A stretch of 64,000 bases of DNA from Patescibacteria group bacterium (lineage in GTDB: Bacteria > Patescibacteriota > Saccharimonadia > Saccharimonadales > JAZKJC01), in NCBI GenBank assembly GCA_040384565.1, contig JAZKJC010000003.1:87195-151194 (forward strand), read 5' to 3'. The notes beneath the pieces are model-generated. The model was not told the origin of the DNA. It made no database searches and saw only the letters and a program-made list of their open reading frames with translations. How positions within the stretch are numbered: position 1 is the first letter of the stretch; the number at the start of each line of letters is the position of its first letter. Position numbers and translations under genes: made by a program. This document shows positions 1 to 64,000 of the stretch, piece after piece.

Positions 1-2717
1 TTTTGGATCTGGAAGGCGTCCGTAGCATTGGCGGTTCTTGTAGTGAGCTGGGCGCCATTGGCACCGCGGGACTGGTTGGCATAAACAGTGCCAGTGCCTA
101 GGTCCTGGATGGTCGTAGCGCCAGTGCCACTAAACCGGTTGTCGGCAAGGTAGTTATTGTCGGAGGTCGAGTCAGCAATGTTTATAGCATGACCACTTCC
201 AGCTGTGTCGGTAACCTCATTTGAGTTAATAGAGTTAGCGTCAGAGTTTGTCATGTATATACTGCTGTTTCCAGTAGCTACTGTATTGTTATGAAGTTTG
301 TTCGCAGAAACAATGTTATTATTCGAGTTATTGAGCCCGATACCATCGGTTCCACTGCCGTTGACATTGTTTGCTGAAATAATATTGTTACTCGAATTTA
401 TTAAAGTAATGCCTCTAGCCACGGAGTTGCTTACTATGTTGTTTGATATGGTGCTCTGGCTAACTCCTCCAAAATAGACATTAACGCTATTAGCTACGAG
501 TATGTTATTGCTAATGATAAGCCCGCTGGAGCTATCACTAACAATACCTTGGTTACTATTTTGTATAGTGTTCTCATAAACTTTTACATTATATGAAGAA
601 AGTAATCCTATTGCGTCCGTCCGAAAATTATCTATTGTTAATCCTCGGATGTCTGCGCCTGCAGTGGTTGCGTTAGTAGCTACTTCTATAAATACGATAG
701 CGTGCTGCGTACCAGCCGTATTATTCGCCTTATTTCCGTCCAGCTTAAAGTCCCGCAGTTTTATATTTGTGTTACCGTTGGTGGTATCGCTATTCACGAT
801 GGCACTGATGGAAGCGTTGATGCCATCCTCAAGCTTGATTATTGTACTGGCTCCAGCTCCTGCAAGAGTAACGTTGCTGGGTACAGATATTGCTGTATCG
901 ATAGTGTATGTCCCCTCCATCAAGTAAACTGTGCCGCCTTGGGCCGGCAGGGCCGCAATTGCTGCCTGAATCTTGCTGTCGGCATTGCCGGCGGTTTCTT
1001 CTGCACTGGTGACCTGGTAGTCAGCTCCGGCTGGGGTTTGGCTATTGGATGCAGCCACGACTTTTGTTGAGCTACGGCTCATATTCTGCCAAGCTCCACC
1101 ACCGTAGACCAGGAGTTGATCAGTGTCAGTATCAAAGTAGATCTGGCCTTCGGTTGGTGAACCTGGACGTTGAGCGGTGGTGCCACCGATTAGCCTTAAA
1201 GTCTTTTGGGCAGCAATGGTAGTGTCTACGCCTATGTTTACTCCAGTGCTAGCTACACTCAGTAAGTTGCCTGAACCTGCGTTATTCTGGATAGCAAAAG
1301 CAGTCGTAAGAGGGGTGGAGGCATCGCGCACCAAAAGACTGCCATCGGTGGAATTTAAGACGATTATGGCTTCCGTACTGTCACCATCTGCATCATAGGC
1401 ATCCTGCAATGTCACAGCCCCGCCAGACCCAGAGCCATTATTACAGTTAGCAAAGGTTAGAATACCGGCCGTACCGGAATTCTTAACACACTGGCTGGCA
1501 CTACCTAGAGTAGTTGGGAAGACAAACGTTTGACTAGAAGCAGAATCCCCTGCCCTAAAAGTCGTAGTCTGCCCATTGCCATCATGCAGTATTAAATCGC
1601 CCAGAACACTGGTAGTACCGATAGTGGCGCTGGTACTGAATGTGCCGCTGCCGGTAACTTGTATACCGCTAGCAGTGACCGCAAAATACTTTGTACCACC
1701 GCCATTGCTGGTGACCTCTAGCAGATTAGTCCCAAGGGCGCTGCTGGCATCCTGTATGGTCAGTACGCCTTGGGCACTGGTGAGTACTATTTCCGGTGTG
1801 GCATCAGCTGTAGTATCGTAGGCGTCCTGCAAGGTTCCGCCAGCCGCTCCACAACTGGCAAAGGTCAACGTGCCAGCTGTCCCGCTGTTCTTCAAACACT
1901 CGTTGGCAGATCCTACCGTTAGTGGCAGGGTTAAGGCATAGGTGGTAGTGGTTGAGCCTGATTGGATGGTAACAGTGTTGTTGTTAGCGCTATTAGCCAG
2001 GACGATCTTGCCGGTGTTGCCACTAGCTCCATTGCTGGTGCCTAGGGTTAGGATACCGGTTTTGTCCAGGGTCAGGACATCCAGACCGCTACCTTGGAGT
2101 TGCAGGAGGTTACCTGCACCGGTTTGGTTGATGCGGATGGCGTTACTGGCGGAGTTAACTCCCTGGACGCTAGCTGGAGCCAATTGGGCAAAGCCAGTGC
2201 TGTCTATGCCGTCCAGTTGGGAGCTATTGAAGGCGTGGGGCACAGCTGTCAGCTTGATGCGGGGTGACATCTCGCCGTCCCAGGTTGGTCCGGCAGTACC
2301 ACCTATGTTCATGGTTAGCCACATGTCTTGATCCCAGTTAAGAGCTGGGAAGCCAGTTATAGAAGCTAGGTTAACACTGAAGTAACCGTTCTTGACAGTT
2401 ACCTTGTTAGCACCGGTTCTGGTTTCTACCCAGAGACAGTCATCTGTAGCTCCACCTACACAGACTCCTTGGGCACTGGCGCCAGCAGCCAGGGTGTCAT
2501 AGAGCTTAAACTCAATGTTGTAGGTGCCGTCTGGCACTAGGCCGCCACTGGCGTTGAGCAGGCGGGCTTGGAAGTTTAGGTTGGAGGAGGTGGCGGCTTG
2601 GACTGGCTGGGGAGGGCTAAGTAACAGGTTTGAGACAATAAACAGCAAGGGTACTAGGAAAGCTAGCACGGATGTGATGAATGGTTTGCGGGTGGACCGC
2701 TGTTTTTTGTTTGCCAT
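1..2717 (-). CDS. Large secreted surface protein, N-terminal 905 codons only (runs off the left edge); signal peptide, tail-fibre-like repeats, then right-handed beta-helix-like repeats
   Basis: Hand translation from ATG at 2717 gives MANKKQRSTRKPFITSVLAFLVPLLFIVSNLLLSPPQPVQA.. The frame was re-checked at 1082 (..GTTAQRPGSPTEGQIYFDTDTDQLLVYGGGAWQNM) and at 3-62 (..ANGAQLTTRTANATDAFQIQ). Only short plus-strand shadow ORFs lie here. It is absent from the ORF track, presumably because there is no stop in the window. Asn-rich NNI/SxN periodic repeats occur around 240-700. Confidence 0.75.
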   Translation of the reverse strand, partial: MANKKQRSTRKPFITSVLAFLVPLLFIVSNLLLSPPQPVQAATSSNLNFQARLLNASGGLVPDGTYNIEFKLYDTLAAGASAQGVCVGGATDDCLWVETRTGANKVTVKNGYFSVNLASITGFPALNWDQDMWLTMNIGGTAGPTWDGEMSPRIKLTAVPHAFNSSQLDGIDSTGFAQLAPASVQGVNSASNAIRINQTGAGNLLQLQGSGLDVLTLDKTGILTLGTSNGASGNTGKIVLANSANNNTVTIQSGSTTTTYALTLPLTVGSANECLKNSGTAGTLTFASCGAAGGTLQDAYDTTADATPEIVLTSAQGVLTIQDASSALGTNLLEVTSNGGGTKYFAVTASGIQVTGSGTFSTSATIGTTSVLGDLILHDGNGQTTTFRAGDSASSQTFVFPTTLGSASQCVKNSGTAGILTFANCNNGSGSGGAVTLQDAYDADGDSTEAIIVLNSTDGSLLVRDASTPLTTAFAIQNNAGSGNLLSVASTGVNIGVDTTIAAQKTLRLIGGTTAQRPGSPTEGQIYFDTDTDQLLVYGGGAWQNMSRSSTKVVAASNSQTPAGADYQVTSAEETAGNADSKIQAAIAALPAQGGTVYLMEGTYTIDTAISVPSNVTLAGAGASTIIKLEDGINASISAIVNSDTTNGNTNIKLRDFKLDGNKANNTAGTQHAIVFIEVATNATTAGADIRGLTIDNFRTDAIGLLSSYNVKVYENTIQNSNQGIVSDSSSGLIISNNILVANSVNVYFGGVSQSTISNNIVSNSVARGITLINSSNNIISANNVNGSGTDGIGLNNSNNNIVSANKLHNNTVATGNSSIYMTNSDANSINSNEVTDTAGSGHAINIADSTSDNNYLADNRFSGTGATTIQDLGTGTVYANQSRGANGAQLTTRTANATDAFQIQ

Positions 2718-2809
2718 TGGGTGGCTTTGGTTTTATTTGGTTTTGGTTTTGCTTTTTATTTTGCAATACCTGGTAATAATTTTAAAGGATTATAGGGGCA
2801 AATCAAGGG

Positions 2810-2847
2810 TGAATACATAAATTATATACTCAGCTATATTCTGTCAA
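2810..2847 (-). promoter_or_regulatory. Candidate promoter of the left-edge giant gene (TTGACA-15-TATAAT) with a conserved downstream box
   Basis: Minus strand reads TTGACA (2847-2842), a 15-nt spacer, then TATAAT (2826-2821). It is followed by TTATGTATTCA, which is shared with the region upstream of the 4,719-aa gene (18876-18894). Confidence 0.35.
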
Positions 2848-3117
2848 ATTATTTAAAATAGGTGCTCTAATCAAAATACATTCGTTGTACAAACCACAAC
2901 TTGTAAAGAGTTGTTACCTATAATTTGAGTCAATAATCAAATATTGCATTATAATTTGAGTTGTAATTTTGTCATCAAAATAAATAATAGACACCTCTGC
3001 CCTAAAACTTATCCACAGCTGCCTAATCTCTCTAGTCACCTTAAGGGTCTTTTAATCGTCTCAAAGATTTTTCAGCACTACTCCCCACAAACTTCAGGTC
3101 AAAAGGTCAAAACCCAA

Positions 3118-3141
3118 AGAGAACTGTTCTCTAACAGATGG
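3118..3141 (-). repeat. REP-like palindromic repeat, copy 1 (reverse complement of CCATCTGTTAGAGAACAGTTCTCT)
   Basis: 24/24 identical to 24901-24924 on the opposite strand. It contains the palindrome AGAGAAC-N-GTTCTCT. Confidence 0.8.
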
Positions 3142-3238
3142 TTAAATTACAGATCAGTCAGACACCACCGGCTATGCCGGTGGCTTGATGAGTGGGGTCG
3201 CCTAAAAGGCGATCGATCTGCCGCTACCACGTTAGTTG

Positions 3239-3673
3239 TTAGTTAGAAAGCGCCTTGAGCCGCTGAAGCTTCGTTTTCTTCTTGTTCTTTGATGTACTTT
3301 TGTATGACCTGCTCTCTTCCAGGTCAACGGTTGACACGGCATAGCCCCTGGCCCAGAAGTGCTCGCCATTGAAGTTTCTGGTTTTGCCGCCAAACTCTCT
3401 AGCAATGGCGATGGCACTTTTACCTTTCAGGAAGCCAACTACTGCTGAAACCTGATATTTTGGTGGGACCTCAATGAGCATGTGGACATGATCGGGCATG
3501 AGATGGCCTTGCAGTATCTTGCAATCCTTTTGGGAAGCCAGGGCATGAAAGATCTGTCCGAGTCTTGGCCTTATTTGGCCGTAGAGCATTTTCTTTCTCA
3601 TCTTGGGCACAAAGATGAGATGATACTTGCAGTCCCACTTCGAATGGGACAGGCTGTTGTAGGTTTGTGACAT
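3239..3673 (-). CDS. tnpA: IS200/IS605-family Y1 (HUH) transposase TnpA; the C-terminal tail is probably frameshifted
   Basis: MSQTYNSLSHSKWDCKYHLIFVPKMRKK..PDHVHMLIEVPP (HUH)..FWARGYAVSTV (catalytic Tyr). The start was moved to the ATG at 3673. After ~3310 an alternative frame reads VIQKYIKEQEENEASAAQGAF*, which matches the usual family C-terminus better than the annotated frame. Confidence 0.85.
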   Translation of the reverse strand: MSQTYNSLSHSKWDCKYHLIFVPKMRKKMLYGQIRPRLGQIFHALASQKDCKILQGHLMPDHVHMLIEVPPKYQVSAVVGFLKGKSAIAIAREFGGKTRNFNGEHFWARGYAVSTVDLEESRSYKSTSKNKKKTKLQRLKALSN

Positions 3674-3724
3674 ATTGATCCTTTCGCGAGTGGTAGCGAG
3701 CAGATCTAAGAAACAGTCTAGAGC

Positions 3725-3757
3725 AATAATACCCAGGCTAATCGCCTGGGTATTATT
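3725..3757. other. Perfect 14-bp stem / 5-nt loop hairpin upstream of tnpA (IS200-end-like)
   Basis: AATAATACCCAGGC-taatc-GCCTGGGTATTATT. Confidence 0.7.
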
Positions 3758-3840
3758 CTGTTGGCTCGCAAAGGTCAAACCGATTCAAGTCACACTAGTA
3801 GAACTAGTGGCTTCCCGATGGGGTAGTGAATTCTTATCCA

Positions 3841-4455
3841 TTAGCGGTCAGCTAGTTCGTGCTTAATTTCTGACAACATATCGCGGTGCTCTTCGTAATC
3901 CGCCACGAACTGCAGGTAGCTCTCACTGCTATTAAACATCTCTAAGATTCGTTGCGGATGAAGCCAGACAGGTGCGTTGCCACGCTTGTAATAGGTGAGG
4001 CTGGAGTAAGGGTATGTTTTCCAGGAACGTGGGTTTAGATGAATATATCTACTGATATGTTCTAGGTAAGCCTGCGTATCAATTCTTGATGCCTTATAGC
4101 GGTTTTCGAACAAGGAGCCACTTCTCTTATACTTGAGATTAAAATAACGGCTGTAGCTAGTCATTATGCCACGCATCAGAGCTGTTAGGCCTCCTTGTTC
4201 TGCCTGGTACACCAAGATATGGAAATGGTTAGGCATAAGGCAGTAGGCAAGAACTTGAATTGACTTTTTAAAGTTGGGGTAAGCAATTCCCTGTTTGCTG
4301 ATGGTTGTTTTATCTGACAAGTATCTCTCAAATAGTTTTAGGAAATATGTGTAGTCCTTTGGCTCCAAAAAGATTGGCTGTTTGCTGGCTCCCCTGGCAT
4401 AGACATGGTAATAGGACTCTCCAGTATCTAACCTGATTGTATTGCGTGATGGCAT
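3841..4455 (-). CDS. REP-associated tyrosine transposase (RAYT)-like Y1/HUH protein
   Basis: YHVYARG.., LMPNHFHILV (HUH) and LFENRYKAS (Tyr motif) are present. Length is 204 aa. Confidence 0.8.
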   Translation of the reverse strand: MPSRNTIRLDTGESYYHVYARGASKQPIFLEPKDYTYFLKLFERYLSDKTTISKQGIAYPNFKKSIQVLAYCLMPNHFHILVYQAEQGGLTALMRGIMTSYSRYFNLKYKRSGSLFENRYKASRIDTQAYLEHISRYIHLNPRSWKTYPYSSLTYYKRGNAPVWLHPQRILEMFNSSESYLQFVADYEEHRDMLSEIKHELADR

Positions 4456-4501
4456 AACTTAACATAACTCTACCAAATATGCTAAAATCTGCAAAATCCT
4501 T

Positions 4502-4523
4502 ATCTGTTAGAGAACAGTTCTCT
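4502..4523 (+). repeat. REP-like palindromic repeat, copy 2
   Basis: ATCTGTTAGAGAACAGTTCTCT is identical to the core of copies 1 and 3. It is followed by the direct duplication CTTGAAGCCCT x2. Confidence 0.8.
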
Positions 4524-4600
4524 TGAAGCCCTCTTGAAGCCCTCCTGTTCATAATAATCTTTTTCCGCGCTTACCCCCGATGCTGGCGGCCAAGCAATCC

Positions 4601-7600
4601 TTAGGGAGTTGGGGCGGCGGCTAGGATGACGTAATCAAAGTTGTAGGTGGTGTTATCGGCGGCTGGGTTGATGGCTACCAGCTCAAAGCCATCTGCAGTC
4701 TTGCGTACATATACCTGAAGCAAGAGGCTTAACTCGTCGTTGGCACTTATAACTATCTTGGGTGTTCTTTCAAATGCTTTATTGAACTTAATGGTGGCCA
4801 ACACTCCCCTATTAGAGGCTGTTGCGGTACGCACCGATATGGTACCGGTTGTATCAGTACCATCCAGTGCGATAGTTGGCATGGTTGCAGGGTCGATTGG
4901 AGTGCCTGTTCCTGTGCCGCTGGCGGCTCCCAATACGGCTTGAGGGGCGGTGCCGCGGCTAATAATGTGGCTTTCTATGATTAGGGTGTCTTTGATAACT
5001 AGCTTGGTTACTGTCAGAGTACCCTGCACTTTTGCGTTGCCAGTTACGGTTAGTTCGGCTAAGGTAGATACTCCAGATACGGTCAGATTCTGGATGGTGG
5101 CCGTGCCGGTGACCGTCAGGTCTTTAGTTGTAATGGTGTTAGTCACAGTCAGGTTGTTTATGGTGGCATCGCCTAGGATGGTTAGGGTGTTGAATGTAGC
5201 GCTGTTGCCCTGTATGTCGGTGGTTGGTTCACTGTTGTAGCCAATGCCAAGCTGTACCATGACTTTGTTACCGGTTTGGGTGCCGTCATAGGCGTCTAGG
5301 GCTATGCCGATGATCCGGCCAGCACCACTTGCCTTCATGGCTACCCCCGGGGTTGATGAACTTGTTAGTTTGTCACCTACTTGGATGGCGCCACCTTCCA
5401 GGCTGACTTTAACTGGCACACGGCCGGTTAGAGCTAGGACAACTGATTGGCCATCATCGGTACCCATAACGGTATGTGGCGTTGTAGATACAACTCCTAT
5501 GAGTTTGCTGTCGTAGGCTAAGGTAGATTGCTTCACGCTGACTGTACTGTCACCGACCGTCAAAACATCGCCGGGTTGAGGTTTTGTGCCGGTGTACTTG
5601 ATCCACTCGGCCAGGTCGGCGGTGTCGGAACCGTTGGCGGCTTGAGCTGTGCCAGAGTTGAGGCCAACTATTCTCCAAGTGCCGTTGATGTAGGCCACTG
5701 TGTAGTTTTCTGTCACCGACCCGTTAACGGTGTTGGCGGCGGTAACGGTGCCAATAGTCGATCCGTTTATCTGGACAGTGACATCGACAGAGTTACTAGT
5801 ACAGTTGTTGTCAGTGGCTTTAGACACAATGTAGGCAAAGGTGCCTTCACTTGATGGCAGGCCAGTTATGTTGAAGGTTTTATCAGCAGTATTACAGTCA
5901 CCAGTAGTGTCGGTAGATTGGACGTAGTAGGCCAAGGCAGCCGTACTTACGGTAGAAGTAGTGGCCGAGTCGCTGGTTGCTGTGGTAGAAACATTACCGC
6001 CCCATGTACCAGTTACGTCAAGTTTACGGCTGGGACTACTCATACCGATACCTACATTACCACCGCTAGCCTGCAGTGTTATGTTACCAAACAAGCCAGC
6101 TGTGCCGTCAGTGCCATTAATGCTTCCTGAGGCTCCTGAACCTGCATTGCCGCCGGCACCGCCCTGCAGAACAAGCCGCCCACCGTTACTCCCATTACCA
6201 CCATTACCGCCGGGCCCGCAGTAGCCTCCACAACCGGCCTCCTCATAATAAGCCTCCCCGCCATTGCCACCTGCTCCACCAATTGCACCCGATATAGTAA
6301 TATCGCCAGCGGCGGCACCGTTCCCGCCGTTATTGCCAGTAAATTGAATGCCACTGCCACCCGCACCGCCCGCTCCCGATGCAAGGCTAATGGAGCTTCC
6401 AGTTCCACCGTTGCCTGAATCAGCACCTGACCCCCCGATACCTCCAACTACATTCAGCGTCTGCACAGCTGCCGCACCACTATCAGCTGGTTGGTTAGGT
6501 CCAAGGACATTTAACGTATTGGTAGTCACGCTGCCGGAGAAGTTTGTAGTCGTAGCGGAGGTACCAAAGTTGATAGTTGAAGTGTTGCCATTATCCAGGA
6601 AGTTGAAAGTGCTGCCGCCGACGGTCTGCTGGATGGACTTGTCGGTGAAATAGGTGGATCCGTTGCCAGTGACGATGCCGTCTATGAAGTAACCGCGGCC
6701 GTAGCGATTGGTCAGGCTCTGGGTTAGGTCTACGCCACCCAGTTCTGGGATATGCATCTCGACTACAGCGGCACCATTATCCCAGGTCAGGGCTGGGGAG
6801 ATGGTCAAGGTGTTGGTAGCAATAGCGGTGATCTTGGCGTAACACACAGTTACTGCTCCAGAACAGGTGTTAGCACCCGTGGGGTCTACTTGGACATAGT
6901 TGCCTACATCAAAGTTAGTGGCAGAAGTCAGGATAAGGGTGGTGCTATTGGTACCAGCCCCGTTAGCAGTGGTAGAGCCGTTGAGGGTGGTGAAGCTAGA
7001 AGTAATGTCGCCATCGGCATTGACTTTGAAGTTGGAGGCAGCTCCGGTGCCGACGGAGAGGAGGGCGGATGGGGTAGTGGTACCGATCCCGACGTAGCCA
7101 CCGTTAAATAGTGCGGCGTAATTGGTATCGGCGCCTGATACATTTACGTTTAAGCCTGTCAGTGTGGACGTACCGCCAGTATCACCAGTCGCCTGAATAT
7201 CTAAGCCGTAAGTATTGATGGTGCCGCCAGTGGCACCAGTACGAGTAACTGTCAGTTGTTGGCCGTAAGTAGTGTCTGTACCGGCAGTCTTATTCACCGT
7301 GTTAGAAACCGTCAAACCAGAGCCGGTGTTTGTGGTGGTGCCGGTTGTGGCTGGAGAGAAGGTTGCATCAATGTCGAATTTGGCGTCGGGGGTGGCGTCG
7401 CCAATGCCGACAAATCCACCACTTGATTGCAAAATAACATTCCCATACGAGCCGTTTGTACCGGCAGTTCCAGTACCAGCTGGTCCGCCAGTACCACCAG
7501 TACCACCTTGGATAGTTATCGTACCACCAGAGCCACCGTTGCCGCCGTTTACTCCCGGACCGTCAGGATCTTCACATCCCGGGCAAGCTGAGCCGCCGAT

Positions 7601-10600
7601 TCCGCCAGTTCCGGAAGTAATGGTAATGTTTCCACCATTTGCACCTGACCCAGCATTGGTACCGTTATATCCCTGCGAGCCTGCTCCACCAACACCAGTA
7701 GTTAAGCTAAATGCGCCGCCAGCACCACCATTATCACCACCAAAAGTATTAATAGTACCACCTCCCCCGCCAGCGCCGGTAGTAACAGATAGTGCTCCGC
7801 CCACACCACCCACGGCACTAATAGAGTTGAAGCTAAGTCCGCCCTGCCCACCTGAACCCGTTGCAAGTGTCAGGACGCCGCCATTGCCACCGTTCATGCT
7901 GCCGACAGCTTGACCAGCCGACCCGCCATTACCAGATTGTAAACTTATAAGGCTGCCATTACCGCCAGCTGATCCGGCAACGCTAGCTCCATTTCCTCCA
8001 AACACCTGTAACACAGGTGTAGCAGCAGCTCCTGCAGTTGTAGCTGATGGCCCATCAACCTGGAGCATGGAACCTGGTGTAGAGGTGACGCCTATGCCAA
8101 CCCGGCCATTCTGATCAATCACAAACGGTGTGGTGTCACCTGAACTATCATCAACCCGCAGAGCATACCCTGTACCCAGGCTATTAATAAACATACCCCC
8201 GAAGGCACCAGTGTTTAGTTGGTCTACAGTTAATGGGTAGGTGCTATCTGAGCCGGAAGATGCAGGATTACGGATAATTATTGAGTCATCAGCTGTTGTC
8301 AGGGCAACAATAGCATCACTGCCGTCAGCGTCAGTGTTATAGGCAGATTGAAGAGTTGATGCAGCAGATATACAGTCTCCCCACGCGCTGTTTTCAAAGC
8401 AGCGGAACTTATTGGTGTTGGAGTTATAGTACGATGCGCCATTGACGCCAGTGGGATCACCGGCAGTGTTTTTTGTGTCTAGCACTAGTAGAGCAGCGGT
8501 GGCATCGGCGGTTGTATCGCCAATATAAATTCTAGAGTTTGTTGTATCTATCTGGAACAGTTCGTTGCCAGCAGTAGTCGACTGAACTACAAAGGCGGTG
8601 GTGGAGTTGGTCTGGTTGCGGAAGGTAGTAGCACCACCGTCAGCAACCTTTAGAACATCTTGGGCTGTAGTGGATGTGTCAGTTACCTTGAAAAGATCGG
8701 TGGAACCGGTCGAACTGACATGAAGAAGGGCACCAGGGGTGGATGTACCGATCCCCACATTGCCTCCGCTCGCCTGCATAGTAATATTGCCATAAGCGCC
8801 AGTCTGGCCGCTGTTACAGGATCCGCCACATCCGTCTCCTCCTCCTCCTCCTCCTACACCTGTTTGAATATTTATATTTCCTCCAGCTCCTCCGTCGGCA
8901 CCATCAAGCCCTGTACCTGCTCCGGCACTGCCTCCTTGCCCGCCTGCGCCGCTAGTTATATTAATAGCGCCACCTAAAGCACCAACGCCTCCACCGGCAA
9001 CGCCATCTGTACCATTACCGCCAGCTCCACCTGTCCCGCCGGTAAGCGTTAGTGCTCCTCCTGCTCCTCCTGTTTGCCCAAGTCCTCCGCCGGATACTCC
9101 ACCCACACCACCTGTTCCTGAAAGCATTGCAAGCAAACTGCCAGCACCACCAGCACCGGTTGTACCATTACCGCCAGTACCACCCGTGACTTGCAGGGTT
9201 TGGACGGCAGCCGCGCCAGCTGTGGCTTGGTTTGGACCAAGGATATGTAAAATTGAGGTTGGACTAGCCAGTCCAATACCCACATTGCCCGCATTATCTA
9301 TAATAAACGGTGTGCTGTCAGTGTCGGTGCCGTCATCGTTAACCCTTAGGGCATAGCCTGAGCTACCGCCAGCACTAGTTAGGAGTAAGCCGCTCTTGCT
9401 AGCGCCCGTGGCAAGTTGGGTCACCTTTAGCACGAAGTCGCTATCCGAACCACTGGCTGCCGGATTAGAAAAGATTAGTGAATCATCAGCTGTAGTCAGG
9501 GCAATCGTGGCATCAGAGCCATCAGCATCGGCGTTGTAAGCACCTTGGAGAGTAGAAGCTGAGGCGCTTGTAATACAATCCGCCCAGGCGCTATTTTCAA
9601 AGCAGCGGAACTTGTTGGTGTTAGAGTTGTAGTAGGTGGCACCATTGACACCAGTTGGGTCGCCGGCAGTGTTCTTGGTGTCAAGCACCAGTAGAGCGCC
9701 GGTGGCATCGGCTGTAGTGCTGCCGACCTGCAGACGTGAGTTCGTAGTGTCGGCTACTAGCAAGTTGGTACCAGCGGCGTTTTGGATCTGGAAGGCGGTG
9801 GTGGAGTCGGTTTGGTTGCGGAAGGTGGTGGCTCCGCCATCAGCGATATCAAATACATCCCTGGCTGTCGCGGTCGTGTCAGTAACTCTAAGGAGTGAAC
9901 TTCCTCCGCCAGTTCCTGAGACATGGAGCAGCGCGCTGGGGCCAGAGAGCCCTATGCCGACCCGACCAGCTGTAACTGTAGAGAACAGTATATTGCCGGG
10001 AGTACCGGAGGTAGTGCCGCCATCAATATATACATTGCCACCATTCGTACCATTGCCACTAGCACCGCCCTGAATTCTTACGTTGCCACCCGGTGACACA
10101 CCGCTGCCACCACTGCCACCATTTAGGTTTAGGTCACCGCCTGTGCCACCGGCGTTAGCACTGCCAGCTTGAACTGTTAAATTATAACCGTTACCACTGG
10201 ATGCTTGGGCTACGCTTATGGTGCGGTTAGCGCCTTGGCTCAGGGTGTGGTTACCGGTTGAGATAAGGTTACCACTGGCTAGGATATTGCCTGTGCTATC
10301 GACCTGGAATTGGTTTGAGGCACCGACACTTAGCATTGATGCTGGGGCTGTAGTTCCGATGCCCAGGGATCCGCTTTGATCAATCCGTGCGCGCTCAGTA
10401 GTTGAGCAGCCGTTACAGCGGGTGGCGAAAACCAAGGCGTTGGAGTCAGTTCCAGTCCGAACAGCGCCGATGGTGGCATTGCCGGAGTTGGCCGCGGCAC
10501 TGGAGGCAAAGCTAATGCCGACGAAGCCAGTTGAGTTAGTGTTGGTATTACGAATGGTTAGACCCTGCATTAAGGACGTTGTAGTATAAGCTGCCGCGCC

Positions 10601-13600
10601 GGTGTCAGCCGTAATGTATGCCGAATTCGCACTAGTAGATAGGACTTCGAAGGCAGCGTTGGGATTAGAAATGTTTATACCCACTCGGCTTCCGGTGATG
10701 TTTACTACACCATTGGTGGTCTGTAGATTTATGTTGCCATTCACTCCATCGCTGTTACCGCCCGTACCTTGCGCACCAGCCTGCAACGTAATGTTGCCGC
10801 CGTTGGGTCGAGCAACTAAGTTGCTACTGTCGCCGCCGTTGCCAGCAGTGATTGAAATATTTCCTCCGTTGCCACCAAAGTTACCGCTTGAGCCATTTCC
10901 GCCTGTGCCACCGCTGAGTACTAGATCTGCGCCAACGCCCCCAGGCCCGCTTGAGCCATTGCCGCCCGTACCGCCAACCACGCGCAAGGCAACTGGTGCA
11001 GCGCCACCAGTCCCAGCATTGTTGCCGTTTGCACCAGCCACATGTAGTGTAGCGGTTGGGTTGGTAGTCCCTATGCCGACGTTGCCACCAGCCCCCTGCA
11101 AAACCAAGTTGCCCGTGCTAGATAAATTCCCATCACTCAAAGTTGTGCTCCCTGCCCCCGTCACTACCCCGCCCAGGAAGTAGCCCTGGAAGTAGCGGTT
11201 GGTGTCGGTACTATAGGCTGAACTTGTCGCACCAATGCTTTGAGCGTTGACCTTAGTGATGGTTATATCAGCATCGTAGCTGACGGCTGGAGAAACCGTT
11301 AGGGTGGTAGTGCCGCCACCTGAGACAATACGAGTGTAGTAATCCTGGCCAGCGTTATTGATCCAGATGATGTCGTTGTTGGCAAAGCTGCCAGCCGCGT
11401 CAATAGTGACGGTTGTAACGTTAGTACGGGGTGTAGACTCAGTATTGCCGGTTGTGCCGGTGGTAGTAACGTTGCCTTGGACAAAGCCACTGGAATCAAC
11501 CTTGAAGAGGTCACCGGAGCCGACTGTCAGAAGCGCTGCCGGTGAGGCATCACCGATGCCGACGTTGCCCAATGCCGTAGTTCCGTCATGAGCGAGAATT
11601 ACGTTACCGTTACCTCCTGCAGCTGATCCGCCCGCCACATACACATTATTTCCGGAACCTATTGCCCCGCCATTACCGCCTCTTAATATAAGCCTCCCTG
11701 GTGTTCCGCCGGTGTTAGCACCTGCTACAATAGTAAGGTTACCTCCGCTATTTCCACCCACAACAATCGATCGGTCTACTCCGCCACCAAAGGTAAGATC
11801 AGCAGCTAATGTAGTCGTACCGATCCCCACCTGTCCATTTTGATCAATCACAAACGGTGTGGTGTCACCTGAACTATCATCAACCCGCAGAGCATACCCT
11901 GTACCCAGGCTATTAATAAACATACCCCCGAAGGCACCAGTGTTTAGTTGGTCTACAGTTAATGGGTAGGTGCTATCTGAGCCGGAAGATGCAGGATTAC
12001 GGATAATTATTGAGTCATCAGCTGTTGTCAGGGCAATGATGGCATCTGAGCCATCGGCGTCGGCATTGTAGGCGGATTGGAGGGTTGTCGAGCTTGCACA
12101 GTTATTCAGCGTTAAAAGACAGAAAGTATCTGTAGTGGCTGAGCTATTGGGAATAGTGTAGGTCCTGGAGGCAGTGGGGTCGGCTGCTGTGATGGTGAAG
12201 TTATTAGCGTCATTTGTTGTGCCCTCAAACTTCAGATCGCCGGCGCTGGTGACACCGAACTTGTCATTATTACCGACGGTTAGTAAATAGGCTGGGCTGG
12301 TGTCGCCGATGCCGACGTTGCCACCAAGAAATTGAGCAACATAGGAATTGCCGGTTGCATTAGTTGGGGCATTCACCGTCAAACCATAGGCATTGGTGGT
12401 AATGCCCGCAGCACCAACCGAAAAATTTTGAATCAGTAGCGCGTGTGAGTTTGTGATGGTGGCGTTAGAACCTGTTCCTGGCGGGCCGGTAATTGCAGCA
12501 GTGGCAGCATTGGTAATAGTGCTGCTGCCGGTAAAGTTATAGGTTGGAGCCTGTATCACGAATGCACGTTGCGTAGCTAGGGCTCCGGTGGCAAATGATA
12601 CTGAACGGGATAGGTCAAAATCAACATCAATTGACTCGGTGGAGGCGGTTAGGCCGGTATGAGCACCTGCCCTTACCCGCAGTGCCAAGGGAGTCCCAGA
12701 AGTAGCCACCTGCTGCAGGACGTGCAGAGTGGCATTCGGGGTATTTGTGCCTATGCCGACTTTGCCAATCGCGGCAGCTGCACCAATGTCATAGGCCAAA
12801 ATGGTATTGCCGTGTAGCGTACCAACCACATCGGTCCCCCCGTACAGATAGGCATTTCCGCCGTTGCCGCCTGAAATTCCGCTGTTGCCGCCATGAAGGT
12901 CCAAATAGCCGCCGGCTGCCGGACTGGTGGGCCCAAAACCCTTGGCCGCATGAATGCCCAAATTGCCACCGGTTTGCCCACTGGCCCCAACTGACGGCGG
13001 TAAGATGGTGATAACCCGATTGCCATTGCCAAAAGTCAGGGCTTGGCTGGGATTTTCCAGCGCCGTCATGGCGATGCCGACCCGGCTATTAGTCGTATCA
13101 ACTACCAGCGCCTTCTCTCCGGCGGTTGCAAGCACCTGGAAAGCGGTGGTGGAATTGGCTAATTGATTCTGCAAGGTGGTATGGCCATTACGATTGACGG
13201 TAAAAGAAGCGGAGCCAATACCGCCGGCATCATTATCACTCACTAACTGCAGGAGGTTGCTGCTAGTGCGGGCATTAACCGTCAACACCGTTTCACCGAC
13301 ACCGGAGTTATGTCCGGTTAAGACAGTCAGGCCGTCATTCACAGCAAGATTAGTGCTATCCCACAAACTAACCCCAGTAAAACCACCGCTGACACTGATG
13401 TTAAAGGCGTCAACCCCAGCGTTTTGAACTGAAAATTTACCATTCGAACCACTAGCAATATTGACGAAAAAACTGCTATCGGTAGTGGTATTGGCCAGTG
13501 TAACCAAAAGGTTGCGAGCGTCAGTTGTGGTAATGGTATTGCCGGCGTTGTAGGCAGCTTGTAACGTTCCGCCGGTACCGGTGCCGAAGCAGTTACCTAG

Positions 13601-16600
13601 TGATAATAAGCAAAAAGTATCGTTGCTGGTAATAATAGGGACATCGACTATACGGTTGGCAGCCTGATTAAGACTGCGAATACTCAAAGTTTGGCCACTG
13701 CCATCATGCAGAGCCAATGAACCTTGTAACGCCGCTGTACCAACAGTGGCAGTGGCACCCTGAACTGCTAAGGTACCGGCAATGGTAGTATTGCCACCGG
13801 ACGTCACGTCAAAGTTGGTGAAGTCTATGACTGCCGTGGTGCCTTGCAACGTCTGGGCAGCCAAATCAATACCCCCACCAGCGACAATCTGGTTATTGAA
13901 CGTCTTAACACCAGCAAACGCCTGAGCACCAGTGGTAACAGCACCGGCTTCGGTGGCAGAAGCATTGCCAATAGCTAATGTAATATCATCTGGGTTTGTT
14001 ACAACGTTCAAAGTCCAAGTGACAGACGCCGACGTACCAGTGGCAGCCGTACTGAGGAAATTAGCCCCCGTTGCTCCAGTTCCGTTAACAGACACATCGT
14101 CACCCGTGCCGGTACCGTCAGTGGCACAGATCCAGGTGTTGCCAGTGGTTTCGTACTTCAGGACTTCGCCGTTAGCACAATCAATTAGAGATAGGCCATT
14201 GCCGTCAACTTCCAGACCTTTGCTGGCTTGGAGTGTCAGGGCGATGTCATTAGCATTCGCTACAATACCGCCATTGGCCGAAGCCACGTTTAGGGTTAGT
14301 ACTCCAACTGTACCACCGCCTGTTAAGCCGGAGCCAGCCGTGACACCAGTGGTGGCATGGCTAGCGACATTGCCGCTGGTCACAACCGTGCCGCCCTCAT
14401 TCAAGGTAAATGTCTGATCAGCCGCCAGATCGGCAACATCCAGAATGGCGTAGAAAGCACCGGACGATTCACGAATCTTCAGCTCTGAGCTGGAGTTATC
14501 CAGAGTAATATCAAAGGCACCACTTTGCAGCCAGTCAGCCGTCAGGTTACTAAGCGCAATCGTCGGCGTACCGCCTTCAGTGTTAGAGGTTCCAGATATA
14601 CCGTTCCCGGCGGTAATTGTGGCTACATAATTGCCATTTGTATCTGTACCAAGATCAATCGTGCCGACACTGACCACCCCGGAGCCGTCGACTTCCAGAA
14701 AGCCGTTTGTGAGGCTTGAGAAAGTGGCAGTACCGCCGACAGTTATGCCGCCGGTGCCTTGGAGGAGTCCTGAGCCGGCATTAACGCCAACTGCCGTGAC
14801 TGCACCGGCACTACTGACATCAAAGTTGGTAAAGTCAATGACAGCCGTGGTACCTTGCAGAGTTTGAGAACCTAAGCTAATACCCCCACCAGCGACGATT
14901 TGGTTGTTGAAAGTCTTAACGCCGGCAAATGTCTGGGCGCCAGTGGTGACAGCTCCTGCCTCAGTGGCCGAGGCGTTACCAATAGCTAGGCTAATGTCAT
15001 CTGGCGTAGAGGCTCCGACGAGCGTCCAGGTAGTGGCCGTAGAAGTACCGGTCGCGGCCACGTTGAGGAAGTTAGCATCATCTGCAGCTGTGCTGTTGAC
15101 GCTAATGTTATCGCCTGAACCGCCACCGTTATCGGCAGCGCAGGCCCATTGGTTGGAGCCGTTATATTTAAGGACCTCGCCACTACTACAATCAATCAAT
15201 GACAAGCCGCTGCCGTCGACTTCCAGGCCTTTGTTGGCTTGGATTGTTAACGTTATGTCATCAGCATTTACAACGATTCCACCATTACCGGAAGCAACCG
15301 TCAGCGTCGCGTTACCGGAAGCTGCGCCGCCAGTTAGACCAGCTCCGGCAGTAACATCAGTGATCACACCGCTGACTTCGCCTTCTGTAATGCCGCCGTC
15401 TAAGACCTCTAGTTCGACGCTTGTGAGTGTTGCACCTGAGGTAATGATACTGTTGGCACCAATGCTTAAATTACTCGTTAACGTCAGGCCGGCAAACTGC
15501 GGCGTTGCGGCTGTGCTGATGCCTTGTATTGTATTTATAACACCACTTGCTGCTGAGAAGTTCGTGGCGTTGAAGGCGGCAATACCTTTAGTTGTGCCGT
15601 CTGCCGCCGCATCATCAATGGTAATAACGTTACTGGAACCCGTGGCGTTATTGATAGTCACAGCCGGGCCAGTTTGACCGTCAATACTTGTCAGACCGCC
15701 ACCGCCACCACCGCCTAAACAGGCATCCCAGAACAGCGTGCCTGAGCCATCTTGGGCCTTGAGACATTGGTTAGCGCTACCAACGGCACCGGGCAATAGT
15801 AGTGAATAGCTGGTACTCACATCAGGCAGATTCAAAGTAATAGTCTCTCCGTCACCGTCGTGCAATACAATCGATGCGCCTTGGGTAATCGTACCGAGTG
15901 TGGCACTGCCGCCTTGAACGATGATGTCAACACTTGTGGTTACATTAGTGCCATCATCAGAAATAGTCGAATCGACGATATTATTACCGCCTACCCCGAA
16001 TTTACTCAGTTGGTTTTGGGTACCGCTACCGGTGATACCGCCGCCGGCGCCGGCGCAGTTGCCACTATCCAAACAGATTGTGCCGGTACCGGTCGTGTAA
16101 TTAGGCAAGGTGTAGGTTCGGTCAGCTGTCAGGTCACCGACGTCTAGCGTGCCGTAGAAGGCCCCAGATGATTCCCTAATAGATAATTCACTGGCGGCGT
16201 TATCCAGCACGATGTCAAAGGCGCCAGTCTGGGTCCAGTTAGCCGTCAGATTACTGAGGCCCAGCGCCGCCGTCCAGCCCTCACCGGGCGTCCCCGTAAC
16301 TGCAATACCGTTGCCGCCGGTGGTGCTGGCCTGATAGTTCCCAGCCGTTTCAGTCCCCAGATCAACTTCCGTACCAAAATTGTTGGTCACGGTGATGCTG
16401 CCGCTGGCGTTACTGATAGTGATCCCCGCCCCTTGGGTAAGAGTCGCTAGGGTATAGCCCGTTCCATTACCGATAAGCAACTGGCCATTGGCGGCAGCAG
16501 AACCATTCACACCAGTCCCGCCATTACCAACCGGCAGGATACCGGTGACTTCGGCACTGGCCAGATCGACGCTTGTACCAAGTGTGGTTTGCAATGAGCC

Positions 16601-18760
16601 GCTGCTGATCGTCAAACCGGTGCCAGTCAGATCGGTGAAGGCATCGCCATTGAACGTAAAGGTGTCGCCGGTCTGAACAGCCAAGTTGCCGTTGGCCGTC
16701 AGCGTGCCGGAGAATGTTCCAGTGCCCGTGACGTCAAAATTACCGCCAAGCAGGCTCAGGTTCCGCGTGTTGTCCAGCTCAAGCGTTGAGCCGTTTTGGA
16801 GTAACCAGCTATCGGCGATAGTCTGGGCACCGCTGAAGTAAGCAATCCGGTTTGTGTTGCCCGTGCCTGTGATGCCGCTGGCCGCATCGCCGTTGTCGTC
16901 TTGACAACCAATGTTACCGGATGCATCTGTCGTCAATACACCACCATTAGCAAAGGTGGTACAGTTTAGTCCTGTTAAGCGTACTTGATCAGCACTGGTC
17001 AGGACAATGTCATTGCCGGCGCCATTGCTGGTAATGGTGGTGGTTGAACCTTGCAATAGAGCCGTTTGGCCAGTTGCCCCAACCGTTAAGGCACCGCCTG
17101 GAGTAATGCTTAACGCCCCGCTGCTTTGCAATAGCGGCGTTGTCACACTTGAGGAAAACGTAGGGTTGTTGATCGTATTAATGCTGTAGGTGCTATTGGC
17201 ACCGCCATCGGAACCGATTAGATTGCCGGTAGGCGTAATAGCTCGTTCACCTGTCAGTGTACCGTCATTGCCTACGGTCACATAGGCTGCACTGTTGGGC
17301 GCCCCGGTGGTATCGCTATCTGTATCACAAGCCCACTGGTTAGCACCATTATATTTGAGGATTTGGTTGAGTCCACAATCGATTAGCGACAGGCCGTTGC
17401 CGTCAACTTCCAAGCCTTTATTGGCTTGTATCGCAAGCGTAATGTCATCAGCGTTTACCGTAATTCCATTTCCGGCACCGATGTTGAGGGTTGTGGCTGC
17501 GCCAAGCGCGACACTACCGCCATTCGTTAGACCGCTACCGGCTGTAACTGTCAGTGAAGAATTGACCAGCTCGAGGTTAGAGATTGTGGGACCCAGTAGT
17601 GACACATTGGCACTAAGCCGTAGATCATTAAGTGTTCCGCTAGCCATATTGCTGGCATTAAGCGCCGTTAAGGCCGATCCATTGCCAGAAAAGGCCACCG
17701 CACTGATATTGCCACTAGCGCTCAAGTCTCCAGCGACTGATACAACACCAAGCGCCTGTGACAATAGGGAATTCTCAATATTTGTAGCTGAGGTAAAGAC
17801 TGGAATTGTGCCAGCAGTTCCGCCACCAGTAGTCACCCCAGCCCCAGCGCCACCGTCATCATTGGCACAAATAACCTGGCCAGAACCATTAGTGGTTAGC
17901 GTACCGCCATTGGTCAGGACACTACAGTTCAGTGGCAATGTTAGCATTCCGCTCATTGACAGATTACCGTTGAGCGTCAAACCAGCAAAGGTTGGTGAGC
18001 TGAGCTGCGCCAAATCCTGGGGCCCAGCCAAGGTAATTGTGCCGTTAGCGGTTGATACTGTAATTTGATTGGCTGTCCCCTGGACAGTGACCACGCCGAC
18101 TTGATTGTTGACCAGACTGGAGGCTGGAATTGCCGGCACAACCACCTGGCCAAGCCGGTTTTGCAGCAAAGCAAGAGTAGCGTTGGTTTGATTGAGAGCA
18201 GCCTGAGTCGCTAGGTTACAGTTATTACTATCCAAACAGAGCGTGCCCGAAGCGTTAGGTAAAATAAACGTTTGGTCGGCTGTGGAATTTTGCGTTTTTA
18301 GAGTGGTCGCGTAGTTGCCATTTGAGAATCTCAACTCGCCGCGGGTCGCCAGGTCACCGTTTACCAGCAATGATTCACGGGCAGTGTTTAGCTCTTTGGG
18401 GATTGTCGATAAATTGGCGTCTTTGAGAGAGATGTCTTGGGGTGTAATTGTCGCTTGCTGGGCTAGTTGATTATCCGAGCCGCGCCGGGCAAAGAACAAT
18501 ATGCTTGCCCCCGTAATTAGTATTACAAATATGGTGATCCCGATTGAAACAATCATGGCCTTTCGGCGGGAGAAAGAAAATCCTCGAAAGTTTGACTCGG
18601 AAGAATAGGTTTGAGCCTGAGAAACAACATTTTGTTCATGCATTTCTAAGGACTCTGCTGGTGTTGGTATTTGAGCACTGTCGTAGAAACCCCCAGAAAT
18701 GGGAGTACTTACCGAGTCGTTTTGACCTGTATTGGCGGTATTAAACCGCTGTTCATCCAT
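4601..18760 (-). CDS. Giant (4,719 aa) membrane-anchored surface protein built from tail-fibre-like modules
   Basis: From the ORF track. A ~66-aa N-terminal tail precedes one TM (AMIVSIGITIFVILITGASILFF, ~18488-18556). Fibre motifs include GILPVGNGGTG and 3x GLEVDGxGLSLIDCxxGEVLKYNGSNQWAC. A repeated ~430-aa super-module runs TTAFQIQ..DTTNSR..LVLDTKNTAGDPTGVNGAxYYNSNTNKFRCFENSAW..TLQxAYNxDADGSDA..TPFVIDQNGxVGIG..GGxGGxG blocks..GNVGIGTxxPxAxLHV. The C-terminus has an ADLAEWIKY..LIGVVS..GRVPVKV block (~5245-5640) resembling a Peptidase_G2-type chaperone domain, and the last ~90 aa look like an H-type lectin. Confidence 0.9.
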   Translation of the reverse strand: MDEQRFNTANTGQNDSVSTPISGGFYDSAQIPTPAESLEMHEQNVVSQAQTYSSESNFRGFSFSRRKAMIVSIGITIFVILITGASILFFARRGSDNQLAQQATITPQDISLKDANLSTIPKELNTARESLLVNGDLATRGELRFSNGNYATTLKTQNSTADQTFILPNASGTLCLDSNNCNLATQAALNQTNATLALLQNRLGQVVVPAIPASSLVNNQVGVVTVQGTANQITVSTANGTITLAGPQDLAQLSSPTFAGLTLNGNLSMSGMLTLPLNCSVLTNGGTLTTNGSGQVICANDDGGAGAGVTTGGGTAGTIPVFTSATNIENSLLSQALGVVSVAGDLSASGNISAVAFSGNGSALTALNASNMASGTLNDLRLSANVSLLGPTISNLELVNSSLTVTAGSGLTNGGSVALGAATTLNIGAGNGITVNADDITLAIQANKGLEVDGNGLSLIDCGLNQILKYNGANQWACDTDSDTTGAPNSAAYVTVGNDGTLTGERAITPTGNLIGSDGGANSTYSINTINNPTFSSSVTTPLLQSSGALSITPGGALTVGATGQTALLQGSTTTITSNGAGNDIVLTSADQVRLTGLNCTTFANGGVLTTDASGNIGCQDDNGDAASGITGTGNTNRIAYFSGAQTIADSWLLQNGSTLELDNTRNLSLLGGNFDVTGTGTFSGTLTANGNLAVQTGDTFTFNGDAFTDLTGTGLTISSGSLQTTLGTSVDLASAEVTGILPVGNGGTGVNGSAAANGQLLIGNGTGYTLATLTQGAGITISNASGSITVTNNFGTEVDLGTETAGNYQASTTGGNGIAVTGTPGEGWTAALGLSNLTANWTQTGAFDIVLDNAASELSIRESSGAFYGTLDVGDLTADRTYTLPNYTTGTGTICLDSGNCAGAGGGITGSGTQNQLSKFGVGGNNIVDSTISDDGTNVTTSVDIIVQGGSATLGTITQGASIVLHDGDGETITLNLPDVSTSYSLLLPGAVGSANQCLKAQDGSGTLFWDACLGGGGGGGLTSIDGQTGPAVTINNATGSSNVITIDDAAADGTTKGIAAFNATNFSAASGVINTIQGISTAATPQFAGLTLTSNLSIGANSIITSGATLTSVELEVLDGGITEGEVSGVITDVTAGAGLTGGAASGNATLTVASGNGGIVVNADDITLTIQANKGLEVDGSGLSLIDCSSGEVLKYNGSNQWACAADNGGGSGDNISVNSTAADDANFLNVAATGTSTATTWTLVGASTPDDISLAIGNASATEAGAVTTGAQTFAGVKTFNNQIVAGGGISLGSQTLQGTTAVIDFTNFDVSSAGAVTAVGVNAGSGLLQGTGGITVGGTATFSSLTNGFLEVDGSGVVSVGTIDLGTDTNGNYVATITAGNGISGTSNTEGGTPTIALSNLTADWLQSGAFDITLDNSSSELKIRESSGAFYAILDVADLAADQTFTLNEGGTVVTSGNVASHATTGVTAGSGLTGGGTVGVLTLNVASANGGIVANANDIALTLQASKGLEVDGNGLSLIDCANGEVLKYETTGNTWICATDGTGTGDDVSVNGTGATGANFLSTAATGTSASVTWTLNVVTNPDDITLAIGNASATEAGAVTTGAQAFAGVKTFNNQIVAGGGIDLAAQTLQGTTAVIDFTNFDVTSGGNTTIAGTLAVQGATATVGTAALQGSLALHDGSGQTLSIRSLNQAANRIVDVPIITSNDTFCLLSLGNCFGTGTGGTLQAAYNAGNTITTTDARNLLVTLANTTTDSSFFVNIASGSNGKFSVQNAGVDAFNISVSGGFTGVSLWDSTNLAVNDGLTVLTGHNSGVGETVLTVNARTSSNLLQLVSDNDAGGIGSASFTVNRNGHTTLQNQLANSTTAFQVLATAGEKALVVDTTNSRVGIAMTALENPSQALTFGNGNRVITILPPSVGASGQTGGNLGIHAAKGFGPTSPAAGGYLDLHGGNSGISGGNGGNAYLYGGTDVVGTLHGNTILAYDIGAAAAIGKVGIGTNTPNATLHVLQQVATSGTPLALRVRAGAHTGLTASTESIDVDFDLSRSVSFATGALATQRAFVIQAPTYNFTGSSTITNAATAAITGPPGTGSNATITNSHALLIQNFSVGAAGITTNAYGLTVNAPTNATGNSYVAQFLGGNVGIGDTSPAYLLTVGNNDKFGVTSAGDLKFEGTTNDANNFTITAADPTASRTYTIPNSSATTDTFCLLTLNNCASSTTLQSAYNADADGSDAIIALTTADDSIIIRNPASSGSDSTYPLTVDQLNTGAFGGMFINSLGTGYALRVDDSSGDTTPFVIDQNGQVGIGTTTLAADLTFGGGVDRSIVVGGNSGGNLTIVAGANTGGTPGRLILRGGNGGAIGSGNNVYVAGGSAAGGNGNVILAHDGTTALGNVGIGDASPAALLTVGSGDLFKVDSSGFVQGNVTTTGTTGNTESTPRTNVTTVTIDAAGSFANNDIIWINNAGQDYYTRIVSGGGTTTLTVSPAVSYDADITITKVNAQSIGATSSAYSTDTNRYFQGYFLGGVVTGAGSTTLSDGNLSSTGNLVLQGAGGNVGIGTTNPTATLHVAGANGNNAGTGGAAPVALRVVGGTGGNGSSGPGGVGADLVLSGGTGGNGSSGNFGGNGGNISITAGNGGDSSNLVARPNGGNITLQAGAQGTGGNSDGVNGNINLQTTNGVVNITGSRVGINISNPNAAFEVLSTSANSAYITADTGAAAYTTTSLMQGLTIRNTNTNSTGFVGISFASSAAANSGNATIGAVRTGTDSNALVFATRCNGCSTTERARIDQSGSLGIGTTAPASMLSVGASNQFQVDSTGNILASGNLISTGNHTLSQGANRTISVAQASSGNGYNLTVQAGSANAGGTGGDLNLNGGSGGSGVSPGGNVRIQGGASGNGTNGGNVYIDGGTTSGTPGNILFSTVTAGRVGIGLSGPSALLHVSGTGGGSSLLRVTDTTATARDVFDIADGGATTFRNQTDSTTAFQIQNAAGTNLLVADTTNSRLQVGSTTADATGALLVLDTKNTAGDPTGVNGATYYNSNTNKFRCFENSAWADCITSASASTLQGAYNADADGSDATIALTTADDSLIFSNPAASGSDSDFVLKVTQLATGASKSGLLLTSAGGSSGYALRVNDDGTDTDSTPFIIDNAGNVGIGLASPTSILHILGPNQATAGAAAVQTLQVTGGTGGNGTTGAGGAGSLLAMLSGTGGVGGVSGGGLGQTGGAGGALTLTGGTGGAGGNGTDGVAGGGVGALGGAINITSGAGGQGGSAGAGTGLDGADGGAGGNINIQTGVGGGGGGDGCGGSCNSGQTGAYGNITMQASGGNVGIGTSTPGALLHVSSTGSTDLFKVTDTSTTAQDVLKVADGGATTFRNQTNSTTAFVVQSTTAGNELFQIDTTNSRIYIGDTTADATAALLVLDTKNTAGDPTGVNGASYYNSNTNKFRCFENSAWGDCISAASTLQSAYNTDADGSDAIVALTTADDSIIIRNPASSGSDSTYPLTVDQLNTGAFGGMFINSLGTGYALRVDDSSGDTTPFVIDQNGRVGIGVTSTPGSMLQVDGPSATTAGAAATPVLQVFGGNGASVAGSAGGNGSLISLQSGNGGSAGQAVGSMNGGNGGVLTLATGSGGQGGLSFNSISAVGGVGGALSVTTGAGGGGGTINTFGGDNGGAGGAFSLTTGVGGAGSQGYNGTNAGSGANGGNITITSGTGGIGGSACPGCEDPDGPGVNGGNGGSGGTITIQGGTGGTGGPAGTGTAGTNGSYGNVILQSSGGFVGIGDATPDAKFDIDATFSPATTGTTTNTGSGLTVSNTVNKTAGTDTTYGQQLTVTRTGATGGTINTYGLDIQATGDTGGTSTLTGLNVNVSGADTNYAALFNGGYVGIGTTTPSALLSVGTGAASNFKVNADGDITSSFTTLNGSTTANGAGTNSTTLILTSATNFDVGNYVQVDPTGANTCSGAVTVCYAKITAIATNTLTISPALTWDNGAAVVEMHIPELGGVDLTQSLTNRYGRGYFIDGIVTGNGSTYFTDKSIQQTVGGSTFNFLDNGNTSTINFGTSATTTNFSGSVTTNTLNVLGPNQPADSGAAAVQTLNVVGGIGGSGADSGNGGTGSSISLASGAGGAGGSGIQFTGNNGGNGAAAGDITISGAIGGAGGNGGEAYYEEAGCGGYCGPGGNGGNGSNGGRLVLQGGAGGNAGSGASGSINGTDGTAGLFGNITLQASGGNVGIGMSSPSRKLDVTGTWGGNVSTTATSDSATTSTVSTAALAYYVQSTDTTGDCNTADKTFNITGLPSSEGTFAYIVSKATDNNCTSNSVDVTVQINGSTIGTVTAANTVNGSVTENYTVAYINGTWRIVGLNSGTAQAANGSDTADLAEWIKYTGTKPQPGDVLTVGDSTVSVKQSTLAYDSKLIGVVSTTPHTVMGTDDGQSVVLALTGRVPVKVSLEGGAIQVGDKLTSSSTPGVAMKASGAGRIIGIALDAYDGTQTGNKVMVQLGIGYNSEPTTDIQGNSATFNTLTILGDATINNLTVTNTITTKDLTVTGTATIQNLTVSGVSTLAELTVTGNAKVQGTLTVTKLVIKDTLIIESHIISRGTAPQAVLGAASGTGTGTPIDPATMPTIALDGTDTTGTISVRTATASNRGVLATIKFNKAFERTPKIVISANDELSLLLQVYVRKTADGFELVAINPAADNTTYNFDYVILAAAPTP
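8112..8307 (-). repeat. Intragenic 196-nt repeat, copy A (100% identical to 11841-12036)
   Basis: Base-by-base comparison of the two stretches. Both encode ..TADDSIIIRNPASSGSDSTYPLTVDQLNTGAFGGMFINSLGTGYALRVDDSSGDTTPFVIDQ. Confidence 0.85.
11841..12036 (-). repeat. Intragenic 196-nt repeat, copy B
   Basis: Identical to 8112-8307. The flanks diverge immediately on both sides. Confidence 0.85.
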
Positions 18761-18875
18761 GTATATTTTATGTGTTTGTTTGGGAGCACCCCTGTTACAG
18801 AGCTGCTTTAGCCTCTTATAGCTACATTATCCCACATAAAGTGTAAGAGAGGTCATGAAATTGCGCAAGTAATTT

Positions 18876-18894
18876 TGAATACATTTATTATATC
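18876..18894 (-). promoter_or_regulatory. Candidate extended -10 promoter of the 4,719-aa gene with a conserved box
   Basis: Minus strand reads TGATATAAT (TATAAT = 18892-18887) followed by AAATGTATTCA, ~125 nt upstream of the ATG at 18760. The same TATAAT-WW-ATGTATTCA box is at 2810-2828. Confidence 0.35.
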
Positions 18895-18939
18895 ATTCTC
18901 CTGAACTTATCCACAGGATGTATAGACTGGCGGGTAGAT

Positions 18940-19758
18940 CTAGACCCAAAGCACCGCATAAACGGCCGCCACCCCAAGAAGTAAAACGGCAACAGCAATT
19001 GCTGCTACCCTGAGAAGTTCGCTTCGAATCGCTTTACGCGCCAACGGATTACGTCCAAGGGCAGTAATGGCGCTGGAAACCGCACCGTATATGATCCCAC
19101 CTTCAGCAATCAGCACAATGATGAATATAATTAGCGCAATCAGAACTCGGATTTCACCGACGTCTTTGCCAACTATGGAGCGTCCGAGTTTGGCCAAAGC
19201 TGAATCACTTTCAACTATCCCGATGTTCACGCCTTGTCGGTTAAGATTGATGCTAATCTTGCTAATGTTCGTATCTTTGGCTTGGCCATTATCCTGATAG
19301 GAATAGACTGTTTCCGTAATTGACCCAGTTGCAGCTAGAGCAATGACAGTCGTGGGAACATTTGCCGACAATTTCATCAAAACCCCTTTGAGAGGTGATA
19401 AAACCAAGTTGTCGCCTTGGCTAACTGGACCGTTAATGTCACTCACATACGCCTCGGTCTGACCCTCACTTTCCACCAGGACTTTTGCCACACCCGACCC
19501 AACAGTGACTAAACTCGTATCAATCGTTGTGACAATACCAACCACTCGATCACTGCTGGCTTGTGTTGCACGCTCAACTTTAGCTTGGCTTAAAGGGTCA
19601 AGGCTCAGCGCAACAACCATACCGGCCTGCAAACCCGTATCATCCGTAGTGTAGCCCCGAGCAATAGCCAAAACATGCGCTTGAACCACACTGATAACTG
19701 CTAACGTCAATACTAGAAGTGCTAACGATCTAATTTTTTTGATTTTTGAGCCGTACAT
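18940..19758 (-). CDS. Small envelope protein: signal peptide, a barrel domain related to the giant-protein C-termini, and a C-terminal two-TM hairpin
   Basis: MYGSKIKKIRSLALLVLTLAVISVVQA is the signal. GLQAGMVVAL..RVVGIVTT..AKVLVESEG..VSQGDNLVLSPLKGVLMK aligns by eye to PGDVLTV..LIGVVST..GRVPVKV..IQVGDKLTSSSTPGVAMK of the giant protein. The last ~75 aa form two hydrophobic helices around ALGRNPLARK. Confidence 0.7.
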   Translation of the reverse strand: MYGSKIKKIRSLALLVLTLAVISVVQAHVLAIARGYTTDDTGLQAGMVVALSLDPLSQAKVERATQASSDRVVGIVTTIDTSLVTVGSGVAKVLVESEGQTEAYVSDINGPVSQGDNLVLSPLKGVLMKLSANVPTTVIALAATGSITETVYSYQDNGQAKDTNISKISINLNRQGVNIGIVESDSALAKLGRSIVGKDVGEIRVLIALIIFIIVLIAEGGIIYGAVSSAITALGRNPLARKAIRSELLRVAAIAVAVLLLGVAAVYAVLWV

Positions 19759-19844
19759 ACATTGCCCTAAATTGTTATGTTTAGCATTAGTATGCCCCCG
19801 TTTACCATGTAAGACAAGCTCTTCGTGATAAAGTCGGTGAATTA

Positions 19845-20153
19845 TTATGCGATTTTGGTAATTTTGAGCTGAGTTTTATGCTGACGATGGCCTCGCACGG
19901 TGTGAACACGTTTTTTAGCCTTATAGCGTATAGAAATGACTTTGTCGGCCTGAGTATCGGCATTGATAATTTCGGCCGTAACCTTAGAAGCAGTTACTTC
20001 CGGAGATCCGATGGTGGTTTTATCACCGTCAATGACAAGAAGTGGCACGAAAGACGTGGTTTTATCTGAAGTTTTTAGAAGCTCAACATCAATAGTGTCG
20101 CCTTCAACTACAAGATATTGCTTGGATCCAGTGGTGATAACTGCTTTTTTCAT
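19845..20153 (-). CDS. rplU: 50S ribosomal protein L21
   Basis: MKKAVITTGSKQYLVVEGDTIDVE..RYKAKKRVHTVRGHRQHKTQLKI. Typical L21 length and motifs. Confidence 0.9.
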   Translation of the reverse strand: MKKAVITTGSKQYLVVEGDTIDVELLKTSDKTTSFVPLLVIDGDKTTIGSPEVTASKVTAEIINADTQADKVISIRYKAKKRVHTVRGHRQHKTQLKITKIA

Positions 20154-20317
20154 AGATTATTCCATAAACCTTTTATAAAAATGGTACCGATAGATACTAC
20201 CAGAGATAGCTACTCTTGTAAACACTTCGAATTTTAATTATAAAATTCCCACAGTCCCCGCCAATAGGGCGAAATGTTAGCGAGTGAAGTATGAGGTAAG
20301 TTATACTGGTAATTATA

Positions 20318-20947
20318 ATGCGTGATAGCTCTGTTGATAGACTAATTGAACCTTCGTATGCCAGCTTTTGTTGTGCCGTACTTCTTGCTATAGCTATTAT
20401 GGGCGGAGCTATAATTTCTAACTCGCTGCCAAATGGCAGACTTTATAATCTATTATTTGGACCAACCAGCTCAGCAACGCAAATAGAAACCGCGCAAAAT
20501 ACTGTCAGAGCCATTACCACGACTGTACTTGGAAACCCCACACTCAACAAGACGCTTTTTTTTGGTTTCTGGCTTTTAGTCGGACTAGTTGTTTATACAT
20601 TTGTTCAGGGCTTTAGCTATTACACTGGTGGAATATTTGCATTCTGGGAAAAGATTCATCACTTTCCTTCACGCAAAAAGGTGCTTGGGGAACAGTTTGT
20701 TTTAAGAATCTTGCTACAAGTAATAGGGCTATTGATGCTACTGCTTTTTAGCCTCTTCTTCATAAAAATTCTTCTGCCATTTAGCATTCTCTGCGCCCGA
20801 ATAAGTGCTGGATTATGGGTTAGTTGGGGTAGTTTTGGCTATTTCATTGCCGGGTTGATCACCATGATGCTTAGCTTGCATCTTTACACTATCCTGGTTC
20901 GGTTCGCTTTTCTTAGGAGCCGGCTTTACGGAAGTGCCCTAAGTTAA
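20318..20947 (+). CDS. Hypothetical polytopic membrane protein (about 4-5 TM)
   Basis: ORF track. It has several 20-aa hydrophobic segments and no recognisable motif. Confidence 0.6.
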   Translation: MRDSSVDRLIEPSYASFCCAVLLAIAIMGGAIISNSLPNGRLYNLLFGPTSSATQIETAQNTVRAITTTVLGNPTLNKTLFFGFWLLVGLVVYTFVQGFSYYTGGIFAFWEKIHHFPSRKKVLGEQFVLRILLQVIGLLMLLLFSLFFIKILLPFSILCARISAGLWVSWGSFGYFIAGLITMMLSLHLYTILVRFAFLRSRLYGSALS

Positions 20948-20997
20948 AAACCTGACAAAATCCCCCTGCTAAAGGCAAAGTTGAAGCAGCAATCATG

Positions 20998-21071
20998 ACT
21001 TATCATCTGTTTTATCGTTACAAAGCGAATCTCTAAATGATCTGGTGCGAAGCGAAAAAGAGATGATAAGT
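20998..21071. terminator. Long-loop inverted repeat between convergent genes (possible bidirectional terminator)
   Basis: ACTTATCATCTGTTTT (20998-21013) pairs with AAAAGAGATGATAAGT (21056-21071), 15/16 complementary. Confidence 0.3.
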
Positions 21072-21105
21072 GACTGTGACTTTCAATTTTGGCCGGCAAG
21101 GAGTT

Positions 21106-21708
21106 TTAGGGGCTGGCAGTTGTATGAGCGCCTAACTCCCGTTCAATCATTCCGCTCAATTCCCTTCCCAAGCCATTAAAATATACACTGCCATCTTGGG
21201 AGCACAATATGTTACTTACTTCTTGGGATTCAAGCAAAGCTAGGCCTGCAGCTTTGTTGGCAACCGCGGCGTCCGCGACCATTTCTGCTTGGCCAGCTTC
21301 ATCAACCCCTGCTTCATGGGCCATTCTTTCCGCCTCACTTCTTATCACAGAATCTGGATAGTCTGCAGGGTCGAATGAAACCAAAGAATTTGCAACAACA
21401 CGAGGATCTAGAGACAACTTATATCCAGGCAATGATGCGTCTGGCGTAGGTATAAGCCCTGGTTTGGCATCAGGACCTACGCCAATATTAGCTTCAGTGC
21501 CACGACAGTTTGGTATCCCAGTTTGAGCCGCAAGCATATCCCCAACCTGTTCAGCACCTTCTATTGTGACAGCAACTAGCCCAAATCCTAACAGACTCAC
21601 TACTAATACCTCTGCTAGCCCCGCACTACCAAGTTGTCTTAACCCAAAACTTTGTTCAACAGATTGATTTCTTTCTGGTGATATTTTTCTGGCATTCCAA
21701 AAACTCAT
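21106..21708 (-). CDS. Hypothetical single-pass membrane protein
   Basis: ORF track. One TM (AGLAEVLVVSLLGFGLVAVTI). No recognisable domain. Confidence 0.55.
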   Translation of the reverse strand: MSFWNARKISPERNQSVEQSFGLRQLGSAGLAEVLVVSLLGFGLVAVTIEGAEQVGDMLAAQTGIPNCRGTEANIGVGPDAKPGLIPTPDASLPGYKLSLDPRVVANSLVSFDPADYPDSVIRSEAERMAHEAGVDEAGQAEMVADAAVANKAAGLALLESQEVSNILCSQDGSVYFNGLGRELSGMIERELGAHTTASP

Positions 21709-21797
21709 ACGAGAAATAACCCTTTCAATTAAATGTTAGAGCGATCATAATTTATGCAATTTGATTTGTCAACTGATTTATTTTATTAATTGTTTTC

Positions 21798-24700
21798 TTA
21801 AGATGCTTGCTCTAGTTTTATGTCTAGCATGTAGCTGTCAATTTTTAATGTTGATTGATAAGCTTTGGCGCCTGGATTATCAGAGATGACTAGGGTTTCT
21901 TGGTGGATGGTGTCTCTGTGTTCACTGATGGCCTGTTGCAGGTCATTGTCATCTGTTTGCAGGGCTAGAGCGATACGATCGTCAACCTGCAGGCCAGCTT
22001 GCTTGCGAGCATTTTGGACTTGCCGGACAACTTCCCGCATTAGGCCCTCGCGCTTTAGTTCGGGCGTCAGATTGAAATCAAGCTCAATCTGGTACAATTG
22101 CTGGAAATTGTCTTCTGCCAGGTTTTCAGCAAATGTTTTGTCAGCTTTTGGCTGCTTGTCATCGACTCTTGCTTCTTTTAGGTTGAGTTCCTCTTTTACG
22201 ATATCTATTAACGCTTGGGGGAAGTCTTTGTAGATGCCTTTTATCGTGGCAGATGCCAATGGCTGACGGACCTTTATACCCTTTTCTGCCCGTAAGCTGA
22301 GACCAATGTTTATAACATGACGGATAGCATCCATTTGTTGCAGAACTTCCGTGTCAACTTTTCCGGCTTCTGGCCAGTCCAGTAAGTGCACGGATTCACC
22401 GCCAGTAAGCTTCTGGTACAGCTCTTCGGCCAGAAAAGGCGTAAACGGTGCCATAGCCAGGCTTAAGCGAACCAAAACGTAGTGTAGGGTCTTGTAGGCG
22501 TCGTTTTTGTCTGTGTCATTATCTGATTTCCAGAATCTTTTACGGCTGCGGCGAACATACCAGTTGCTGGCGTCATCTATGAACGGTAAAATATCTGCCA
22601 AAGCATTTGGGATATCATAAGTAGCCATGTGTTTATCGATATGCTGGGTTAACTGATGAACCCGGGATACAATCCATAGATCTAGGGGGTTAGTTAGTTT
22701 ATCACTTGGGTCATTTAATTCACCGTCCCACTCCCAGCCATCAACATCAGCATATAGCGTAAAGAAATCATACATATTCCATACCATCGCTAGCTTACGG
22801 CTGACATCACCCACGTCTTTATCTGTTAGCGAGAAATCTTCTCCGTTCAGTAAAGGCGAGCCAAGTAGCAAAAAGCGCAGCGCGTCAGCCGAGTAAGTAT
22901 CCATGAGTTCATTTGGGTCGGTGTAGTTACCAAAACTCTTGCTCATTTTGCGACCATCACTGCCCGCTAGGGTTCCCGTAACATTGACCTGCCTAAATGA
23001 GTTTTTGCCAAAGAGCCCCACACTCACAGCATGCATATAATAAAACCAGGCTCTCACCTGCCCAACGTACTCCACGATAAAATCACCGGGAAAATTGTGT
23101 TCAAATTTATCGGTATTTTCAAACGGATAGTGATACTGTGCAAACGGCATGGAGCCGCTCTCAAACCAACAATCCAACACTTTATCAATCCGAGAATATT
23201 CAACACCATCTATACTAAATTTGACATCGTCAACCCATGGGCGGTGGTAATCATCCAGTTCCACCCCTGACAATTCTTTTAGCTCGGCGTAGCTGCCGAT
23301 AATTTTTACCAGCTCACGGCCGTTGCTATCCTTGCCTTTCCAAACCGGCATCGCAGTCGCCCAAAACCTGTCCCGGCTTAGGTTCCAGTCCGGCGCGCTT
23401 TGAACAGTTTTTTCAAACCGGCCATGTTTTATGTGCTCCGGAAACCAGCTTATATTTTCATTCATTTCCAGCATTTCTGATCGCTGCCCCTCAATATCCA
23501 TGAACCAGCTGGGGTGTGCCCGGTACATAAGCTTGGTCCCGCAACGGTGACAATGCGGATAACTGTGGGTTATATAATCAATCTTCCAGACTACGCCACG
23601 GGCATGTAGTTCTTTAGCGATTTCCTTATTCGCCTCCCAGACGTTCCGGCCTTTCCACTTGCCATCAGTATAAATACCGTTTTCGTCCGTATTCATCACC
23701 CACGGGAAGCTTTCTTGCTTACTAAGCGTGTAATCTTCTTCACCATAAGCCGGCGATTCATGGGCTATGCCCGTACCGTCTTCTGCGTGTACAAAATCTG
23801 CATGCCAAACCTTAAAGGCTTTGTTGTCCAAGTTTTTGTAAGTATCAAATAAAGGCTCGTAAGAGTTGCCTACTAATTCCTGACCCTTAAATTTGCGCAA
23901 GACTTTGTGTGGTAATGGTTGATGTTTCTCATCTGTTAGTACTTTCTCTACCAAGGCTTCGGCCAATATAAGCTTCCCCCCCATTTCCAAACTTTCCAAG
24001 GAGGCTCCTTGGAAACTAGGGTTTTGTGATGTAATAGGTTTTGTAATTTCAATCTCTACGTAATCCAGATCTTTATTAACTGCTATGGCACTGTTTGAGG
24101 GCAGCGTCCAAGGTGTTGTTGTCCAAGCCAGAAGAAAGGTAGGATTTTCATCTACCGTTTCCAATTTTCCACCCTCCCCCCTTTGCTCATTGCTCATTGC
24201 TCTCTGCTCATTGCCTAATAATAGTTTGAACTTCACGTACACTGACGGGTCGGTTACATCCTGATAACTGTTGTCCATGGCCACCTCGGCCTTACTGATG
24301 GGCGTAGCATCGCGTGTGCAGTACATAAGTACTTTCTCTCCCTCGTAGATTTTGCCCTTCTTGTGCAGCTCCTTAAAGGCCCACCAGACGCTTTCCATGT
24401 AATCCTTGTCCATGGTTTTATAGGCACCCTTAAAATCAACCCAACGCCCAATCCGGTCAATAGTGTCTTCCCAGAGGCTCCCAGTCTGAACCATGTTGTC
24501 CCGGCAGGTTATGATGTATTCTTCCAGGCTAATTTTTGTACCGATGTCACGCTTGTCTTTGATGCCAAGCTTTTTCTCTGTAAACACCTCCGCTGGCAAG
24601 CCATGACAATCCCAGCCCCAACGTCGCTCCACTCGCTTGCCTTTCATAGTCCAGTAACGAGGCACAGCGTCTTTGATGATTGTCACCAGTAACGTGCCCG

Positions 24701-24866
24701 TATGTGGCTCCCCAGTGATAAACGGAGGCCCATCATAAAACACATACGAGTTGTCTTTTGTCCGCATCTCAACAGACTTCTCAAAAGTCTTATGCTCTTT
24801 CCAATACTGTACAAGGTCTTTCTCGTACTCAATTGGTTTCCGCCTAGTCCCCTGCTTGAATTTCAC
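21798..24866 (-). CDS. ileS: Isoleucyl-tRNA synthetase
   Basis: 1,022 aa with a class I aaRS HIGH-like motif (PHTGTLL), KMSKS, WTTTPWTLP and a C-terminal tRNA-binding region. GTG start preceded by AAGGAG. Confidence 0.95.
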   Translation of the reverse strand: MKFKQGTRRKPIEYEKDLVQYWKEHKTFEKSVEMRTKDNSYVFYDGPPFITGEPHTGTLLVTIIKDAVPRYWTMKGKRVERRWGWDCHGLPAEVFTEKKLGIKDKRDIGTKISLEEYIITCRDNMVQTGSLWEDTIDRIGRWVDFKGAYKTMDKDYMESVWWAFKELHKKGKIYEGEKVLMYCTRDATPISKAEVAMDNSYQDVTDPSVYVKFKLLLGNEQRAMSNEQRGEGGKLETVDENPTFLLAWTTTPWTLPSNSAIAVNKDLDYVEIEITKPITSQNPSFQGASLESLEMGGKLILAEALVEKVLTDEKHQPLPHKVLRKFKGQELVGNSYEPLFDTYKNLDNKAFKVWHADFVHAEDGTGIAHESPAYGEEDYTLSKQESFPWVMNTDENGIYTDGKWKGRNVWEANKEIAKELHARGVVWKIDYITHSYPHCHRCGTKLMYRAHPSWFMDIEGQRSEMLEMNENISWFPEHIKHGRFEKTVQSAPDWNLSRDRFWATAMPVWKGKDSNGRELVKIIGSYAELKELSGVELDDYHRPWVDDVKFSIDGVEYSRIDKVLDCWFESGSMPFAQYHYPFENTDKFEHNFPGDFIVEYVGQVRAWFYYMHAVSVGLFGKNSFRQVNVTGTLAGSDGRKMSKSFGNYTDPNELMDTYSADALRFLLLGSPLLNGEDFSLTDKDVGDVSRKLAMVWNMYDFFTLYADVDGWEWDGELNDPSDKLTNPLDLWIVSRVHQLTQHIDKHMATYDIPNALADILPFIDDASNWYVRRSRKRFWKSDNDTDKNDAYKTLHYVLVRLSLAMAPFTPFLAEELYQKLTGGESVHLLDWPEAGKVDTEVLQQMDAIRHVINIGLSLRAEKGIKVRQPLASATIKGIYKDFPQALIDIVKEELNLKEARVDDKQPKADKTFAENLAEDNFQQLYQIELDFNLTPELKREGLMREVVRQVQNARKQAGLQVDDRIALALQTDDNDLQQAISEHRDTIHQETLVISDNPGAKAYQSTLKIDSYMLDIKLEQAS

Positions 24867-24900
24867 AATAACTCCTTGAAAATTAAAATCTGTATTTTCC

Positions 24901-24924
24901 CCATCTGTTAGAGAACAGTTCTCT
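24901..24924 (+). repeat. REP-like palindromic repeat, copy 3 (inside the ileS 5' UTR)
   Basis: CCATCTGTTAGAGAACAGTTCTCT is 24/24 identical to the reverse complement of 3118-3141. Confidence 0.8.
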
Positions 24925-24944
24925 TTCAGGGAGGATTATTACAA

Positions 24945-25135
24945 ATTAAAAATAAAAGCCCCTAATCGTGTAGGAGCTCCAATATTTTGGAACGGTACCA
25001 TCCTACTCATGGGACTTAATTACTGCTATAACGGGCTTACCCGGCACGGTCTAATCAGTTGTTCTACCTTTCTTCGTGCTCCTCATGGCTGATAACCACT
25101 CAAACGGATTAATTAGAATTGTAGCGCACTTATCT
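24945..25135 (-). promoter_or_regulatory. T-box riboswitch leader of ileS
   Basis: Minus strand reads GGAUGGUACCGUUCC (T-box core, 25003-24991). GUUCC can pair with GGAGC as an antiterminator. The competing terminator is AGCUCCUA-cacgau-UAGGGGCU followed by UUUAUUUUU (24978-24948). AUC and AUU triplets sit in the upstream stem region. Confidence 0.7.
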
Positions 25136-25160
25136 GTTAATATCAACGGTCAAGCGTACT

Positions 25161-26288
25161 TTAAGTGTACAATCCGACTAGATTATCAATATCAGCCTTA
25201 ATGACCCGGCTCTCATCAATTTCGCCCACTTTATCTGACAGCATTTCATGAATTAACTGGCTACCTTCTACTTGTCCATCAATCAGCTTTAACTTGGCCA
25301 AGGCAACTGTCCTTGGCATATCGTAAAGTGGCACAACGCCAGCTTCCCGCAACTTAATTGATGTTTCATAGGCATGAAGACTGACTGGTTCACCATTTTC
25401 AGTAGCTGCAAAGAAAGTAATTCCTTTTTCATGCCTGAGCCTATTTACCAGTTCAGACACTGACATGCTGGGATTTTCAGTATTAGCCGTCCCTGAGTGA
25501 TAAAGTGTCAGTAATACAGCACGGACGTCATGGGAGGCAATATACTCCAGAAATTCATCATGGTTTGTACGTACTATGTTAACCGCGTATTCTAAAATAT
25601 CTTCTGTGCCTTGTTCTTTATCAAAAGCAGCTTCCATTTCTGCAATAATTCTATCGTCACGCTCCTTTTGTTTTTGCAGTGCTAACGTATACTCCGGATG
25701 GTCATTTGCTATGTATGTCATCGCAACATCGTTTTCGTAATCAAAAGGTTTTTTCACGACCTTTTCAGCTGGGATAAGTTTACGATGGAAGGCTACGTAT
25801 ACACCCGCAAGTACATCGCTCTCTATACTTTCGAATCCAAATTCTAGATTATCCCAGGCGTCGGTTTCAGGCAAAGATATATCATCATTTGCACCAAGAA
25901 GAATCAGTTTTGCTTTTTTACGTGTTAAAATTTCACGAACTTTTTCATTATCTAGCCGCCGTGCGAGTTGCTCCATGCCGTCTGTTCCAAACGTCACAAT
26001 CACACCTCTTGGATCACGCTCCAGAGCCTCAATAACTTTTTCCTCAATCACATCCCAGTCTTTAGGCTCAACATTTTCGCTCAATCCAGTAAAGGCTACT
26101 TCTTTGTGGCCTATACTAAACCTTTCTTCAAAATAAGGCACTCTTTGACTTATCTCACCTACTAAATCAACTACATGCCCACCTTCGCGGTAGCCTTCTG
26201 TAGTAGCAAAAGACGAGATGGTTCCCCCAGCATATACAACTTCAATCGTTGGGATGGGATTATTTAATGTTTCTTTTTCAACAGGCAT
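25161..26288 (-). CDS. L-asparaginase / GatD-family amidohydrolase
   Basis: VVYAGGTISS (Thr nucleophile motif) and TFGTDGME (HGTDTM-like). Length is 375 aa. Confidence 0.75.
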   Translation of the reverse strand: MPVEKETLNNPIPTIEVVYAGGTISSFATTEGYREGGHVVDLVGEISQRVPYFEERFSIGHKEVAFTGLSENVEPKDWDVIEEKVIEALERDPRGVIVTFGTDGMEQLARRLDNEKVREILTRKKAKLILLGANDDISLPETDAWDNLEFGFESIESDVLAGVYVAFHRKLIPAEKVVKKPFDYENDVAMTYIANDHPEYTLALQKQKERDDRIIAEMEAAFDKEQGTEDILEYAVNIVRTNHDEFLEYIASHDVRAVLLTLYHSGTANTENPSMSVSELVNRLRHEKGITFFAATENGEPVSLHAYETSIKLREAGVVPLYDMPRTVALAKLKLIDGQVEGSQLIHEMLSDKVGEIDESRVIKADIDNLVGLYT

Positions 26289-26344
26289 ATATAAATTGTA
26301 CCATAAAACGGTATATTATGCAATGACGTCCAGGGTTTCTTGAT

Positions 26345-26605
26345 TTAGACCAGGTAGCCAGCGAGTTCGTCTTTTAGGGGGAGATGTTCGCCTTGCCAGT
26401 CTTTTACTAGCTGGCCGTCGTCGCGGATTACTACCAAGGTTGGGTTATGCAATATGTCGTATAGGGTTGCCATGGCGGCACCGTCCCGGGTATTTAGATC
26501 AATCAACTCTATAACTTTACCCTTGAAATGCTCGAAATCACGAGCGTATTCTTCAACTATACGAGAAAATTCAGAATCAGACCGATACAGAATGCAAGCT
26601 TTCAT
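26345..26605 (-). CDS. Small hypothetical protein (86 aa), possibly thioredoxin-fold-like without CxxC
   Basis: Start trimmed to MKACILYRSD.. at 26605. No diagnostic motif. Confidence 0.5.
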   Translation of the reverse strand: MKACILYRSDSEFSRIVEEYARDFEHFKGKVIELIDLNTRDGAAMATLYDILHNPTLVVIRDDGQLVKDWQGEHLPLKDELAGYLV

Positions 26606-26660
26606 TAAAACTAGCTTATAGCTGATAGCTGATAGCGTCAAGCCACTGTGAGCGCAAAAC

Positions 26661-26689
26661 TTGACGTTACGCATATATGTGAGTACAAT
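26661..26689 (+). promoter_or_regulatory. Candidate promoter of the mazE-like gene (TTGACG-17-TACAAT), ATG 9 nt downstream
   Basis: TTGACG at 26661-26666, TACAAT at 26684-26689, ATG at 26699. No SD sequence is present. Confidence 0.45.
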
Positions 26690-26698
26690 GTAATTACT

Positions 26699-26932
26699 AT
26701 GAAAGCATTGATTATTAAGATTGGTAACTCACGTGGTATTCGTATACCCAAAAAGTTTCTGGAAGAAACGAACCTTGATGAGGTGGCTGATATTGCAATA
26801 GAAAAAGGCGCGTTGGTTATCCGCCCTGTCAAAAAGAAAGCCCTGGATGAGGGAGTGTTACTGAGCCGCTCCGCACTGGCTAAGGAATGGGATAGCCCCG
26901 AGGAAGACGCGGCGTGGGTCAAGTACCAGTGA
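26699..26932 (+). CDS. mazE: AbrB/SpoVT-fold antitoxin (MazE-like)
   Basis: MKALIIKIGNSRGIRIPKKFLEETNL.. is the typical looped-hinge-helix N-terminus. It lies upstream of a PemK/MazF-like gene. Confidence 0.8.
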   Translation: MKALIIKIGNSRGIRIPKKFLEETNLDEVADIAIEKGALVIRPVKKKALDEGVLLSRSALAKEWDSPEEDAAWVKYQ

Positions 26933-27094
26933 AACCACTTCATATCTCCCCTCCAGCCTCAAGCTACCCTGACGGCAGCCTGTACCAGTTTTGCTCGTCA
27001 ACGTATCAGCAGATACGCCTCCTCCCAAAAACTACCACAGGCTACTCGCCAGGATGGCTTTCACTTAACAGACGAAAGATATGAAGTGGTTTCA
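26930..27094 (+). promoter_or_regulatory. 165-nt spacer element between antitoxin and toxin, bounded by perfect 18-bp inverted repeats
   Basis: TGAAACCACTTCATATCT (26930-26947, includes the mazE stop) versus AGATATGAAGTGGTTTCA (27077-27094, includes the mazF GTG at 27086). A nested imperfect IR (CCTGACGGCAGCCTGT / ACAGGCTACTCGCCAGG) lies inside. Confidence 0.6.
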
Positions 27095-27409
27095 GTAGGA
27101 ACGGTTGTACTTATCAACTTCCCTTATGCCGATCTGAAGAGGTATAAAAAACGGCCTGCTGTCGTGGTGGCCGATAGTTCGCTTGATACTGTTATTTTGT
27201 GTCAAATAACAAGCCGTAAGCTACCCGATGTGCCGGCCATCCCTATAACCAAAAACGATTTTGCAAGTGGTGGGCTGCCTTTTACCAGCTACGTCCGTCC
27301 GGATAAGTTGTTCACGGTCAACGCTGATATGGCAAAGTCCAGTCAACTTGGAGTTTTGACAGACCAAAAACTAAATGAATTAAAGCTAGCTATCAAAAAA
27401 CTGTTTTAG
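27086..27409 (+). CDS. mazF: PemK/MazF-family endoribonuclease toxin
   Basis: VSVGTVVLINFPYADLKRYKKRPAVVVADS..ITS.. has the MazF/PemK N-terminal signature. Length is 107 aa with a GTG start. Confidence 0.8.
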   Translation: MVSVGTVVLINFPYADLKRYKKRPAVVVADSSLDTVILCQITSRKLPDVPAIPITKNDFASGGLPFTSYVRPDKLFTVNADMAKSSQLGVLTDQKLNELKLAIKKLF

Positions 27410-27441
27410 CCCTACTTATACATGTTATTTTTAAAAATTAC

Positions 27442-27470
27442 TTGTAAATTTGTAATATAGCGTGTAAAAT
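27442..27470 (+). promoter_or_regulatory. Candidate promoter of vapB (TTGTAA-17-TAAAAT), ATG 7 nt downstream
   Basis: TTGTAA at 27442-27447, TAAAAT at 27465-27470, ATG at 27478. Confidence 0.4.
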
Positions 27471-27477
27471 TATAGAT

Positions 27478-27711
27478 ATGAAAACAACACTATCAGAACG
27501 AGGACAGACAGCGGTACCGGCTAGAATTCGTAAACGGTTTGGGTTGCTGCCTGGACAGAAATTCCAGTGGACCGAAGATGGTGAACTTATTTACCTAAAA
27601 CCCATATCCAAAGATCCAGTAAAGGCTTTTCGTGGTTCTAGCAAAGGTGGAGGTTTGACTATGGCTCTACTTAAAGAGCGCCAAAAAGACCGAGAACGAG
27701 AACGTGAGTAG
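27478..27711 (+). CDS. vapB: AbrB/SpoVT-type antitoxin (VapB-like)
   Basis: MKTTLSERGQTAVPARIRKRFGL.. It overlaps the downstream PIN gene by 8 nt. Confidence 0.8.
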   Translation: MKTTLSERGQTAVPARIRKRFGLLPGQKFQWTEDGELIYLKPISKDPVKAFRGSSKGGGLTMALLKERQKDRERERE

Positions 27712-28123
27712 ATTTGTTCTGGATACGTCCGCTTTGTTAGCCCTGAAAGAAGACGAACCTGGCGCCTCAGCAGTTGACAAGATCCTGCTGGAACATGGAG
27801 CCAAAAATACTGTTTGGGTATGCTTTATAACGCTCATGGAGTTTTACTATATTATGCAGCGAAGATATGGTGAAGATGAGGCACGCAATGGCTATCTTAT
27901 GCTCAAAGAGCTACCTCTACGAGTGCTTGAAAGTGATGAAGAATTAGGGCTTTTGGCAGCCAATATTAAAGCTACGGCAAGCTTATCACTAGGCGATGCC
28001 TGGGTAGCCGCTACCGCACAGCGTCTGGATGCGACATTAGTGCACAAAGATCCGGAATTTGAACAGCTGAAAGACAGGATCAAACTCCAATCTCTTCCCT
28101 ATAAACCTGTGAAAAAGGCGTAG
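27704..28123 (+). CDS. vapC: PIN-domain ribonuclease toxin (VapC-like)
   Basis: FVLDTSALLAL (Asp), ..MEF.. (Glu), LGDAWVAATA (Asp) and HKDPEF. Length is 139 aa with a GTG start. Confidence 0.85.
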   Translation: MSRFVLDTSALLALKEDEPGASAVDKILLEHGAKNTVWVCFITLMEFYYIMQRRYGEDEARNGYLMLKELPLRVLESDEELGLLAANIKATASLSLGDAWVAATAQRLDATLVHKDPEFEQLKDRIKLQSLPYKPVKKA

Positions 28124-28141
28124 GTTTAGCGCGCTTTTTTT
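28112..28141. terminator. A/T-flanked GC hairpin after vapC (possible bidirectional terminator shared with nrdJ)
   Basis: AAAAAGGCG-taggtttag-CGCGCTTTTTTT. Confidence 0.35.
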
Positions 28142-28199
28142 CAGAATAGATAAGCTGCATCCTGTTGAGCTACCGTCCTTCGACTTCGCTCAGGATGGA

Positions 28200-30992
28200 T
28201 CAACTGCAGCCGGTAGTTGATCCACATGAGGTACATACATAGCAGCTGCCAGCTTTTTGGGTCTGGTTGCCGCAGTTATAGCACATTGGGGCAGAATCAT
28301 CCTGGAAAGCTTTGGCTTTGGGTTTCTCGTCAAAGGCAGTTGTTACCGGTTGCGTAGCTTCTACGATTGGCTTAGACGACGTTTCCGGGATTTGCTCGGC
28401 TACTTCTGTTTCTATCATTGATTGCGGTTCATCTAGCAAGCTGGTTTGTTCGTCCGGCATGTCATCTATTGAAGCCAAGCCAAGTTCTAGGCGGTCATCA
28501 AAAGATAGATAGCTTAAGGCTAAGCGCCTGAAAATATAGTCCGTTATAGAGCTGGCGGTGCGGATTTCCGCGTCATCTGTTACGCCGGCTGGGGCAAAGC
28601 TGGTGCTCATGAACGCGCTGACGTATGTTTTGAGCGGAACACCGTACTGCAAACCGTGGCTCACACTGATGGCAAAGGTATCCATAATTCCCCGTAAGGT
28701 TGAACCATGCTTGGAAAAGTTAATGAATAGCTCACCTGGCGAACCGTCCTCGTATTCACCCAAAGTGACATAACCCTTTGAGTCAGCTACCTTAAAGGCA
28801 AAAGTCTTTGAGTTGCGGACTCGGGGTAATGGACGGCGGACTGCGCCCCTGACAATAATTTTATCGTTCATAGCATCGGCTACACCTGGTAAATTATTGT
28901 TGCTATCGCCGCCTTTTTTGGTCATGGACAACGGCTGTGCGACCTTACAATTATCGCGGTAAATTGCTACGGCCTTAAGACCTAATTTCCAGGCTTCCAG
29001 GTGGAGTTGTTCTATCTCTTCCACGGTTGCGGTTTCCGGCATATTGACAGTTTTGCTGATTGCGCCAGAAATAAAAGGTTGTACTGCTGACATCATTTTT
29101 ACGTGGCCCATATAGTGGATTTCGTTATCTCCCATAGAGCAAGAAAAGACGGAGCGGTGTTCTGGCTTGAGGTGAGGTGTATCTGTTATTGTTTTCTCTA
29201 CATCAATATAAGTCACAATATCCTGGATTTGTTGCGCAGTATATCCGAGTACTTTTAGTGCTCGCGGTACAGTTTGGTTCACAATATTCATAGTGCCACC
29301 ACCAACCAGTTTCTTGAATTTTACCAGTCCGAGGTCAGGCTCAATACCAGTTGTGTCGCAATCCATCATTAGGCCGATGGTGCCAGTTGGAGCCAAGACG
29401 CTGGCCTGAGAATTACGCACTCCGTATAGTTCGCCCAGTTCTACGGCGTCGTCCCAGGCGGTGGCTGCCGCGCTTAGGAGTTCTTCCGCAACCAGGCTGG
29501 CATCTATCTTTGATACTTCTGCCCGGTGCATCTTGAGTACATTTAACATGCCGTCACGGTCCTTATGGAAGCCGGCGAAAGGTCCGACCCGGTTAGCCAT
29601 CCGCGCACTGGTGGCATAGGCATGTCCCGTGAGAATTGCTGTGATAGCTGCGGCCTGAGCCCGACCTTCGTCACTATCATATGGCAAACCCTGAGCCATC
29701 AACATAGCACCAAGGTTAGCGTAGCCAATACCCAGCTCACGGTAAGCGCGAGCATTCTTGGTGATGTTTTCTGTGGGGTATTCACTGTAACCGACTAGGA
29801 TTTCCTGAGCCGTAAATATCAGTTCTACGGTGTGCTTGAAAGCCTCGACGTCAAAGCTGCCGTCATCGTTCAGGTACTTAAGTAGGTTGATTGAAGCCAG
29901 GTTACAGGCTGAGTTATCCAAGTGCATGTATTCGCTGCAGGGATTACTACCATTGATACGCCCGGCATTAGGGCAGGTATGCCAACGGTTAATTGTAGTG
30001 TCAAATTGCATGCCAGGATCGGCGCATTCCCAGGCCGCTTCAGAAAATTGGCGCATAAGCTCACGCGCTTTGAGTGTCTTAACGACTCTGCCATCTTTGA
30101 CTGCTCGTAGCTCCCAGGTTTCATCATCTTCTACGGCTTTCATGAACTCATCTGTCACCCGTACGGAGTTATTGGCGTTTTGGTATTGGACAGAGTGGAT
30201 ATCTTTGCCGTCCAGGCTCATGTCCCAACCGGCTTTTTCCAGGTCCCTAGCCTTGCGCTCTTCAAGTGCCTTGCACCAAATAAATTCTTCTACGTCTGGG
30301 TGGTCTACATCCAGTATTACCATCTTGGCGGCTCGGCGAGTCTTGCCGCCGCTCTTGATAGCTCCGGCTGAAGCGTCTGCTCCGCGCATAAAGCTTAATG
30401 GTCCGGATGCCGTGCCGGCGCTTTTGCCGAGCTTTTCAACTGATGAGCGAATGGTGCTAAGGTTAATGCCTGAGCCTGAGCCGCCCTTAAATATCATCCC
30501 CTCTTCTTTGTACCAGTTAAGGATTGAGGGCATAGTATCTTCTACGGCCAGAATAAAACAGGCGCTGGCCTGCTGTGCACGCTCCGGCGCTCCAATATTG
30601 AACCAGACTGGTGAGTTAAAGGCGGCGCGTTGGGTAGCGAGAATATACTTCAACTCTTCACGAAAATCTTCGGCTTCTGCCTCTGTCTCAAAATAACCTT
30701 CCTGTAAGCCTTGGCGCGTAACCGTATCAACTACACGATCAATCAGTTTTTGCAGAGAATCTTCACGTTCGGGCGTGCCTGGGGTACCCGTGAAATATTT
30801 TTGGGCTACTATATTAATAGCATTCAGCGACCAGCCTTCCGGGAAATCAATACCAAGCTGCTCAAAAACTGGTTTATTAGTCATAGGATTCATAATCACC
30901 GAGTCACGCTTAACCCACTTCAGTTGATCGTAAGCTTTAGATTTTGCGGGCGTAAAGAATCTCCTGCGCCCCAGGATAGTTGTTTGTCCCAT
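28200..30992 (-). CDS. nrdJ: Class II (adenosylcobalamin-dependent) ribonucleotide reductase
   Basis: 930 aa with NPCSEYMHLDNSACNLASINL in the active-site region and a C-terminal Cys-rich tail CYNCG..CYVCTSCG. AAGGAG SD sequence. Confidence 0.9.
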   Translation of the reverse strand: MGQTTILGRRRFFTPAKSKAYDQLKWVKRDSVIMNPMTNKPVFEQLGIDFPEGWSLNAINIVAQKYFTGTPGTPEREDSLQKLIDRVVDTVTRQGLQEGYFETEAEAEDFREELKYILATQRAAFNSPVWFNIGAPERAQQASACFILAVEDTMPSILNWYKEEGMIFKGGSGSGINLSTIRSSVEKLGKSAGTASGPLSFMRGADASAGAIKSGGKTRRAAKMVILDVDHPDVEEFIWCKALEERKARDLEKAGWDMSLDGKDIHSVQYQNANNSVRVTDEFMKAVEDDETWELRAVKDGRVVKTLKARELMRQFSEAAWECADPGMQFDTTINRWHTCPNAGRINGSNPCSEYMHLDNSACNLASINLLKYLNDDGSFDVEAFKHTVELIFTAQEILVGYSEYPTENITKNARAYRELGIGYANLGAMLMAQGLPYDSDEGRAQAAAITAILTGHAYATSARMANRVGPFAGFHKDRDGMLNVLKMHRAEVSKIDASLVAEELLSAAATAWDDAVELGELYGVRNSQASVLAPTGTIGLMMDCDTTGIEPDLGLVKFKKLVGGGTMNIVNQTVPRALKVLGYTAQQIQDIVTYIDVEKTITDTPHLKPEHRSVFSCSMGDNEIHYMGHVKMMSAVQPFISGAISKTVNMPETATVEEIEQLHLEAWKLGLKAVAIYRDNCKVAQPLSMTKKGGDSNNNLPGVADAMNDKIIVRGAVRRPLPRVRNSKTFAFKVADSKGYVTLGEYEDGSPGELFINFSKHGSTLRGIMDTFAISVSHGLQYGVPLKTYVSAFMSTSFAPAGVTDDAEIRTASSITDYIFRRLALSYLSFDDRLELGLASIDDMPDEQTSLLDEPQSMIETEVAEQIPETSSKPIVEATQPVTTAFDEKPKAKAFQDDSAPMCYNCGNQTQKAGSCYVCTSCGSTTGCS

Positions 30993-31150
30993 AGTTCCCT
31001 CACTCCTTTTTTAGCTAGTAGCTTATAGCTAATAGCTGTTAGCTTAATTTTTGGTTGTTTGTTTAGAGTTGTTGCTCTGTACGCTCTCTTGTACATTGCC
31101 AGCTCCTGCCCAGGCTGTTTAATTGCAGCCAAGGAACAGCTGGTAATGGC

Positions 31151-31621
31151 TTATGCAACAGGTTTAACTTTGCGTTCGCGGATTTGTAAAAGTTCGTTTT
31201 CGAACCCGGCAATATCCTTGAACCTTCGGTAAACACTGGCAAACCGTACATATGCAACTTCATTTAGGGGTGCTAGTCGCTCCATAACCATTTCGCCGAT
31301 TTGCTTGGTAGCCACCTCTTGGTCTCCGCAAGCGTAGACCTGGTGTTCTATGTCTGCAACAAGCCGTTCAAGTTGCAAACTGGTTATAGGAGTCTTTTCA
31401 CATGCTCTATACAGTCCGGCTAGCAGCTTATCCCGGTTAAAGAGCTCACGGACACCGTTATTTTTGATAACGATGATCTGTGGGCGTTCAATCCGCTCGT
31501 AAGTAGTAAACCTAAAGCCGCAGTCGGGACAAGCCCGTCGGCGCCGAATTGCTTCACCTTCACTTACGTCACGAGATTCTATAACCTTTGTATCTGCGGT
31601 AGAACATTGGTTGCATTTCAT
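31151..31621 (-). CDS. nrdR: Transcriptional repressor NrdR
   Basis: Start trimmed to MKCNQCSTADTKVIESRD..CPDCGFRFTTYE (zinc ribbon) followed by an ATP-cone. AAGGAG SD sequence. Confidence 0.9.
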   Translation of the reverse strand: MKCNQCSTADTKVIESRDVSEGEAIRRRRACPDCGFRFTTYERIERPQIIVIKNNGVRELFNRDKLLAGLYRACEKTPITSLQLERLVADIEHQVYACGDQEVATKQIGEMVMERLAPLNEVAYVRFASVYRRFKDIAGFENELLQIRERKVKPVA

Positions 31622-31649
31622 GCTAGTTCTCCTTCTTGTACGAGACCCT

Positions 31650-31787
31650 CTCATTTTGCACATTTTGCTCCAAAACCTGTGACTCCGATGCTCGCTGTAC
31701 CATAAAGTACGGATGCGCTTCGGTGCCCCGCCTGTCTTTCCGACAGGACGGACAGGTCGGTTTTGAATCAAACTGCACTAAAATGCG
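31650..31787 (-). repeat. Dispersed imperfect-palindrome element, copy C (in the nrdR 5' leader)
   Basis: Minus strand reads CGCATTTTAGTGCAGTTTGATTCAAAACC..GCACCGAAGCGCATCCGTACTTTATGGTACAGCGAGCATCGGAGTCACAGGTTTTGGAGCAAAATGTGCAAAATGAG. It is colinear with 36834-36939 on the plus strand and carries a 34-nt extra hairpin. Confidence 0.65.
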
Positions 31788-31968
31788 ATGATCTTTGGTC
31801 TCCCGGCTTAAGCGCAAGAGACACGTGATACAAATTATTTGTTCATTCTGAATGTGCTATGGCTCTATATTTTTTCCCTACATATAGCGTCTATACTTAA
31901 GATCATAGTCCCATATACAGTGTTTTGCAATAAGGAAATCGGTGTATTATTTACTAATTTTGTATCTG

Positions 31969-33321
31969 TTATTTATCGGCATTTTCTGATTTTTCAGGGG
32001 TAGAATCTTTTTTGTCATCTTTTTGCTGACGGCGTTTTGTTAGGCGGCGCAAGAATGAGGGCTTTTCCAGCTCATCTTCTTCTTCGGCGCTAAACACTGC
32101 TCCGTGGGTTTGAGGTGAGGTTTTTGGCGAGACTTTATTCTTGTCCGTATTTTTATTAGCATTAGATTCATCGTGATTGTAGTCATCTGCTTTATCGTCT
32201 AAGGCCCAGATGTTAGGCATAGGTGTGTCCTGATGCAGGTCACTGGCTTTATCGGCGTCATTTAAGTCCATATCAATATCACTCATATCTTGGTCATCAT
32301 CTCTTGTAGGTGCTTGCGGGGTGAATGGAGAGGTTGCAGTCTTGGCGCTCTTTCTATTAGCAAAGTAGGCGTCATCAAAGCCTGTAGCCACTACGGTTAT
32401 TATAATTTCGCCCTCCAGATCAGGGCTAATGGTTGCACCGAAGATAATATTGGCTTCCGGATCGGCCGCCACGGTTATAGTCTCCGCGGCCTGGTTGATT
32501 TCATGCATCGACATATCGCTGCCACCAATGACGTTAAACAAAATGCCCCGGGCACCATCAATAGAAACTTCAAGTAGTGGCGATTCGATAGCTTGTTGAG
32601 CAGCATGAGCGGCCCGATCTTCTCCGGAAGCTCTACCAATACCCATTAAAGCCGAGCCAGCATGGCTCATCACGGCCTTTACATCTGCAAAGTCTAGATT
32701 AATAAGACCGTGAACGGTGATAAGATCAGAAATACCCTGTACACCTTGTCTAAGCACATCGTCAGCAACTTTAAATGCTTCTAGTAATGGTGTCTGACGA
32801 TCAATAGTCTGCAGGAGTCTATCGTTGGGGATTGTAATGAGGGTGTCTACGGACTTACGGAGGTTCTCAATTGCTATGTCGGCATTTCTACGACGTTTTT
32901 CACCCTCGAAAGCAAAGGGTTTTGTAGCAAAACCTACTACAAGCGCACCAGCATCTTGGGCACTTTGAGCAACTATGTGGCCAGCACCGCTGCCTGTACC
33001 ACCACCCGCGCCTAAAGTTACGAACACCATGTCAGCACCCGTAACCGCTTGCTTGATTTCATCAATGGATTCCTGGGCCGCTTTTTGGCCTACTGTAGGG
33101 TCAGCTCCCGCACCCAGACCCCTGGTAGCATCACGCCCAATATGGATTTTTGTCTGTGCTTTTGAGTGGTGCAAGGCTTGAGCGTCGGTATTTACAACTA
33201 TAAACTCTACACCTTCAACGCCTGCTTCAACCATACGGTTAATTGCCGCGCCACCGGCGCCGCCAACTCCTATTACTTTAATTCTGGCAAACGTTTCAAT
33301 TACGGGGTTAACTTGGGGCAT
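31969..33321 (-). CDS. ftsZ: Cell division GTPase FtsZ
   Basis: [13 protein letters not shown] and GGGTGSGAG tubulin signature, with a long acidic/basic C-terminal tail. Confidence 0.95.
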
Positions 33322-33390
33322 CTAGTAATACATCCTCGCGTTTAGTATAGGGTGAGTATAACCGATATTGATCAAGCGTTCAACCTTGAC

Positions 33391-33511
33391 CAAATTTTCA
33401 ATTTACAATTTACAATTTTCAATCAATGTACTAATTTTCAATGTCTCAAAAGTTTGAATCATTAGGTTATTGTAACTTGAATGAAAATTGAAAATTGGAG
33501 GTTTGAAAATT
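33391..33511. repeat. AT-rich palindromic intergenic element X1 (AATTTTCA arms / TGAAAATT arms)
   Basis: Four AATTTTCA-type units face three TGAAAATT-type units. The right 27 nt (33485-33511) is identical to 34927-34953. It begins 5 nt after the ftsA stop. Confidence 0.7.
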
Positions 33512-33515
33512 ACTT

Positions 33516-34745
33516 TTACTTCTTAAATCGTTTGATGAGGCCTTCTATTAGGCCAAGCGCTTTTTTATTGGGGCTGCCGTGTGATGTACGATCAGCTTCT
33601 GGTGTCAGCAGCATATCTAATTGCATAAGTCCGATGGCTGTCGCGTATGATGGATCATCAACGACATCTACTAGCCCTTGTAAGGGTTGGAGAGTACCGA
33701 GCCGAGCCGGTAACTGTAATTTCTCTTTGGCAAAGTCAGCCAGGCCGGGCAGCTTAGACGACCCACCTACAATAACTACACCACCGGGCAATTTGCGGGC
33801 TCTGCCTATTTTGCGGAGTTCTTTATCTACAAAATCAAATAGTTCATCCACCCGGGCTTCTGTGATCATATGGATTTCACTTTTGGGAAATGAATGTTGC
33901 TTACCGTCTACTTCAACCTTTATGGTGGCGTAATCGGGAGCTTCAAGCGTAGCATGATTAATTTTTACGGCTTCAGCTACATTCAGATCCGTCTTAAGCC
34001 CAATAGCTAAATCATTGGTGATATTAATACCTCCGATTGGCAGGACCGCGACATGCTGGATCTCACCATCCTCTACTACGACAAGGCTGGTGGTGCCGGC
34101 GCCAATATCAAGCAGCACGGTCCCAGACTCTTTTTGTTGCCGGTTTAATACCGCCTCAGCCGCAGCTAAGCTAGATACTGTGATGTGATTGATGCTAACA
34201 TGGGCGCGTTCCAGGGCACTGGTAAGGCTTTTTAGTGTAGGCGACGACGCTGTCACTATGTGCGTATCAACTTCTAGCCGTACCCCATTCATACCGACTG
34301 GATCTTTGATGTTATCCTGGCCATCAACCCGGTAATTTTTGGCAAATACCTGGATAATCTCACGGTTAGGTGGCAACTGCATGATTGTGGCTGCTTCTTC
34401 GGCCCGGAAGCGATCATCCACACTGATTTCACGGTTAGCGGCACTAATTGCTACAACGCCTTTGGAGTTAATGCCTGAAACATGGGTTCCATTAATATTA
34501 ACTGTAGCAGCACGAATATGAATACCGGATATACGCTCCGCTTCTGTAACAGCGTGAGTGATCGCTTCTGTCACATCGTCCAGATGCACCACAACACCCT
34601 TTCGCATCCCAATATTTACTGTAATACCATGTCCAATTATAGAAGTCTCGTTGGGACGCTCAGGATCAAACATACCAACCACGCACCTGACGGCTGACGT
34701 GCCTATATCAAGGCCAAAAAAATTTGTCGGCGAAGCATCGCGCAT
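33516..34745 (-). CDS. ftsA: Cell division protein FtsA
   Basis: FFGLDIGTSAVRCVVG.., the actin/HSP70 fold motif LDIGAGTTSLVV and GGSSKLPGL. Start trimmed to the ATG at 34745. Confidence 0.9.
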   Translation of the reverse strand: MRDASPTNFFGLDIGTSAVRCVVGMFDPERPNETSIIGHGITVNIGMRKGVVVHLDDVTEAITHAVTEAERISGIHIRAATVNINGTHVSGINSKGVVAISAANREISVDDRFRAEEAATIMQLPPNREIIQVFAKNYRVDGQDNIKDPVGMNGVRLEVDTHIVTASSPTLKSLTSALERAHVSINHITVSSLAAAEAVLNRQQKESGTVLLDIGAGTTSLVVVEDGEIQHVAVLPIGGINITNDLAIGLKTDLNVAEAVKINHATLEAPDYATIKVEVDGKQHSFPKSEIHMITEARVDELFDFVDKELRKIGRARKLPGGVVIVGGSSKLPGLADFAKEKLQLPARLGTLQPLQGLVDVVDDPSYATAIGLMQLDMLLTPEADRTSHGSPNKKALGLIEGLIKRFKK

Positions 34746-34825
34746 ATCCAAAAGTATACCATAAGAGTTGTTGACTGTTAGCGTATAGCACCTGCTTAGT
34801 TCCTTATCGTTCCCGACAGTTATCG

Positions 34826-34954
34826 GCAAGCTCGAGCAATTTTCAATTCACAATTTTCAGAGAATTTTCAAGCACCAATTTTCAAACAGGACATTGAGAG
34901 TGTAAGTCTGAAAATTGAGGTTTGGTAATTGAATGGAAATTGAAAATTGGAGGT
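34826..34954. repeat. AT-rich palindromic intergenic element X2
   Basis: Same architecture as X1. It begins 10 nt after the map stop. Confidence 0.7.
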
Positions 34955-34964
34955 TTGAAAATTT

Positions 34965-35717
34965 TTACAGTTGGGTGAGGATTTCGACGCTATCTTCAGT
35001 AATTAGGACGGTATGCTCAAAGTGGGCGGCTAATGATCCGTCACGTGTCCGGACAGTCCAGCCATCAGGATCTGTCTTTACGGAATAGTCACCTAGCGTT
35101 GCCATAGGTTCGATAGCAACGGTCATGCCTGCTTCCAGCGTCATTCCGGTTCCTCTTTTGCCATAGTTTGGTATATTTGGATCCTCATGTAACTGGTGGC
35201 CTACGCCATGGCCCACTAGATCACGTACTATGCCGTATTTGCCTTTATCTAACACCATCTGAACTGCCGCCGATATATCACCTACCTGGATTTTATTTTT
35301 CAGAACGCTAATACCCACCATTAAGGCACGTTCCGTCGTTGTGACAAGCTGTGCGACCTCCTGAGAAGCCATTCCAGCCACAACGCTAATAGCTGCGTCC
35401 GTAATCATGCCCCGATATGTGACCCCAAAATCAAGGCTGACAATATCCCCCGCTTGAATGATTCGCGTACTTCTCGGTATGCCGTGTACCACCTCATCAT
35501 TGATAGATACGCATAGTACGTCAGGAAAATCATAATAACCCAAGAATGTTGGTTGACCGCCAAGGCTGCGTAGTTCTGCTTTAGCGCTTTCGGCTAAATC
35601 TTTAGTAGTGATACCTGGTCTCACCTGGCCTTTTAAATGTTCCAAAACAGATGCCAGCATACGCCCGCTTTCACGCATAGCGGCAATTTCCTGACTATTT
35701 TTTATACGGGTTTGCAT
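34965..35717 (-). CDS. map: Methionine aminopeptidase type I
   Basis: 250 aa with metal ligand motifs (DFG..D..D, HGVGH, E..EP). Confidence 0.95.
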   Translation of the reverse strand: MQTRIKNSQEIAAMRESGRMLASVLEHLKGQVRPGITTKDLAESAKAELRSLGGQPTFLGYYDFPDVLCVSINDEVVHGIPRSTRIIQAGDIVSLDFGVTYRGMITDAAISVVAGMASQEVAQLVTTTERALMVGISVLKNKIQVGDISAAVQMVLDKGKYGIVRDLVGHGVGHQLHEDPNIPNYGKRGTGMTLEAGMTVAIEPMATLGDYSVKTDPDGWTVRTRDGSLAAHFEHTVLITEDSVEILTQL

Positions 35718-36253
35718 TAGACTTCTTTCAGCAAATGAACAATTTCAGCATGTACGGACTCGACTGGCTGTTCAGCGTTAACCTCGTTTACTTTGACGCC
35801 AGCACCTGCCAGATAGTCAAGAATAGGAACAGTATCCCGCTCATATTCACTGAAGCGCTGTTCAATACCGTCATCATGATCATCTGGTCTGGATCGCTCC
35901 AGCAAACGTGCCCTGACGGCTTCATGGGAGGCTACCAAATGAATCACACAGCTAATCTGAAACCTTCCCTCTTTTTGCTGGTCAAGCAACCACTGCGCCT
36001 GGGATATACGCCGGGGATAACCATCCAGGATAACATTGTTCTGATCAGGTATCTCGCTTAACGCACGCTCCAGCAGATCAGTAACCTCTTGATCGCCCAA
36101 GATTTCGCCCTTATGCATGCGCCTATGTTGGTTATCCGAACCATAAACCCTCAGTAAGTCGCCAGTAGAAACGATATTAAAACCATCCTTATCTGATAGT
36201 AATTTGCTCTGTGTTCCCTTACCTGCTCCAGCAATACCCATTAGTAAAATCAT
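35717..36253 (-). CDS. adk: Adenylate kinase (short form)
   Basis: MILLMGIAGAGKGTQ P-loop, ..ILDGYPR... Length is 178 aa. Confidence 0.85.
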   Translation of the reverse strand: MILLMGIAGAGKGTQSKLLSDKDGFNIVSTGDLLRVYGSDNQHRRMHKGEILGDQEVTDLLERALSEIPDQNNVILDGYPRRISQAQWLLDQQKEGRFQISCVIHLVASHEAVRARLLERSRPDDHDDGIEQRFSEYERDTVPILDYLAGAGVKVNEVNAEQPVESVHAEIVHLLKEV

Positions 36254-36299
36254 GCGAGATAACCTCGCCTGATTTTATGAGCAATGAGCAAGACAGAGC

Positions 36300-36752
36300 T
36301 CATTGGAGTTTATCCTTAACTAGGCGGGCAATTACCGCTCCATCGGCTGATCCCTTAGAGAGTTCTTTAACCTTACCAATAACCTGCCCCATAGCTGACA
36401 TGTCAGTCGCGCCTGTTTGGGCGATTACTTCTGCTATGAGCTGCCCGATCTCTTCTTCAGATAACTGAGCTGGTAGATATTTCTCTATAACTTTTTTCTC
36501 TGTTAGTTCAGCATCGGCCCGCTCCTGGCTACCACCTTGAATGTACATATCAGCGCTTTCCTGACGTTTCTTGGATTCTTTGCCCAGGATATCAACCACT
36601 TCTGGGTCAGGCAGGCCTTCTTCCCGTGCGTTTTTAGCTACTTCCACATACAGTATGGCGCTCTTAAGTCCTCGTAGCGTAGTCACCAGCGTTTTTTCTC
36701 CAGCCAGCATAGCAGTCTTTAGATCTTGGTCAATTTGTTGTTTAATGCTCAT
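36300..36752 (-). CDS. yqeY: GatB/YqeY-domain protein
   Basis: MSIKQQIDQDLKTAMLAGEK..LRGLKSAI..ESADMY..GG..ERA. Start trimmed to 36752. Confidence 0.8.
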   Translation of the reverse strand: MSIKQQIDQDLKTAMLAGEKTLVTTLRGLKSAILYVEVAKNAREEGLPDPEVVDILGKESKKRQESADMYIQGGSQERADAELTEKKVIEKYLPAQLSEEEIGQLIAEVIAQTGATDMSAMGQVIGKVKELSKGSADGAVIARLVKDKLQ

Positions 36753-36833
36753 AATAGATATCCCAGAGATTTTACCAGAGTAAGTAGCTTCTCGCCAAAT
36801 TCTGTAATTAAAAATTGGTTTGCTCAAGACTTC

Positions 36834-36939
36834 CGCAAAATAGTGCAGTTTGGTTCAAGAACGAGCACCGTAAGGGAAGCGTACTTTAAGGTACGCTGAG
36901 TGCGGAGCGCAGTTATTGAGCCAAAATGTGCATTTTGCG
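36834..36939 (+). repeat. Dispersed imperfect-palindrome element, copy A
   Basis: CGCAAAATAGTGCAGTTTGGTTCAAGAACGAGCACCGTAAGGGAAGCGTACTTTAAGGTACGCTGAGTGCGGAGCGCAGTTATTGAGCCAAAATGTGCATTTTGCG. The apical hairpin is AGCGTAC-TTTAAG-GTACGCT. Confidence 0.65.
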
Positions 36940-36948
36940 AAAGTCGTT

Positions 36949-37191
36949 CTAGCGGTTTTCGCGCTGGCCAGCTGGAGGAGCCAATCCCATTTTGATCTTC
37001 TTCATCTTGATAGCTTTGCGCTCCCGCCTAACAATAGCTTTCTGGCGACGATCCCGCTTACTCAGTGGCTTTTCAAATCGTTCTGCCGATTTAGCAGTAG
37101 TAACAACACCAGCCTGCTGCACCTTACGGGTAAACCGCCGAATCAAATTCTCAACAGATTCTTTAGAGTCTTTCTTAGTAACTTGTATCAT
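36949..37191 (-). CDS. rpsU: 30S ribosomal protein S21
   Basis: MIQVTKKDSKESVENLIRRFTRKVQQAGV... Confidence 0.9.
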   Translation of the reverse strand: MIQVTKKDSKESVENLIRRFTRKVQQAGVVTTAKSAERFEKPLSKRDRRQKAIVRRERKAIKMKKIKMGLAPPAGQRENR

Positions 37192-37200
37192 ATCCTGTAG

Positions 37201-37229
37201 ATTCTATCCTAACAGATAGAATTTTGCAA
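37201..37229 (-). promoter_or_regulatory. Candidate rpsU promoter (TTGCAA-17-TAGAAT), ATG 9 nt downstream
   Basis: TTGCAA at 37229-37224, TAGAAT at 37206-37201, ATG at 37191. Confidence 0.4.
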
Positions 37230-37340
37230 CCAAGAAATATTTTCCAGATAGCAGATAATATTTGGCAAAAAGTTATCAGATTTCAGATCGCAGACCAAAC
37301 CAAACATCAATAAATTATTTAGAGTCAAAGCTGATTAGAT

Positions 37341-37793
37341 TTATGTTTTAGGGTTATTTCTGAACCATCTATTTTTTGCAGCTAATGCAACCCTATATAG
37401 AATGAGTACGCCTAAAGATATGATGTATATTAACAAGATGATAATCATGAATATAGCCATCCAAATCAATGGAAATTGTAATCCCTCCCAAACACCACTA
37501 TTGCAATAACCTCTAGTTTCTTTTGACCCGCTAAAAAAGCCAGTGCTTAGTGCAAGTAACAGTAACCCTGAAATAATCGCAAGTAATTTTGTCCAATATC
37601 GAGAAACTGTCTGTTTGGAGTTCTTTTTCTTAAGGATTTCATACACTTTTATAGATGCCAGACACAGCGCAACAAGAATAATCGATGCAAAGAATAATAT
37701 CTGAAAAGCTGTTTTTTCAGTTGGGGGCGGTAAAAGACAAACTGGACCAGCAAAATAAGTTATAAAATGCATTACTGCTATTATACAGCCCAT
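37341..37793 (-). CDS. Hypothetical membrane protein (4 TM)
   Basis: ORF track. Hydrophobic segments only. Confidence 0.55.
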   Translation of the reverse strand: MGCIIAVMHFITYFAGPVCLLPPPTEKTAFQILFFASIILVALCLASIKVYEILKKKNSKQTVSRYWTKLLAIISGLLLLALSTGFFSGSKETRGYCNSGVWEGLQFPLIWMAIFMIIILLIYIISLGVLILYRVALAAKNRWFRNNPKT

Positions 37794-37972
37794 TGTTAAA
37801 ATTGATGGATTAACCCAGATTAGGTCTAAATGAAAGGTCTAGCTAAAACATATGCCATCTCTGAGTATAGGTATAGGGAAACTAAAGGGTTCAAGCCTTA
37901 ACAGATGGGAAACTCCCACTTTTTCGTTAGGGATTTTCTTTCTTAGAACTTATCGTAAGGTGTCCTGACCCT

Positions 37973-38072
37973 TGCATTTGAGTGCTAGACGTTCATAACA
38001 ATGAAGCACGGAGTGAAGCGTACATTAAGGTACGCTGAAGCGAGTACTGGAATTGTTAGGGACGTATAGTGC
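37973..38072 (+). repeat. Dispersed imperfect-palindrome element, copy B (diverged)
   Basis: GCATTTGAGTGCTAGACGTTCATAACAATGAAGCACGGAGTGAAGCGTACATTAAGGTACGCTGAAGCGAGTACTGGAATTGTTAGGGACGTATAGTGCC. Confidence 0.55.
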
Positions 38073-38128
38073 CAAAAAGACTACAGAATTACCGGCTCTG
38101 CCGGTGAATCTGTAGTCTGGTGCATGGG

Positions 38129-38422
38129 TCAGGGGGCGATTTGTTGCTTTTTTTGGGAAAGTCTTTGTGACTTCAAAACAATACTCTGCAACTCCTTAAA
38201 AATAGCAAACTGCTTATTGGTGTGGTAAATCTTGGTATTGCCCTGACGCTCAGAGATAAGAAAGCCAATTTTTTCTAAACGCTTTAGCTCGCGCTGAATA
38301 TTCCCGGCATCTTCTTTGATAAGCTTGGCTAATCCACGTACATGGGTCTTAAAATCAGGATACTTAGCATAAACAACAATGATTTTGCGCCGAACTCTAG
38401 AAGTTATAAATACATCTAGCAT
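38129..38422 (-). CDS. Small winged-helix transcriptional regulator (ArsR/MarR-like)
   Basis: 97 aa. ..HVRGLAKLIKEDAGNIQRELKRLEKIGFLISERQGNTKIY.. has an HTH plus wing pattern. Confidence 0.6.
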   Translation of the reverse strand: MLDVFITSRVRRKIIVVYAKYPDFKTHVRGLAKLIKEDAGNIQRELKRLEKIGFLISERQGNTKIYHTNKQFAIFKELQSIVLKSQRLSQKKQQIAP

Positions 38423-38568
38423 AAGGGTCTTTCTCCTGTCATGACCTGCTCAACTAGTGATAATTGTGTTAAATACATAAGCTTTTATTGTTACTCCTAC
38501 AACGTAAAGTATATGCCTCCCGGTCAAACTATTCAATACATATTTTTAGAAAAAGCTATAATGAGCCC

Positions 38569-40494
38569 ATGTTCTATAGTGTTTTGGTAGCAAGTCAAAG
38601 ATATCATGGCAAGGAAAGTCTGACCTACATATCGGATAAGCCACTTAGTATTGGTCAGCTAGTAGCCGTACCTATGCAACGCAGGACTATCATGGGGATT
38701 GTTGAGGCCAAAACCTCTAAACCAGCTTTTGCGACTAAGAATGTTGAAATGTCTTGGGATTTTTTTGTACCCCCTAAATCACTGGAACTACTCAAATGGC
38801 TGACAATATATTATCCATCTCCGTTAGGATTAATTACCGATTTATTCACGCCACACTTACCCAAGAAAGTCCCAGAAATACCCCAAATACCTATTAGCAA
38901 AGCAGCGCTAAACGTGCCGCCTTTAAGCCCCGAGCAGCGTGCCGCCATAAAAATAATTGAGTCCTGTGGCCAAAAAAGCGCCTTACTGCACGGCGATACT
39001 GGAACTGGTAAAACCAGGGTGTACCTTGAGTTAACCCAAAAAACGTTGGCCCTAGGCAAGTCAGTGATTGTCCTAACGCCGGAAATTGGCTTAACCGAAC
39101 CATTAGTACAGATATTTCAGCAACAGTTTGGCGCTCAAGTCATTGCCACCCATTCAGGCATGACGCCCGCACAACGTAGAAAAGCTTGGCTAACCTGCAG
39201 CACCGACGAGCGTGGCCTGGTTGTTATAGGACCGCGTTCTGCCTTGTTCTCTCCACTCAAGCAAATTGGATTGATCATCATGGATGAGGCCCATGACGCG
39301 GCCTATAAGCAGGAGCAAGCCCCTTATTACCAATCTAGCCGGGTAGCCGCCCAGCTGGCACATTTACATGGGGCTCAATTGGTACTAGGCAGCGCCACGC
39401 CATCTATAGCTGATTACTTTATCTTTACGCAAAAGAAGTTACCGATTATTCGTATGGTAGAACCTGCTACCGGGCTAAAGCAACGGTCCGATATAAAAAT
39501 CGTTGACCAACGCGGCAGAGACCAGTTTGTTCGTTCGCCGTGGCTAGCAAATACCTTGATAGATGCCATAGATGGCGCCTTAAAAAAAGGCGAGCAATCG
39601 TTGCTGTTTCTCAACAGACGTGGGAGCGCCCGGCTGGTCCATTGTGAACAATGTGGCTGGCAGGCGCTTTGCCTGCATTGTGACGTAGCCCTAACGTACC
39701 ATGCTGACCAACACGCCATGCGCTGCCATAGCTGCGATTACAGCGGCCATGTGCCGACAAGCTGCCCTGATTGTGGCAAAAATGGACTAATTTTTAAGAG
39801 TATCGGGACAAAGGCGCTTGAGGTAGAGATTAATCGCCTTTTTCCAGCTGCCCGGGCAAGCCGTTTTGATGGCGACACACATAAGTCGGTTGGCTTGAGC
39901 AGCCAGCATGCGGCTCTTCAGAGTGGTGAAATTGATATTTTGATTGGTACACAGTCTATTGCGAAAGGTTTTGACCTGCCCTTGCTAAGCGTAGTTGGCA
40001 TTGTGCAAGCAGATAGCGGCCTACAAATGCCGGACTACACTGCCAGCGAGCGGACATTCCAGCTGATTAGCCAGGTCAGTGGTCGAATTAGCAGAGGTCA
40101 CTTACAAGGAAAGCTATTTGTCCAAACTTATGAGCCAGAAAGCCAACTGATAAAATTGGCTTTACAAAAAAACTACTCCGGGTTTTATGAACATGAGATC
40201 AAACAAAGGCAACTTTATGATTTCCCGCCTGCTGTTTACTTGCTCAAAATTACCTGCACACGGTCTAGCCGCAAATCTGCCCTGCATGCTTGCAACAAAT
40301 TTACAGATACAATTAATGGGCTGGGGCTACCTGTGCGTGTGGAGGGTCCCTCTCCACGATTTATAGAGAAAATAGCTGGCAAGTATGCCTGGCATATTGT
40401 CGTTAAATCCAAAGACCGCTCACATTTATTACAAATCATTGGCAATCTACCCGGCAACTGCATATACGATCTTGACCCCAGCGATTTGCTTTGA
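38569..40494 (+). CDS. priA: Primosomal replication restart helicase PriA
   Basis: LLHGDTGTGKT (Walker A), DEAHD and the Cys-cluster zinc motif CxxCxxxxxCxxC..CxxC..CxxC. Start trimmed to 38569. Confidence 0.9.
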   Translation: MFYSVLVASQRYHGKESLTYISDKPLSIGQLVAVPMQRRTIMGIVEAKTSKPAFATKNVEMSWDFFVPPKSLELLKWLTIYYPSPLGLITDLFTPHLPKKVPEIPQIPISKAALNVPPLSPEQRAAIKIIESCGQKSALLHGDTGTGKTRVYLELTQKTLALGKSVIVLTPEIGLTEPLVQIFQQQFGAQVIATHSGMTPAQRRKAWLTCSTDERGLVVIGPRSALFSPLKQIGLIIMDEAHDAAYKQEQAPYYQSSRVAAQLAHLHGAQLVLGSATPSIADYFIFTQKKLPIIRMVEPATGLKQRSDIKIVDQRGRDQFVRSPWLANTLIDAIDGALKKGEQSLLFLNRRGSARLVHCEQCGWQALCLHCDVALTYHADQHAMRCHSCDYSGHVPTSCPDCGKNGLIFKSIGTKALEVEINRLFPAARASRFDGDTHKSVGLSSQHAALQSGEIDILIGTQSIAKGFDLPLLSVVGIVQADSGLQMPDYTASERTFQLISQVSGRISRGHLQGKLFVQTYEPESQLIKLALQKNYSGFYEHEIKQRQLYDFPPAVYLLKITCTRSSRKSALHACNKFTDTINGLGLPVRVEGPSPRFIEKIAGKYAWHIVVKSKDRSHLLQIIGNLPGNCIYDLDPSDLL

Positions 40495-40641
40495 GCTACC
40501 AGCCATCAGCTAATAAGGTATACTAATCGGTGATGAATCCCGTTAGAACTCGACAGCCAGTACCCGACTCCAGTACACCTAAAAGGGTAAGTTTTATTGA
40601 ACCGCCAACTATTATTAATGGGACGAACGAGATCTAACGGG

Positions 40642-41223
40642 ATGAAAACAGCTAAAGATCAAATTATTTACTTGCCCGATAAGCGTTTACGCCAAAGGTC
40701 CACCCGCGTCGGCCTTATAGATAAAAGTATTCAGGAAATTATAGACCAAATGATAGAGTCTACTATGGACTGGGAAGATAGCCGCCAGCACGAGCTTGGC
40801 GTTGCGCTAGCTGCCGTCCAGATAGGATTAACACTTAGGATTGTCATAATCCGTAATGATTTTAACAACAAAGATGATCGAAAATTTCGGGTGTTCATTA
40901 ACCCCGAGATTGTGAAATCAGAAGGTGAATTGATTGCTGATTTTGAGGGTTGTTTGAGCATAAAAAATGTATATGGGAAAGTGCCACGCTACCCCAAAGT
41001 TAAAGTTAAAGCTACTGATCGGGACGGTAAACCTATCCGCATTACCGCAAAGGGTTTCCTGGCACGAGTATTTCAGCATGAAATCGACCACACCAAAGGA
41101 ACGGTTTTTATAGATCACATCAAAGATAACACTGAAGCATTCTACAGATTACAGGATGATGGACACTTACTACCCCTGGATTATGAAAAAGAAATCGAGA
41201 ATAATACTGCTCTATGGAAATAG
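40642..41223 (+). CDS. def: Peptide deformylase
   Basis: GVALAAVQIG, EGCLS and HEIDH motifs. Confidence 0.95.
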   Translation: MKTAKDQIIYLPDKRLRQRSTRVGLIDKSIQEIIDQMIESTMDWEDSRQHELGVALAAVQIGLTLRIVIIRNDFNNKDDRKFRVFINPEIVKSEGELIADFEGCLSIKNVYGKVPRYPKVKVKATDRDGKPIRITAKGFLARVFQHEIDHTKGTVFIDHIKDNTEAFYRLQDDGHLLPLDYEKEIENNTALWK

Positions 41224-42131
41224 TTTTTTTTGGGACTGGACCTGTCGCTGCCGCTTCTTTAGAATCATTGGCTACTAACTTTAGCATTGAGCTGGTCATA
41301 ACTAAGCAAGCCCCTGCCCACCACAAAGGTTCTGTGCCAGTCCTAGAGGTTACGAACAGGCTTGGGCTGGCAGTTGAATTTGCTAACACCAAAGAAGAGC
41401 TTGATCAACTTATGGAAGACATGATTTTTGAAAGCAAAGTCGGTGTAATTGTTGATTACGGAGTAATTGTTTCTAAACGCGTCATCGATATTTTTGCGCT
41501 AGGTATCATAAACAGCCACTTTAGCTTACTGCCTGAGTGGCGTGGTGCCGATCCGATTACCTTTACCATTCTATCTGGACAAACAGAAACTGGCGTAAGT
41601 TTAATGAAAATTGTAGAAGCATTAGACGAGGGCCAACTAATAGCACAGGAAAAAATAGAGATTACTCCAAATGCTACGACACCAAGCCTCACTGGCATGC
41701 TAATCAAAAAAAACAACGAAATGTTTAAAAAATTCTTAGATGAGTACGCTTCAGGAAATATTGTTCCCTATGATCAGCCCGATATCCCTGCCACATACTC
41801 ACGTAAACTCACCAAAGACGATGGCATTCTGGATTGGACAAAGCCTGCAGTTCAATTGGAGCGGGAGATTAGAGGTTATATAGATTGGCCCAAAAGCCGG
41901 TGCGTGCTGGCCGGTAAAGACGTTGTCATCACGAAAGCTCGAAGTGAGCAACGAGCAGTGAGCAGTGAGCAAGGGGTAGAAATTGGAGACGCGAAAGTAA
42001 CTCCGGAAAAGCAGCTGGAAATTCAGACTGGGGATGGGGTGCTAATTATTGAAAAACTGAAGCCAGCTGGCAAGCCAGAAATGTCAGTAGAAGCCTTTTT
42101 GGCTGGGTATGGTCATCTACTCTCTAAATAG
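41214..42131 (+). CDS. fmt: Methionyl-tRNA formyltransferase
   Basis: IVFFGTGP.., the SLLPEWRGADPI motif and a C-terminal beta-barrel domain. It overlaps def by 10 nt. Confidence 0.9.
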   Translation: MEIVFFGTGPVAAASLESLATNFSIELVITKQAPAHHKGSVPVLEVTNRLGLAVEFANTKEELDQLMEDMIFESKVGVIVDYGVIVSKRVIDIFALGIINSHFSLLPEWRGADPITFTILSGQTETGVSLMKIVEALDEGQLIAQEKIEITPNATTPSLTGMLIKKNNEMFKKFLDEYASGNIVPYDQPDIPATYSRKLTKDDGILDWTKPAVQLEREIRGYIDWPKSRCVLAGKDVVITKARSEQRAVSSEQGVEIGDAKVTPEKQLEIQTGDGVLIIEKLKPAGKPEMSVEAFLAGYGHLLSK

Positions 42132-42135
42132 CTAA

Positions 42136-42489
42136 TTAAGCAGCTGCGGGTGGTTGCTCTGGAGGTTGTTGTTGAGCCTGCAAACTTGCAGCTAGTATAT
42201 GTGGCGCATTGGACTTAATTTCTGCTTTTAATTTCTCTAACTCATCGGCCACGACTTTTTTATAATCAGGAAAGTTGGTTTCCAGCCACTTCAGCGCACC
42301 TGGCTCGTCATTTTTGTCTATAAAGCTCTCGAACTCATCTAGCTGCTCATTGGTCATCTGTTCTGCCAGCTTCATCCCAACTCGCATCTCTAAGGTTTCG
42401 TATACATGCGCCAGCATCTTGTTCTTTTCGTCATTGGGCAAGGAGCCAAGTCCTAATTCTTCAAGTAATGCGTTATCTAGTTTGAACAT
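42136..42489 (-). CDS. Small acidic hypothetical protein with a Gln/Pro-rich tail
   Basis: ORF track only. No motif recognised with certainty. Confidence 0.55.
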   Translation of the reverse strand: MFKLDNALLEELGLGSLPNDEKNKMLAHVYETLEMRVGMKLAEQMTNEQLDEFESFIDKNDEPGALKWLETNFPDYKKVVADELEKLKAEIKSNAPHILAASLQAQQQPPEQPPAAA

Positions 42490-42534
42490 ATTGGGTTGAT
42501 CCTTTCCTTTTAATCTATTCTATCATTTTTTAAG

Positions 42535-43002
42535 CTACGACACCTGCAAAACCAGTAATCCCAACAGAACAACCATACCACCTGCCGCACCGATAATCAT
42601 TGGTCGTCGGTACAGTGGGGTACTGATTGTTGATTTTATAGTTTGTAAAACTGGCGTAAGTCCCGCAAGCCTATCCTGTCTGGTGGAAACTGACCGAGGT
42701 TCAGGGTTAGCTGGGTGCTTTGCTAAGACCTCTTTGAGAGGAACCATCCCGCCTATAGTGGGTTCTGGTTGTTTATTTTCCAAGGTTTCGCGGCGGCGAT
42801 CAAAATATGTTTCTGGCTTATCTGCTAGGTCTTCTTCTACTTTGGCTTTGAGCTGAGGGCTCCATTCATATATAGGTGGCGGCACTGGTGGTGCATCCTT
42901 ATTATGAAGTAACCACTTCTCGGCTTTTTCTGGTTTCTCGGATTTAGCATTTGCACCAGTTGATGGCTTTATCTCTGGCAAAATGGGTACTTCTTCCGTC
43001 AT
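42535..43002 (-). CDS. Hypothetical protein with a C-terminal TM anchor
   Basis: ORF track. C-terminal IIGAAGGMVVLLGLLVLQV. Confidence 0.55.
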   Translation of the reverse strand: MTEEVPILPEIKPSTGANAKSEKPEKAEKWLLHNKDAPPVPPPIYEWSPQLKAKVEEDLADKPETYFDRRRETLENKQPEPTIGGMVPLKEVLAKHPANPEPRSVSTRQDRLAGLTPVLQTIKSTISTPLYRRPMIIGAAGGMVVLLGLLVLQVS

Positions 43003-43042
43003 AAAGCGTTATTATATAACTCTAGGGGTATTTTTAAAACCT

Positions 43043-44800
43043 CTACAAGGCTCTGGCAACTATCTCGCGGCTGAAGAATTCCAAGTGGTCGCTTTCTTGT
43101 AATTCCAGTTTAGTGGTTGTGGCCAAGCTAACTCCGCACATCTCGCCTTCAAACACTTCTTTGGTATCCTGAGGACCACGCTTAAGGTTGGTGACTTGGG
43201 CCTCTGCTAAGGCCTCTTTGCCGCGCATTACACGTACCAAAGCCGGGATGGTTAGCTTACCTTTTGTGACTTCTCCACCACAGATTACCTCTGATTTAGT
43301 GGTTTTAAATACAGCTTTTACAACCAAGCGGCCTATGTCAGTTTCTACTATTTCTGGTGGCAGGAGTTTTTGCAACTCTGCTTTAGTGTCATCTATTAAT
43401 TCATAGATTACCCTGTACAAGCGGATTGGGATTTTATCCCTTGAAGCCAATTGCTTGATACTGGTTGGTAAAGTTACATGGAACCCGTAGAGGATGGCCC
43501 CGGTAGTAGAAGCCAGGTGGATGTCGTTTTCGGTGATGGTGCCAACACCTGAACCGACTACCCTTACGGCTACTTCCTCGGTATCAAGTGCCTTTAGGCT
43601 GTCTATAACTGAGGTCAATGAGCCCTGTACGTCGGCTTTAACGATGATATTTAGCTCGTTTAGATCATTGCTCCGGTTTATCATACGGATGAGTTCGCCA
43701 CTGTTAATATCCATACGATTACCACGTTGGCTATCTATGGCTGATTGATTTGACTGATTGCGCGCGGTCTTTTCATCCTCGACAGCCGTAAATGTATCAC
43801 CAAACTCTGGTAATGACTTAAAACCAGTGATTATTACTGGAGTGGATGGGCCAGCTGATTTTAGAACTTCGCCACTGGTAGTTTCCAGGTTACGGATACG
43901 GGCATAGCTGCTGCCCGCCACCACAAACTGGCCTGGTTTTAATGTTCCGGCTTCTACCAGCGCGATAGCCACAGAGCCGCGCCCCTGCTCCATATGAGAT
44001 TCAATAATAAGCCCCTGGCCTGGTACGTCTATATCGGCCCTCAAGTCCTCAACATCAGCCACTAAAAGCACCATATCCAGCAGGTGGTCAATTCCTTCTT
44101 TGGTTTTGGCGGAAACGGGCGCAACGACAATGTCTCCGCCCCATTCCTCAATTAATAGATCTTGCCCGGTCAACTCTTGCTTGACCCGGTTGATATCGGC
44201 ACCTTCTTTGTCAATCTTGTTGATGGCTACGATAATTTTGACGCCGGCTTTACGGGCAAAACGAATAGCCTCTATAGTCTGGGGCTTTACACCATCGTCA
44301 GCGGCGACAACTATAATGACAACATCGGTCAGTTGGGCACCGTGCTCCCTTAGAGCCGCAAAGGCTTCATGGCCTGGTGTATCCAGAAAGGTAATCAACC
44401 GATCACCATGCTTGATCTGATAGGCAGAGATATGCTGGGTAATGCCGCCAGCCTCGCCTTTTACAACAGAAGCACCCCGAATAGCGTCCAGCAGGCTGGT
44501 TTTGCCATGATCAACATGTCCCATAACGGCTACAACTGGTGGACGCTGGCCAGCAGATTTACTGGCAACGGGTTTTGCCCGAACTACTTCATTGGCTGTC
44601 TCGTCTTTTCGGGCTAACTCGATTTCCAGATCAAGCTCACCAACAATAATCTGGGCTGTATCAAAATCAATCCGCTCATTAACGGTGGCCATAACGCCAT
44701 TTTTCATGAGCTCCATAATGAGCTTGGTAACAGGTATACTTAACTGCTCTGCCAGATCGCCTACGGTGATCATATTTTCAATTTCGATAGTGGTACTCAT
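43043..44800 (-). CDS. infB: Translation initiation factor IF-2 (short form, 585 aa)
   Basis: VVAVMGHVDHGKTSLLD, DTPGHEAF and NKID G-domain motifs. Confidence 0.95.
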   Translation of the reverse strand: MSTTIEIENMITVGDLAEQLSIPVTKLIMELMKNGVMATVNERIDFDTAQIIVGELDLEIELARKDETANEVVRAKPVASKSAGQRPPVVAVMGHVDHGKTSLLDAIRGASVVKGEAGGITQHISAYQIKHGDRLITFLDTPGHEAFAALREHGAQLTDVVIIVVAADDGVKPQTIEAIRFARKAGVKIIVAINKIDKEGADINRVKQELTGQDLLIEEWGGDIVVAPVSAKTKEGIDHLLDMVLLVADVEDLRADIDVPGQGLIIESHMEQGRGSVAIALVEAGTLKPGQFVVAGSSYARIRNLETTSGEVLKSAGPSTPVIITGFKSLPEFGDTFTAVEDEKTARNQSNQSAIDSQRGNRMDINSGELIRMINRSNDLNELNIIVKADVQGSLTSVIDSLKALDTEEVAVRVVGSGVGTITENDIHLASTTGAILYGFHVTLPTSIKQLASRDKIPIRLYRVIYELIDDTKAELQKLLPPEIVETDIGRLVVKAVFKTTKSEVICGGEVTKGKLTIPALVRVMRGKEALAEAQVTNLKRGPQDTKEVFEGEMCGVSLATTTKLELQESDHLEFFSREIVARAL

Positions 44801-44850
44801 TTTATGATCACTCCTTTCTAGCCGGTCTGGCAGTTCAATTTAGTTACATA

Positions 44851-45918
44851 CTATTTGGCGTCTTTGAGACTGAGAGCAATCTTACGACCCTCGGCATCGA
44901 TGTCTAATACTTTGAATTTCTTGGTTTCGTTGAGCTGGAATATTTTTTCAGGATCTATCCCCTCCTCTTTGCTCATCTCTGATACATGCACGAGTGCTTC
45001 AACGGCTGGGCTTAATTGAACGAAAGCTCCAAAAGGAGTTATGCGGGTAACTTTACCTTCTACGACATCGCCCTTTTTAAAAACTTTTACTTCGCTCAGC
45101 CACGGGTCTTCGCTCATTTGCTTGAGGCTAAGGCTCAGGCGGTCTTTGTCGATTGCTATAATTTTGGCTTTAACAGTTTGGCCGGTTTTGACGTAATCCC
45201 GGGGGTCTTCTACGCGCTCCCAGGAAATTTCAGAGATGTGGATAAGACCTTCAATGCCGTCAACATTGATGAAAGCACCAAAATCTATAACGCCGGTTAC
45301 GACACCCTCTACGGAATCATCAACCTTTAGTTCAGAGAACCTTGCCTGCATATCATCTTTGACTGCTTCTTTTTCTGAGAAGATCAGCTTGTTATCTTTG
45401 CGGCTGATATCAAGGATACGCGCCCGGATGGTCTGATTGGTTAGCTGATTGAGCTTTTGTAAGATTTCGTCCTTGTCTGCACCGGATACGCGCGGATAGT
45501 GGCCGGCTGCTAGCTGCGATACTGGCAGGAAGCCACGAATGCCCTCTAGCTCAACAAGCAAACCACCCCTGTTAGCATCGTAAGGTGAAATGTCGATGAT
45601 TTCCTGTTTATCAAACAAAGCCTGTAGCTCATCCCAACCGCGGTCTTTAACGGCCCGGCGCATACTCAAAAGCGCATGGCCTTCGTCCATTTCAGGATCT
45701 ACCACACTAGTCATAATCTTCTGACCCTCTTCTAGCTGTTGCCCGTGGCCGATTTCCCGGCGCATGACAACCCCGACACCGTTGGCTCCAAGGTCAATCC
45801 AGACCTCGTGCTTATGCACCGTAGATACAACGCCCTCTATGACGTCCCCTGTCTTTAGCTGGTTTATTTCACTGGACTCCAGCAATTCGTCCATCGTTAT
45901 CGTACTATCTTTTGACAT
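44851..45918 (-). CDS. S1 RNA-binding-domain protein (ribosomal protein S1-like, ~4 S1 repeats)
   Basis: Four GxVxGxV..(F/W)GAFV-type S1 repeats. Start trimmed to 45918 behind a strong AGGAGG. Confidence 0.8.
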   Translation of the reverse strand: MSKDSTITMDELLESSEINQLKTGDVIEGVVSTVHKHEVWIDLGANGVGVVMRREIGHGQQLEEGQKIMTSVVDPEMDEGHALLSMRRAVKDRGWDELQALFDKQEIIDISPYDANRGGLLVELEGIRGFLPVSQLAAGHYPRVSGADKDEILQKLNQLTNQTIRARILDISRKDNKLIFSEKEAVKDDMQARFSELKVDDSVEGVVTGVIDFGAFINVDGIEGLIHISEISWERVEDPRDYVKTGQTVKAKIIAIDKDRLSLSLKQMSEDPWLSEVKVFKKGDVVEGKVTRITPFGAFVQLSPAVEALVHVSEMSKEEGIDPEKIFQLNETKKFKVLDIDAEGRKIALSLKDAK

Positions 45919-46073
45919 GTAAACATGCCTCCTAAAATTCTGCGGCAACCCGTAAGTTGTAACCCCGTTCAGATTTACAAGTATTATATCTGTTCGCATC
46001 TGTAAAGTAAACCGTTAGCTGTTATTTTAGGTTCGTAGTAAACAGTTTGGTTAGAAAATGGTAAACTGATCGC

Positions 46074-46886
46074 ATGTATTTGGCTGTTGATATTGGAGGA
46101 ACTAAGACGCTTGTGGCGGTGTTTACGCCTGAGGGTGAGGTGGTGGAGTCACAGAAATTTCGTACACCTCAGGTTTATGAAGAATTCAAACAAGAACTGG
46201 CTGCAAATGTTGCTAAATTATCTACAAATAACTTCTTAGGAGGAGCGATTGGGATGCCTGGACAGGTGGATCGGGCACTTGGAATAAGCATATCAGCAGG
46301 ACCGAACCTACAGTGGTCCAATTCGCCTTTGGCCGCTGATTTACAATCACTGATTAATGCCCCGGCTGCAATTGAAAATGACGCTAACTTAGCGGGTTTA
46401 AGCGAAGCTTTATTGGTCAAAGAAACCTATCGAAAAACATTGTATATAACCTTAAGCACAGGCATTGGTGGAGGCTATGTGATTGATGGATTGCTCGATC
46501 TCAACACTTTAGATGCCGAGGTTGGGCATATGATTTTTGAGCGTGACGGCACCTTCCGAACTTGGGAGAGTTTCGCTTCTGGGAAAGCAATTGTTGCCAA
46601 GTATGGAAAGCGCGCAAGCGAAATTGAGGACACGACAATATGGGAAGAGATATCCTTAAATATTGCAATCGGAATTATTAATGTCTCTGCGGTATTAACG
46701 CCTGATGTCATTATCATTGGTGGTGGAGTTGGAGCACATTTGGAAAAGTTTATTAATCCGCTTAATAAAAAACTCGCGGAGCTCAAGCCAGGTAGCTTGA
46801 AATTACCTGCTGTTATACAGGCCGGGAGGCCGGAGGAGGCGGTGATTTATGGATGTTATGAGCTCGCCAAGCAACAGTCTCGTTAA
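46074..46886 (+). CDS. ROK-family sugar kinase (glucokinase-like)
   Basis: MYLAVDIGGTK.., ENDANLAGL.., GIGGG... Confidence 0.8.
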   Translation: MYLAVDIGGTKTLVAVFTPEGEVVESQKFRTPQVYEEFKQELAANVAKLSTNNFLGGAIGMPGQVDRALGISISAGPNLQWSNSPLAADLQSLINAPAAIENDANLAGLSEALLVKETYRKTLYITLSTGIGGGYVIDGLLDLNTLDAEVGHMIFERDGTFRTWESFASGKAIVAKYGKRASEIEDTTIWEEISLNIAIGIINVSAVLTPDVIIIGGGVGAHLEKFINPLNKKLAELKPGSLKLPAVIQAGRPEEAVIYGCYELAKQQSR

Positions 46887-47379
46887 GAGTTGTAAGAAGT
46901 TAGCGCCAGGTGTGCGGTTTGAAGAGGCTGGGAGTTTTTACTGGTCGCCTAAAAAGCAGGTTATATATATGAATAGCCCTAGGCTACAAACAGATGAGGG
47001 GTGCTGGGCGCTGGTACACGAGGTGGCCCATGCCCTTTTGGACCACCAGAGCTATCAAACAGATGCAGGGCTGTTGAAACTGGAGGTAGAGGCTTGGGAG
47101 AAAGCCCGGGATTTAGGCACTAAACTTGATTTAAGCATAGATGAAGAGCATATCCAGGAATGTCTGAACACCTACCGGGACTGGTTGTACGCGCGCAGTA
47201 CCTGCCCTACTTGCATGCTAAACAGCCTGCAAATTGACGAGACAACCTACCAGTGCCTGAACTGTTCAACCCGCTGGTCAGTTTCCGGCGCAAGATTCTG
47301 TCGCCCCTACCGCATGCAGTCCAGGCATAAAAAAACATCGTCTGATGACCCAAAGTCTTTGCAAACATTATTTAGTTAG
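46849..47379 (+). CDS. HExxH metalloprotease-like protein with a C-terminal zinc ribbon
   Basis: WALVHEVAHALLDH and CPTC..17 aa..CLNC. It overlaps the ROK gene by 38 nt, and the start is uncertain. Confidence 0.5.
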   Translation: MDVMSSPSNSLVKSCKKLAPGVRFEEAGSFYWSPKKQVIYMNSPRLQTDEGCWALVHEVAHALLDHQSYQTDAGLLKLEVEAWEKARDLGTKLDLSIDEEHIQECLNTYRDWLYARSTCPTCMLNSLQIDETTYQCLNCSTRWSVSGARFCRPYRMQSRHKKTSSDDPKSLQTLFS

Positions 47380-47764
47380 GCTCAGTCGAGGGTTCAACCG
47401 TATGAGTCGCGCTGACTGGAGCATCAAAGTTATTGTTATTAATGCCGCACTTTAGTGAATTAGTTGTTGCAAAGCTGCGTGGCCCAGGACAGTTTTCGTC
47501 AATAATTCCAGCAAGTTCAGTTGCCTCTGCGAACCCTTCTTCTTCTGTGAGATTACCAGCTTCAACCTCCTCTTGAATAATATCAACATTAAACAAGATT
47601 GTGTAACAAACCTTTTCCTCCCCTAGACTACCCCCAACTCGACGACAACTTTCTGGGTACAGTGCTAGCATCCTGTCTCTTAAGCTAGAAGCTGGCGCAC
47701 CGTCACCACCTCCAATGTATACTTCTTTACTCTCTGACCTAGCTTCGGGTGAACGTTCTCCCAT
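47372..47764 (-). CDS. Hypothetical acidic protein
   Basis: ORF track only. Confidence 0.45.
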   Translation of the reverse strand: MGERSPEARSESKEVYIGGGDGAPASSLRDRMLALYPESCRRVGGSLGEEKVCYTILFNVDIIQEEVEAGNLTEEEGFAEATELAGIIDENCPGPRSFATTNSLKCGINNNNFDAPVSATHTVEPSTEPN

Positions 47765-47914
47765 GACTTCTCCTATTATACTTCATTACTTGTCTTCCAA
47801 GCGCTTTGTACTTTGGTTATAGGCGCGTTTTCTCTCTGAGAAACGGACTGAGCTGTACGGGAGGTACTGCTCAGGAGTATCGCAAGAGAAAAACGTGCAT
47901 GGCACTAAAGAGCT

Positions 47915-47951
47915 AAACCCCCTTGTCCGCCTTAGACGGATTAGGGGGTTT
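47915..47951 (-). terminator. Hairpin terminator candidate after the KGG gene
   Basis: Minus strand reads AAACCCCCT-(19 nt with an inner stem)-AGGGGGTTT followed by AGCTCTTT. Confidence 0.45.
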
Positions 47952-47967
47952 AGCGGTACAAAGTGCT

Positions 47968-48165
47968 TTACACAGTTTTCTTAGAACGGCGACTGATGCG
48001 TCCGCCCTTGGCGCCAGCAATGCGGGCTAGTTCGCGATTAGCGAAGAAGCCGCCTGTGCGGCCTTTTTTGCCACCGGCAGCACCGATTTTTGCGTAAAAA
48101 TCTGCACCGTACTTAGTTTTGTTAGTGTTTGCAGCGGCTTTGCCGCCAGCCTTTGTTCCAGCCAT
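47968..48165 (-). CDS. KGG-repeat stress-induced small basic protein
   Basis: MAGTKAGGKAAA..GAAGGKKG..GAKGGR has repeated KGG-type motifs. Length is 65 aa. Confidence 0.75.
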   Translation of the reverse strand: MAGTKAGGKAAANTNKTKYGADFYAKIGAAGGKKGRTGGFFANRELARIAGAKGGRISRRSKKTV

Positions 48166-48340
48166 CTTCTATCTCCTTACGTGCGTGCTTATGTTAATGG
48201 CACATCTTGGCTGTAAAGCTCCAGTTCTCGTTTCGGCGTACCTGTGTAGTACGCCTGCACTCCGATCCTCGCTTTCCACTCCAAGCTGCACTCATAAACA
48301 AAACCACTTAACACTGGTTATTGTTGAGTCTCCTCGAGAG

Positions 48341-48431
48341 AAACAAAAAGGGCTCTCCGGTTATTACCGGAAAACCCTCTTGCTTCTTTCGAAGTTAAGC
48401 TTATGCTATCACACCATATTGCTAATGTCAA
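48341..48431 (-). promoter_or_regulatory. Strong promoter followed immediately by a terminator-like hairpin, at the head of the ~230-nt KGG-gene leader
   Basis: Minus strand reads TTGACA (48431-48426), a 17-nt spacer, then TAGCAT (48408-48403). Next come CTTC-GAAA-GAAG and AGGGTTTTCCGGTAATAACCGGAGAGCCCT plus TTTTTGTTT (48378-48341). Confidence 0.5.
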
Positions 48432-48454
48432 CAATTTATGCTATTATTAAGCTT

Positions 48455-49387
48455 ATGGTTAGTCACGAAGCAGATTCAGGTCAACCTTTTGGCCCAAACC
48501 AAGTTCAGCTTATACCGATCACCCAGCCGGAAGAAGCAGACTTTGTGCTGTCCCGTCAGTCTCTAATGTCTTTTAGCGGCCAACCACCGAAGATTTTCTC
48601 GGACGAAGATCTAAGGGGTCAACTGGAGCGTAATATTAAATCTGTTTACTGGGTTTTAGACCCTAAATATCAGAATCGAGAGGCAAGCCAGCAATGGAGA
48701 TTCGAGATAGACGGTGAGGGCTCCGTAGATGTTTTCAATTTAACCACTGAGACAGAATTTACGCAGGAGCATGCCGATATTTTTACTGCTACGCTCGCTA
48801 AATTTAAGCGTCATTTTCCTTTTGCTACAGATCAACTCGAGACAGTGTTGGTTGATGATACGCTTCCCCCTTCGTTTTATGGAGATCCAAGAAACTTTCC
48901 CACACATGGGTATGCGGTTAGCAGTCAAAGGCTAATGCAATTAACACCGCTAGGACTGGGTTTTCACCCTTATCGACGTAGCCAGATGGATATCCCTACA
49001 TTTCAGGCAACTTTTTGCCACGAACTTGCGCATATTGCCGGACTGGATAGCAAACTCAGCGGAGAGTGGTTTAGTGCAGGTTACCGATGGTACAGTAGCC
49101 CTACAAAGGGTATTGAGATTGTGGCGGATATTCCGAATAAGCCTGAGGAATGTGTTAGTGACTATGCTCAGCTCAAAGGCCAAGAAGACATCTGTGAGTC
49201 GGTTGTCGCTTACTTACTTCAGCCTGAGTTGCTTCGCGCTAAATCCCCAAGAAAATACAACATCCTCGGTAGTATTGACCAATATGACAAAACTGAACCA
49301 GTATCTGTGGTTGGTCAAGAGCAACCGAGCGTAAAAATGCCAACATTGGAAGCAGTACGTTTCTTCATAGACGAATCCATCCGATAG
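48455..49387 (+). CDS. Hypothetical HExxH (HELAH) putative metalloprotease
   Basis: Start trimmed to MVSHEADSG.. at 48455, because the upstream part of the tracked ORF overlaps the KGG gene and its leader. The motif is FCHELAHIAG. Confidence 0.55.
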   Translation: MVSHEADSGQPFGPNQVQLIPITQPEEADFVLSRQSLMSFSGQPPKIFSDEDLRGQLERNIKSVYWVLDPKYQNREASQQWRFEIDGEGSVDVFNLTTETEFTQEHADIFTATLAKFKRHFPFATDQLETVLVDDTLPPSFYGDPRNFPTHGYAVSSQRLMQLTPLGLGFHPYRRSQMDIPTFQATFCHELAHIAGLDSKLSGEWFSAGYRWYSSPTKGIEIVADIPNKPEECVSDYAQLKGQEDICESVVAYLLQPELLRAKSPRKYNILGSIDQYDKTEPVSVVGQEQPSVKMPTLEAVRFFIDESIR

Positions 49388-49419
49388 ATAGCCCCATATC
49401 TAATACTTTTCGAAATGAT

Positions 49420-49920
49420 CTATTGCTTAACCGGAGCTGTAGTTCCCGCCCCCACAGTCGCACTACTAGTAGCTTCCACCACTTTCTTGGTGGATGGCCT
49501 ATATAGTATGGCACGGACGGATTTGTCTGGGGAGACATATAGCAGCACTACGTCGCCGTTCTGAGCGTTTTTGAAAAAAGCGTTTTCTGTTGCCAGCTTT
49601 TTAGCGTCTTTGACAGGTATAAGGCTGGGCGTTAAATCTGTTGGTAGCTCTACAACCTTGCCAATCTCTTCCTGATACTTCAGAGCGTCAGTTTGGCCAT
49701 CGGATGATTGGCTGGTAAATTGTTTTTGGACTTCTTCTTTGAGCTTGTTCCGATCATTAAGTAGAAAAATAAAGCCAAGTATTACTGCTAAAGCAACTGC
49801 GGCCATTATTACTGTGTTTTTGGAAAGTCCATGTATACGAGGCACAACTAGGCTAGGCTCAGCAGCAGCGACCTGCTGCTTGGACTGGTCGATTGGGACT
49901 TGGATTCGTACTCGCGCCAT
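49420..49920 (-). CDS. Small single-pass membrane protein immediately downstream of giant gene 2
   Basis: ORF track. TM is VIMAAVALAVILGFIFLL. It starts 27 nt after the giant gene stop. Confidence 0.6.
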   Translation of the reverse strand: MARVRIQVPIDQSKQQVAAAEPSLVVPRIHGLSKNTVIMAAVALAVILGFIFLLNDRNKLKEEVQKQFTSQSSDGQTDALKYQEEIGKVVELPTDLTPSLIPVKDAKKLATENAFFKNAQNGDVVLLYVSPDKSVRAILYRPSTKKVVEATSSATVGAGTTAPVKQ

Positions 49921-49947
49921 TCTACTCTCCGTTATGCTTATAGTTTA

Positions 49948-52900
49948 TCATTGTTGGACGAAGGTGTTGGGGTTATTTACGCTTATAGCGGTCCAGGTGA
50001 ATTGCAAGTCCTGGGTAGCGGGTTGCGCCAGAACTATATCGAAGCCAGTGGCAGTTACATTATTGTGACTATACTGGGCAAATTTGCCGCCGCCAAGCGC
50101 CAAGGTTATGATTGGAGGCTGGCCATACGGTTTGCTAAATGAAACGTGAACAGAGCTGGCTCCTGATTTAATTACGGCGTAACCACCGGTGTTGTTGTTG
50201 AATGAAGCATTGCCATTAAAGACTACATCCTCATTAAATACGGCTGGTTTAGCAAAGGTTACAAGGCCACCGAATATGCTATCGCCGCTAAATTGCGCCT
50301 GGCCATTTACCAATAATGAGCCGTTAATTAGGGCGTTCAAGTCTGCCGTAATGTTGCCGACATGCAAGTTGTTTAAATCAATAGCGCCGTTTTGGTTGAC
50401 TTGAGTTTGCAAGCTGTTGATTTGGTTCTGGAGCTGAGCGTAAGAATCCGCGTCGCCACCAAAGTAGCTTGAACCAACCATTACCAGCACCTCACCCTGG
50501 CCTGCTCCACCGTAAGACGTAACGGCTGTACCGATGATAGGGCCAGCGCCACTGGCTTTGGTGGCTACGCCGGGCGTAATGGAAGATGTCAGTGGGTCGC
50601 CAACAGCGACTGGACCTTGAACCTTGACCGATACGCGTCCAGCTGAAGCCACGTTCACCGTACCTTCGCTATCGGCCTGACTGGTATCAGCTACAACCCC
50701 TACCAAGCCCTTCTGGAATGACGCCGAAGATTTGCGCAATAAGCCTTGTTCGTCAGCACTTACAACATCACCTGCACTGACCGGCTCTGCCACCCTGTAA
50801 GGTGTTGCTACATAATTGGTGATAATGCTGCTTACATCAATGGTTTCAGCGTGTATATTAACCAGTTGGTCTTCGGTTATAGTATCAACTTTCGCGGAAA
50901 GCTCTTGGATGGCAGATGCCAAGATGCCAGTGAATGATTGATAATCAATTCCAAGATAATCACCTACCCCGTAACGCTCGCTTACAAGCTCAGGCAAGAG
51001 TTCTTGGACTTCCTGGGCTATAAAGCCATAATGGATTCCAGTATTATTATCATCGTGTGCTACCTCTGAATATAGATCATTAAATGTATAGCTCACAGCA
51101 CGTAGTTGATTAACTGTATCGAGTGCACTGCTTATAGTGTTAACGTCCTGTTTTAAGCGCGCATCAGATATACCAGCGTCGGCCGCACAATTCCAGACAG
51201 AACTGGCGTCAACCCATTTGAGAATTTCATTATTAGCACAGCCTTGGAGCAAACCAATGCCACCTGTACCAGCTTCGAGCCCAGAGCCATTGCTTATAGC
51301 ACCCGCGCCATCACCCGCGATAAAGTCGTTTTGGTCGACCAGTGCCGCGTCTTTGCCATCAAGACGGTTAAACTCTGTGGCATTGACATTCACCGCGTTA
51401 ATCACAAAAGCAGTTGAGGCGTTGCCAGTCAATGTAACCGTATCGAGCGCTGAGCCCACACTAATAGTATCGGCAGTGGTGTTGTTGGTGCCTATTTGTA
51501 TGGTATTGCCAGATGTGCCCAGACCAAGCTGGATGGTCTTTACGCCATTGCCCGAACCAAGCGTGATGCTCTCTGCTGACGTGTCAGTCCCAATAGCAAT
51601 AGTGCCGGTCGTACCGGAATCAATGGTAAGGTTTGTACCTGCGGCTGATGATACTGTGACCGCGCCAAGGCCGGTATAACTCTGGCCAGCTGCTACGGAG
51701 ACTCCGGCGTCACTGGTGAGGCTATCAGCATTTAAGGCGTCCTGTATATCCACGTTACCGGCCGCATTGATAGCTAGCGTGGCTTGGGTAGAAGTAATCC
51801 CCCCATTGGCGGCTACCGCGCCTGTGAATGTGCCGCCAGCACCGGTGAATATCGTGCTACCAGCAGTGCCTATCGTCCCGGTAGTGGTAATGGTGTCAGT
51901 GCCGACGTTTATACTACCGAAGTTAGCGGTGATTGAGCCAGCGTCTAACGCGCCCGTGCCAATAATGGCTGTCGTCACGGCGTCATCTGCATCCAATAGT
52001 GCGGCGGTTTTGCCATCAAGACGATTAAGTTCAGTCGCGTCAATTGTGTTGCCACCCAGGACAATCGTAGAACTGGCGCTACCTGTTAAGGCCAGTGTTC
52101 CGGTGCCATTTCCAATAGTCGTATTCGCAGTGCCGCTGTTATTGATTTGGGCGGTGCCAGTTATAGTTATACCGTTAGTCCCCTGTATCAAACCAGCACC
52201 GGCGTTCAGTCCAGCACTTGTCAGGGCACCGGCGACTGCTACCGTACCACTGCTGTTACCAAGGTTAAGCATTGTGGCCGCACCGCCAATCCGAAGCGTA
52301 GTTACAGTGGTGTTTAGCAGGTCGAAACTGGCCAATGAGCTATCGATGTTATTCTCGTTATAATAAGTTGTCCCGTTCCCTGTGGCAACACCGCTAATGA
52401 AGTAACCGCGGCCATAGCGATTCGTCAGGGTTTCAGCAGTATTAGTGGCACCGATTTCCGGGACGTGGTACTCGTTTACCGTTGAAGTATTCGCCCAAAC
52501 CAAAGCCGGGGTAATTGTTAAAGTATTGGTTGCCTTGGCCGTGATCTTGGCATAACAGATATCAACCGTACCACTACAGTCAGTACTATTGACTTGCACA
52601 TAATTCCCGACGTCAAAGCTGGCAGCGCTTGTCAGGGTTAAGCTGGTAGATGGTATGACAGCGGCACCGTTAGCTGTTGACGTGCCATCCAGGGCCGTGA
52701 AAACACTAGTTATATCACCGCTCGTATTCACGCTGAATTTGTTGCTCGCGGCCGTAAGCGTGGTACTGAATGTACCGCTAGCTCCCGTGAAAGCCGTGCT
52801 GCCGGCAGTACCTATCGTCCCGGTGGTAGTAATTGTATCGGACCCTACGTCTATGCCGCCAAAGTTAGACGTTATGCTGCCGGCATCTAATGCTCCAGTG

Positions 52901-55900
52901 CCTGTAATTCCCGTATAACTGCCAGATATATGACTCGTCCCTAACACGCCGGCAACCTCAGCCGTAGCCAGGTCAACAGCGGTAGTGGTGCTACCGGAGC
53001 CAACGAACAGGCTGGCGGTTAGGGTGTCACTGACATCAGCGTCGGTAATGCTGGCACAGGTCAGGTTGCCACTAGCGGCAATGGCGTTAGCGAACTGGTT
53101 AGCACTACAGTCGGTGGGGTTGGCGGCTAGAGCTGTGGCCGAGGTAGCCAGGGCGGCCAGGTCAATCGTGATGTTGTTGGGGATGTCAGCGTCAGTGATG
53201 GCGGCACAGCTTAGGTTGCCGTTCGCGGCAATGACGTTAGCGAACTGGTTGGCGGCACAATCGGTGGGGTTAGCCGCCAGGGCGCTGGCAGTAGAGGCGT
53301 TGCCGGTTAAGGCACCACTGAAGGTAGTGGCCGTAATAGTGCCGTCTAGGGTTAGGTTAGTGACGAATGAACCATTGGTATTAGTGAAGTCGATGGTGAT
53401 GTTGGCGGCACCGAGGTCAGCCGGGCCGCTTTGCAGGTTCGTAGCCCGTAAGTTGCCGGCTACTTCGGCAGTCGCCAGGTCAACGGCGTCAGTAGTGCTT
53501 CCTGGGCCCGCAAAAATACTTGCCGTAAGGCTATTAGAGACATCCGCATCAGTTATGCTGGCGCAAGTCAGGTCTCCATTTGCGGCAATTGCATTGGCAT
53601 ACTGGTTAGCCGAACAGTCAGTGGGGTTAGCGGCAAGTGCCGTGGCGGTAGTGGCGTTGCCACTTAGGGTACCGCTGAATGTAGCGGCTGTAATACTCCC
53701 GTCCAGGGTGAGGTTAGTAACGAATGATCCGTTAGTGTTACTAAGGTCTATTGTAACGTTAGCCGCGCCAAGGTCAGCAGCAGCACTTTGCAAGTTTGTA
53801 GCCCTTAAGTTACCTGCTACCTCAGCCGTGGCCAAGTCAATGGAATCTGTAGTGGAGCCGGAACCGACGAAGAGGCTTGATGTTAGGGTGTTCGAAACAT
53901 CAGCGTCAGTAATGCCGGCGCACGTGAGATTGCCATTAGCCGCTATGGCGTTGGCAAATTGGTTGGCGGCACAGTCGGTTGGGTTTGCGGCTAGGGCGCT
54001 GGCTGTGCTGGAGTTGCCGGTTAAGGCACCGATAAAAGTGGTGGCGGTAATAGTACCGTCAGTTGTTATATTCGTATTAAAGGAACCATTGCTGTTGCTG
54101 AAGTTAACCGTAACGTCAGCCGCGCCCAGGTCCGCAGCAGCACTTTGTAAATTGTTAGCCCGCAAATTGCCGCTTACTTCGGCGCTAGCTAAATCTACAG
54201 CATTGCTGGTGCTGCCGGAGCCAACAAGGTTAACCGCGGTAGTCGCATTGGCGGCGAGGTCGATAGTGATGCTGTTTGGTATGTCGCCATCTGTTAGGGC
54301 AGCACATGTCAGATTGCCGTTAGCGGCAATGACGTTTGCGAACTGGTTGGCGGCACAGTCGGTTGGGTTTGCGGCTAGAGCGGAGGCTGTTGATGCGTTA
54401 CCACTCAGGGCGCCACTGAAGGTCGCAGCGGTTATAGTCCCGTCTATGGTCAGATTAGTCACGAACGAACCATTGGTATTACCAAGGTCAATAGTCACGT
54501 TGGCGGCACCCAGATCCATTGCGCTGTTCTGCAAATTGCTGGCGCGGAGGTTGCCGGCTACCTCAGCCGTACCGAGGTCAACAGCATTAGTAGTGCTGCC
54601 AGAGCCAATTAGGTTGGTGGCATTTGTCGCGTTTGTCGCATTGGTTGCATTGGTTGCATTGGTTGCATTGGTTGCATTATCAATGGTGATGGAATTCGGA
54701 ACGTCCGCGTCTGTGATAGCAGCACACGTCAGGTTTCCGTTGGCAGCAATAGCCGTCGCGAACTGGTTAGCAGCACAATCTGTTGGGTTGGCAGCTAGAG
54801 ACGTCGCGCTCGCGGCAAGGTCAACAGTGATGTTGTTAGGGACATCAGCGTCGGTCAGGCCAGCACAGGTTAAATCACCATTGGCAGCAATGGTAGTTGC
54901 AAACTGGTTAGCAGCACAATCATTAGGGTTACCGGCCAAGGCAGACGCAGTGGAAGCATTCCCTGTTAATGCCCCGACAAATGTGGCGGCGGTTAGTGTG
55001 CCGTCTATTGTCAGATTAGTTACAAATGCTCCGTTAGTATTGCTCAAGTCAATGTTTACATTAGCGGCGCCAAGGTCAGTGCCGGCGCTCTGAAGATTGA
55101 CCGCGCGCAATGTCCCTGCCACTTCAGCTGTCGCGAGATCTACGGCATTAGTCGTACTACCACTTCCTACTAGATTGGTTGCGTTCGTGGCATTTGTCGC
55201 GTTATTAATTGTGATTGAATCAGGCACATCGGCGTCGGTGATGCTTGCGCATGTTAAGTTACCGTTCGCGGCTATGGTGGTTGCGAACTGGTTGGCCGAA
55301 CAATCGGTTGGGTTACCAGCAAGCGCGCTAGCAGTAGTAGCGTTACCAGTCAAAGACCCTACAAAAGTTGCGGCTGTAACCGTACCATCGAGTGTCAGGT
55401 TAGTTACAAATGAACCGTTTGTGTTGGTAAGATCTATACTGACATTTGCCGCGCCAAGATCGGTACCAGCGCTCTGCAAGTTAGTGGCCTTAAGGTTACC
55501 GGCGACTTCGGCGGTGGCCAGGTCTACAGCGTTACTGGTACTACCGGAGCCGATAAGGTTCGTGGCATTTGTAGCGTTAGTTATGGTAATGCTGTCTGGA
55601 ACATCCGCGTCAGTTATCGTGGCACAGGTGAGGTTACCATTGGCGACAATGGCGTTGGCGAACTGGTTGGCCGAACAGTCGGTGGGGTTGGCTGCGAGCG
55701 CGCTCGCCGTAGCGGCCAGATCAATCGTTATAGAGTTGGGGATATCCGCGTCAGCAAGAGCAGCACATGTCAGATTGCCATTAGCTACGATGGTGGTGGC
55801 AAATTGGTTTGAGCTACAATCTGTCGGGTTAGCTGCCAAAGCGCTTGCCGTTGAAGCGTTTCCTGTTAATACACCGATAAAAGTTGCTGCTGTAATTGTA

Positions 55901-58900
55901 CCGTCTAAGGTCAGGTTGGTAACAAAGCTGCCGTTAGTGTTGCTCAGGTCAATAGTCACATCGGCTGCGCCGAGGTCAGCGGCGGCAGATTGCAGATTGC
56001 TAGCCCGCAAATTACCTGCGACTTCCGCGGTAGCCAGGTCGATAGCACTACCAAGCTTCGTCACGTTGGCACTTAAAGCACCGTCCGCTACTGAACCGCT
56101 GGCTGAAACGCTGAGCGCGTCAGTTACCTCACTATCAGCCCAGGCGAAGCCCAGAGTACCACTATTGGTAAGTTCATCTTTGGTGATTGTCGCACCAAGC
56201 TTGGTGACGTTTGCGCTAAGGGCGCCATCCGCAACCGTACTGCTCGCCCCTACAGTAAGCGTATCTGGTATATCGGCGTCTGTGAGCGCAGCACAGGTCA
56301 GGTCTCCATTAGCAGCAATTGCGTTGGCGAACTGGTTGGCGGCACAATCGGCTGGGTTAGCGGCAAGCGCAGTTGCTGTCGTGGCATTACCCGAGAATGA
56401 CCCTGAGAATGAAGCGGCTGTAACCACGCCATCAATGATGAGATTCGTGACAAAACTGCCATTGGTATTGCTTAAGTTGATAGTCACGTTCGCAGCCCCC
56501 AGATCAGCGCCAGCATTCTGCAAATTCGTAGCCCTAAGGTTACCGGTCACTTCACTCGTCCCCACATCTATGCTGGTTCCTAGCTTAGTAACATTGCTAC
56601 TGAGCGCGGCATCATTCACCGAGCCGGAAGCACCGATAGTGATCGTATCGGATATTTCGCTATCGGACCAAGTAAAGCCTAAAGTGCCGCCACTTGATAA
56701 TTCATCCTTGCTGATACTTGAGCCAAGAAGACTAACGTTGGCGCTTAACGCCCCGTCCGCCACCGAACCGCTAGCTGAAATAGTGATACCGTCCGGTACA
56801 TCCGCATCGGTAAGTGCCGCGCAAGTGAGATTCCCGTTAGCTACGATGGCAGTAGCGAATTGGTTTACCGCGCAGTCGGTAGGATTTGCGGCAAGCGCGC
56901 TGGCGGTCGTGGCATTACCCGATAAAGCACCGCTGAAAGTGTTAGCCGTAATGGTACCATCAAGTGTTAAGTTCGTAACAAACGAGCCGTTGGAATTACT
57001 GAGGTCAACGGTAATATTCGCCGCTCCAAGGTCAGCGGCGACAGATTGCAGATTGGTAGCCAGGAGATTGCCGGAGACTTCAGCTGTTGCCAAATCAACC
57101 GCAGTTGTAGTGCTGCCGGAGCCAACGAACAGGCTAGCAGTTAGGGTGTCACTGACATCGGCGTCGGTAATGCTGGCGCAGGTTAGGTTCCCGTTGGCGG
57201 CAATTGCATTGGCATACTGGTTAGCACTACAGTCAGTTGGGTTAGCGGCTAAGGCGGTGGCAGTAGCGGCAAGGTCAATAGTAATGGAGTTTGGTATGTC
57301 AGCGTCAGTGATGGCGGCACAAGTCAGGTTGCCGTTGGCGGCAATGACGTTGGCAAACTGATTGGCGGCACAATCTGTGGGGTTGGCAGCTAGGGCGCTG
57401 GCCGTTGAGGCGTTGCCGGTTAAGGCACCGCTGAGGGTAGTGGCGGTAATGGTACCATCTAAGGTTAAGTTAGTTACGAATGAGCCATTAGTGTTGGTGA
57501 AGTCTATGTTAACATTGGCGGCACCCAGGTCAGCTGGGCCACTTTGCAAGTTAGTGGCCCGAAGGTTGCCTGCCACTTCAGCCGTGGCCAGGTCAACGGC
57601 GCCAGTGGTGCTGCCACTACCGACAAGGTTAGTAGCGGTGGTAGCTAGGGTGGCTAGATCGATGGTGATGTTGTTAGGGACGTCAGCGTCAGTGATGGCC
57701 ACGCAGGTCAGGTTGCCACTAGCGGCTATGGCATTGGCGAACTGGTTGGCACTACAGTCCGTGGGGTTGGCAGCTAGGGCTGTGGCAGTCGTCGCGTTGC
57801 CGGTTAAGGCACCAATGAAGGTGGCGGCTGTGATGCTGCCATCTAGAGTCAGGTTAGTAACGAAGGCTCCGTTAGTGTTGCTAAGGTCTACGGTAACGTC
57901 AGCGGCACCTAGGTCTGAGCCGGCATTTTGCAAGTTAATGGCCCGGAGGTTGCCGGCTACTTCCGCCGTGGCCAGGTCAATGGCGGTAGTCGTGCTACCT
58001 GAGCCGACGAACAGGCTGGCGGTCAGGGTGTCAGAGACATTGGCATCATTTATAGCCGTACCATTCCATACACCGACGGTGATAGTACCACCAGACACAC
58101 TAAGGCCGTTAACTGCGCTTGAACTTAGGGAACCGCCAGATATAGTTGCAGTGTTAATGGTGCCGGTAGTAATCAGCGTACCTGCCACGCTTGCGCCACT
58201 GGCGGTAACATCAAAGTATGAGGAAGTACCGCCGCTGTTCTGGACGGCAAATAGTGAAGTACCGAGCGGTGTAGAATTATCCCGTATAAGTAAGCTGCCG
58301 TCAGCACCATTCAGATTGACGATGACATTACTGCCGTCGACATCGTTATCGTATACGTTTTGGAGAGTCGGCGCTGAACCAGTGCCGTTATCGGCGGCAC
58401 AAGCCCATTGGTTAGACCCATTATATTTCATTATTTCGCCGGCGGTACAATCGATCAGCGACAGGCCATTTACATCAACCTCTAGGCCCTTATTAGCTTG
58501 CAGGCTGAGCGTAATGCTGTCAGCGACTACAGAGATACCATTGCCCGCCCCTACTGCCAAACTGGCGGCTATGCCCTCGCCGCTGGCATCCCCTGTCAGA
58601 CCGTTGCCGGCAGTTATACTCTGGATATAATTTCCGGTAGTGTCAGTCCCTAGAACAACACTGTCTACGCCGACATTAAGACCGCCGCTGAAAGAGCCGG
58701 TTATGTCACCCGCTGCTGGTGATTCTCCGACGTTTACGTAAATACTGTCTAGTGTTGTAAAGTAGTTCGCATTAGTCAGAACCGTGCCAGTCGCACCACT
58801 AAATGTATAGGTTGCCGGCGCCCCGGGAGTAGCAAACGTAAGTGTTACATCATTGGTGCCTTTTTCTAGCTTAACGTCACCATTCTCAAGAATACGTATA

Positions 58901-61900
58901 ACTTCGCTGCCAGCGGTATTAAAGATTATGTCGTCTGCTCCGGCAGTCGCAGTTGTCCCTATAGTAATAGCGCCGGCGTTTTGCAGCGTTGGTGTCGTAA
59001 CCGAGCCAGTAAAGCTTGGGGAGTTAGTAATAGAAATACTGCCGCAGTTTGTACCAGTTGTACCTATCGTGACCGTCGCGCCACCACCGCTTAAGTTGCC
59101 GGTTCCACTGGCACAAGTAAATGTATTTGCGCCAGCGGCCGCATTGTTGGCACTGGAGCCATAAAGTACGCTCAAGGTTGGAACTGAACCTTCACCGCTG
59201 TTTCCAGTGGTTGAGAGACCGGTGAGGGTACCTAGATTGGCTACGTAGTCGCCGGTGGTGTCAGTTGTTAACGCAACACTGTTAGCCCCGACATTAAGGC
59301 CAGCACTAAAGCTGCCGGTGATGTCTCCGGCTGCTGGAGACTCACCGACATTGACGTAGATGCTGTCGGTGGTAGCGGTGTAGTTGCCCGTAGTCAGGAT
59401 GGTGCCTGTGGCACCTGATAGGGTGTAAGTGGCTGGGGCACCGGAAGGCGTACTTACCGCCAAGGTTACATCGTTTGTGCCCTTTTCGAAGAGTAGGTTA
59501 CCACTTTCCAGGATGCGAACCTTTTCCGTTCCAGCGGTTTCAAAGATGATGTCATCACTACCAGCGGTGGCCGTGGTGCTGATTATCATAAAGCCAGTGT
59601 TCTGCAGTAGCGGAGTTGTGACGCTGGTACTGAAGGCTACGGCATTATTAGTCGTTAGGTTATTACAGCTGCCGCCTGTACCCAGGGTGATGGTGTTACC
59701 ACCACCGCTTAAGTTGCCCGTGCCACTGGCGCAGGTGATAGTGGTGTTACCTTGGACGGCAGTATTGGCAGCGGAACCGTAGGCTACGGCCAGGCTGGTT
59801 GAGCTGCCTAATGCAACACTGCCACCACCGGACAAGCCGTTTCCGGCACTGACAGTTATAGATGAATTCTGAAGAGCGCCGTTAGCAAGCGTTGTTGTCC
59901 CGGCAGCCGTTAGTCGACCCTGGGCGTCGACTGTAAAGGTGGGAACAGCCGTAGTTGATCCATAAGAATTGGCCGTAACTGAGGTATCAGCCAGGTTAAG
60001 CGTCGCACTGCCACCCAGGCTAATGGCTCCGCCGCCAGACAAACCAGTACCAGCGCTAACTGTCACTGCGCTGTTTACTAAGTCCCCATTTGTCACCGTG
60101 CCATTTACTATCTTGCTGCCGTTAACACTATCAGCTTCCAGCTCACCTAAACCAATAGTTTGGCCTAGCAAAGTGACATTGGCGCTGAGGCGCAGGTCAT
60201 TTAATGTCCCACTGCTTACGTTACCGGCATTAAGGCCAGTCAGGGCGCTACCATCACCGCTGAAGGCTCCGCCAATGATTGTGCCCGTCACATTAATATG
60301 GCCAGCCTGGGGAGTACCAGGAGTAGCAGGCTGCAGTGAAACGCAGCCGGAACAGCTATTAAGGCCTGTGATCGCTACATTGGCCGCGCCAGTAATCCGA
60401 CCTTGCTGGTCCACGGTAAATTGGCCAACTTGCGTAGCTGAGCCATAGTTTCCTGCCGTAACAGCGGTATCTGCCAGATTCAATGTCGCGCTGCCACCCA
60501 GGCTAATGGCTCCGCCGCCGGACAAACCGGTACCACCGCTAACAGTCAGTGAACTGTTCTGCAATTTAGCGTTGGTAACATTGCCATCGGCAATCTTAAC
60601 AGTCGTAACAGCGTTATTGGCTATTGTGCCCATACCACTGGCATTAACCGTCAAATCACCACCCAATGCCTGCGTGACCCAGCTTGTACCATTACCAATC
60701 AGTAAATTACCGCTGGTAGGCGTGGTGGTGCCAAGTGAGCTGCCATTAATTTTACTGACAGTTGGGTTAGGATAGCTACCGCTCAAGTCGCCACCTGCTG
60801 TTCCACCCGGAGCAACGCCACTAATAACGGTATTTGTTACGTTTGTTATCCTGCCCTTGGCATCCACGGTGAATACCGGCACTTCCGTGCTGCTGCCATA
60901 AGTGTTAGCAGAGACACCTGAGTTTGCCAACGTCAATAAGCCGGAAGCAGCTAACAACGCGTCACCAGAGAGGCTTACAAAGCCCGGTACGCCACTACCA
61001 TTCGCAACCAGCAGTTGCCCAGTTGTACCAGCGGTCGTTGCCTGGACAGCTCCGGTACCATTGCCATACAACACACCATTACTGGCAAGAGTTGACACGC
61101 CTATACCACCGTACTGTACGCCAATAGTGGAGCCTTGCCAGACGCCACTGGTAAGCGTCCCGACACTGGTAATGTCAGTAAGGTTACCAGTGGTAATAAG
61201 CATGCCGTTAACATTAGGCACCGTAAGTGTACGCGTAGTCCCAACATCTACGCCCGCAACATTAAACATTGCTTTCTTGGTATTGTCGGTACTGTCCTGC
61301 AATGTAAAGCTATTGTTATTGAAACTCCAGTTACCACTGATAACTTCAGCATTCGTGCGCCGCGTGATACCTGAATTCGTGTAATCAAGCCCTATGTTAG
61401 CCCGTCCAGCTGGCGTCTCGGTGACAGTGAAATCATTGTTGGCGTAGTTAAGAGTATTAATAGTATTAGATATGGTTACGCCGCCCTGCTGCATGGTTAG
61501 CGCGCCGGCATTGAGGTCAGTGGCGCACTCCCACAGGCTCGTGCCACTATTCCACTTAAGTATCTGGTTACCCGCACAGCCGCCGATAAGGCGTAGGCCG
61601 TCCGTACCCAGTTCCAGTCCGGAGTTAGAATTAACAGTTCCCGTTGTGCCGGTAGTAGCAACATCCAGGGCTATAGAAGTGGCTGCATTTTCCGAACCCG
61701 AACCTGTAACCGTAAGGCCAGTTCCCCCGGTAAGGGTTGCTACGTAATTTCCCGCTGTGTCTATGCCCAGGACAACGCTGTCAGCACCTATGGCCGTGAC
61801 GCCGCTACTATTGACTGTAACATCGCCTGTCATAACCTGGCTAACCCAACTTGTACCATTGCCAACCAGCAGCGCTCCGCTACTTGCGTTTGTACTACCT

Positions 61901-64000
61901 AGCGATACTCCATTAATACGGGCTACCGTTGGATTGGGATACGATCCGCTTAAGTCACCACCCGCTATTCCACCTGGTGTTACACCGCTAATAGTCGTAT
62001 TGGTTACCACAGTAACTCGGCCTTTAGCATCTACCCCAAAGACCGGTACTTGGGTAGCGCTACCATACGTTGCCGCAACAACACCTGAATTTGCCAATGT
62101 AAAGGTTCCGGTTGAGCCTAAGGTCGCATCGCCAGATAACGTTGTAAATGTTGGTACATTGGTGGCATTAGCAAGGAGTAATTGACCACCACTTCCAGGT
62201 GTTGTAGCTTGCACAGCACTAGTTCCGTTGCCGTATAAAACGCCGTTGGCCGTTAGAGATGTAGTCCCAGTGCCGCCGTATTGGACCGCGACAGTCGAGC
62301 CCTGCCAGACCCCACTCGTCAGGGTGCCAACGGCTGTTATATCCGTCAGGTTACCTGTCGTAACAAGGGTACCGTTAGTATTCGGAGCCGTAAATACCCT
62401 TGTTGTACCCGCGGTAATACCGGAAAGTTCAAAAACTATTTTCTTAGTTGAGTCGGCATTATCCTGAAGCGTGAAGCCAGCATCAGTGAAATTCCAATTT
62501 CCACTAATAATTTCGTTGGCGCTGCGGCGCGTAATGCCAGAAGTAGCATAATTGATAGCCAGATTAACTGCCGCGTTTTCCGTGCCAGATCCGGAAACCG
62601 TAAAGTCCGAGCTGCCAGTCAGGCTGGAGACATAATTGCCTGTCGTGTCTGTCCCAAGAGCCACAGAGTTTGGCGCAACGCTTAGGCCACCAGAGAAACT
62701 TCCTGTAATATCACCCACCGCTGGGGACTGATTTTCGTTCACATATATAGAATCAAGCGTCGCCGCGTAATTGGTTGTCTGCAAAACATTATTGCCAAGC
62801 CCTATCCTGACCTGGCCACCACCCAGTGATGTAACTATAAATTCATCTGATGAGCTTACCGCGGGCCCAAATTGTATATTCGTGGCACTCATGACAACCA
62901 CGCTGCCATCTGAAGACTGTACGTTCACAGCACTACCACCGGCATCCGCATTACAGATCCAGGCACTGCCATTCCATTTTAGAATCTGGCCACTGGAACA
63001 GCCGCCTACTAGACGCAGCCCCTGGCTACTTGTCTCCAGCCCGGAGGCTGAACTTGTTGTCGTAGTGCTACCACTGGCTGCGACCCTTACTTCAACCTTG
63101 TTTGAAAGTACCTCGGTACTAACCCCTGTTTGGACACCAAGGCTTACGCTGCCGCTTGAACCGCCGCCGAACAAACCAAGCCCGGCGCTAACTTCATCTA
63201 TATCGCCGGATGGACTATTAGTATTATTGGTACTGGTATTCGAGGTTGGTGGCTGGCTGACATATGTGGTCCCTCCGCCTCCACCAGCCCCCCTAAGGGC
63301 CATAATAGTACTTACCGACAAGTTATTCAGCTGGATGGCACCGTCGCCAATCTGAGTACCCGTAATAGACTTATCTTTAATTTGCTTGCCTGTTAATGGC
63401 AATACGGCCAAGTTGCCGTCTTTATCACCCGGTTCACGGCCTTGGACAAACTGGCTGTTAAGATTAGCAACCAAACCTTGGTCAGGAATGTTTATATATG
63501 ATGAGTCAGGCACGCTAAGTACATATTTACTTTCGATATTGCCGTCTTTATCAGGTGCAAATATATCGTTGACATCTTTTATAGCGTCATTTGGTTTGAT
63601 GTTGGCAGCCAGATCTGGATTAACAATACCCGCGACACTAAGCGCGGAGTTAGTAACAGGACGTAATATCCGGGCAAATATACTTGGTGATTTGGGCTCT
63701 ATATAGTGTCTGCCTAAGTGATTAGCGGGTGTATAACCAAAAATATTCGCCATTGCGCCTGGCGCGGTCAGGAATAGGCCGGCGCAGGACACTATTAAAG
63801 CAGCTAGCAATACCGCCGAGCCAATAGTCGCACGCTGCCAGACTGGCAACCTAAGGAACCACCCAGGAGTAGGTAGTTGCACTTTGGGTACTTGCCAGTG
63901 AGGGCGAGGCGTAGAAGCCTGGTGTTGAGGGGCGTTTACGATACTTGGAGTAGAAGCTACTTCCGCTGCCGCAATAGGTATGTCTAAAGCTATAGTAGGA
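49948..64000 (-). CDS. Giant (at least 4,644 aa) membrane-anchored tail-fibre-like surface protein; the 5' end is possibly outside the window
   Basis: The ORF track starts at GTG 63882. By hand, the same frame stays open to 64000 (..[47 protein letters not shown]..). TM is [19 protein letters not shown]. Fibre motifs are [15 protein letters not shown], [19 protein letters not shown] and GLRLxGGCxxxQILKWNxxxxWxC. It also has a ~1,700-aa tandem array, a Peptidase_S74 motif, a G2-like barrel and an H-lectin-like end. Confidence 0.9.
   Translation of the reverse strand, partial: [4683 protein letters not shown]
50870..51168 (-). other. Peptidase_S74-type intramolecular chaperone / autocleavage domain inside giant gene 2
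   Basis: [11 protein letters not shown] (Ser codon 51168-51166), ..[10 protein letters not shown].., ..[17 protein letters not shown].., ..[22 protein letters not shown]. Confidence 0.8.
52950..58045 (-). repeat. Coding tandem array (~5.1 kb; units ~350-560 nt; 15 Cys-loop copies)
   Basis: The repeating module is [110 protein letters not shown]... I counted 15 ANPxDC..LTC loops in the translation. Confidence 0.85.
54616..54678 (-). repeat. 9-nt microsatellite encoding (Asn-Ala-Thr)x7 inside the array
   Basis: The plus strand has GGTTGCATT four times perfectly (54643-54678) plus three degenerate units. It translates as [28 protein letters not shown]. Paralogous units carry only (NAT)2 or (NAT)3. 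Confidence 0.85.

Follow-up and report, generated by a model that had tools for sequence, protein, structure and literature searches.

We consider it probable that three very long open reading frames (ORFs) in a chromosomal piece of a Saccharimonadales (Saccharibacteria, CPR) MAG encode surface fibers native to these cells. The fibers would be mosaic, probably trimeric β-helical stalks assembled from phage-fiber and tailspike modules, with a shaft in gene B that resembles the MAT fibers of Bdellovibrio. The window, i.e. the whole 64,000-nucleotide stretch that was analyzed, had been described in a preliminary account as being filled to about 48% by three giant minus-strand ORFs, and ORF calling agrees, with 30,930 of 64,000 bases (48.3%) covered by the following genes:

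1–2717, minus strand: gene A, a class-I fiber of 905+ aa (ORF; C-terminus cut by the window start)
4601–18760, minus strand: gene B, a class-II giant fiber of 4,719 aa (ORF)
49948–64000, minus strand: gene C, a giant fiber of at least 4,683 codons (ORF)

Gene A starts at base 2717 and reaches the edge of the window after 905 codons, and gene B is identical to GenBank MES2970929.1, which is annotated as 'hypothetical protein' on a 158-kb contig of a Patescibacteria MAG. Read from the GTG at 63882 (49948–63882), gene C encodes 4,644 aa. As no stop codon interrupts the frame between this GTG and base 64000, the gene has probably lost its N-terminal end to the window boundary.

An N-terminal signal or anchor had been claimed for each protein. 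Kyte-Doolittle analysis gives exactly one hydrophobic segment per giant protein, always N-terminal (residues 11–36 in A, 66–93 in B and 18–45 in C), although in A, judging by its ..VQA↓A sequence, this is probably a cleavable signal peptide rather than a membrane anchor. The N-terminal features are:

2592–2717, minus strand: gene A signal peptide, aa 1–42 (KKQRSTRK, hydrophobic core, ..VQA↓A; predicted cleavage)
2193–2591, minus strand: gene A N-domain, a β-sandwich of ~130 aa (alignment A1; AF2 model)
17711–18760, minus strand: gene B anchor module, aa 1–350 (profile search, hydrophobicity)
63748–63831, minus strand: gene C single TM helix, aa 18–45 from the GTG (Kyte-Doolittle hydrophobicity)

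The N-domain of gene A opens hundreds of Saccharimonadales fiber genes, with matches in 138 proteins and in 312 genomic stretches of GTDB species genomes; among the best 80 of these 312 stretches, 57 have titles naming Saccharibacteria, Saccharimonadales or Saccharimonadia, most others are generic, and four carry other taxon names. Its AF2 model (pLDDT 83) has no match at E ≤ 1e-3 in PDB and viral fold comparison. It does show a remote match to the N-terminal part of an S74 'tail fiber domain-containing protein' from Bacteroidales, through which there is a modest link to the MAT N-domain (hhalign probability 75%). The anchor module of gene B comprises a ~65-aa cytoplasmic tail, the TM helix at aa 66–93 and a conserved juxtamembrane region. 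A search of 1.84 billion representatives with this module returned 389 matches at E ≤ 1e-3, with 61 protein clusters left at the stricter cut-off of E ≤ 1e-30; this class-II anchor family has members as long as 5,171 aa, 28 of its 61 clusters reach 2,000 aa or more, and a tail followed by a single TM helix from ~aa 40–95 is kept in 67 of the 75 best inspected matches.

Behind these N-termini, the distal part of gene A contains a domain of familiar type:

63–986, minus strand: gene A right-handed β-helix, aa 578–885 (Pfam, PDB and PHROG matches)

The β-helices that had been proposed in the preliminary description are borne out here by Pfam families (Pect-lyase_RHGA_epim at 7e-12, NosD and Beta_helix), while the PDB match is to AlgE6 (1.7e-9) and the PHROG matches are to a pre-neck appendage family (4.5e-12) and tail-spike families. 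We regard it as a candidate tailspike or AlgE-epimerase-like domain acting on polysaccharides.

Gene B was searched against Pfam, NCBIfam and PHROG and gave nothing above threshold; its modules are:

14102–17491, minus strand: gene B proximal shaft (duplicated modules; three Cys-pair motifs and a GGTG motif)
5969–12826, minus strand: gene B MAT-type shaft, aa 1979–4264 (14 'GxVGIGTxxPxxxLHV' capping-loop units, Gly-rich stretches)
6539–7048, minus strand: gene B conserved 170-aa block, FDVGNYVQ...CYAKIT...RYGRGYF (BLAST)
5237–5629, minus strand: gene B barrel module, aa 4378–4508, starting ADLAEW... (38% identity to the gene C barrel)
4619–4798, minus strand: gene B C-terminal H-lectin-like tip, weak evidence (Pfam H_lectin E 0.023, below cut-off)

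The kinship of the long shaft became clear when a profile of 13 of its units was compared with the PDB at E ≤ 1e-3, where it retrieved only Bdellovibrio MAT structures (8OND at 2.4e-16, 8OJN at 9.8e-10, also 8OML, 8ON4 and 8OL4, the weakest at 1.3e-3), representing Bd2133, Bd3182-type, Bd1334-type and Bd2439 proteins. The unit motif is identical to the capping-loop alignment in Supplementary Fig. 18 of the MAT study (PMC10769870); G-x-VGIG is found 10 times in gene B by a narrow pattern and 13 times by a wider one. The gene-B-type tip also terminates 10 other Saccharimonadales fiber ORFs.

Gene C lacks the MAT capping loops, which were looked for along it, and is built from other modules:

52873–58107, minus strand: gene C diverged repeat array, aa ~1926–3670 (15 Cys-pair minidomains, interleaved ~75-aa units)
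52261–52755, minus strand: gene C copy of the conserved 170-aa block (BLAST)
50863–51168, minus strand: gene C S74 chaperone/protease domain (Pfam, PHROG, Foldseek; Ser4239-Lys4244, SDARLK)
50464–50850, minus strand: gene C barrel module, aa 4345–4473 (Foldseek; weak Pfam Phage_cement_2)
49984–50151, minus strand: gene C H-type-lectin tip, aa 4578–4633 (Pfam H_lectin, Foldseek)

The minidomains of the array have the consensus 'NPTDCxANQFA..NGNLTC', and their DNA copies are 60–84% identical, with none reported by TRF; a PDB sequence search with the array (~1,750 aa) found no relative, and its only domain matches are weak ones to WxLIP_HBD. The S74 chaperone of the preliminary description is confirmed in gene C by Pfam Peptidase_S74 (E 1.8e-16 and 9e-18) with an intact SDxxxK motif, by PHROG tail fiber families, and by Foldseek matches to the MyRF ICA and the K1F chaperone; it is internal, with ~300 aa C-terminal of the domain. 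Structure prediction covered two slices, as monomers, and the C-terminal model has a mean pLDDT of 67. Foldseek relates the barrel to the phi29 gp8.5 base, capsid cement/decoration proteins and a C-terminal fragment of phi29 gp12 (3gqh), and the tip to Helix pomatia agglutinin, SLL-2 and discoidin II. H-lectin-like termini had also been claimed, which holds for gene C at the Pfam cut-off (24.0 bits for the tip slice, with PF09458 present in the homolog P0142) and weakly for gene B (E 0.023, as listed). The S74 chaperone, the H-lectin-type tip, the phage-cement/gp12-like barrel and the tailspike-like β-helix together uphold the fiber- or tailspike-like nature of the proteins.

Every motif cited in the preliminary description is found in the giant proteins: ILPVGNGGTG at B 741, YGGTG..LYGNG at C 535/549 and 924/938, the Cys-pair motif three times in gene B and four times in gene C, YYNSNTNKFRCFENSAW twice in gene B, and IYFDTDTDQLLVYGGGAW at A 527. 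A block said to be common to gene A and the 4,719-aa protein, TLQxAY[DN] with TTAFxIQ, is likewise present in both. Without composition correction, most of the similarity that BLAST reports among the proteins reflects G/T/S/N/A-rich composition only. With correction, four pairs of segments are related: B3905–4074 and C3710–3874 (54% identity, E 2e-45), B404–488 and C1755–1838 (62%), B4378–4508 and C4345–4473 (38%), and A425–495 and C1828–1899 (46%). The description of the three proteins as related is correct for the modules that they have in common; their N-termini, however, are of three kinds, and their shafts are for the most part dissimilar. Nor are all of the motifs normal for phage tail fibers, as had been assumed: the Cys-pair module has zero matches in 50,697 phage records, and both the gene C array and the 170-aa block, which genes B and C share with other CPR fibers, are without known relatives (for the block, in a PDB sequence search). 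The GGTG module weakly matches a few phage records, annotated tail-fiber genes included.

Such long and repetitive ORFs could in principle be artefacts of assembly or annotation, either repeats that were collapsed or joined into chimeras, or a low-complexity stretch in which stops happen to be missing. The origin of the window from a MAG, the long stop-free ORFs on the opposite strand inside gene C (e.g. 52985–55093 and 55097–57361), and the break of a Logan contig at 8141, beside a 268-nt repeat of 92% identity, would fit this explanation. We nevertheless judge it very unlikely. Significant domains follow in order from N-terminal anchor through C-terminal tip, and the DNA repeats within genes B and C are diverged (merely 60–92% identity), with no long near-identical stretch. 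The same Logan contig, an independent assembly, matches window positions 2556–8141 at 100% identity across 5.6 kb, and a 4,743-aa homolog of the same architecture was recovered identically on 6 contigs (the three listed are from 3 different samples). The length of many of the closest family clusters, given above, also speaks against an artefact.

The preliminary description noted a small membrane-protein gene beside each complete giant, and these pairings prove to recur in other genomes:

18940–19758, minus strand: m1, a 272-aa membrane protein (directly upstream of gene B)
49420–49920, minus strand: m2, a 166-aa single-pass membrane protein (start 27 nt downstream of gene C)

The two proteins are mutually non-homologous and lie on opposite sides of their respective giants. 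m1 consists of a signal peptide, a barrel and two C-terminal TM helices; its ectodomain barrel is homologous to the fiber barrel of gene B (jackhmmer), and a homolog stands directly upstream of class-II giants in three loci (L053, L008 and L083). The m2 family is conserved, its members having a single TM helix and an extracytoplasmic domain, and 14 homologs lie in 13 other loci. Wherever a large upstream ORF could be identified (13 homologs), it is a fiber gene ending in a gene-C-type tip. From this gene context, m2 appears to be a tip-specific partner of gene-C-type fibers. A small gene 27 nt downstream of a giant β-helical exported protein, present according to the C-terminus type of the gene upstream, would also be expected of contact-dependent filaments delivering toxins or effectors (polymorphic-toxin or CdiA-like), with m2 as the immunity protein. 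As a rule, immunity proteins reside in the cytoplasm and are highly polymorphic, whereas m2 has the conserved, membrane-bound build just described. As the domain searches found no toxin, pre-toxin or two-partner-secretion (TPS) domain, and the C-terminus is a lectin-like β-sandwich after a chaperone and a barrel, we give toxin delivery very little weight.

The phage-like content of the genes (S74, tailspike-like β-helix, cement/gp12-like barrel, PHROG tail-family matches and the weak GGTG-module matches) raises the question of whether they are remnants of a prophage or tailocin: an integrated phage would have left its tail-fiber or tailspike genes, which may have been domesticated without becoming part of the cell's own surface. 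Two IS200-like transposase ORFs between genes A and B could be counted in the same direction. However, housekeeping genes lie between the giant genes, and the order FtsZ-NrdR-RNR-IleRS-fiber recurs across Saccharimonadales: among 80 loci, 26 have IleRS next to the fiber gene and 17 have both RNR and IleRS there. Codon usage is native: GC3 of the giant genes is 0.50, within the housekeeping range of 0.40–0.50, and synonymous usage correlates with that of host genes at r = 0.81–0.83 for B and C and 0.66 for the shorter A. In place of virion-attachment domains, the giants begin with export or anchor signals; the N-terminal modules of A and B are both without relatives in IMG/VR (2.9 million viral contigs), and 4.6–4.7 thousand aa far exceeds the length of phage fibers. 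Within the 64 kb we found no capsid, tail-tube, baseplate, terminase or integrase gene; the preliminary description had made the same point for the first, second, third and fourth of these, and its conclusion that the genes are not a prophage remnant stands. The neighbors, synteny, codon usage and lack of IMG/VR relatives of the N-modules indicate that the giants are chromosomal, and a prophage origin is highly improbable.

We therefore return to surface fibers native to the cell, for which the modules suggest a working model. The Sec system would export the chain. In B, and probably in C, a signal-anchor TM helix after a cytoplasmic tail would hold the chain on the cell, and in A the ~130-aa N-domain following the cleavable signal peptide would bind a surface component, as has been proposed for MAT. 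C-terminal folding nuclei (S74 in C, the barrel module in B and C) may drive trimerization, and S74 self-cleavage at Ser4239 may detach or loosen the last ~400 aa of gene C. The distal parts would contact glycans of the host envelope through H-type-lectin tips (C, and less certainly B) and the polysaccharide-acting β-helix of A, and module shuffling among paralogs would diversify specificity. m1 and m2 might act as dedicated membrane partners, m2 tracking one tip type like a tail-fiber assembly protein. Because S74 is internal in gene C, the lectin tip would be lost upon cleavage, which fits poorly with the tip acting as a simple adhesin.

The giant fibers are, we infer, good candidates for host-cell recognition and holding. 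Alternatively, they could form a structural envelope set (S-layer or surface coat), a fibrous CPR coat serving mainly for protection or spacing rather than as specific adhesins. Their very G/T/S/N/A-rich composition and long repetitive shafts are compatible with such a coat, as are the conserved position beside cell-division and translation genes and the fibrous surface of Vampirococcus, attributed to giant membrane proteins (PMC8080830). Yet there are multiple paralogs with shuffled modules and variable tips, resembling receptor-binding proteins, lectin and depolymerase-like domains are present, and the closest relatives are experimentally shown adhesins (PMC10769870), so that we think a mainly structural role unlikely.

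Several known systems share parts of this design. S74 phage fibers (K1F endosialidase 3GW6, T5 pb1 4UW8) have the S74 fold and SDxxxK dyad of gene C, the phi29 gp12 pre-neck appendage (3GQH) has a gp12/cement-like barrel as found in the giants, and phage fibers and tailspikes share with them the tailspike-type β-helix and lectin-type tips. Unlike phage fibers, the giants are non-viral, about ten times longer, encoded at a conserved chromosomal locus, and equipped with export or anchor signals in place of a virion-attachment N-terminus. MyRF (PDB 7DC3), the best Foldseek match of the gene C S74, also carries an internal S74 in a membrane-anchored protein, an arrangement in which self-cleavage separates two functional halves; MyRF is, however, eukaryotic, its released part is a transcription factor, and its topology and function are unrelated. 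The giant genes described for Omnitrophota in a preprint (West-Roberts et al. 2023, 10.1101/2023.11.21.568195) likewise code for exported proteins of great length, in bacteria that are ultra-small and presumed to be predators or symbionts, but these proteins are much larger and contain C39/S8 peptidases and SecA-like domains, with S74 or tail-fiber content not mentioned.

The preliminary description had proposed an undescribed apparatus, and this is not supported. Giant membrane proteins with a proposed role in attaching to hosts have been reported in CPR: those of Vampirococcus lugosii (Moreira et al. 2021; 1,392–4,163 aa) are predicted to be membrane-located and have been suggested to build a fibrous surface by which the host is recognized, although by their description (WD40, PKD, integrin, fibronectin and DUF11 domains) they are set apart from the present genes, and a tail-fiber, S74 or MAT relationship was not reported (PMC8080830). 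Moreover, the gene B shaft is homologous in sequence to the published MAT fibers (PMC10769870), so fibers of this kind were already described in 2024. MAT proteins (Caulton et al. 2024) are adhesins of a predator whose surface location is experimental (PMC10769870), and their β-helix unit with an 'NVGIGTxxPxxxLH' capping loop is the one present 14 times in gene B. Both systems are mosaic, with swappable tips, S74 as well as non-S74 members and several paralogs, in an organism that lives on other bacteria. They differ in that MAT belongs to a Gram-negative predator and the giant fibers to monoderm-type CPR, of which the MAT table of other lineages contains no member (PMC10769870), and in size (~400–1,900 aa for MAT, 4,600–5,100 aa for the giant fibers). 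In gene C, moreover, S74 is internal and the shaft is without capping loops. New relative to MAT are the phylum, the size (up to ~5,100 aa), the anchor of cytoplasmic tail plus TM helix, which has not been described for MAT, and two conserved partner membrane-protein genes, m1 and m2, beside the giant fibers.

Three giant open reading frames (ORFs), genes A, B and C, lie on the minus strand and together occupy 48.3% of the window, in agreement with the preliminary description, whose listed motifs were all recovered in the translations. Each protein also has, as had been claimed, one strongly hydrophobic segment near its N-terminus. The three genes are as follows.

Gene A, start at 2717 and running past the window start, minus strand: giant fibre-like ORF of 905 codons, C-terminus absent
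Gene B, 4601-18760, minus strand: giant fibre-like ORF of 4,719 aa
Gene C, 3' end at 49948, GTG at 63882, minus strand: giant fibre-like ORF of at least 4,683 codons, frame open to base 64000

No stop codon interrupts the frame of gene C between the GTG at 63882 and base 64000, which makes a truncated N-terminus probable. The N-terminus of gene A (KKQRSTRK, a hydrophobic core and ..VQA/A) looks like a cleavable signal peptide, while the hydrophobic segment of gene B follows a tail of ~65 aa and is flanked by Arg/Lys, and so is read as a signal anchor. The N-termini of genes B and C differ from the N-domain type of gene A. Because G, T, S, N and A make up ~60% of the proteins (57% for gene A), uncorrected BLAST similarity among them is mostly compositional; the huge uncorrected E-values were discarded and composition-corrected matches alone were kept. 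Discrete common blocks persist after this correction, the top one being B3905-4074 against C3710-3874 (54% identity, E 2e-45).

The visible part of gene A runs from the signal peptide through a conserved N-domain of ~130 aa and a stalk to a right-handed beta-helix. The N-domain is modeled as a beta-sandwich (AF2 monomer, pLDDT 83), and searches of PDB and BFVD folds returned no relative at E ≤ 1e-3, only generic Ig-like matches. The stalk carries TLQDAYD modules and a IYFDTDTDQLLVYGGGAW motif, and the region with this motif has PHROG matches, one of which is a virion structural protein. The beta-helix matches Pect-lyase_RHGA_epim, NosD and Beta_helix in Pfam, AlgE epimerases in the PDB, and pre-neck appendage and tail-spike families among the PHROGs.

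Gene B is identical in sequence to GenBank MES2970929.1, which lies on a 157,989-bp contig and is labelled "hypothetical protein". At its N-terminus the tail leads into a TM helix and a juxtamembrane module that is conserved; a proximal shaft of duplicated segments and three Cys-pair motifs follows, and then a shaft of 14 "GNVGIGTTNPTATLHV"-type units (aa ~1979-4264). Distal to this lie a small beta-rich segment, a barrel module, a weakly matched bactofilin-like beta-helix and an H-lectin-like end, for which the Pfam match is also weak (E 0.023). Searched whole and as ten slices, gene B gave no match above threshold in Pfam, NCBIfam or PHROGs, and phmmer searches of genes B and C against PDB sequences gave no useful match. 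When a profile of 13 of the 14 GxVGIG units of gene B was searched against all PDB sequences, the matches at E ≤ 1e-3 were solely structures of the mosaic adhesive trimer (MAT) fibres of Bdellovibrio bacteriovorus: 8OND (Bd2133) at 2.4e-16, 8OJN at 9.8e-10, 8OML at 9.7e-7 and 8ON4 at 1.5e-4, followed by 8OL4 (Bd2439) at 1.3e-3. The unit motif, V-G-I/N-G-x-x-x-P-x-x-x-L, is the same as that of the MAT capping loop, as aligned in Supplementary Fig. 18 of the MAT study (for example NVGIGATAPTAKLE and AVGIGTTNPSGILH; PMC10769870). Judged by profile and motif, the shaft of gene B is homologous to MAT fibres. The motif is absent from gene C and from the visible part of gene A.

The proximal part of gene C consists of a TM helix and of duplicated modules in which GGTG and Cys-pair motifs occur. 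Next is a ~1,750-aa array with 15 Cys-pair minidomains ("NPTDCxANQFA..NGNLTC") alternating with units of ~75 aa; the DNA copies in the array are only 60-84% identical. After the array come, in order, a shared 170-aa block, Peptidase_S74, a barrel, a short helix, a beta-helix and an H-type lectin domain. Neither the repeat unit nor the 170-aa block, each searched as a profile, gave a relative in the PDB, and the Cys-pair module had no match in phage records. A match of the Cys-pair profile to designed Pizza beta-propellers (E 1e-11) was rejected as spurious, since its score adds up identical repeats that each contribute only ~6 bits (i-E ~79). One repeat unit holds a run of N-A-T triplets (NATNATNATNATNATNATN; window 54613-54681, aa ~3068-3090), with shorter NATNAT runs in the neighboring units; this may be a series of N-x-T sequons, or else a stretch prone to slippage whose length could differ between strains. 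Antisense to the array are plus-strand stop-free ORFs at 52985-55093 (702 aa), 55097-57361 (754 aa) and 57362-58630 (422 aa), and gene B has similar stop-free ORFs of 257 aa on its opposite strand. These are most likely shadows of biased codon content, not genes, and may mislead gene callers.

The S74 chaperone and the H-lectin terminus that had been proposed were both recovered in gene C. Peptidase_S74 (PF13884) scores 60.6-64.8 bits against a Pfam cut-off of 22, the SDxxxK motif of the Ser-Lys dyad is present (S4239-D-A-R-L-K4244), and the fold matches 7DC3, 3GW6 and 3GUD in Foldseek (MyRF ICA, K1F endosialidase chaperone). The AF2 monomer model of residues 4190-4644 has a mean pLDDT of 67, with confident individual domains. 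At the tip, PF09458 scores 24.0 bits on a slice, equal to the cut-off, and 21.3 on the whole protein; Foldseek matches the tip to 2CCV, 4Q56 and 3WMP at probability 1.0, resemblances to Helix pomatia agglutinin, SLL-2 and discoidin II. Profile and model together place an H-type lectin domain, with putative sugar binding, at the C-terminus. The barrel matches the C-terminal fragment of phi29 gp12 (3GQH; E 0.024, probability 1.0), the phi29 gp8.5 head-fibre base and several capsid cement or decoration proteins match it as well or better, and there is a weak match to Phage_cement_2 (E 0.02). A Pfam search of genes B and C gave no match to Peptidase_G2 (PF11962). At aa 4215-4244 of gene C a Cys-pair motif (C..ILKW....W.C) stands immediately N-terminal to the putative S74 cleavage serine, as it does in P0010; in P0012 this position is taken by another Cys pair (CTAGQY...TC). 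Such a disulfide-type knob would form the new C-terminus of the stalk once cleaved.

The architecture singled out in the preliminary description, an N-terminal anchor joined to a fibre, recurs in related genomes, where two anchoring classes were found: class I, with the N-domain of gene A, and class II, with the anchor of gene B. The N-domain profile found 312 confirmed stretches in GTDB species genomes. Among the best 80 of these, which include the complete genome CP025011, 57 are titled Saccharibacteria, Saccharimonadales or Saccharimonadia, and the rest have mostly generic titles ('bacterium', 'Patescibacteria group bacterium'), with four carrying other taxon names. Class I ORFs range from 800 to >3,500 aa, at least 22 of the best 80 of 312 being 2,000 aa or more, and their bodies are mosaics of the same modules. 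For class II, a search with gene B aa 1-350 against 1.84 billion representatives gave 389 matches at E ≤ 1e-3 (61 at E ≤ 1e-30), and a single TM helix starting at ~aa 40-95 was present in 67 of the 75 best matches inspected. Lengths reach 5,171 aa, and 28 of the 61 closest clusters measure 2,000 aa or more. That ORFs of this size are assembly artefacts is a reading to which we give no appreciable weight: a class II homologue of 4,743 aa was recovered unchanged from six contigs, which represent at least three different samples, and a Logan contig is 100% identical to the window over 2556-8141, both of which argue against it. On L083, a locus from another metagenome (positions 1-19589, JGI 3300068061), an m1-like gene, a 4,743-aa class II giant, a 195-aa membrane ORF and a second class II giant follow one another on one strand, and so class II giants can occur in tandem.

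The 31 kb between genes B and C and the stretch beside gene B encode ordinary housekeeping proteins: L21, IleRS, class II ribonucleotide reductase (RNR), NrdR, FtsZ, FtsA, methionine aminopeptidase, adenylate kinase, PriA, Def, Fmt, short IF2, S1 and a ROK kinase. Three proteins are typical of small CPR genomes.

25161-26288: asparaginase/GatD-like protein, between RNR and IleRS
42136-42489: DUF5663 protein
43043-44800: short IF2, 585 aa

In the best 80 of the 312 N-domain loci, the fibre gene directly follows IleRS in 26 and RNR plus IleRS in 17, and the recurring order is FtsZ-NrdR-RNR-IleRS-fibre. The minus strand of the window has the identical order, which identifies a conserved chromosomal locus. 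The giant genes owe their higher G+C to codon position 2, and hence to amino-acid composition; their GC3 of 0.50 falls within the 0.40-0.50 seen in the housekeeping genes, and the correlation of their synonymous usage with that of these genes is r = 0.81-0.83 in B and C and 0.66 in the shorter A. The genes are native to the chromosome. Were they instead a prophage remnant or phage tail module, phage genes would be expected alongside; as previously claimed, capsid, tail, baseplate and terminase genes are absent from the 64-kb window; integrase genes are absent too, no structural, packaging or integration gene of a phage being present, and the locus is syntenic with housekeeping genes. Moreover, a search of 2.9 million IMG/VR contigs with the class I N-domain and the class II anchor found no relative of either, which makes a prophage origin very unlikely.

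Between genes A and B are two adjoining IS200-like Y1 transposase ORFs on the minus strand (3239-3778 and 3841-4455; Pfam Y1_Tnp 1.2e-34 and 3.2e-11), and an independent Logan contig agrees with this junction at 100% identity. Since relatives often have an N-domain fibre directly after IleRS, gene B or the IS200-like insertion may mark a rearrangement of the locus. tRNA and Rfam scans and Tandem Repeats Finder found nothing, and promoter and terminator scans were at chance level. A plus-strand ORF of 422 aa (48119-49387, start codon uncertain), which converges on the membrane-protein gene m2 beside gene C, has an HExxH motif (FCHELAHIAG) and no Pfam or PHROG match, and may be an unannotated metalloprotease.

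The small neighbors noted earlier, m1 beside gene B (18940-19758) and m2 (49420-49920), do both encode membrane proteins; they are not homologous to each other, and the idea of one common small partner was rejected. In m1 a signal peptide precedes a barrel and two TM helices; by jackhmmer, the m1 ectodomain is homologous to the barrel that many giant fibres, gene B among them, carry close to their C-terminus. The m1 protein is a free-standing, membrane-tethered copy of a fibre module beside a fibre gene, and homologues stand directly upstream of class II giants in three other genomes (loci L053, L008 and L083). The m2 protein is single-pass, with ~110 extracytoplasmic residues and no PHROG or Pfam match, and has 14 homologues across 13 other loci. 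Wherever a large upstream ORF could be identified (13 cases), it is a fibre gene with a gene-C-type beta-helix and H-lectin tip; these tips are 26-45% identical (36-45% in all but one), and the spacing is 51-155 nt in nine cases and ~1-1.4 kb in the other four. By analogy, we infer that the linkage of m2 to the tip is akin to the pairing of phage tail fibres with assembly proteins. If the fibres were instead toxin-delivery filaments of the polymorphic toxin or CDI kind, m2 could be the immunity protein. We attach no appreciable weight to this, as Pfam and NCBIfam searches found no TPS, pre-toxin or C-terminal toxin domain, the C-terminus is lectin-like and m2 is a conserved family.

Going beyond the observed domain order, the homology to MAT and phage receptor-binding proteins, the native chromosomal status, the family distribution and the gene linkage, we propose that the fibres would be exported via Sec and retained by the TM helix in B and C and, in A, by an N-domain bound to a wall component. 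Trimerization would be nucleated at the C-terminus by S74 and/or the barrel (the AF2 models being of monomers), and the distal end would bind host-envelope glycans or, in gene A, cleave them. MAT Bd2133 spans 142-150 Å per ~370 residues (PMC10769870), so 4,600 residues would give a stalk of ~150-200 nm if folded as a trimeric beta-helix. The S74 site of gene C lies ~400 aa before its end, so that cleavage would split off the chaperone, the barrel and the lectin and leave the stalk anchored; the fragment might then stay bound, be shed or undergo regulated release. That the proteins form an S-layer or surface coat is the sole rival reading to keep appreciable weight, and it is compatible with an adhesive role. 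There is also a broader reading, which we regard as possible but rather doubtful: the host-contact surface of Saccharibacteria would be made up of a large, recombining family derived from MAT and tail fibres. Its fibres, of up to ~5,000 aa and each anchored in the membrane through a TM helix of its own, would as trimeric beta-helices rising ~0.4 Å per residue (as in Bd2133) reach ~150-200 nm, about the width of the cell. Dedicated membrane partners would serve them, m2 as a membrane-tethered, tip-specific assembly factor and m1 as a docking protein that bears a barrel; the internal S74 would be a programmed break point at which a lectin-tipped module is freed or exposed upon contact, and this family, not type IV pili alone, would determine the host range of the phylum.

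The mechanisms by which ultra-small episymbiotic CPR identify and bind hosts are an acknowledged gap and "remain largely unknown", as one abstract puts it (PMC12206443). The features discussed so far for host binding are mainly type IV pili, a type IV secretion system and a small number of predicted adhesins (PMC10633639, PMC11665869); giant CPR membrane proteins were proposed for host attachment in 2021 (PMC8080830). The locus yields testable candidates for host binding, namely a phylum-wide, syntenic tail-fibre/MAT-like family with exchangeable lectin and depolymerase-type ends, two anchoring modes and conserved partner genes. Saccharibacteria are now genetically tractable, and so deletion or swapping of tips could probe host-range control directly.

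The preliminary description had called the apparatus undescribed. This holds only in part, as the MAT work of 2024 documented tail-fibre-like surface fibres in a bacterial predator of bacteria. The novelty lies in their occurrence in this phylum, in their extreme size, in a TM-anchored class and a conserved, syntenic locus, in an S74 domain at an internal position and in two families of partner genes. Our literature search found no paper linking MAT, S74 or tail fibres with Saccharibacteria, and the list of other lineages in the MAT paper has no CPR entry (PMC10769870). The findings are of solid interest for CPR and predator-prey biology, and are not categorically new. MAT proteins have been shown experimentally to be trimeric beta-helical fibres on the predator surface with swappable tips, their C-termini being S74 or other adhesive domains (PMC10769870). 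Gene C likewise carries S74 (SDARLK) and an H-lectin tip, and gene B is of a non-S74 type with a barrel and an H-lectin-like tip. The gene A domain, a candidate counterpart of the MAT N-domain, occupies the position of the latter, which is beta-rich, ~130 aa long and directly after the signal peptide. The gene A profile also matches the N-termini of 500-730-aa proteins ending in S74, one of them from a cluster named "tail fiber domain-containing protein [Bacteroidales]", for which a search of 59 sequences gave E 2e-5 and hhalign a probability of 75%, and FCB-group proteins of this type are counted as MAT members by the MAT authors (PMC10769870). Gene C, which lacks capping loops, connects to MAT through its S74, its tip and the blocks it has in common with gene B. 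The MAT fibre family would thereby be widened from Gram-negative predators to monoderm-type CPR symbionts, which fits a general pattern in which bacteria living on bacteria employ phage-style receptor-binding proteins.

Follow-up and report, generated by a model that had tools for sequence, protein, structure and literature searches.

A conserved membrane-anchored barrel protein encoded beside giant fibre genes in Saccharibacteria, with a hairpin resembling F-type c subunits

The window analysed herein, i.e., the whole stretch of Patescibacteria DNA of 64,000 nucleotides, carries an open reading frame (ORF) with an ATG start at 18940-19758 (-), encoding a small envelope protein of 272 aa (hereafter X), as assessed from the ORF itself, at least 352 orthologues and an AlphaFold2 model. 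The gene lies between rplU, which encodes ribosomal protein L21 on the same strand 86 bp upstream (19845-20153 (-); Pfam L21p, 7.4e-23), and the gene for a 4719-aa giant protein (giant 1, 4601-18760 (-)) that starts 179 bp downstream. Both the 272-aa ORF and its position between rplU and the giant gene are thus real, as a preliminary description of this DNA had it, and the same holds for its remark that rplU is followed by this gene in place of the usual rpmA, as no L27 gene occurs in the whole window. No terminator-like site was detected in the 86-bp gap between rplU and X, and the 179-bp gap between X and giant 1 contains a TGATATAAT box, so giant 1 may have a promoter of its own. An ATP synthase operon in the window was considered and rejected, the ORFs at 31151-37793 being nrdR, ftsZ, ftsA, map, adk and yqeY, and atp genes are absent from the 64-kb window. 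A second copy of X near the other giant gene of the window (giant 2) was likewise rejected, with no further family member in the window, whose boundary cuts giant 2 off before its N-terminus. Searches of Pfam, NCBIfam and PHROGs with X returned no significant family, with no Pfam threshold reached and a best PHROG match at E 0.21, and a profile of the whole protein found nothing at E≤10 among PDB sequences. Our literature searches retrieved no paper describing this protein family or the operon linked to its relatives (see below).

Giant 1 begins with an N-terminal tail in the cytoplasm, crosses the membrane by a single helix and continues as a very long fibre. Its N-terminal anchor module (residues ~60-255, 17996-18583 (-)), delimited by tblastn and alignment, shows, besides the membrane helix, three motifs (LLVNGD, LPNxSGTxCLDxNNC and PQDL) in an alignment of 27 distinct sequences. 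Towards the other end of the protein lies a beta-barrel (residues ~4380-4516, 5213-5623 (-)) identified by Pfam, by profile and by its model, with an intact TA/DLAEW motif (the slash marking the cleavage point), a Phage_cement_2 score of 25.1 bits (gathering score 24), and a model (pLDDT 93) that aligns with 3gqh (TMq 0.64) and 3suc (TMq 0.66) and has 8pkh and 8hdt as its top matches. Giant 2 carries an equivalent barrel (residues ~4358-4495, 50398-50811 (-)) that has lost the DLAE motif and scores 111.7 bits with a profile that includes this very sequence; just upstream of it lies a Peptidase_S74 intramolecular chaperone domain (50983-51168 (-); PF13884, 1.3e-17), and the protein matches PHROG tail-fibre families. 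The barrels had been placed at the tip of the fibres, which is not where they are, as they lie ~200-340 residues before the C-terminus of the giants, within a module that looks like a cleavable intramolecular chaperone. IS200-like genes were observed downstream of giant 1.

The layout of X itself is a signal peptide, a barrel of the G2/cement type, an amphipathic helix and a two-helix membrane hairpin, in a model with pLDDT 81. An early idea of an NfeD-like OB-fold was dropped after fold searches returned G2/cement proteins. The signal peptide covers residues 1-31 (19666-19758 (-)), and orthologue conservation supports a predicted signal-peptidase I site at V-L-A31/I32-A-R-G-Y, where all 35 orthologues have Ala at position -1 and 34 of the 35 have V, A, T or S at position -3, and where the AIARGY motif varies little or not at all. 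The N-terminus thus has the appearance of a typical signal peptide that would be cleaved at this point. The ectodomain (residues 32 to ~175, 19234-19665 (-)), defined by profiles and Foldseek, consists of the beta-barrel plus an extra beta-hairpin at 150-171. At the C-terminus, the two-transmembrane hairpin anticipated in the preliminary description (residues 202-272, 18943-19155 (-)) is borne out by AlphaFold2 helices 202-234 and 238-271, both modelled at pLDDT of about 87-94, and model, Foldseek and hhalign concur in likening it to the c subunit of F-type ATPases. It is also the most conserved part of the protein (mean distance 0.35 vs. 0.55 for the ectodomain). Its turn, G235-R236-N237-P238 (19045-19056 (-)), is invariant in both subfamilies described below and would face the cytoplasm if one goes by the signal peptide and by the positive charges that the turn carries. 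Two further positions stand out by conservation, namely E219 (19102-19104 (-)), a carboxylate midway along the first helix of the hairpin and 17 residues ahead of R236, which is conserved at ≥90% in the window's subfamily and absent from the sister subfamily, and R250, which is Arg or Lys in nearly all orthologues and a candidate partner of E219 in a salt bridge within the hairpin.

The ectodomain of X had been aligned by eye with the barrels of both giants, and the likeness is real, although its significance emerges through profiles only. By BLASTP, X matches giant 1 weakly (25 bits, E 0.027, residues 57-132 vs. 4405-4479) and has no equivalent match to giant 2. Two profiles were compared, A1 being built from 35 X orthologues and A2 from giant-type barrels only, with no small proteins. 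A1 scores 31.3 bits on the giant-1 barrel, where the best of 1000 shuffles reaches 9.7, and 9.9 bits on the giant-2 barrel, a value that one of 1000 shuffles also attains. A2 scores 43.2 bits on the X ectodomain (top shuffle 10.3) and detects every X orthologue in the 31 loci of the window's subfamily (E 1e-16 to 4e-9), and the two profiles align with each other over 136 columns (hhalign, 97.8%, E 1e-12). In addition, the AlphaFold models of the X and giant-1 barrels match the same PDB entries, 8pkh and 8hdt. On the strength of these profiles, the X ectodomain is homologous to the barrels of both giants.

The X barrel belongs to the Peptidase_G2/Phage_cement_2 fold, which is that of the phi29 gp12 autochaperone and of capsid cement proteins. 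Foldseek with the X model retrieved 8pkh_FJ (E 3.8e-5) and 8hdt_G (1.5e-4) from the PDB, and “Preneck appendage protein” (7e-8) and “Preneck appendage protein barrel” (5.5e-6) from BFVD. X and 34 orthologues have no match to PF11962 (Peptidase_G2) at E≤1, and X has no match at the gathering score of PF09956 (Phage_cement_2); in the giant-type barrel family, 10 of 38 sequences match the former and 7 of 38 the latter, and A2 finds phi29 gp12 in the PDB at E 1.4e-3. The DLAE of the A2 profile is matched to the very start (residue 1) of 3gqh, the fragment of phi29 gp12 produced by cleavage, which begins DFAEYF. X lacks the autocleavage motif D-[LF]-A-E (cut just before Asp) and has AIARGY at the aligned place, the catalytic D..E being replaced where the family has ADLAEx[YF], and its predicted mature N-terminus and the G2 cleavage point are no more than about one residue apart in the profile alignment. 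Unlike PF11962 domains, the stand-alone X is not found at the C-terminal end of a trimeric fibrous protein, a location that the barrels of giants 1 and 2 do have, albeit with 200-340 further residues behind them.

X is a member of a large, unannotated Saccharibacteria family. Its orthologues (at least 352 at 50-70% identity) are all about 270-280 aa long, and its profile matches 1854 clusters (50% identity) at E≤1e-3, the best 150 of which are nearly all 250-350 aa long, with most matching the profile end to end. This number of clusters, nearly all of one length class among those listed, points to strong purifying selection. It also bears on the idea that a prophage or tailocin has left its remains here, with X as a degenerate fragment of a tail fibre or capsid cement protein, for which one could cite the phage-type folds, the PHROG tail-fibre matches of giant 2 and the IS200-like genes downstream of giant 1. 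Against it, apart from the clusters, X itself finds nothing better in PHROGs than the match noted above, and the locus is a housekeeping one, conserved across many sampled Saccharibacteria, with ileS, rplU, the giant gene, ftsAZ and nrd genes as neighbors and other phage genes absent. We therefore consider a phage remnant extremely unlikely.

Co-occurrence of X with giant genes in related genomes, on which the preliminary description had staked its proposal of a partnership, was found to be strong. In the window's subfamily, sampled at 31 loci, a giant ORF follows X in 29, one exception being a contig that ends just past X; a family member with neither an adjacent giant nor an ATPase was seen at locus L031. 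An N-module of the giant-1 type lies directly downstream of X, at a distance of 100-900 bp, in 28 of the 31 (tblastn E 1e-18 to 1e-71), and locus L029 has a 2343-aa ORF instead. The gene order ileS-rplU-X-giant recurs in the first four long contigs and in most of the 27 genome loci, and the wider ftsA-ftsZ-nrdR-nrd-ileS-rplU neighborhood is conserved too. However, rplU is absent beside X at three loci (L013, L030, L031), and in most loci of the sister subfamily it is absent altogether, while the link to the giant is retained at two loci where the link to rplU is broken (L013, L030). The adjacency of X and rplU is thus lineage-specific and not essential. In Southlakia epibionticum, X and the giant are jointly absent from the ileS-L21-ParAB locus.

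The sister subfamily, in which the counterpart of X is called X', was examined at 46 loci with enough downstream sequence. At 21 of them X' is followed directly by a giant gene, and at 23 it is followed by ATPase genes, b, delta, alpha and onwards, with a giant N-module after epsilon in 15 of these 23; one locus (L105) has the order b-delta-alpha-gamma-beta-epsilon-X'-giant, and one has neither a giant nor ATPase genes after X'. Overall, 45 of the 46 loci were scored as keeping X' and a giant together, adjacent or parted by no more than an ATPase operon. Among the ATPase-containing loci of sufficient length, an N-anchored giant after epsilon or X' was identified at L032, L034-L037, L040, L041, L046, L049, L050, L053 and L054, and further at L068, L069, L088 and L105. 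The operon is tightly packed, with a 16-bp gap after X' and overlapping genes thereafter, and in the order X'-b-delta-alpha-gamma-beta-epsilon X' occupies the position of the c subunit. Its alpha, beta, gamma and epsilon proteins are F-type, the alpha and beta scoring below the NCBIfam cut-offs of the mycoplasma families, and OSCP is the top Pfam family of the delta-like protein in five of five cases. No gene for an a or c subunit is present in the X' operons or in the 1.36 Mb of loci, and canonical c subunits near the X' operons, considered as a candidate arrangement, were rejected with none in 117 loci. None of the 31 loci sampled from the window's subfamily contains an ATPase gene. Each of the six long X' contigs has its own set of upstream neighbors; five of them retain the stretch that runs from X' to the giant, and all six retain the one from X' to epsilon.

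These comparisons also address the reading that X is an unrelated envelope protein, its adjacency to the giant being inherited gene order and its barrel a common promiscuous domain. The conserved ftsA-to-rplU neighborhood would fit this, as would the member without a giant at L031 and a mirror-tree analysis in which the X ectodomain correlates with the giant N-module at r 0.71 and with rplU at r 0.58, a small excess. In small genomes with stable synteny, a conserved order of X and giant does not prove physical interaction. However, the pair persists amid the wholly different flanks of the six long X' contigs, it outlasts both the insertion of an operon between the two genes and the change of order at L105, each subfamily goes with its own type of giant N-module, and both genes are absent together at the Southlakia locus. 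Mere inheritance of gene order is, on this evidence, quite improbable.

What is conserved in the downstream giants alongside X is the N-terminal anchor module and not the barrel (27 distinct sequences), and the two subfamilies pair with two different conserved types of this module. The giant-barrel profile found a barrel in only some giants and none in 11 complete giants downstream of X. Hence the proposal of X as a partner of the giants gains from the pairing and loses the basis it had been given, i.e., the barrel shared by both proteins, and barrel-to-barrel contact as the reason for the pairing was rejected. For giants that have no barrel, a barrel supplied in trans would make sense, and X, as a free copy of the C-terminal intramolecular chaperone, could be a membrane-tethered chaperone acting in trans, which would sit on the outer face where the C-termini of the N-anchored fibre leave the Sec channel last, template C-terminal trimerisation and then be released, taking no part in the base of the mature fibre. 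The homology of its barrel to the phi29 gp12 autochaperone family and the position of its predicted mature N-terminus near the G2 cleavage point are both consistent with such a role, and phages have separately encoded fibre chaperones whose genes adjoin the fibre genes (PMC10579305). However, X is equally conserved beside giants that have a barrel or S74 chaperone of their own, as giant 1 does in the window and the giants near X at L117 and L073 do elsewhere, the conserved feature of its partners is the N-module and not the C-terminus, and both the invariant cytoplasmic GRNP turn and the ATPase operon between X' and the giant would be left unexplained. A chaperone in trans therefore appears unlikely to us.

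The hairpin was described beforehand as only loosely reminiscent of c-ring subunits, which underrates the resemblance in view of the invariant GRNP turn, of the place of X' in the operon and of the best match of the hairpin profile in the whole PDB, 9itj_H, which is an ATP synthase c subunit, albeit at E 0.31. Foldseek aligns the X hairpin with c subunits at TMt 0.72-0.86 (rmsd 1.4 at TMt 0.86), and hhalign aligns the two in register (P 1e-3 to 2e-3, probability 15-22%), with a score of 21.9 against a maximum of 15.9 in 200 shuffles, column shuffling being a lenient control for membrane helices. The GRNP turn aligns with the ARQP/ARNP of c subunits, and by residue count the offset of E219 from R236 equals that of A24 from R41 in E. 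coli c, whose sequence was confirmed as that of a c subunit. Pfam ATP-synt_C (PF00137) has no match at E≤1 in 35 family members, helix 2 of the hairpin carries no conserved acidic residue in either subfamily, and the ATPase-linked subfamily has no conserved hairpin carboxylate at all. The X hairpin thus resembles F-type c subunits weakly but in register, and homology is not established.

From this resemblance one could see the main role of X as that of a c-type subunit in the rotor or stator of an atypical F1-type ATPase, in which a ring of hairpins would bind gamma and epsilon via the RNP loops and the giant would be incidental or loosely related. X' directly before b-delta-alpha-gamma-beta-epsilon in 23 loci and directly after epsilon in one, operons and surrounding loci devoid of a and c genes, and E219 at the depth of E. 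coli c A24 all agree with that assignment, as do the topology, the RNP turn and the in-register profile match. On the other side, the link to the giant is the more constant one, as the 21 X'-giant loci and the full set of 31 loci from the window's subfamily all lack a nearby ATPase, helix 2 has no conserved carboxylate in either subfamily and the ATPase-linked one lacks any, and the homology to c subunits is statistically unproven. Moreover, the solved relatives of the ectodomain all form trimers, and a ring would fit only with 3n subunits. We regard a role chiefly as a rotor subunit as doubtful.

The reading we prefer, with a rough probability of 0.45, is that X is a conserved membrane partner, either a socket or an assembly platform, of the adjacent N-anchored giant fibre, a function suggested by the pairing, the architecture and the fold taken together. 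Signal peptidase would produce the mature N-terminus of X close to the point of self-cleavage in the phage domain, and the barrels would oligomerise on the membrane's outer face, three or a multiple of three together, as all solved relatives do. The hairpins would pack beside the membrane helix of the fibre, with the GRNP turn facing the cytoplasm, and the crown of barrels would grip the conserved membrane-proximal module of the fibre or, alternatively, nucleate trimerisation of the fibre on its exit from the Sec channel. Because the hairpin is c-like, X' lies in the c position and the giant gene follows the operon, the same socket would probably be the site at which a cytoplasmic F1-type ATPase couples to the fibre. 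A bolder extension, which we offer as speculative and on balance unlikely, is that Saccharibacteria have an ATP-driven, as yet undescribed machine for surface fibres, in which the X family would serve as rotor or socket in the membrane. In such a machine, a ring of c-like hairpins would be engaged from the cytoplasm by the F1-type motor that lacks a and c, the outer barrel crown of the ring would hold the N-anchored giant, and ATP hydrolysis would turn, tension or retract a host-contact fibre; the X-giant pair of the window would then be the same device with its motor encoded elsewhere or lost.

Patescibacteria, Saccharibacteria among them, spend their lives attached to bacterial hosts. To our knowledge, little has been established beyond type IV pili about how they hold and act on their hosts, and we know of no assigned partners for the giant surface proteins in which their genomes are rich. 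With X, these giants gain a conserved candidate partner of defined architecture, the barrel is identified as a phage-fibre autochaperone/cement fold, and an F1-type ATPase operon without a or c, bracketed by X' and giant genes, comes to light in the relatives. If the link between ATPase and fibre holds, it would open a way to test how contact with the host is powered in ultrasmall epibionts, and would represent a second, independent redeployment of a rotary ATPase. Even on a conservative reading, a family of 1854 clusters merits a name and a family model.

Among known systems, the closest in fold to X is the autochaperone of the phi29 pre-neck appendage gp12 (PF11962; 3GQH, 3SUC), whose barrel it shares, with homology traced via the giant-type barrels. 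Both have a free N-terminus at about the same structural position, and both are associated with very long fibrous proteins. X differs in being cellular and not viral, in lacking the catalytic D..E and in not being fused to a fibre; its gene stands on its own, and its product starts with a signal peptide and ends in a membrane hairpin.

Phage cement or decoration proteins are trimers that clamp onto the surface of another protein. Two of them (PF09956), Pam3 gp6 (8HDT) and the protein of Borrelia phage BB1 (8PKH), are the best solved structural matches of both X and the giant-1 barrel, and lambda gpD is a more distant case. Here, however, there is no capsid, and X is anchored in the membrane and carries an extra beta-hairpin and an extra helix. 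In Alteromonas phages, a small gene beside the fibre gene encodes “transient chaperone caps” with a proposed role in fibre trimerisation (PMC10579305). These are soluble and encoded downstream of the fibre gene, whereas X is a membrane protein encoded upstream.

With F-type c subunits (PF00137), X shares a hairpin of two helices whose ends both lie outside and whose R-N/Q-P turn is cytoplasmic, and its relatives lie directly before atpF-like and atpH-like genes, whereas X has an ectodomain of ~170 residues before helix 1, no carboxylate on helix 2 and no a subunit nearby. An analogy for the X' loci, and not for the window's subfamily, is offered by the “F1-like X0” ATPases of mycoplasmas, of which Type 2 powers gliding on giant surface legs and Type 3 is required for the MIB-MIP surface system (PMC3369863, PMC12994834, bioRxiv 10.1101/2024.06.11.597861). 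There too, in genome-reduced and host-dependent bacteria, F1-type alpha, beta, gamma and epsilon without a and c are clustered with novel membrane and surface proteins. The mycoplasmas belong to a different phylum, and the X' operon keeps b-like and delta-like subunits; the membrane partners of the mycoplasma motors are 3-helix and 12-helix proteins, whereas X' combines a c-like hairpin with a barrel.

The small envelope protein X (18940-19758(-), ATG start, 272 aa) is encoded between rplU (19845-20153(-), Pfam L21p 7e-23), located 86 bp upstream, and the 4719-aa ORF of giant 1 (4601-18760(-)), which begins 179 bp downstream, while a second giant of at least 4644 aa, giant 2 (49948-63882(-)), continues past the window end. 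The preliminary description had noted that rpmA does not follow rplU, and indeed no L27 (rpmA) gene was found in the entire 64-kb window, rplU standing alone. Related contigs share the larger gene order ftsA-ftsZ-nrdR-nrd ... ileS-rplU, which is also kept here. Among the 27 related genome loci, 24 are titled Saccharibacteria, Saccharimonadales or Saccharimonadia (the other three being labelled more loosely), and we therefore assign the source of the window to the Saccharibacteria. Neither intergenic gap (rplU-X or X-giant 1) holds a terminator-like site. A TGATATAAT box in the X-giant 1 gap (~18886-18894(-)) resembles an extended -10 element, and with such a box upstream the giant 1 gene may have a promoter of its own. 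Immediately downstream of giant 1 are two IS200-like Y1 transposase ORFs (3239-3778(-) and 3841-4455(-)), at the place where the related locus L001 has a 197-aa ORF and then the parA-parB pair.

X belongs to a large family with a defined architecture. Its signal peptide (residues 1-31) ends in an AxA-type site, with Ala at -1 in 35/35 orthologues and V/A/T/S at -3 in 34/35, and in the AlphaFold model a barrel with an extra beta-hairpin (up to ~residue 171) is followed by a short helix (187-196) and two long helices (202-234 and 238-271) joined by G235-R-N-P238. This C-terminal hairpin is the best conserved region. At least 352 orthologues, all without a Pfam domain, were found at 50-70% identity, and an exhaustive profile search extended the family to 1854 clusters (50% identity) at E<=1e-3, 323 of these at E<=1e-30; the best 150 of the 1854 are nearly all 250-350 aa long, and most align to the profile end to end. 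A second subfamily, X', of at least 1450 clusters at 90% identity, carries the N-terminal motif SQG[FY]. Several barrel glycines, an Arg preceding helix 1 and GRNP are invariant in X and X'. One 682-aa protein from the representative search (P0270) has a family member fused behind a ~420-residue multi-helix membrane domain, which may be real or a gene-calling artefact.

The barrels of X and the giants are homologous. The similarity, first proposed from an alignment by eye, is weak by pairwise BLASTP (giant 1: 25 bits, E 0.027, residues 57-132 vs 4405-4479) and is confirmed by profiles. A1, built from 35 X orthologues, scored the giant-1 barrel at 31.3 bits (best of 1000 shuffles: 9.7), and A2, built from giant-type barrels with no small proteins included, scored the X ectodomain at 43.2 bits (shuffle maximum 10.3) and recovered every orthologue in the 31 loci of the window's subfamily (E 1e-16 to 4e-9). 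Aligned to each other by hhalign, the two profiles matched at 97.8% (E 1e-12, 136 columns). The family member at L031, 30% identical to X, is matched directly by the giant-1 barrel (tblastn E 5e-7) and thus serves as an intermediate sequence. For giant 2 the proposed likeness holds at the profile level, with 9.9 bits by A1, a score reached in 1 of 1000 shuffles, and not by pairwise BLASTP, which gave no equivalent match.

The barrel belongs to the Peptidase_G2/Phage_cement_2 fold. Scanned alone, the giant-1 barrel matches Pfam Phage_cement_2 at 25.1 bits (cut-off 24), and of 38 sequences in the giant-type family alignment, 10 match Peptidase_G2 and 7 Phage_cement_2. The AlphaFold models of X (pLDDT 81) and of the giant-1 barrel (pLDDT 93) retrieve the same capsid cement proteins (8pkh and 8hdt, at 3.8e-5 and 1.5e-4 for X); the X model further retrieves 35 viral models at E<=1e-3, among them 'Preneck appendage protein', tail and tail-fibre proteins, and the giant-1 barrel matches 3gqh and 3suc (TMq 0.64-0.66) and the phi29 head fibre base. 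We take all these relatives to be trimer formers. Among PDB sequences, A2 found the phi29 pre-neck appendage gp12 (E 1.4e-3), and since residue 1 of the cleaved gp12 fragment in 3GQH starts DFAEYF, aligned to the DLAE of the barrel family, gp12 self-cleavage falls directly before that Asp. In giant 1 the G2-type self-cleavage motif, TA|DLAEW (residues ~4381-4386; 5606-5623(-)), is intact. The last ~340 residues of this giant, which take in the barrel, a stretch beyond it and an end weakly resembling an H-type lectin, may therefore be removed once folding is complete, by analogy with gp12. Giant 2 has two different chaperone modules in succession, with a Peptidase_S74 domain (50983-51168(-)) with the S-x4-K pattern (ISDARLK) lying directly upstream of the barrel (50398-50811(-)), which has lost DLAE. 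In X, the nearly invariant AIARGY after the signal site aligns to ADLAEx[YF] but lacks its catalytic Asp and Glu; the N-terminus would instead be freed by signal peptidase, within ~1 residue of the phage domain's own release point.

X is constantly paired with N-anchored giants. The order ileS-rplU-X-giant recurs in the long contigs and most genome loci, and in 28/31 loci the gene after X starts with a homologue of giant-1 residues ~60-255; at L029 the position after X is taken by a 2343-aa ORF instead. Besides a membrane helix, the conserved module (17996-18583(-) in giant 1) has three motifs, LLVNGD, LPNxSGTxCLDxNNC and PQDL, and both cysteines of C-x-[DST]-x-N-N-C, conserved in at least 90% of 27 aligned sequences, are probably linked by a disulphide bond close to the outer side of the membrane. 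The remainder of the downstream giants (1860 to >4600 aa) is variable, with Beta_helix/NosD or FG-GAP repeats, and a search with the giant-barrel profile found no barrel in 11 complete downstream giants of this subfamily. Docking was one of the partner roles suggested in the preliminary description; as a contact of barrel with barrel it therefore cannot be the conserved basis of the pairing. In one of the main rival readings, X would be tethered to the membrane and act in trans as a chaperone of the fibre's C-terminus. The expected co-occurrence of the two genes in relatives was borne out: Southlakia epibionticum (ileS-(NTP transferase)-L21-ParA-ParB-signal peptidase-LCP) has neither X nor giant and L001 (ileS-L21-X-giant-197 aa-ParA-ParB-signal peptidase-LCP) has both, which indicates that the pair is present or absent as a unit. 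A further main rival is inherited synteny without any X-giant interaction. Mirror-tree correlations (X ectodomain vs giant N-module r 0.71, vs rplU r 0.58) lend weak support to the pairing. Across these 31 loci ileS falls into two identity classes relative to the window copy (~40% and ~57-70%), pointing to two types of IleRS in the clade, or to a replacement.

In the sister subfamily (loci L032 and higher), about half of the loci have an F1-type operon without a and c between or beside the X'-giant pair. In 6/6 long contigs X' is followed, after 8-16 bp, by consecutive genes for a b-like protein (200 aa, one membrane helix plus coiled coil), a 160-aa protein (delta; OSCP the top Pfam match in 5/5 cases), alpha, gamma, beta and epsilon, and in 5/6 a giant N-anchored protein follows. 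By NCBIfam F1F0 cut-offs alpha, gamma and epsilon fall below and beta just above. A metagenome scan added 80 X' loci, and of the 46 counted, with at least 2.5 kb downstream, 23 have b, delta, alpha and onwards directly after X' (a giant N-module following epsilon in 15), one (L105) reads b-delta-alpha-gamma-beta-epsilon-X'-giant, 21 have X'-giant and lack any ATPase gene, and one has neither arrangement. The full set of 117 loci, covering 1.36 Mb, contained no a or c subunit gene, and the a/c-less operon (L032-L037, L040-L054, L068-L075, L088, L101, L105) is always joined to X' and in most cases to an N-anchored giant as well; Southlakia, unlike the X' loci, has an ordinary atpZ-a-c-b-delta-alpha-gamma... 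operon. With ileS and rplU a few kb upstream, L071, L113 and L117 share the window's chromosomal neighbourhood. The sister giants have their own conserved N-terminal module, and three carry the barrel ~150-300 residues before the C-terminus (L117 2380-2514/2685, L073 2753-2893/3042, L072 2664-2811/2977), which is not present in those of L071, L107 and L113.

The likeness of the hairpin to c-ring-type hairpins, loosely drawn at first, held for topology and for an in-register profile match, and not at the level of Pfam/HMMER thresholds, which no X family member reached. The topology fits an F-type c subunit, with the RNP turn invariant in the X family (Foldseek TMt 0.86, rmsd 1.4 Å), and X' relatives occupy the c subunit's place in the operon. 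Against eight sequences validated as c subunits, hhalign placed GRNP on ARQP in register (P 1e-3 to 2e-3), although with a probability of only 15-22%; the score of 21.9 exceeded the maximum of 15.9 in 200 column shuffles, which are lenient for membrane helices. Across the whole PDB the top match of the hairpin profile was the Chloroflexus c subunit (AIGRNPE, E 0.31). E219 of X precedes R236 by 17 residues, just as A24 precedes R41 in E. coli c, in which an Asp at A24 can replace D61. Unlike c, however, helix 2 of X and X' has no conserved carboxylate, and the ATPase-linked subfamily has none at all. The odds of homology are roughly even, and the hairpin makes a better case as a working likeness of c than as a member of the c family. 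The last main rival would make X a c-type subunit of the ATPase that is not tied directly to the giants.

Our preferred reading is that X would oligomerise via its barrel on the outer face of the membrane, next to the anchor of the fibre itself, and serve there as a socket or assembly platform for the fibre, and that any F1-type motor present would make contact at the cytoplasmic RNP turn of X. For the ATPase-linked form, the closest known system is the mycoplasma F1-like X0 ATPases, which power the giant legs used in gliding or are required by the MIB-MIP surface system (PMC3369863, PMC12994834, bioRxiv 10.1101/2024.06.11.597861).

Follow-up and report, generated by a model that had tools for sequence, protein, structure and literature searches.

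Heptanucleotide simple repeats in the coding sequence of ileS and fmt in a Saccharimonadales bacterium

Short tandem repeats and inserted elements in bacterial genes

Heptanucleotide repeats are the most abundant class of long SSRs (LSSRs) in most prokaryotic genomes, and polymerase slippage has been proposed as their source; both points go back to Mrazek et al. (2007), by way of PMC4679880 and PMC4692102. According to these citing papers, the LSSRs of Mrazek, Guo and Shah (2007) consist of 3–5 head-to-tail 7-nt units, lie mostly between genes and favor units specific to the genome, features shared by the heptamer arrays of Saccharimonadales. Dispersed families of tandem heptamers include the STRR heptamers of cyanobacteria, GGGNATC of Xanthomonas and Nostoc (PMC4692102) and TAACTGA of the Beggiatoaceae (PMC4679880), and these are found preferentially within 50 nt of the ends or starts of ORFs. 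For TAACTGA, it was argued that a unit with stop codons can enter genes in only some orientations and frames (PMC4679880), and the same argument applies here.

Peptide segments of another origin are made by the Rickettsia palindromic elements (RPEs), MITE-like and in frame, which place repeated DNA in unrelated housekeeping enzymes as surface segments. They are about 150 bp long and palindromic, and form defined families with a conserved peptide and dozens of copies (PMC10969869). Non-triplet tandem repeats inside coding sequence are also the classic basis of phase variation at contingency loci (PMC3315296), while REP/REPIN sequences with RAYT (PMC3116915) are another kind of short dispersed repeat. 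As applied here, a contingency locus is an uninterrupted SSR in a dispensable gene, typically towards its 5' end, that switches the gene by gaining or losing one unit, and a REP/REPIN is a highly repeated, imperfect palindrome of 20-40 nt beside a RAYT gene.

Here, arrays of a 7-nt unit are described in a 64 kb stretch of DNA (the window) from a MAG of an uncultured member of the Patescibacteria/Saccharimonadales (CPR). In contrast to the LSSRs, they lie in the middle of two essential translation genes, on the sense strand and with their stop codons repaired, and arrays in the Fmt loop are found in many lineages. The units differ from those of the STRR, GGGNATC and TAACTGA families, which are described as under-represented in coding regions and for which stop-repaired, in-frame arrays in housekeeping genes have not been described. 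A literature search returned no report of such coding arrays for Saccharibacteria/CPR.

The arrays of ileS and fmt

The ileS gene (21798..24866, minus strand) encodes a type-2 isoleucyl-tRNA synthetase (IleRS) of 1022 aa in an intact reading frame (TIGR00392, 794 bits), whose best solved relative is the isoleucine--tRNA ligase chain 8c8u (E = 6e-195). Its sense strand reads AATGAGC AGAGAGC AATGAGC AATGAGC AAAGGGG, and the four-unit core (24185..24212, minus strand) encodes NEQRAMSNEQ. TRF reports a period of 7 at 24183-24214, with 4.6 copies. The array begins at codon 219 of 1022 in codon phase 0, and its peptide (NEQRAMSNEQR..) is hydrophilic.

The fmt gene (41214..42131, plus strand) is likewise intact and encodes a protein of 305 aa, named by NCBI as methionyl-tRNA formyltransferase, with the Pfam domains Formyl_trans_N and Formyl_trans_C and 4040 homologues at E <= 1e-20. 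The best NCBIfam match is TIGR00460 (fmt), at 183.9 bits (E = 3.9e-54), which is under the curated cut-off of 201.5. The fmt array, AGTGAGC AACGAGC AGTGAGC AGTGAGC AAGGGG (41943..41976, plus strand), encodes SEQRAVSSEQG, again a hydrophilic peptide. TRF finds it at 41943-41971 with 4.1 copies, and it begins at codon 244 of 305, also in phase 0 on the sense strand. Both arrays had been picked out by an earlier sequence-only reading, whose coordinates, sequences and translations proved correct. Tryptic peptides that would report on translation of the arrays are AMSNEQR in IleRS and AVSSEQGVEIGDAK in Fmt.

The unit, A-R-TGAGC, contains a TGA that the 7-nt period moves through all three codon phases, so that it comes into frame in every third unit. 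In both genes these are units 2 and 5, and exactly these two are altered: to AGA and AGG in ileS and to CGA and GGG in fmt, while units 1, 3 and 4 are perfect. The arrays can be read through because the units with an in-frame stop are mutated. With the stop in unit 2 repaired, a single sense frame is open. The reading frame common to the two arrays, which the sequence-only reading had pointed out, is therefore not independent evidence.

In IleRS, the array is part of an insert of about 23 aa (residues 216-238, LLGNEQRAMSNEQRGEGGKLETV; 24153..24221, minus strand) that consists of the core, the decayed units AAAGGGG GGAGGGT and a tail, GGAAAATTGGAAACG. An alternative parse yields two inserts, of 39 and 30 nt, on either side of a native RGE. 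In the alignment, 0/59 orthologues carry the insert, which bears out the proposal of a lineage-specific, in-frame insertion in the variable loop between VYVKFK and WTTTPW. This hairpin is an insertion hot spot, and the IleRS proteins P0023, P0036, P0045, P0050 and P0057 have other, unrelated inserts there. It was rejected as a general hot spot for heptamers, as the P0045 insert has no period-7 signal. A second, palindromic IleRS insert was considered as a dispersed REP and rejected, being single-copy in the window. A phmmer search with a 30-aa IleRS insert against 1.84 billion representatives returned a single match, a spurious one to a repetitive protein.

The Fmt array lies in the coil of residues 246-259, flanked by two β-strands of the C-terminal domain. 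In the AF2 model (mean pLDDT 94.9), confidence is high overall and lowest in this coil. The IleRS insert is also placed between two strands, in a model much weaker than that of Fmt and of only moderate quality, in which residues 219-239 have a pLDDT <50. In the alignment to 8c8u, the insert is a gap.

A third copy of the unit had been noted in an intergenic spacer, which proved to be that between yqeY and adk, and was confirmed: ATGAGCAATGAGCAAG at 36277-36292, where TRF finds a period of 7 at 36277-36291 with 2.1 copies. The whole feature (36277..36305, plus strand) reads ATGAGCA ATGAGCA AG followed by the inverted sequence GAGCTCATTG. On the minus-strand transcript it forms a predicted hairpin just upstream of the RBS and start of adk; the fold of 36240-36330 has an energy of -27.5 kcal/mol (z = -3.7). 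The intergenic arrays of the window often form such inverted pairs that fold, unlike the heptamer families described previously.

The arrays are unlikely to be due to chance or to the assembler. The consensus GAGCARTGAGCARTGAGCAA has five overlapping matches in the window at up to three mismatches, all of them in ileS or fmt, against a shuffle expectation of 0.05, and this number was reached in 0/100 shuffles. The lag-7 identity of the two coding arrays is 0.73-0.74, which was reached in 0/5000 shuffles. Both are thus head-to-tail arrays of a 7-nt unit in at least three copies, beyond chance, as in the LSSRs. The IleRS and Fmt proteins are identical in the NCBI MAG and in the independent Logan assembly of SRR26324625, which makes an assembler artefact unlikely.

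Heptamer arrays in other lineages

The loop of Fmt that harbors the array turns out to contain 7-nt arrays in at least seven Saccharimonadales lineages, that is, the window and at least six others, and the units differ. L006 has a perfect (AGAGCAG) x 4.1 and L212 a perfect (ACAGAGT) x 4; L004 has AGAGNNA x 6, L210 has AGAGCAG GGAGCAG GGAGCGA and L213 an AACAGGA-like array. L002 has the array of the window in decayed form, also followed by GGGG. When five of these loops were tested against shuffles, the lag-7 identity was significant in the window, L006, L004 and L210 but not in L002 (p = 0.16). Five array-bearing loops are 23 aa long, as against 16 aa in the commonest class, and the variation of orthologous Fmt loops in unit and length (21, 23 and 28 aa) would fit turnover.

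Among individual Fmt proteins, the loop peptide of P0131 (55% identity), AEQRTISDEKG, is almost that of the window, and the period in its DNA has decayed. The closest one, P0122 (68% identity), has a plain loop, and the sister protein P0123 has AEQGMKNEK. The best Fmt match among the GTDB representatives listed is at 55%. Orthologue comparison thus upholds the sequence-only reading in part: the ileS segment is lineage-specific, whereas the fmt segment is not a private insertion. Its proposal that the same element was inserted into both genes is not supported for fmt, since the Fmt loop has arrays of other units in at least six further lineages. The outcome that it had named as speaking against it, the same residues in an orthologue without periodicity in the DNA, is found in part in the P0131 Fmt.

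Heptamers are also the commonest tandem arrays of the order. In 1.4 Mb of Saccharimonadales DNA, made up of sampled loci and with 64 kb representing the genome of the window, there were 28 arrays of period 7 with at least three copies, compared to 4 after shuffling; periods 6, 9 and 8 had 16, 11 and 5, respectively. Outside ORFs of at least 120 codons lay 19 of the 29 listed arrays, though such ORFs hold 88% of the bases. This sample thus has a clade-wide excess of mainly intergenic 7-nt arrays, as expected of LSSRs. The few arrays found inside genes are always located in variable surface loops, and in-frame arrays also occur in priA of L070 and L078. In L004, the yqeY-adk spacer has AATTTCC x 4.3.

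Arrays of the form (GAGCANN)4 gave more than 120 metagenome matches, at GC contents of 0.35-0.75, with in-frame copies in the genes for EPSP synthase, MoeA and the E2 subunit of a 2-oxoacid dehydrogenase. A synthetic NEQRAMS/SEQRAVS repeat searched against 5.8 billion proteins returned no real protein, only 24 tiny ORFs of 37-95 aa. Heptamer arrays of this kind give rise to spurious calls of small ORFs. Rfam, at the gathering threshold, had no match in the whole window, and in a promoter and terminator scan of 26-37 kb the promoters did not rise above shuffles, and the scan was uninformative on the arrays.

Origin of the coding arrays

The segments of ileS and fmt are likely to be heptanucleotide SSRs, of the long SSR type, that have been tolerated in surface loops after removal of their stop codons. 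The dominance of heptamer arrays in the order and the wide occurrence of GAGCA arrays in metagenomes make SSRs the simpler category, rather than something RPE-like. The resemblance to in-frame RPE insertions suggested by the sequence-only reading finds no mobile-element property to support it. Like RPEs, the ileS segment is in frame and absent from orthologues. In contrast to RPEs, the present segments are 30-70 nt long, tandem and unstructured, and apart from the heptamer core they have in common only a weak tail at the 3' end, the sole consensus beyond the heptamers. That the segments are not palindromic, as the same reading had stated, is borne out by the RNA folds, which are no better than those of shuffles (z = 0.38 for ileS and -0.11 for fmt), and by the lack of an inverted arm in either array. 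When the ileS junctions were compared by eye with the empty site of L209 (AAA CTG GAA GGG GAG CCT AGC TAC), no terminal repeats or target duplication were seen, only a 4-nt AAAC at both edges.

Nor do the coding arrays resemble REP/REPIN sequences, since they have no hairpin, although the intergenic arrays of the window do form hairpins. Among the proteins encoded in the window are a TnpA of the IS200/IS605 type and a Y1 protein with weak resemblance to RAYT (44 bits, below the REP_Tyr_transpos cut-off of 80). A link between these Y1 transposases and the arrays was looked for and rejected: there is no REP-type consensus beside the Y1 genes, only the usual IS200 hairpin.

Slippage during replication, or unequal exchange, would have made and homogenized the arrays. 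An essential gene would tolerate only changes by multiples of 3 nt, so that array length would change in steps of 21 nt (three units, 7 aa), which fits the prevalence of 23 aa over 16 aa in array-bearing Fmt loops. By the same constraint, the ileS array would most likely have arisen as a ready-made, stop-free block or through a multi-unit event, and it is unlikely to have grown unit by unit. Pure slippage in situ is thus not a sufficient account: four units added one by one to an essential gene would cause frameshifts, and an extra step, either block insertion or a multi-unit event, must be assumed. If the fmt array were as old as the split from P0131, its three identical units would require recent re-homogenization. 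The insertions are probably near-neutral extensions of loops that have no role in themselves as DNA or RNA.

A rival account of the origin, to be entertained tentatively, is that the array in the fmt loop was the template for an ectopic copy, the ileS insert, or that a small dispersed element made up of the heptamer array, a G-run and GAAATTGGARACG gave rise to both from a third copy. Such copying might proceed by gene conversion or template switching that uses AAGGGG as microhomology, which the orthologous empty ileS site, GAAGGGGAG, would offer. Being about origin, this account does not conflict with the sequence being an SSR. Both arrays have four units of the same family, with unit 2 repaired and unit 5 decayed, and a G-run, in the same frame. 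The three copies in the window belong to one unit family, with pairwise distances of 0-1, a closeness found in only 4.3% of array pairs between genomes, compared to unit sharing in 11.5-14% of pairs within a genome. The common unit family and the 3' tail hint at copying between loci, as plain independent slippage does not explain them. An essential gene could not accept a perfect array with TGA in each unit, which would make a pre-repaired donor attractive: with the stop already repaired, the copy would be tolerated in one frame.

The ileS and fmt arrays share a G-run and a 19-nt tail, AAGGGG..GAAATTGGA (p = 0.001-0.006), and the similarity between GGGTGGAAAATTGGAAACG and GGGTAG-AAATTGGAGACG stops where the IleRS insert stops (shuffle p = 0.006). 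In fmt, the sequence 3' of the array, TAGAAATTGGAGACGCGA (41977..41994, plus strand), encodes part of VEIGDA and is native to the protein, corresponding to the xxGxx motif of orthologues; in L020 and L026, too, GAAATTGG encodes E-I-G. A tail (E-I-G-D) that is native coding sequence in fmt points to fmt as the donor. However, the best match of the ileS tail in the window is an intergenic GAAAATT array rather than fmt, whose site was one of five tied at a score of 21 in a scan of 6394 windows, behind one better non-self match. The tail may thus be a second, decayed heptamer array (lag-7 identity 0.45, p = 0.023). Moreover, AAATTGGA is found six times in the window against 2.8 expected, and GGGGTTGGAGAC also follows an unrelated array in a GC-rich metagenome, which indicates that such coincidences do occur. 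(The latter locus, L104, was considered as an fmt gene and rejected; it is non-coding DNA of a GC-rich organism.)

The cores of the two arrays are only about 83% identical, and three units differ in the same way, A against G (AAT versus AGT), so that copying would need later homogenization, and the ileS unit is identical to that of the intergenic copy, not to that of fmt. Read by eye, the junctions described above show no terminal repeats or target duplication, and only three loci are known from the 64 kb. That one of the ileS and fmt arrays was copied from the other is plausible but unproven. The more specific proposition that heptamer arrays are also copied between loci, and that the stop-repaired fmt array, along with about 20 nt of sequence native to fmt, served as template for the ileS insert, is rather doubtful. 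If it were true, arrays would persist at orthologous sites, such as the Fmt loop and the yqeY-adk spacer, with turnover of units specific to each genome, by homogenization between loci or through a factor, peculiar to the genome, that makes or reads arrays of 7 nt. It would also represent a previously undescribed way for CPR bacteria to lengthen loops of essential proteins.

It is very improbable that the arrays are functional cis elements, in which phased GAGCA in the ileS and fmt mRNAs and the adk leader would serve as sites for a trans-acting factor that binds RNA or ssDNA, such as a protein of the OB-fold or cold-shock type covering about 7 nt per monomer, and that couples the expression of translation-related genes. 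There is some precedent: the heptamers upstream of start codons in the Beggiatoaceae have been proposed as translational regulators, and CspB binds as one protein per heptamer (PMC4679880). The unit family is present at three loci, in the sense orientation in ileS and fmt and antisense in the adk leader transcript, and the Fmt loop and the yqeY-adk spacer keep arrays while the units change. Against this, the arrays are missing from the closest Fmt and from all 59 IleRS orthologues, and are thus dispensable. The units vary freely from one lineage to another, no structure signal is seen in the coding arrays, GAGCA arrays occur in unrelated phyla and genes, and no candidate factor was identified.

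Least probable of all is a contingency locus, or an artefact of chance or assembly: non-triplet SSRs within genes do underlie phase variation, but the window has one copy each of ileS and fmt, which are normally essential. Units 2 and 5 interrupt the arrays, which are short and lie in frame in the middle of full-length, conserved proteins, with no N-terminal bias or evidence of switching; chance is excluded by the shuffles, and two assemblies gave identical proteins.

The arrays of ileS and fmt, read as tolerated heptanucleotide SSRs, reveal no new mobile element or new function. They provide a clean picture, at the sequence level, of a non-triplet microsatellite inside an essential gene, in which only the copies with an in-frame TGA are mutated, the array ends at the next in-frame slot and length would change in quanta of 21 nt (7 aa). 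Tandem heptamers are the main class of tandem repeat in the sampled Saccharimonadales loci, and one loop of Fmt is a heptamer microsatellite in many lineages. This is of use for annotation, as a source of strain-typing markers and for understanding how the loops of conserved enzymes grow in reduced genomes.

Heptanucleotide arrays and their in-frame stop slots

The ileS gene (21798-24866, minus strand) carries an array with its core at 24185-24212 that reads GGC AATGAGC AGAGAGC AATGAGC AATGAGC AAAGGGGGGAGGG on the sense strand. In fmt (41214-42131, plus strand), the array at 41943-41976 reads CGA AGTGAGC AACGAGC AGTGAGC AGTGAGC AAGGGG, and a short copy, ATGAGCAATGAGCAAG, lies in the yqeY-adk spacer at 36277-36292. 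All three copies were exactly as described in the sequence-only reading when the window was re-read, and the tandem-repeat caller TRF found period-7 arrays at all three (3/3). Across the window, a 20-nt degenerate pattern matches in ileS and fmt only, with 0.05 matches expected by chance, and the lag-7 identity of these two arrays (0.73-0.74) was reached by 0 of 5000 shuffles.

Both products are intact. IleRS, of 1022 aa, scores 794 bits against TIGR00392. Fmt has 305 aa and both Pfam formyltransferase domains, and its best NCBIfam match, TIGR00460, scores 183.9 bits, under the model cut-off of 201.5. An assembler artefact is an unlikely source of the arrays, since both proteins are identical between the NCBI MAG and the Logan assembly of SRR26324625. 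The nearest proteins to those of the window (48.6% GC) come from Patescibacteria and Candidatus Saccharimonadales MAGs, and the gene orders adk-map-ftsA-ftsZ...ileS and priA-def-fmt are common to the window and other Saccharimonadales contigs.

The unit, A-R-TGAGC, includes a TGA. Since 7 is not divisible by 3, this triplet shifts codon phase from one unit to the next, visiting all three phases, and an unaltered array would give NEQ*AMS or SEQ*AVS whichever sense frame was used. Both arrays begin at codon phase 0, which brings the TGA slot into frame at units 2 and 5 alone, and the alterations are confined to these slots: units 1, 3 and 4 are perfect in both genes, while the slot reads AGA (ileS) or CGA (fmt) in unit 2 and AGG (ileS) or GGG (fmt) in unit 5, from which the periodicity decays. 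This pattern is the mark of purifying selection on tandemly repeated DNA, and not that of a peptide repeat. The shared reading frame noted earlier is real but forced, since a single sense frame is open. Read antisense, the array is free of stops and would encode AHCSLLI, a hydrophobic peptide probably ill-suited to a surface loop. For TAACTGA repeats it has already been argued that stop codons limit which way round a heptamer repeat can lie in a gene (PMC4679880).

The host loops of IleRS and Fmt

In an alignment with 59 IleRS orthologues (67-74% identity), the spacing from KFKL to (Y/F)LLAWTTTPW is 28 residues in the window and 5 in most orthologues. The net insert of ~23 aa (aa 216-238; 24153-24221, minus strand) is present in 0 of the 59, which bears out the proposal of a lineage-specific, in-frame insertion in ileS. 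Unrelated inserts occupy the same hairpin in six orthologues (P0023, P0036, P0045, P0050, P0052 and P0057), and no 7-nt periodicity was found in that of P0045. The hairpin is thus a general hot spot for insertions, whereas the heptamer insert is private to the window's lineage. The window's IleRS is a type-2 enzyme, and the insert is a gap against its best solved relative, 8c8u. An AlphaFold model, only moderate in quality (mean pLDDT 69), gives residues 219-239 a pLDDT under 50; they are flanked by strands 206-215 and 243-249.

At the empty site, the closest orthologue (locus L209) reads AAA CTG GAA GGG GAG CCT AGC TAC, which fits either of two parses. A single insertion of ~66-69 nt may have followed KFKL, VDEN being the native turn, or there may have been two insertions (a 39-nt array and 30 nt) around a native RGE, in which case AGGGGGGAG would be the counterpart of GAAGGGGAG in L209. 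A second IleRS insertion, also unique to the window's MAG, lies at aa 276-295 (KPITSQNPSFQGASLESLEM; 23982-24041, minus strand). It too is a gap against PDB 8c8u with pLDDT <50, and it holds a perfect 23-nt palindrome, TTTCCAAGGAG C CTCCTTGGAAA, at 23993-24015 that occurs once in the window.

The fmt array codes for a loop of the C-terminal domain that is variable among 120 orthologues, with a modal length of 16 residues. Like the IleRS insert, it lies between β-strands in the model, which is confident here (mean pLDDT 94.9): residues 246-259 are coil, and 251-260 form the lowest-confidence block, at 77. A plain loop of the commonest, 16-residue type, encoded by ordinary DNA, is found in P0122, the closest Fmt (68% identity). 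In orthologues with longer, EQR-rich loops, a 7-nt repeat was present in every case where the DNA was obtained. The loop carries (AGAGCAG) x 4.1 in L006/P0159 and (ACAGAGT) x 4 in L212/P0143, both perfect and made of units with no stop in any frame, which is consistent with selection acting on stop slots. It carries AGAGTCA AGAGTTA AGAGACA AGAGACA AGAGTTG in L004/P0139, AGAGCAG GGAGCAG GGAGCGA in L210/P0141, AACAGGA-like units in L213/P0148 and two copies of a 14-nt unit in L026. In L002/P0131, GGAGCAA CGGACAA TAAGCGA TGAGAAA GGGG encodes AEQRTISDEKG and is the window's array in decayed form. By shuffles, the lag-7 signal is significant in L006, L004 and L210; in L002 it has decayed. Five array-bearing loops have 23 residues, 7 aa more than the common 16, a difference of 21 nt or three units. 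The Fmt loop has thus served as a heptamer microsatellite in at least seven lineages, with units that differ yet are related (GAG-rich), and the fmt array is not, as had been supposed, a private, recent insertion of an element shared with ileS.

Heptamer arrays in the clade and in the window's spacers

TRF was run on 1.4 Mb, comprising the window and 83 Saccharimonadales loci. Among arrays of at least 3 copies, period 7 was commonest, with 28 arrays against 16, 11, 5 and 3 at periods 6, 9, 8 and 10; block-shuffling reduced the period-7 arrays to 4. Their units are diverse. ORFs of 120 codons or more hold 88% of the bases, yet 19 of 29 listed arrays fall elsewhere. Two further Saccharimonadales lineages have in-frame arrays in the N-terminal part of priA: AACCCAT x 3.4 (L070, 7149-7172) and ACCCGAA x 4.9 (L078, 7721-7754). 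A metagenome scan for (GAGCANN)4 gave at least 120 stretches (GC 0.35-0.75), some of which lie in frame within bona fide enzymes (EPSP synthase, MoeA and a 2-oxoacid dehydrogenase E2 linker).

This excess matches the published picture. According to Mrazek et al. (2007), as relayed in PMC4679880 and PMC4692102, most prokaryotic genomes have heptanucleotides as their most abundant long simple sequence repeats (SSRs), these are proposed to arise by polymerase slippage, and SSRs with non-triplet units are rare in genes. A literature text search found no report of heptamer repeats in Saccharibacteria. The ileS and fmt arrays are SSRs of this heptanucleotide kind, occurring in CPR bacteria and lying in frame within essential genes.

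Intergenic arrays in the window are paired in inverse (AATTTTC...GAAAATT and CAATGAGC...GCTCATTG) and fold as long hairpins in minus-strand transcripts of the ftsZ-ftsA-map-adk spacers (33375-33520, 34830-34970 and 36240-36330; z = -2.6, -4.7 and -3.7). In the last, a second hairpin spans the adk RBS and start codon. The infB leader of another Saccharimonadales genome has the same inverted design, (ATCGTTT)n then (AAACGAT)n (L029, 13659-13720). The orthologous yqeY-adk spacer in L004 (5864-5893) holds a perfect AATTTCC x 4.3, unlike the window's unit; the same spacer therefore bears arrays in two lineages with differing units. Two TAGCTNA arrays lie at 26612-26636 and 31011-31046, the latter ending ~10 nt upstream of the AAGGAG RBS of a 930-aa gene (28200-30992, minus strand). 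Many repeats of 300-500 nt lie within two giant minus-strand ORFs (4601-18760, 4719 aa; 49948-63882, 4644 aa), and L214 has a similar giant gene after ileS-rplU.

Origin of the ileS and fmt arrays

Whether the two arrays are copies of each other is doubtful. They have in common the unit family, unit number, repaired unit and G-run, and the likeness runs on for 19 nt (GGGTGGAAAATTGGAAACG versus GGGTAG-AAATTGGAGACG; shuffle p = 0.006). Among 6394 windows scanned, the fmt site scored 21, level with four others, and one non-self match was better. The likeness stops at the end of the IleRS insert, and in fmt the 19-nt tail is native coding sequence (E-I-G-D, also in L020 and L026). A coding array would be the natural donor, because a TGA-bearing array could enter an essential gene only with its stop already repaired. 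Units at distance 0-1 make up 11.5-14% of pairs within a locus or genome versus 4.3% between genomes. However, core identity is only ~83%, three units show the same A/G difference, and the ileS unit is that of the intergenic copy, not of fmt. Away from its own site, the ileS tail is best matched in the window by an intergenic GAAAATT array; the tail has weak lag-7 periodicity (0.45, p = 0.023) and may be just another decayed array. AAATTGGA shows only mild enrichment (6 observed, 2.8 expected), and an unrelated, non-coding (GAGCAAG)5 array on the GC-rich metagenome contig L104 (11771-11803) also runs into GGGGTTGGAGAC, echoing the fmt tail GGGGTAGAAATTGGAGAC.

The analogy with Rickettsia palindromic elements (RPE/MITE; PMC10969869) holds for the outcome, an in-frame extra peptide, but goes no further, since reading the junctions by eye revealed neither inverted arms nor terminal repeats nor a target duplication. 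The coding arrays fold no better than shuffles as RNA (z = 0.38 and -0.11), Rfam gave no match over the window, and searches for the encoded peptide turned up no further real protein. No result points to a novel type of element. Two Y1 (HUH) transposase genes lie side by side at 3239-4455 (minus strand). One encodes an IS200/IS605 TnpA (128 bits) and has a perfect 14-bp hairpin before it (3725-3757); the other encodes a Y1_Tnp protein of 204 aa whose RAYT-like match is weak (44 bits; cut-off 80). No link between them and the arrays was found. A contingency locus was rejected, the arrays being interrupted, mid-gene and in housekeeping genes.

As heptanucleotide SSRs, these tandem 7-nt arrays, which are in excess across the clade, lineage-specific in ileS and recurrent in the Fmt loop, would have been generated and homogenised by slippage or unequal exchange. 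Only changes in multiples of 3 nt would survive, and the ileS array probably arrived as a pre-formed block. The effect on both enzymes may be near-neutral. The instructive aspects of the case are the stop-phase pattern and the long-lived microsatellite of the Fmt loop.

Follow-up and report, generated by a model that had tools for sequence, protein, structure and literature searches.

Results

A mazEF locus with an 18-bp inverted repeat between its two genes

The window, by which we mean the whole 64,000-nt stretch of DNA that was analysed, carries a toxin-antitoxin locus in which a gene for a MazE-fold antitoxin lies directly 5' of a gene for a PemK/MazF toxin, with matches to PF04014 and PF02452 that both exceed the Pfam cut-offs. 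The features found at this locus are the following:

26661..26689, + strand: putative promoter-like site TTGACG-17-TACAAT, a good fit to the sigma-70 consensus and the best such fit in the region (10/12)
26699..26932, + strand: mazE, antitoxin gene, 77 aa, intact (PF04014, E=3e-7)
26930..26947, + strand: left arm of the 18-bp inverted repeat, TGAAACCACTTCATATCT
26977..27043: nested imperfect inverted repeat (16 nt, 81%; arms 26977-92 and 27028-43) with a central hairpin
27077..27094, + strand: right arm of the inverted repeat, which holds a TGA (27082-84) and a GTG (27086-88)
27086..27409, + strand: mazF, toxin gene, 107 aa (PF02452, E=5e-12)

The mazF product is present in the NCBI annotation as an identical protein of 107 aa (MES2970938.1, from a "Patescibacteria group bacterium" MAG). 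Its neighbours in the window are housekeeping genes, encoding IleRS, an asparaginase-family protein, a class II ribonucleotide reductase, NrdR, FtsZ, FtsA, IF-2, S1, PriA, Def and Fmt, and no tRNA or tmRNA was found. Since the promoter-like site ends 9 nt ahead of the mazE ATG, the mazEF mRNA probably has a very short leader or none, and there is no Shine-Dalgarno (SD) motif upstream of mazE. The same leader-poor layout is common to several other genes of the window, while further window genes have a strong SD.

Reading from the antitoxin into the toxin, the mazE stop codon TGA (26930-32) is also the opening triplet of the left arm, and the earliest ATG, GTG or TTG in the mazF frame past this stop is the GTG at 27086-88 in the right arm, with no GGAG, GAGG or AGGA motif within the 25 nt upstream. 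The two arms match perfectly (18/18) with 129 nt between them, and mazE and mazF are 153 nt apart, so that the abutting or overlapping layout of the MazEF subfamily is not seen here. On each of these points we agree with an earlier note on this DNA, which had described the perfect repeats, the left arm starting with the mazE TGA, the mazF GTG without an SD in the right arm, a spacing unusual for type II pairs and a nested imperfect repeat inside.

No other local perfect inverted repeat in the 64-kb window is as long as this 18-nt one, and the runner-up measures 14 nt. When the window was resampled 200 times with a first-order Markov model, the maximum was 16 nt, reached once, and 18 nt was never seen; the analytic expectation is about 3e-4. 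The helix that the two arms can form is thus far beyond chance.

We also considered whether the TGA might be a sense codon, in which case MazE and MazF would be fused into a single protein. This was rejected, given that TGA terminates conserved genes of the window, including those for the class II ribonucleotide reductase, PriA and YqeY.

Orthologous loci point to a very probable insertion at the mazE-mazF junction

A search for relatives of the toxin yielded 89 MazF homologs, the next-best of which is 74% identical to the MazF of the window; at this distance, no empty-site allele of the same species was found among them. The comparison of gene arrangements used the related loci for which gene layout or DNA was visible. 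In six related MazEF loci, encoding distinct MazF proteins with 57-74% identity, the two genes share an overlap of exactly 19 nt (L002, L003, the JGI contig that carries P0006, L102 and L103-L106, the last being four copies of one locus). In addition, 20 of the 22 closest MazF homologs that we aligned begin with MGxxxIGTVV or VGxxx (57-74% identity, nearly all of 109-111 aa), the N-terminus reading MGxxxIGTVVLINFP in its longer form.

At the DNA level, two orthologs show what the junction looks like without the extra sequence (TACCAGTAGG), with a triplet AGT that occurs once there and twice in the window. The junction reads TACCAGTAGGC and ATACCAATAGGAACGG in the aligned orthologs (GTACCAGTAGGCACGG in L003 and ATACCAATAGGAACGG in L002), and GTACCAGT[GAAACC...GGTTTC]AGTAGGAACGG in the window. 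In outline, the latter corresponds to TACCAGT[163 nt]AGTAGG, the extra DNA being flanked by ...TACCAGT on one side and by AGTAGGAACGG on the other. The surplus of the window over the orthologs is therefore 166 nt, which we divide into the following parts:

26928..26930: left copy of the target-site duplication, AGT (or CAGT at 26927-30)
26931..27093: inserted element, 163 nt, non-coding, 50% GC, absent from the orthologs in the DNA alignment
26930..26947 and 27077..27094: the two arms listed above, as left and right terminal inverted repeats of the element (probe sequence for the terminal repeat, GAAACCACTTCATATCT)
27094..27096: right copy of the target-site duplication, AGT (or CAGT at 27093-96)

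The element ends in perfect terminal inverted repeats of 17 bp, or of 18 bp if the flanking T and A are counted, the 18th pair of the helix being formed by these two bases of the target. The boundary between element and duplication is ambiguous, and the duplicated sequence may be read as AGT, CAGT or CAGTR, a CAGT duplication with a 162-nt element being equally valid. An IS3-type reading, with TG...CA ends and an element of 165 nt, was rejected, as it leaves a surplus of 1 nt and breaks the restored frames.

The element entered the ancestral mazE stop codon TAG, which is also codon 6 of mazF, after its T and before its A. When the 166 nt are deleted, a MazF of 109 aa is restored (VGQVPVGTVVLINFPY...), together with an unchanged MazE of 77 aa that ends with TAG; the restored sequence encodes a MazE identical to the present one. 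The present mazE stop is a TGA, whose T comes from the target and whose GA comes from the end of the element, where the orthologs have a TAG at the same position, and the C-terminus of MazE (...AWVKYQ*) aligns with the ...YQ-TAG of the orthologs. On the other side of the insertion, mazF is separated from its own ribosome-binding site, start codon and first five codons, and its first in-frame start, the GTG at 27086, is supplied by the right terminal repeat.

The protein that results from this exchange, with MVSVGTVVLINFP as its N-terminus, is 2 aa shorter than the restored ancestral MazF of 109 aa and differs from it in about three N-terminal residues. These replaced residues fall in a variable N-terminal stub of the family alignment, and 28/28 invariant columns of the alignment are retained. 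The N-terminus was judged from this alignment rather than from a solved structure; PDB sequences gave no match at E <= 0.01, whether queried with MazF by itself or with the family profile.

Taken together, the empty site of the orthologs, the duplicated target and the beheaded mazF argue for an insertion rather than for an evolved control hairpin, and we conclude with high confidence that a mobile element with repeat ends was inserted at the mazE-mazF junction. What had looked like a regulatory helix of 18 bp is two transposon ends transcribed into one mRNA. Since the terminal repeats and the duplication are both perfect, the data suggest that the insertion event was recent.

The insert has the anatomy of a MITE and a single known copy

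MITEs have been described as elements of under 500-800 bp with terminal repeats of at least 10-15 bp, target duplications of 2-10 bp and transcripts that fold into stable stem-loops (PMC10969869, PMC11602168, PMC3184786; the lower bound of about 10-15 bp on the terminal repeats is from PMC11602168). The insert at the mazE-mazF junction has terminal inverted repeats of 17-18 bp that are 100% complementary, a duplication of AGT or CAGT when compared with the empty site, a length of 163 nt, within the range of about 50-800 bp given for such elements, without coding capacity or any protein-family match, and a transcript that is predicted to fold into a stable stem-loop (-60.3 kcal/mol alone, z = -5.45 in its context). 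It is thus probably a small, non-autonomous, MITE-like element that entered a type II toxin-antitoxin operon where mazE and mazF overlapped by 19 nt.

The earlier note had held that further copies of the unit elsewhere, unrelated to toxin-antitoxin genes, would speak against a coupling device; we found none in the window or in the collections named below. Inside the window, neither the 18-mer, allowing as many as 3 mismatches, nor a BLAST search with all 165 nt recovered anything other than the element. We then turned to larger collections, the scans of which required exact matches of at least 13-17 nt (the 17-mer, a 19-nt pattern or two 13-nt arms). Among the 185,579 species-representative genomes of GTDB, which do not include the source genome, the exact 17-mer gave 40 single matches, at chance level, in unrelated taxa, none of which extended past 21 nt or had a partner arm. 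In IMG/VR, it gave 19 single matches that looked like chance; two groups of IMG/VR contigs with a weak partner arm (13/17) at a distance of 472 or 1018 nt were set aside, as they turned out to be ordinary phage genes and not IS elements. In the JGI metagenomes, a two-arm pattern (13 + 13 nt, with a gap of 116-146) had 0 matches, while the 17-mer followed by YY, a 19-nt pattern, had 37 matches at chance level, none of them past about 25 nt. The element had no match among the PLSDB plasmids in distant mode, and its six-frame peptides, with all open segments joined into one query, gave nothing at E <= 10 against 5.8 billion protein clusters. There is also no DDE transposase encoded in the window, whose only transposases are of the IS200-type Y1 kind. 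The combination of a "GA..." end and a 3-bp duplication may be IS5-family-like.

As far as searched, the element is therefore an orphan, and the MITE label that we give it here, from the sequence comparisons, draws on its anatomy and on the empty site, not on copy number. Whether it belongs to a true multi-copy MITE family is, in our estimate, evenly balanced. The proposal of the earlier note that the segment could be a MITE-like insertion thus gained the empty site, the target duplication and an old mazF start that is still visible at 26914, and lacked the second copy that would make it one of a family.

The toxin start codon is predicted to be buried, and an element-derived reading frame ends next to it

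RNA folding predictions agree with the earlier note in that the toxin start would be sequestered in the 18-bp helix. The 16 internal pairs of the helix each have a probability of at least 0.997, the terminal pairs being weaker (0.55 and 0.92); the energy of the duplex is predicted to be -26.5 kcal/mol and the GTG at 27086 has P(unpaired) = 0.000. A stretch of 231 nt has a predicted fold of -77.9 kcal/mol (z = -5.45), and the 163-nt insert alone would form, as RNA, a single long hairpin. This structure does not have the marks of a conserved regulatory RNA, as the helix and the spacer are absent from the orthologous loci and no Rfam family matches it: searches done locally at E <= 1 and over the whole window at the gathering threshold returned only a spurious lncRNA match (E = 0.66).

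Two further features of the + strand bear on how ribosomes could reach mazF:

26900..26906, + strand: Shine-Dalgarno-like GAGGAAG of the ancestral mazF start, now serving a 56-codon ORF
26914..27084, + strand: 56-codon ORF, made of the ancestral mazF start and codons 2-5/6 (MGQVPV), then the whole insert

The GAGGAAG is located 7 nt upstream of the GTG at 26914, and the orthologs have GAGGAAG or GAAGAGG. The ORF opens with GTG-GGT-CAA-GTA-CCA-GTG, that is MGQVPV, which matches the N-terminus of the MazF family that is now missing from mazF. It then runs through the left arm and the core and covers most of the right arm, ending at the TGA at 27082-84, which stands 1 nt before the GTG at 27086; its 56-aa product has no Pfam match. 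A stop and a start that are 1 nt apart make up a classic geometry for termination-reinitiation. In addition, mazE and the body of mazF are now in the same frame, with the TGA at 26930-32 as the sole stop between them (166 = 3 x 55 + 1).

From this arrangement, we propose how the toxin may be made. Independent initiation at the GTG at 27086 would be very poor, because this codon has no SD and is fully paired. Ribosomes would instead start at the old mazF site, on the GTG at 26914 with its SD GAGGAAG, and melt both arms as they move along the 56-codon ORF; having terminated at the UGA at 27082-84, they would reinitiate 1 nt downstream at the GTG at 27086. MazF would then still be produced, chiefly by this route and at a lower level than the ancestral one. 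Ribosomes that halt at the mazE UGA might add a little MazF by opening the left arm, and rare read-through of the UGA at 26930-32 would yield a fusion of MazE, a linker and MazF as a minor route. The net effect would be a lowered toxin:antitoxin ratio, and hence an insertion that is tolerated. Reinitiation after the 56-codon ORF is most likely the source of any MazF that is made; that MazF is indeed still translated in this way, and not silenced, we hold to be about as likely as not.

Silencing by the same insertion is the alternative that survives best. According to this explanation, translation of mazF has ceased, and what is left is a toxin-antitoxin pair that was disabled recently and is heading for decay. 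It fits the lack of an SD, the predicted burial of the start codon in a helix of -26.5 kcal/mol and the failure of a gene caller to call mazF on the Logan contig. The perfect repeats and duplication also suggest that there has been too little time for decay, and an intact ORF proves nothing in this respect: since the insertion looks recent, the intact mazF is weak evidence of function and may merely reflect that recent date. However, an ORF with a good and conserved SD ends 1 nt before the GTG at 27086, in a geometry suited to termination-reinitiation, and the substitute N-terminus of MazF lies in a variable part of the family alignment. We therefore hold silencing to be possible, somewhat short of probable.

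The earlier note had favoured another explanation, in which the spacer and the helix form a built-in device for translational coupling, selected so that the left arm is opened by the ribosome that finishes mazE, which thereby licenses mazF initiation. The helix is real, and the start codon is buried in it as that proposal requires. The part concerning the ribosome is physically possible too: given the known footprint of the ribosome and the position of its helicase, we estimate that termination would melt some 9-11 pairs at the start of the helix, those of the GTG among them. However, when positions 26912-26941 were blocked in the prediction so as to mimic a ribosome halted at the mazE stop, the GTG re-paired elsewhere (P unpaired 0.04), and there is no SD with which a fresh 30S subunit could initiate de novo. 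As to the origin of the device, the helix and the 153-nt spacer are missing from the six canonical MazEF loci, all of which have the 19-nt overlap, and neither a target duplication nor a beheaded 5' end of mazF would be expected of a designed spacer. An evolved coupling hairpin is hence very unlikely.

Other origins of the repeat

The window contains two Y1_Tnp genes (3239-4455), 23 kb away from the insert, and one may ask whether a Y1 (HUH) enzyme mobilised it, in the manner of IS200/IS605 or REP-RAYT elements. A single-stranded insertion 3' of a CAGT would give an apparent duplication that is in fact the 3' end of the element, and the 166 nt can equally be written as a target CAGT followed by an element ending with CAGT. 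IS200/IS605 elements carry a separate subterminal hairpin at each end, have no long terminal inverted repeats and make no duplication. This anatomy is not that of the insert, which forms a single extended hairpin, ends in perfect repeats of 17 bp and has a duplicated AGT. Nor is there any sequence similarity between the insert and the repeats of 38-39 nt on either side of the Y1 genes. We judge such a mobilisation to be very improbable.

An invertible DNA segment was the second alternative put forward in the earlier note, with the 18-bp repeats acting as invertase sites that flip the 129-nt core. Perfect inverted repeats around a short segment would suit it, and the arms being identical, the mazE stop and the mazF start would both survive an inversion. 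Against this idea, no invertase or recombinase was found among the ORFs of the window that were scanned, and the target-site duplication and the empty site of the orthologs favour transposition; the segment is also in one orientation in both available assemblies, although these may derive from the same reads. Inversion is, in our view, even less credible than the Y1 route.

Least credible of all is an assembly artefact, whether a fold-back or a chimeric join, which is conceivable in a metagenome-assembled genome but sits badly with a 129-nt core that is unique and does not copy the flanks, with a clean 3-bp duplication at a codon-exact position and with a sequence that is identical in two sources, the protein set of the NCBI MAG and the Logan assembly of run SRR26324625 (841/841 nt in the latter, which may share reads with the MAG and is perhaps not independent of it).

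Discussion

The insertion that we propose can be compared with several families of small mobile elements. The MITEs of bacteria, such as Correia/CREE of Neisseria, ERIC, RUP, MITEAba12 and Nezha, have terminal inverted repeats, a short duplication, no transposase and a long stable hairpin in common with the insert at the mazE-mazF junction. By analogy, their co-transcription with neighbouring genes and their ability to alter the expression of these genes may apply to it as well. Correia and ERIC elements duplicate TA, and the insert duplicates AGT or CAGT. The hairpins of Correia transcripts are reported to be cut by RNase III. These families have many copies per genome and some have a known parent IS, whereas the insert has one known copy and no parent was found for it in our searches. 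In size, it falls into the same class as Correia elements, of about 104-157 bp, and Nezha elements, of about 130-170 bp (PMC3184786). Its location is less usual: about 90% of prokaryotic MITEs are intergenic (PMC11602168), while this one is inside a gene overlap.

In this last respect, the insert is closer to the Rickettsia palindromic elements, which are palindromic sequences of ~150 bp that insert within coding sequences and leave the gene working (PMC10969869). Both these elements and other intragenic MITEs are, like the insert, small, palindromic and intragenic. The Rickettsia elements are nevertheless inserted in frame and add a peptide to the protein, whereas the insert described here is out of frame (166 nt) and replaces the start codon with one from its own terminal repeat.

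As for the operon itself, it resembles canonical MazEF/PemIK operons in that the antitoxin precedes the toxin behind a single upstream promoter-like site. It differs from its MazEF orthologs, in which a 19-nt overlap places the SD of the toxin inside the antitoxin gene, by a 153-nt gap and a toxin gene without an SD of its own. In canonical MazEF operons, antitoxin and toxin genes overlap and are translationally coupled; here, any coupling must pass through an element-derived ORF of 56 codons. The result recalls leader-ORF systems of termination-reinitiation, which also have a stop and a start that are 1 nt apart and a downstream start held in a structure that the upstream ribosome opens. To judge from the sequences compared, the arrangement in the window would be an accidental product of transposition and not a conserved one.

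Toxin-antitoxin loci commonly contain inserted mobile DNA. A second interruption is present among the loci that we compared. The homologous locus L101 carries an unrelated insert of 1275 nt, 7 nt further downstream than the insert of the window, with a 328-aa ORF of unknown family, a 6-bp direct repeat on its flanks and an intact mazF that has a substitute start. The mazE/mazF junction is thus interrupted in 2 of the 8 distinct loci examined, by unrelated inserts 7 nt apart, and in both cases mazF is intact with a substitute start. This hints that the translation-initiation region of the toxin may be a preferred or tolerated site for attenuating insertions. A bolder idea is that the insert in the window has been co-opted as a translational governor, MazF being made only through the 56-codon leader and reinitiation so that a low toxin:antitoxin ratio is fixed, and that interruption of the junction is a recurrent, selected route of attenuation in this MazEF clade. 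We regard this combined proposal as unlikely, if worth stating.

The finding opens no major question and is mostly ordinary, its neat features being that the insert sits exactly in a stop codon where two genes overlap, that both ORFs are kept and that a coupling through a leader ORF would have arisen by accident. For this Patescibacteria genome, it indicates recent activity of a transposable element with repeat ends, which is an orphan in the collections searched. For the MazEF family, it means that a long spacer between mazE and mazF has an ordinary explanation here, namely a transposon scar rather than a designed RNA switch. It also provides a codon-exact case of a small mobile element that sits in a gene overlap and leaves both genes readable: the element rebuilds the stop codon of the antitoxin and donates the start codon of the toxin, and it would in this way rewire the translational coupling between the two genes.

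A second mazEF locus interrupted at the mazE/mazF junction

On a Logan assembly contig (L101; SRR28401769, 2112 bp), we found a homologous mazEF locus that is also split at the mazE/mazF junction (412-1698), with an insertion point located 7 nt downstream of that in the window and with a MazF protein (P0017) sharing 67% identity with the window MazF. The 1275-nt insert of L101 is unrelated to the window insert and contains a single ORF of 328 aa on the opposite strand, for which Pfam and PHROG searches gave no match. No terminal inverted repeats were found on this insert, which has a 6-bp direct repeat (GGTACG) on both sides. To its left, the old mazF start is still present (MGSIAVGT), and to its right, mazF is intact and begins at a new ATG start (MLSIGT...).

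In the window itself, the ancestral mazF start at position 26914 is GTG versus ATG in both orthologs compared (L002 and L003). Read in the overlapping mazE frame, this A-to-G change exchanges one codon for a synonymous one (GCA to GCG), and it would weaken initiation of the toxin, or now that of the 56-codon ORF.

Genes and repeats around the window mazEF locus

Since a second toxin-antitoxin pair (27478-28123) lies directly downstream of the window mazEF, the two pairs are a small toxin-antitoxin cluster, which is flanked by an asparaginase-family gene and a class II ribonucleotide reductase gene. The second pair consists of:

Antitoxin, AbrB/MazE-like, 77 aa (MazE_antitoxin, E=1.6e-4, under the Pfam cut-off)
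Toxin, PIN-domain, 139 aa (PF01850)

There is an 8-nt overlap between these two genes, and the pair has a separate promoter-like site (TTGTAA-17-TAAAAT).

Many window genes lack an SD and display, 5-10 nt ahead of their start codon, a -10-like hexamer (TACAAT, TATAAT or TAAAAT), as at:

25161-26288, minus strand
26699, plus strand
27478, plus strand
42535-43002, minus strand

Others, such as those for ribonucleotide reductase, IleRS and IF-2, have a strong GGAG-type SD, and the occurrence of both kinds of start suggests that leaderless and SD-led mRNAs are mixed in this organism.

The window also carries two transposase genes within 3116-4524:

3239-3778, IS200-type Y1 transposase gene 1 (PF01797, E=1e-34)
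3841-4455, IS200-type Y1 transposase gene 2 (E=3e-11)

They are bordered on either side by a 38-39-nt inverted repeat that includes the palindrome AGAGAACTGTTCTCT, and a third copy of this repeat (92%) is found at 24888-24926, where 22 nt separate it from the IleRS start codon downstream. Genes and repeats together resemble a unit of the REP/RAYT-like or IS200-like kind, whose repeat also occurs as a dispersed solo copy; there was no Rfam match.

Two giant ORFs are extensively repetitive internally, with repeats of roughly 350-530 nt, and their GC content (52-55%) is above that of the rest of the window; both probably encode large repetitive surface proteins:

4601-18760, minus strand, 4719 aa
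49948-63882, minus strand, 4644 aa

Annotation of the interrupted toxin gene

On the identical Logan contig (L001 10234-10780; SRR26324625), neither mazF nor the 56-codon ORF was called by the gene caller, unlike in the NCBI pipeline, which did call the 107-aa MazF. Because of the insertion, this toxin gene is easily overlooked by automatic annotation.
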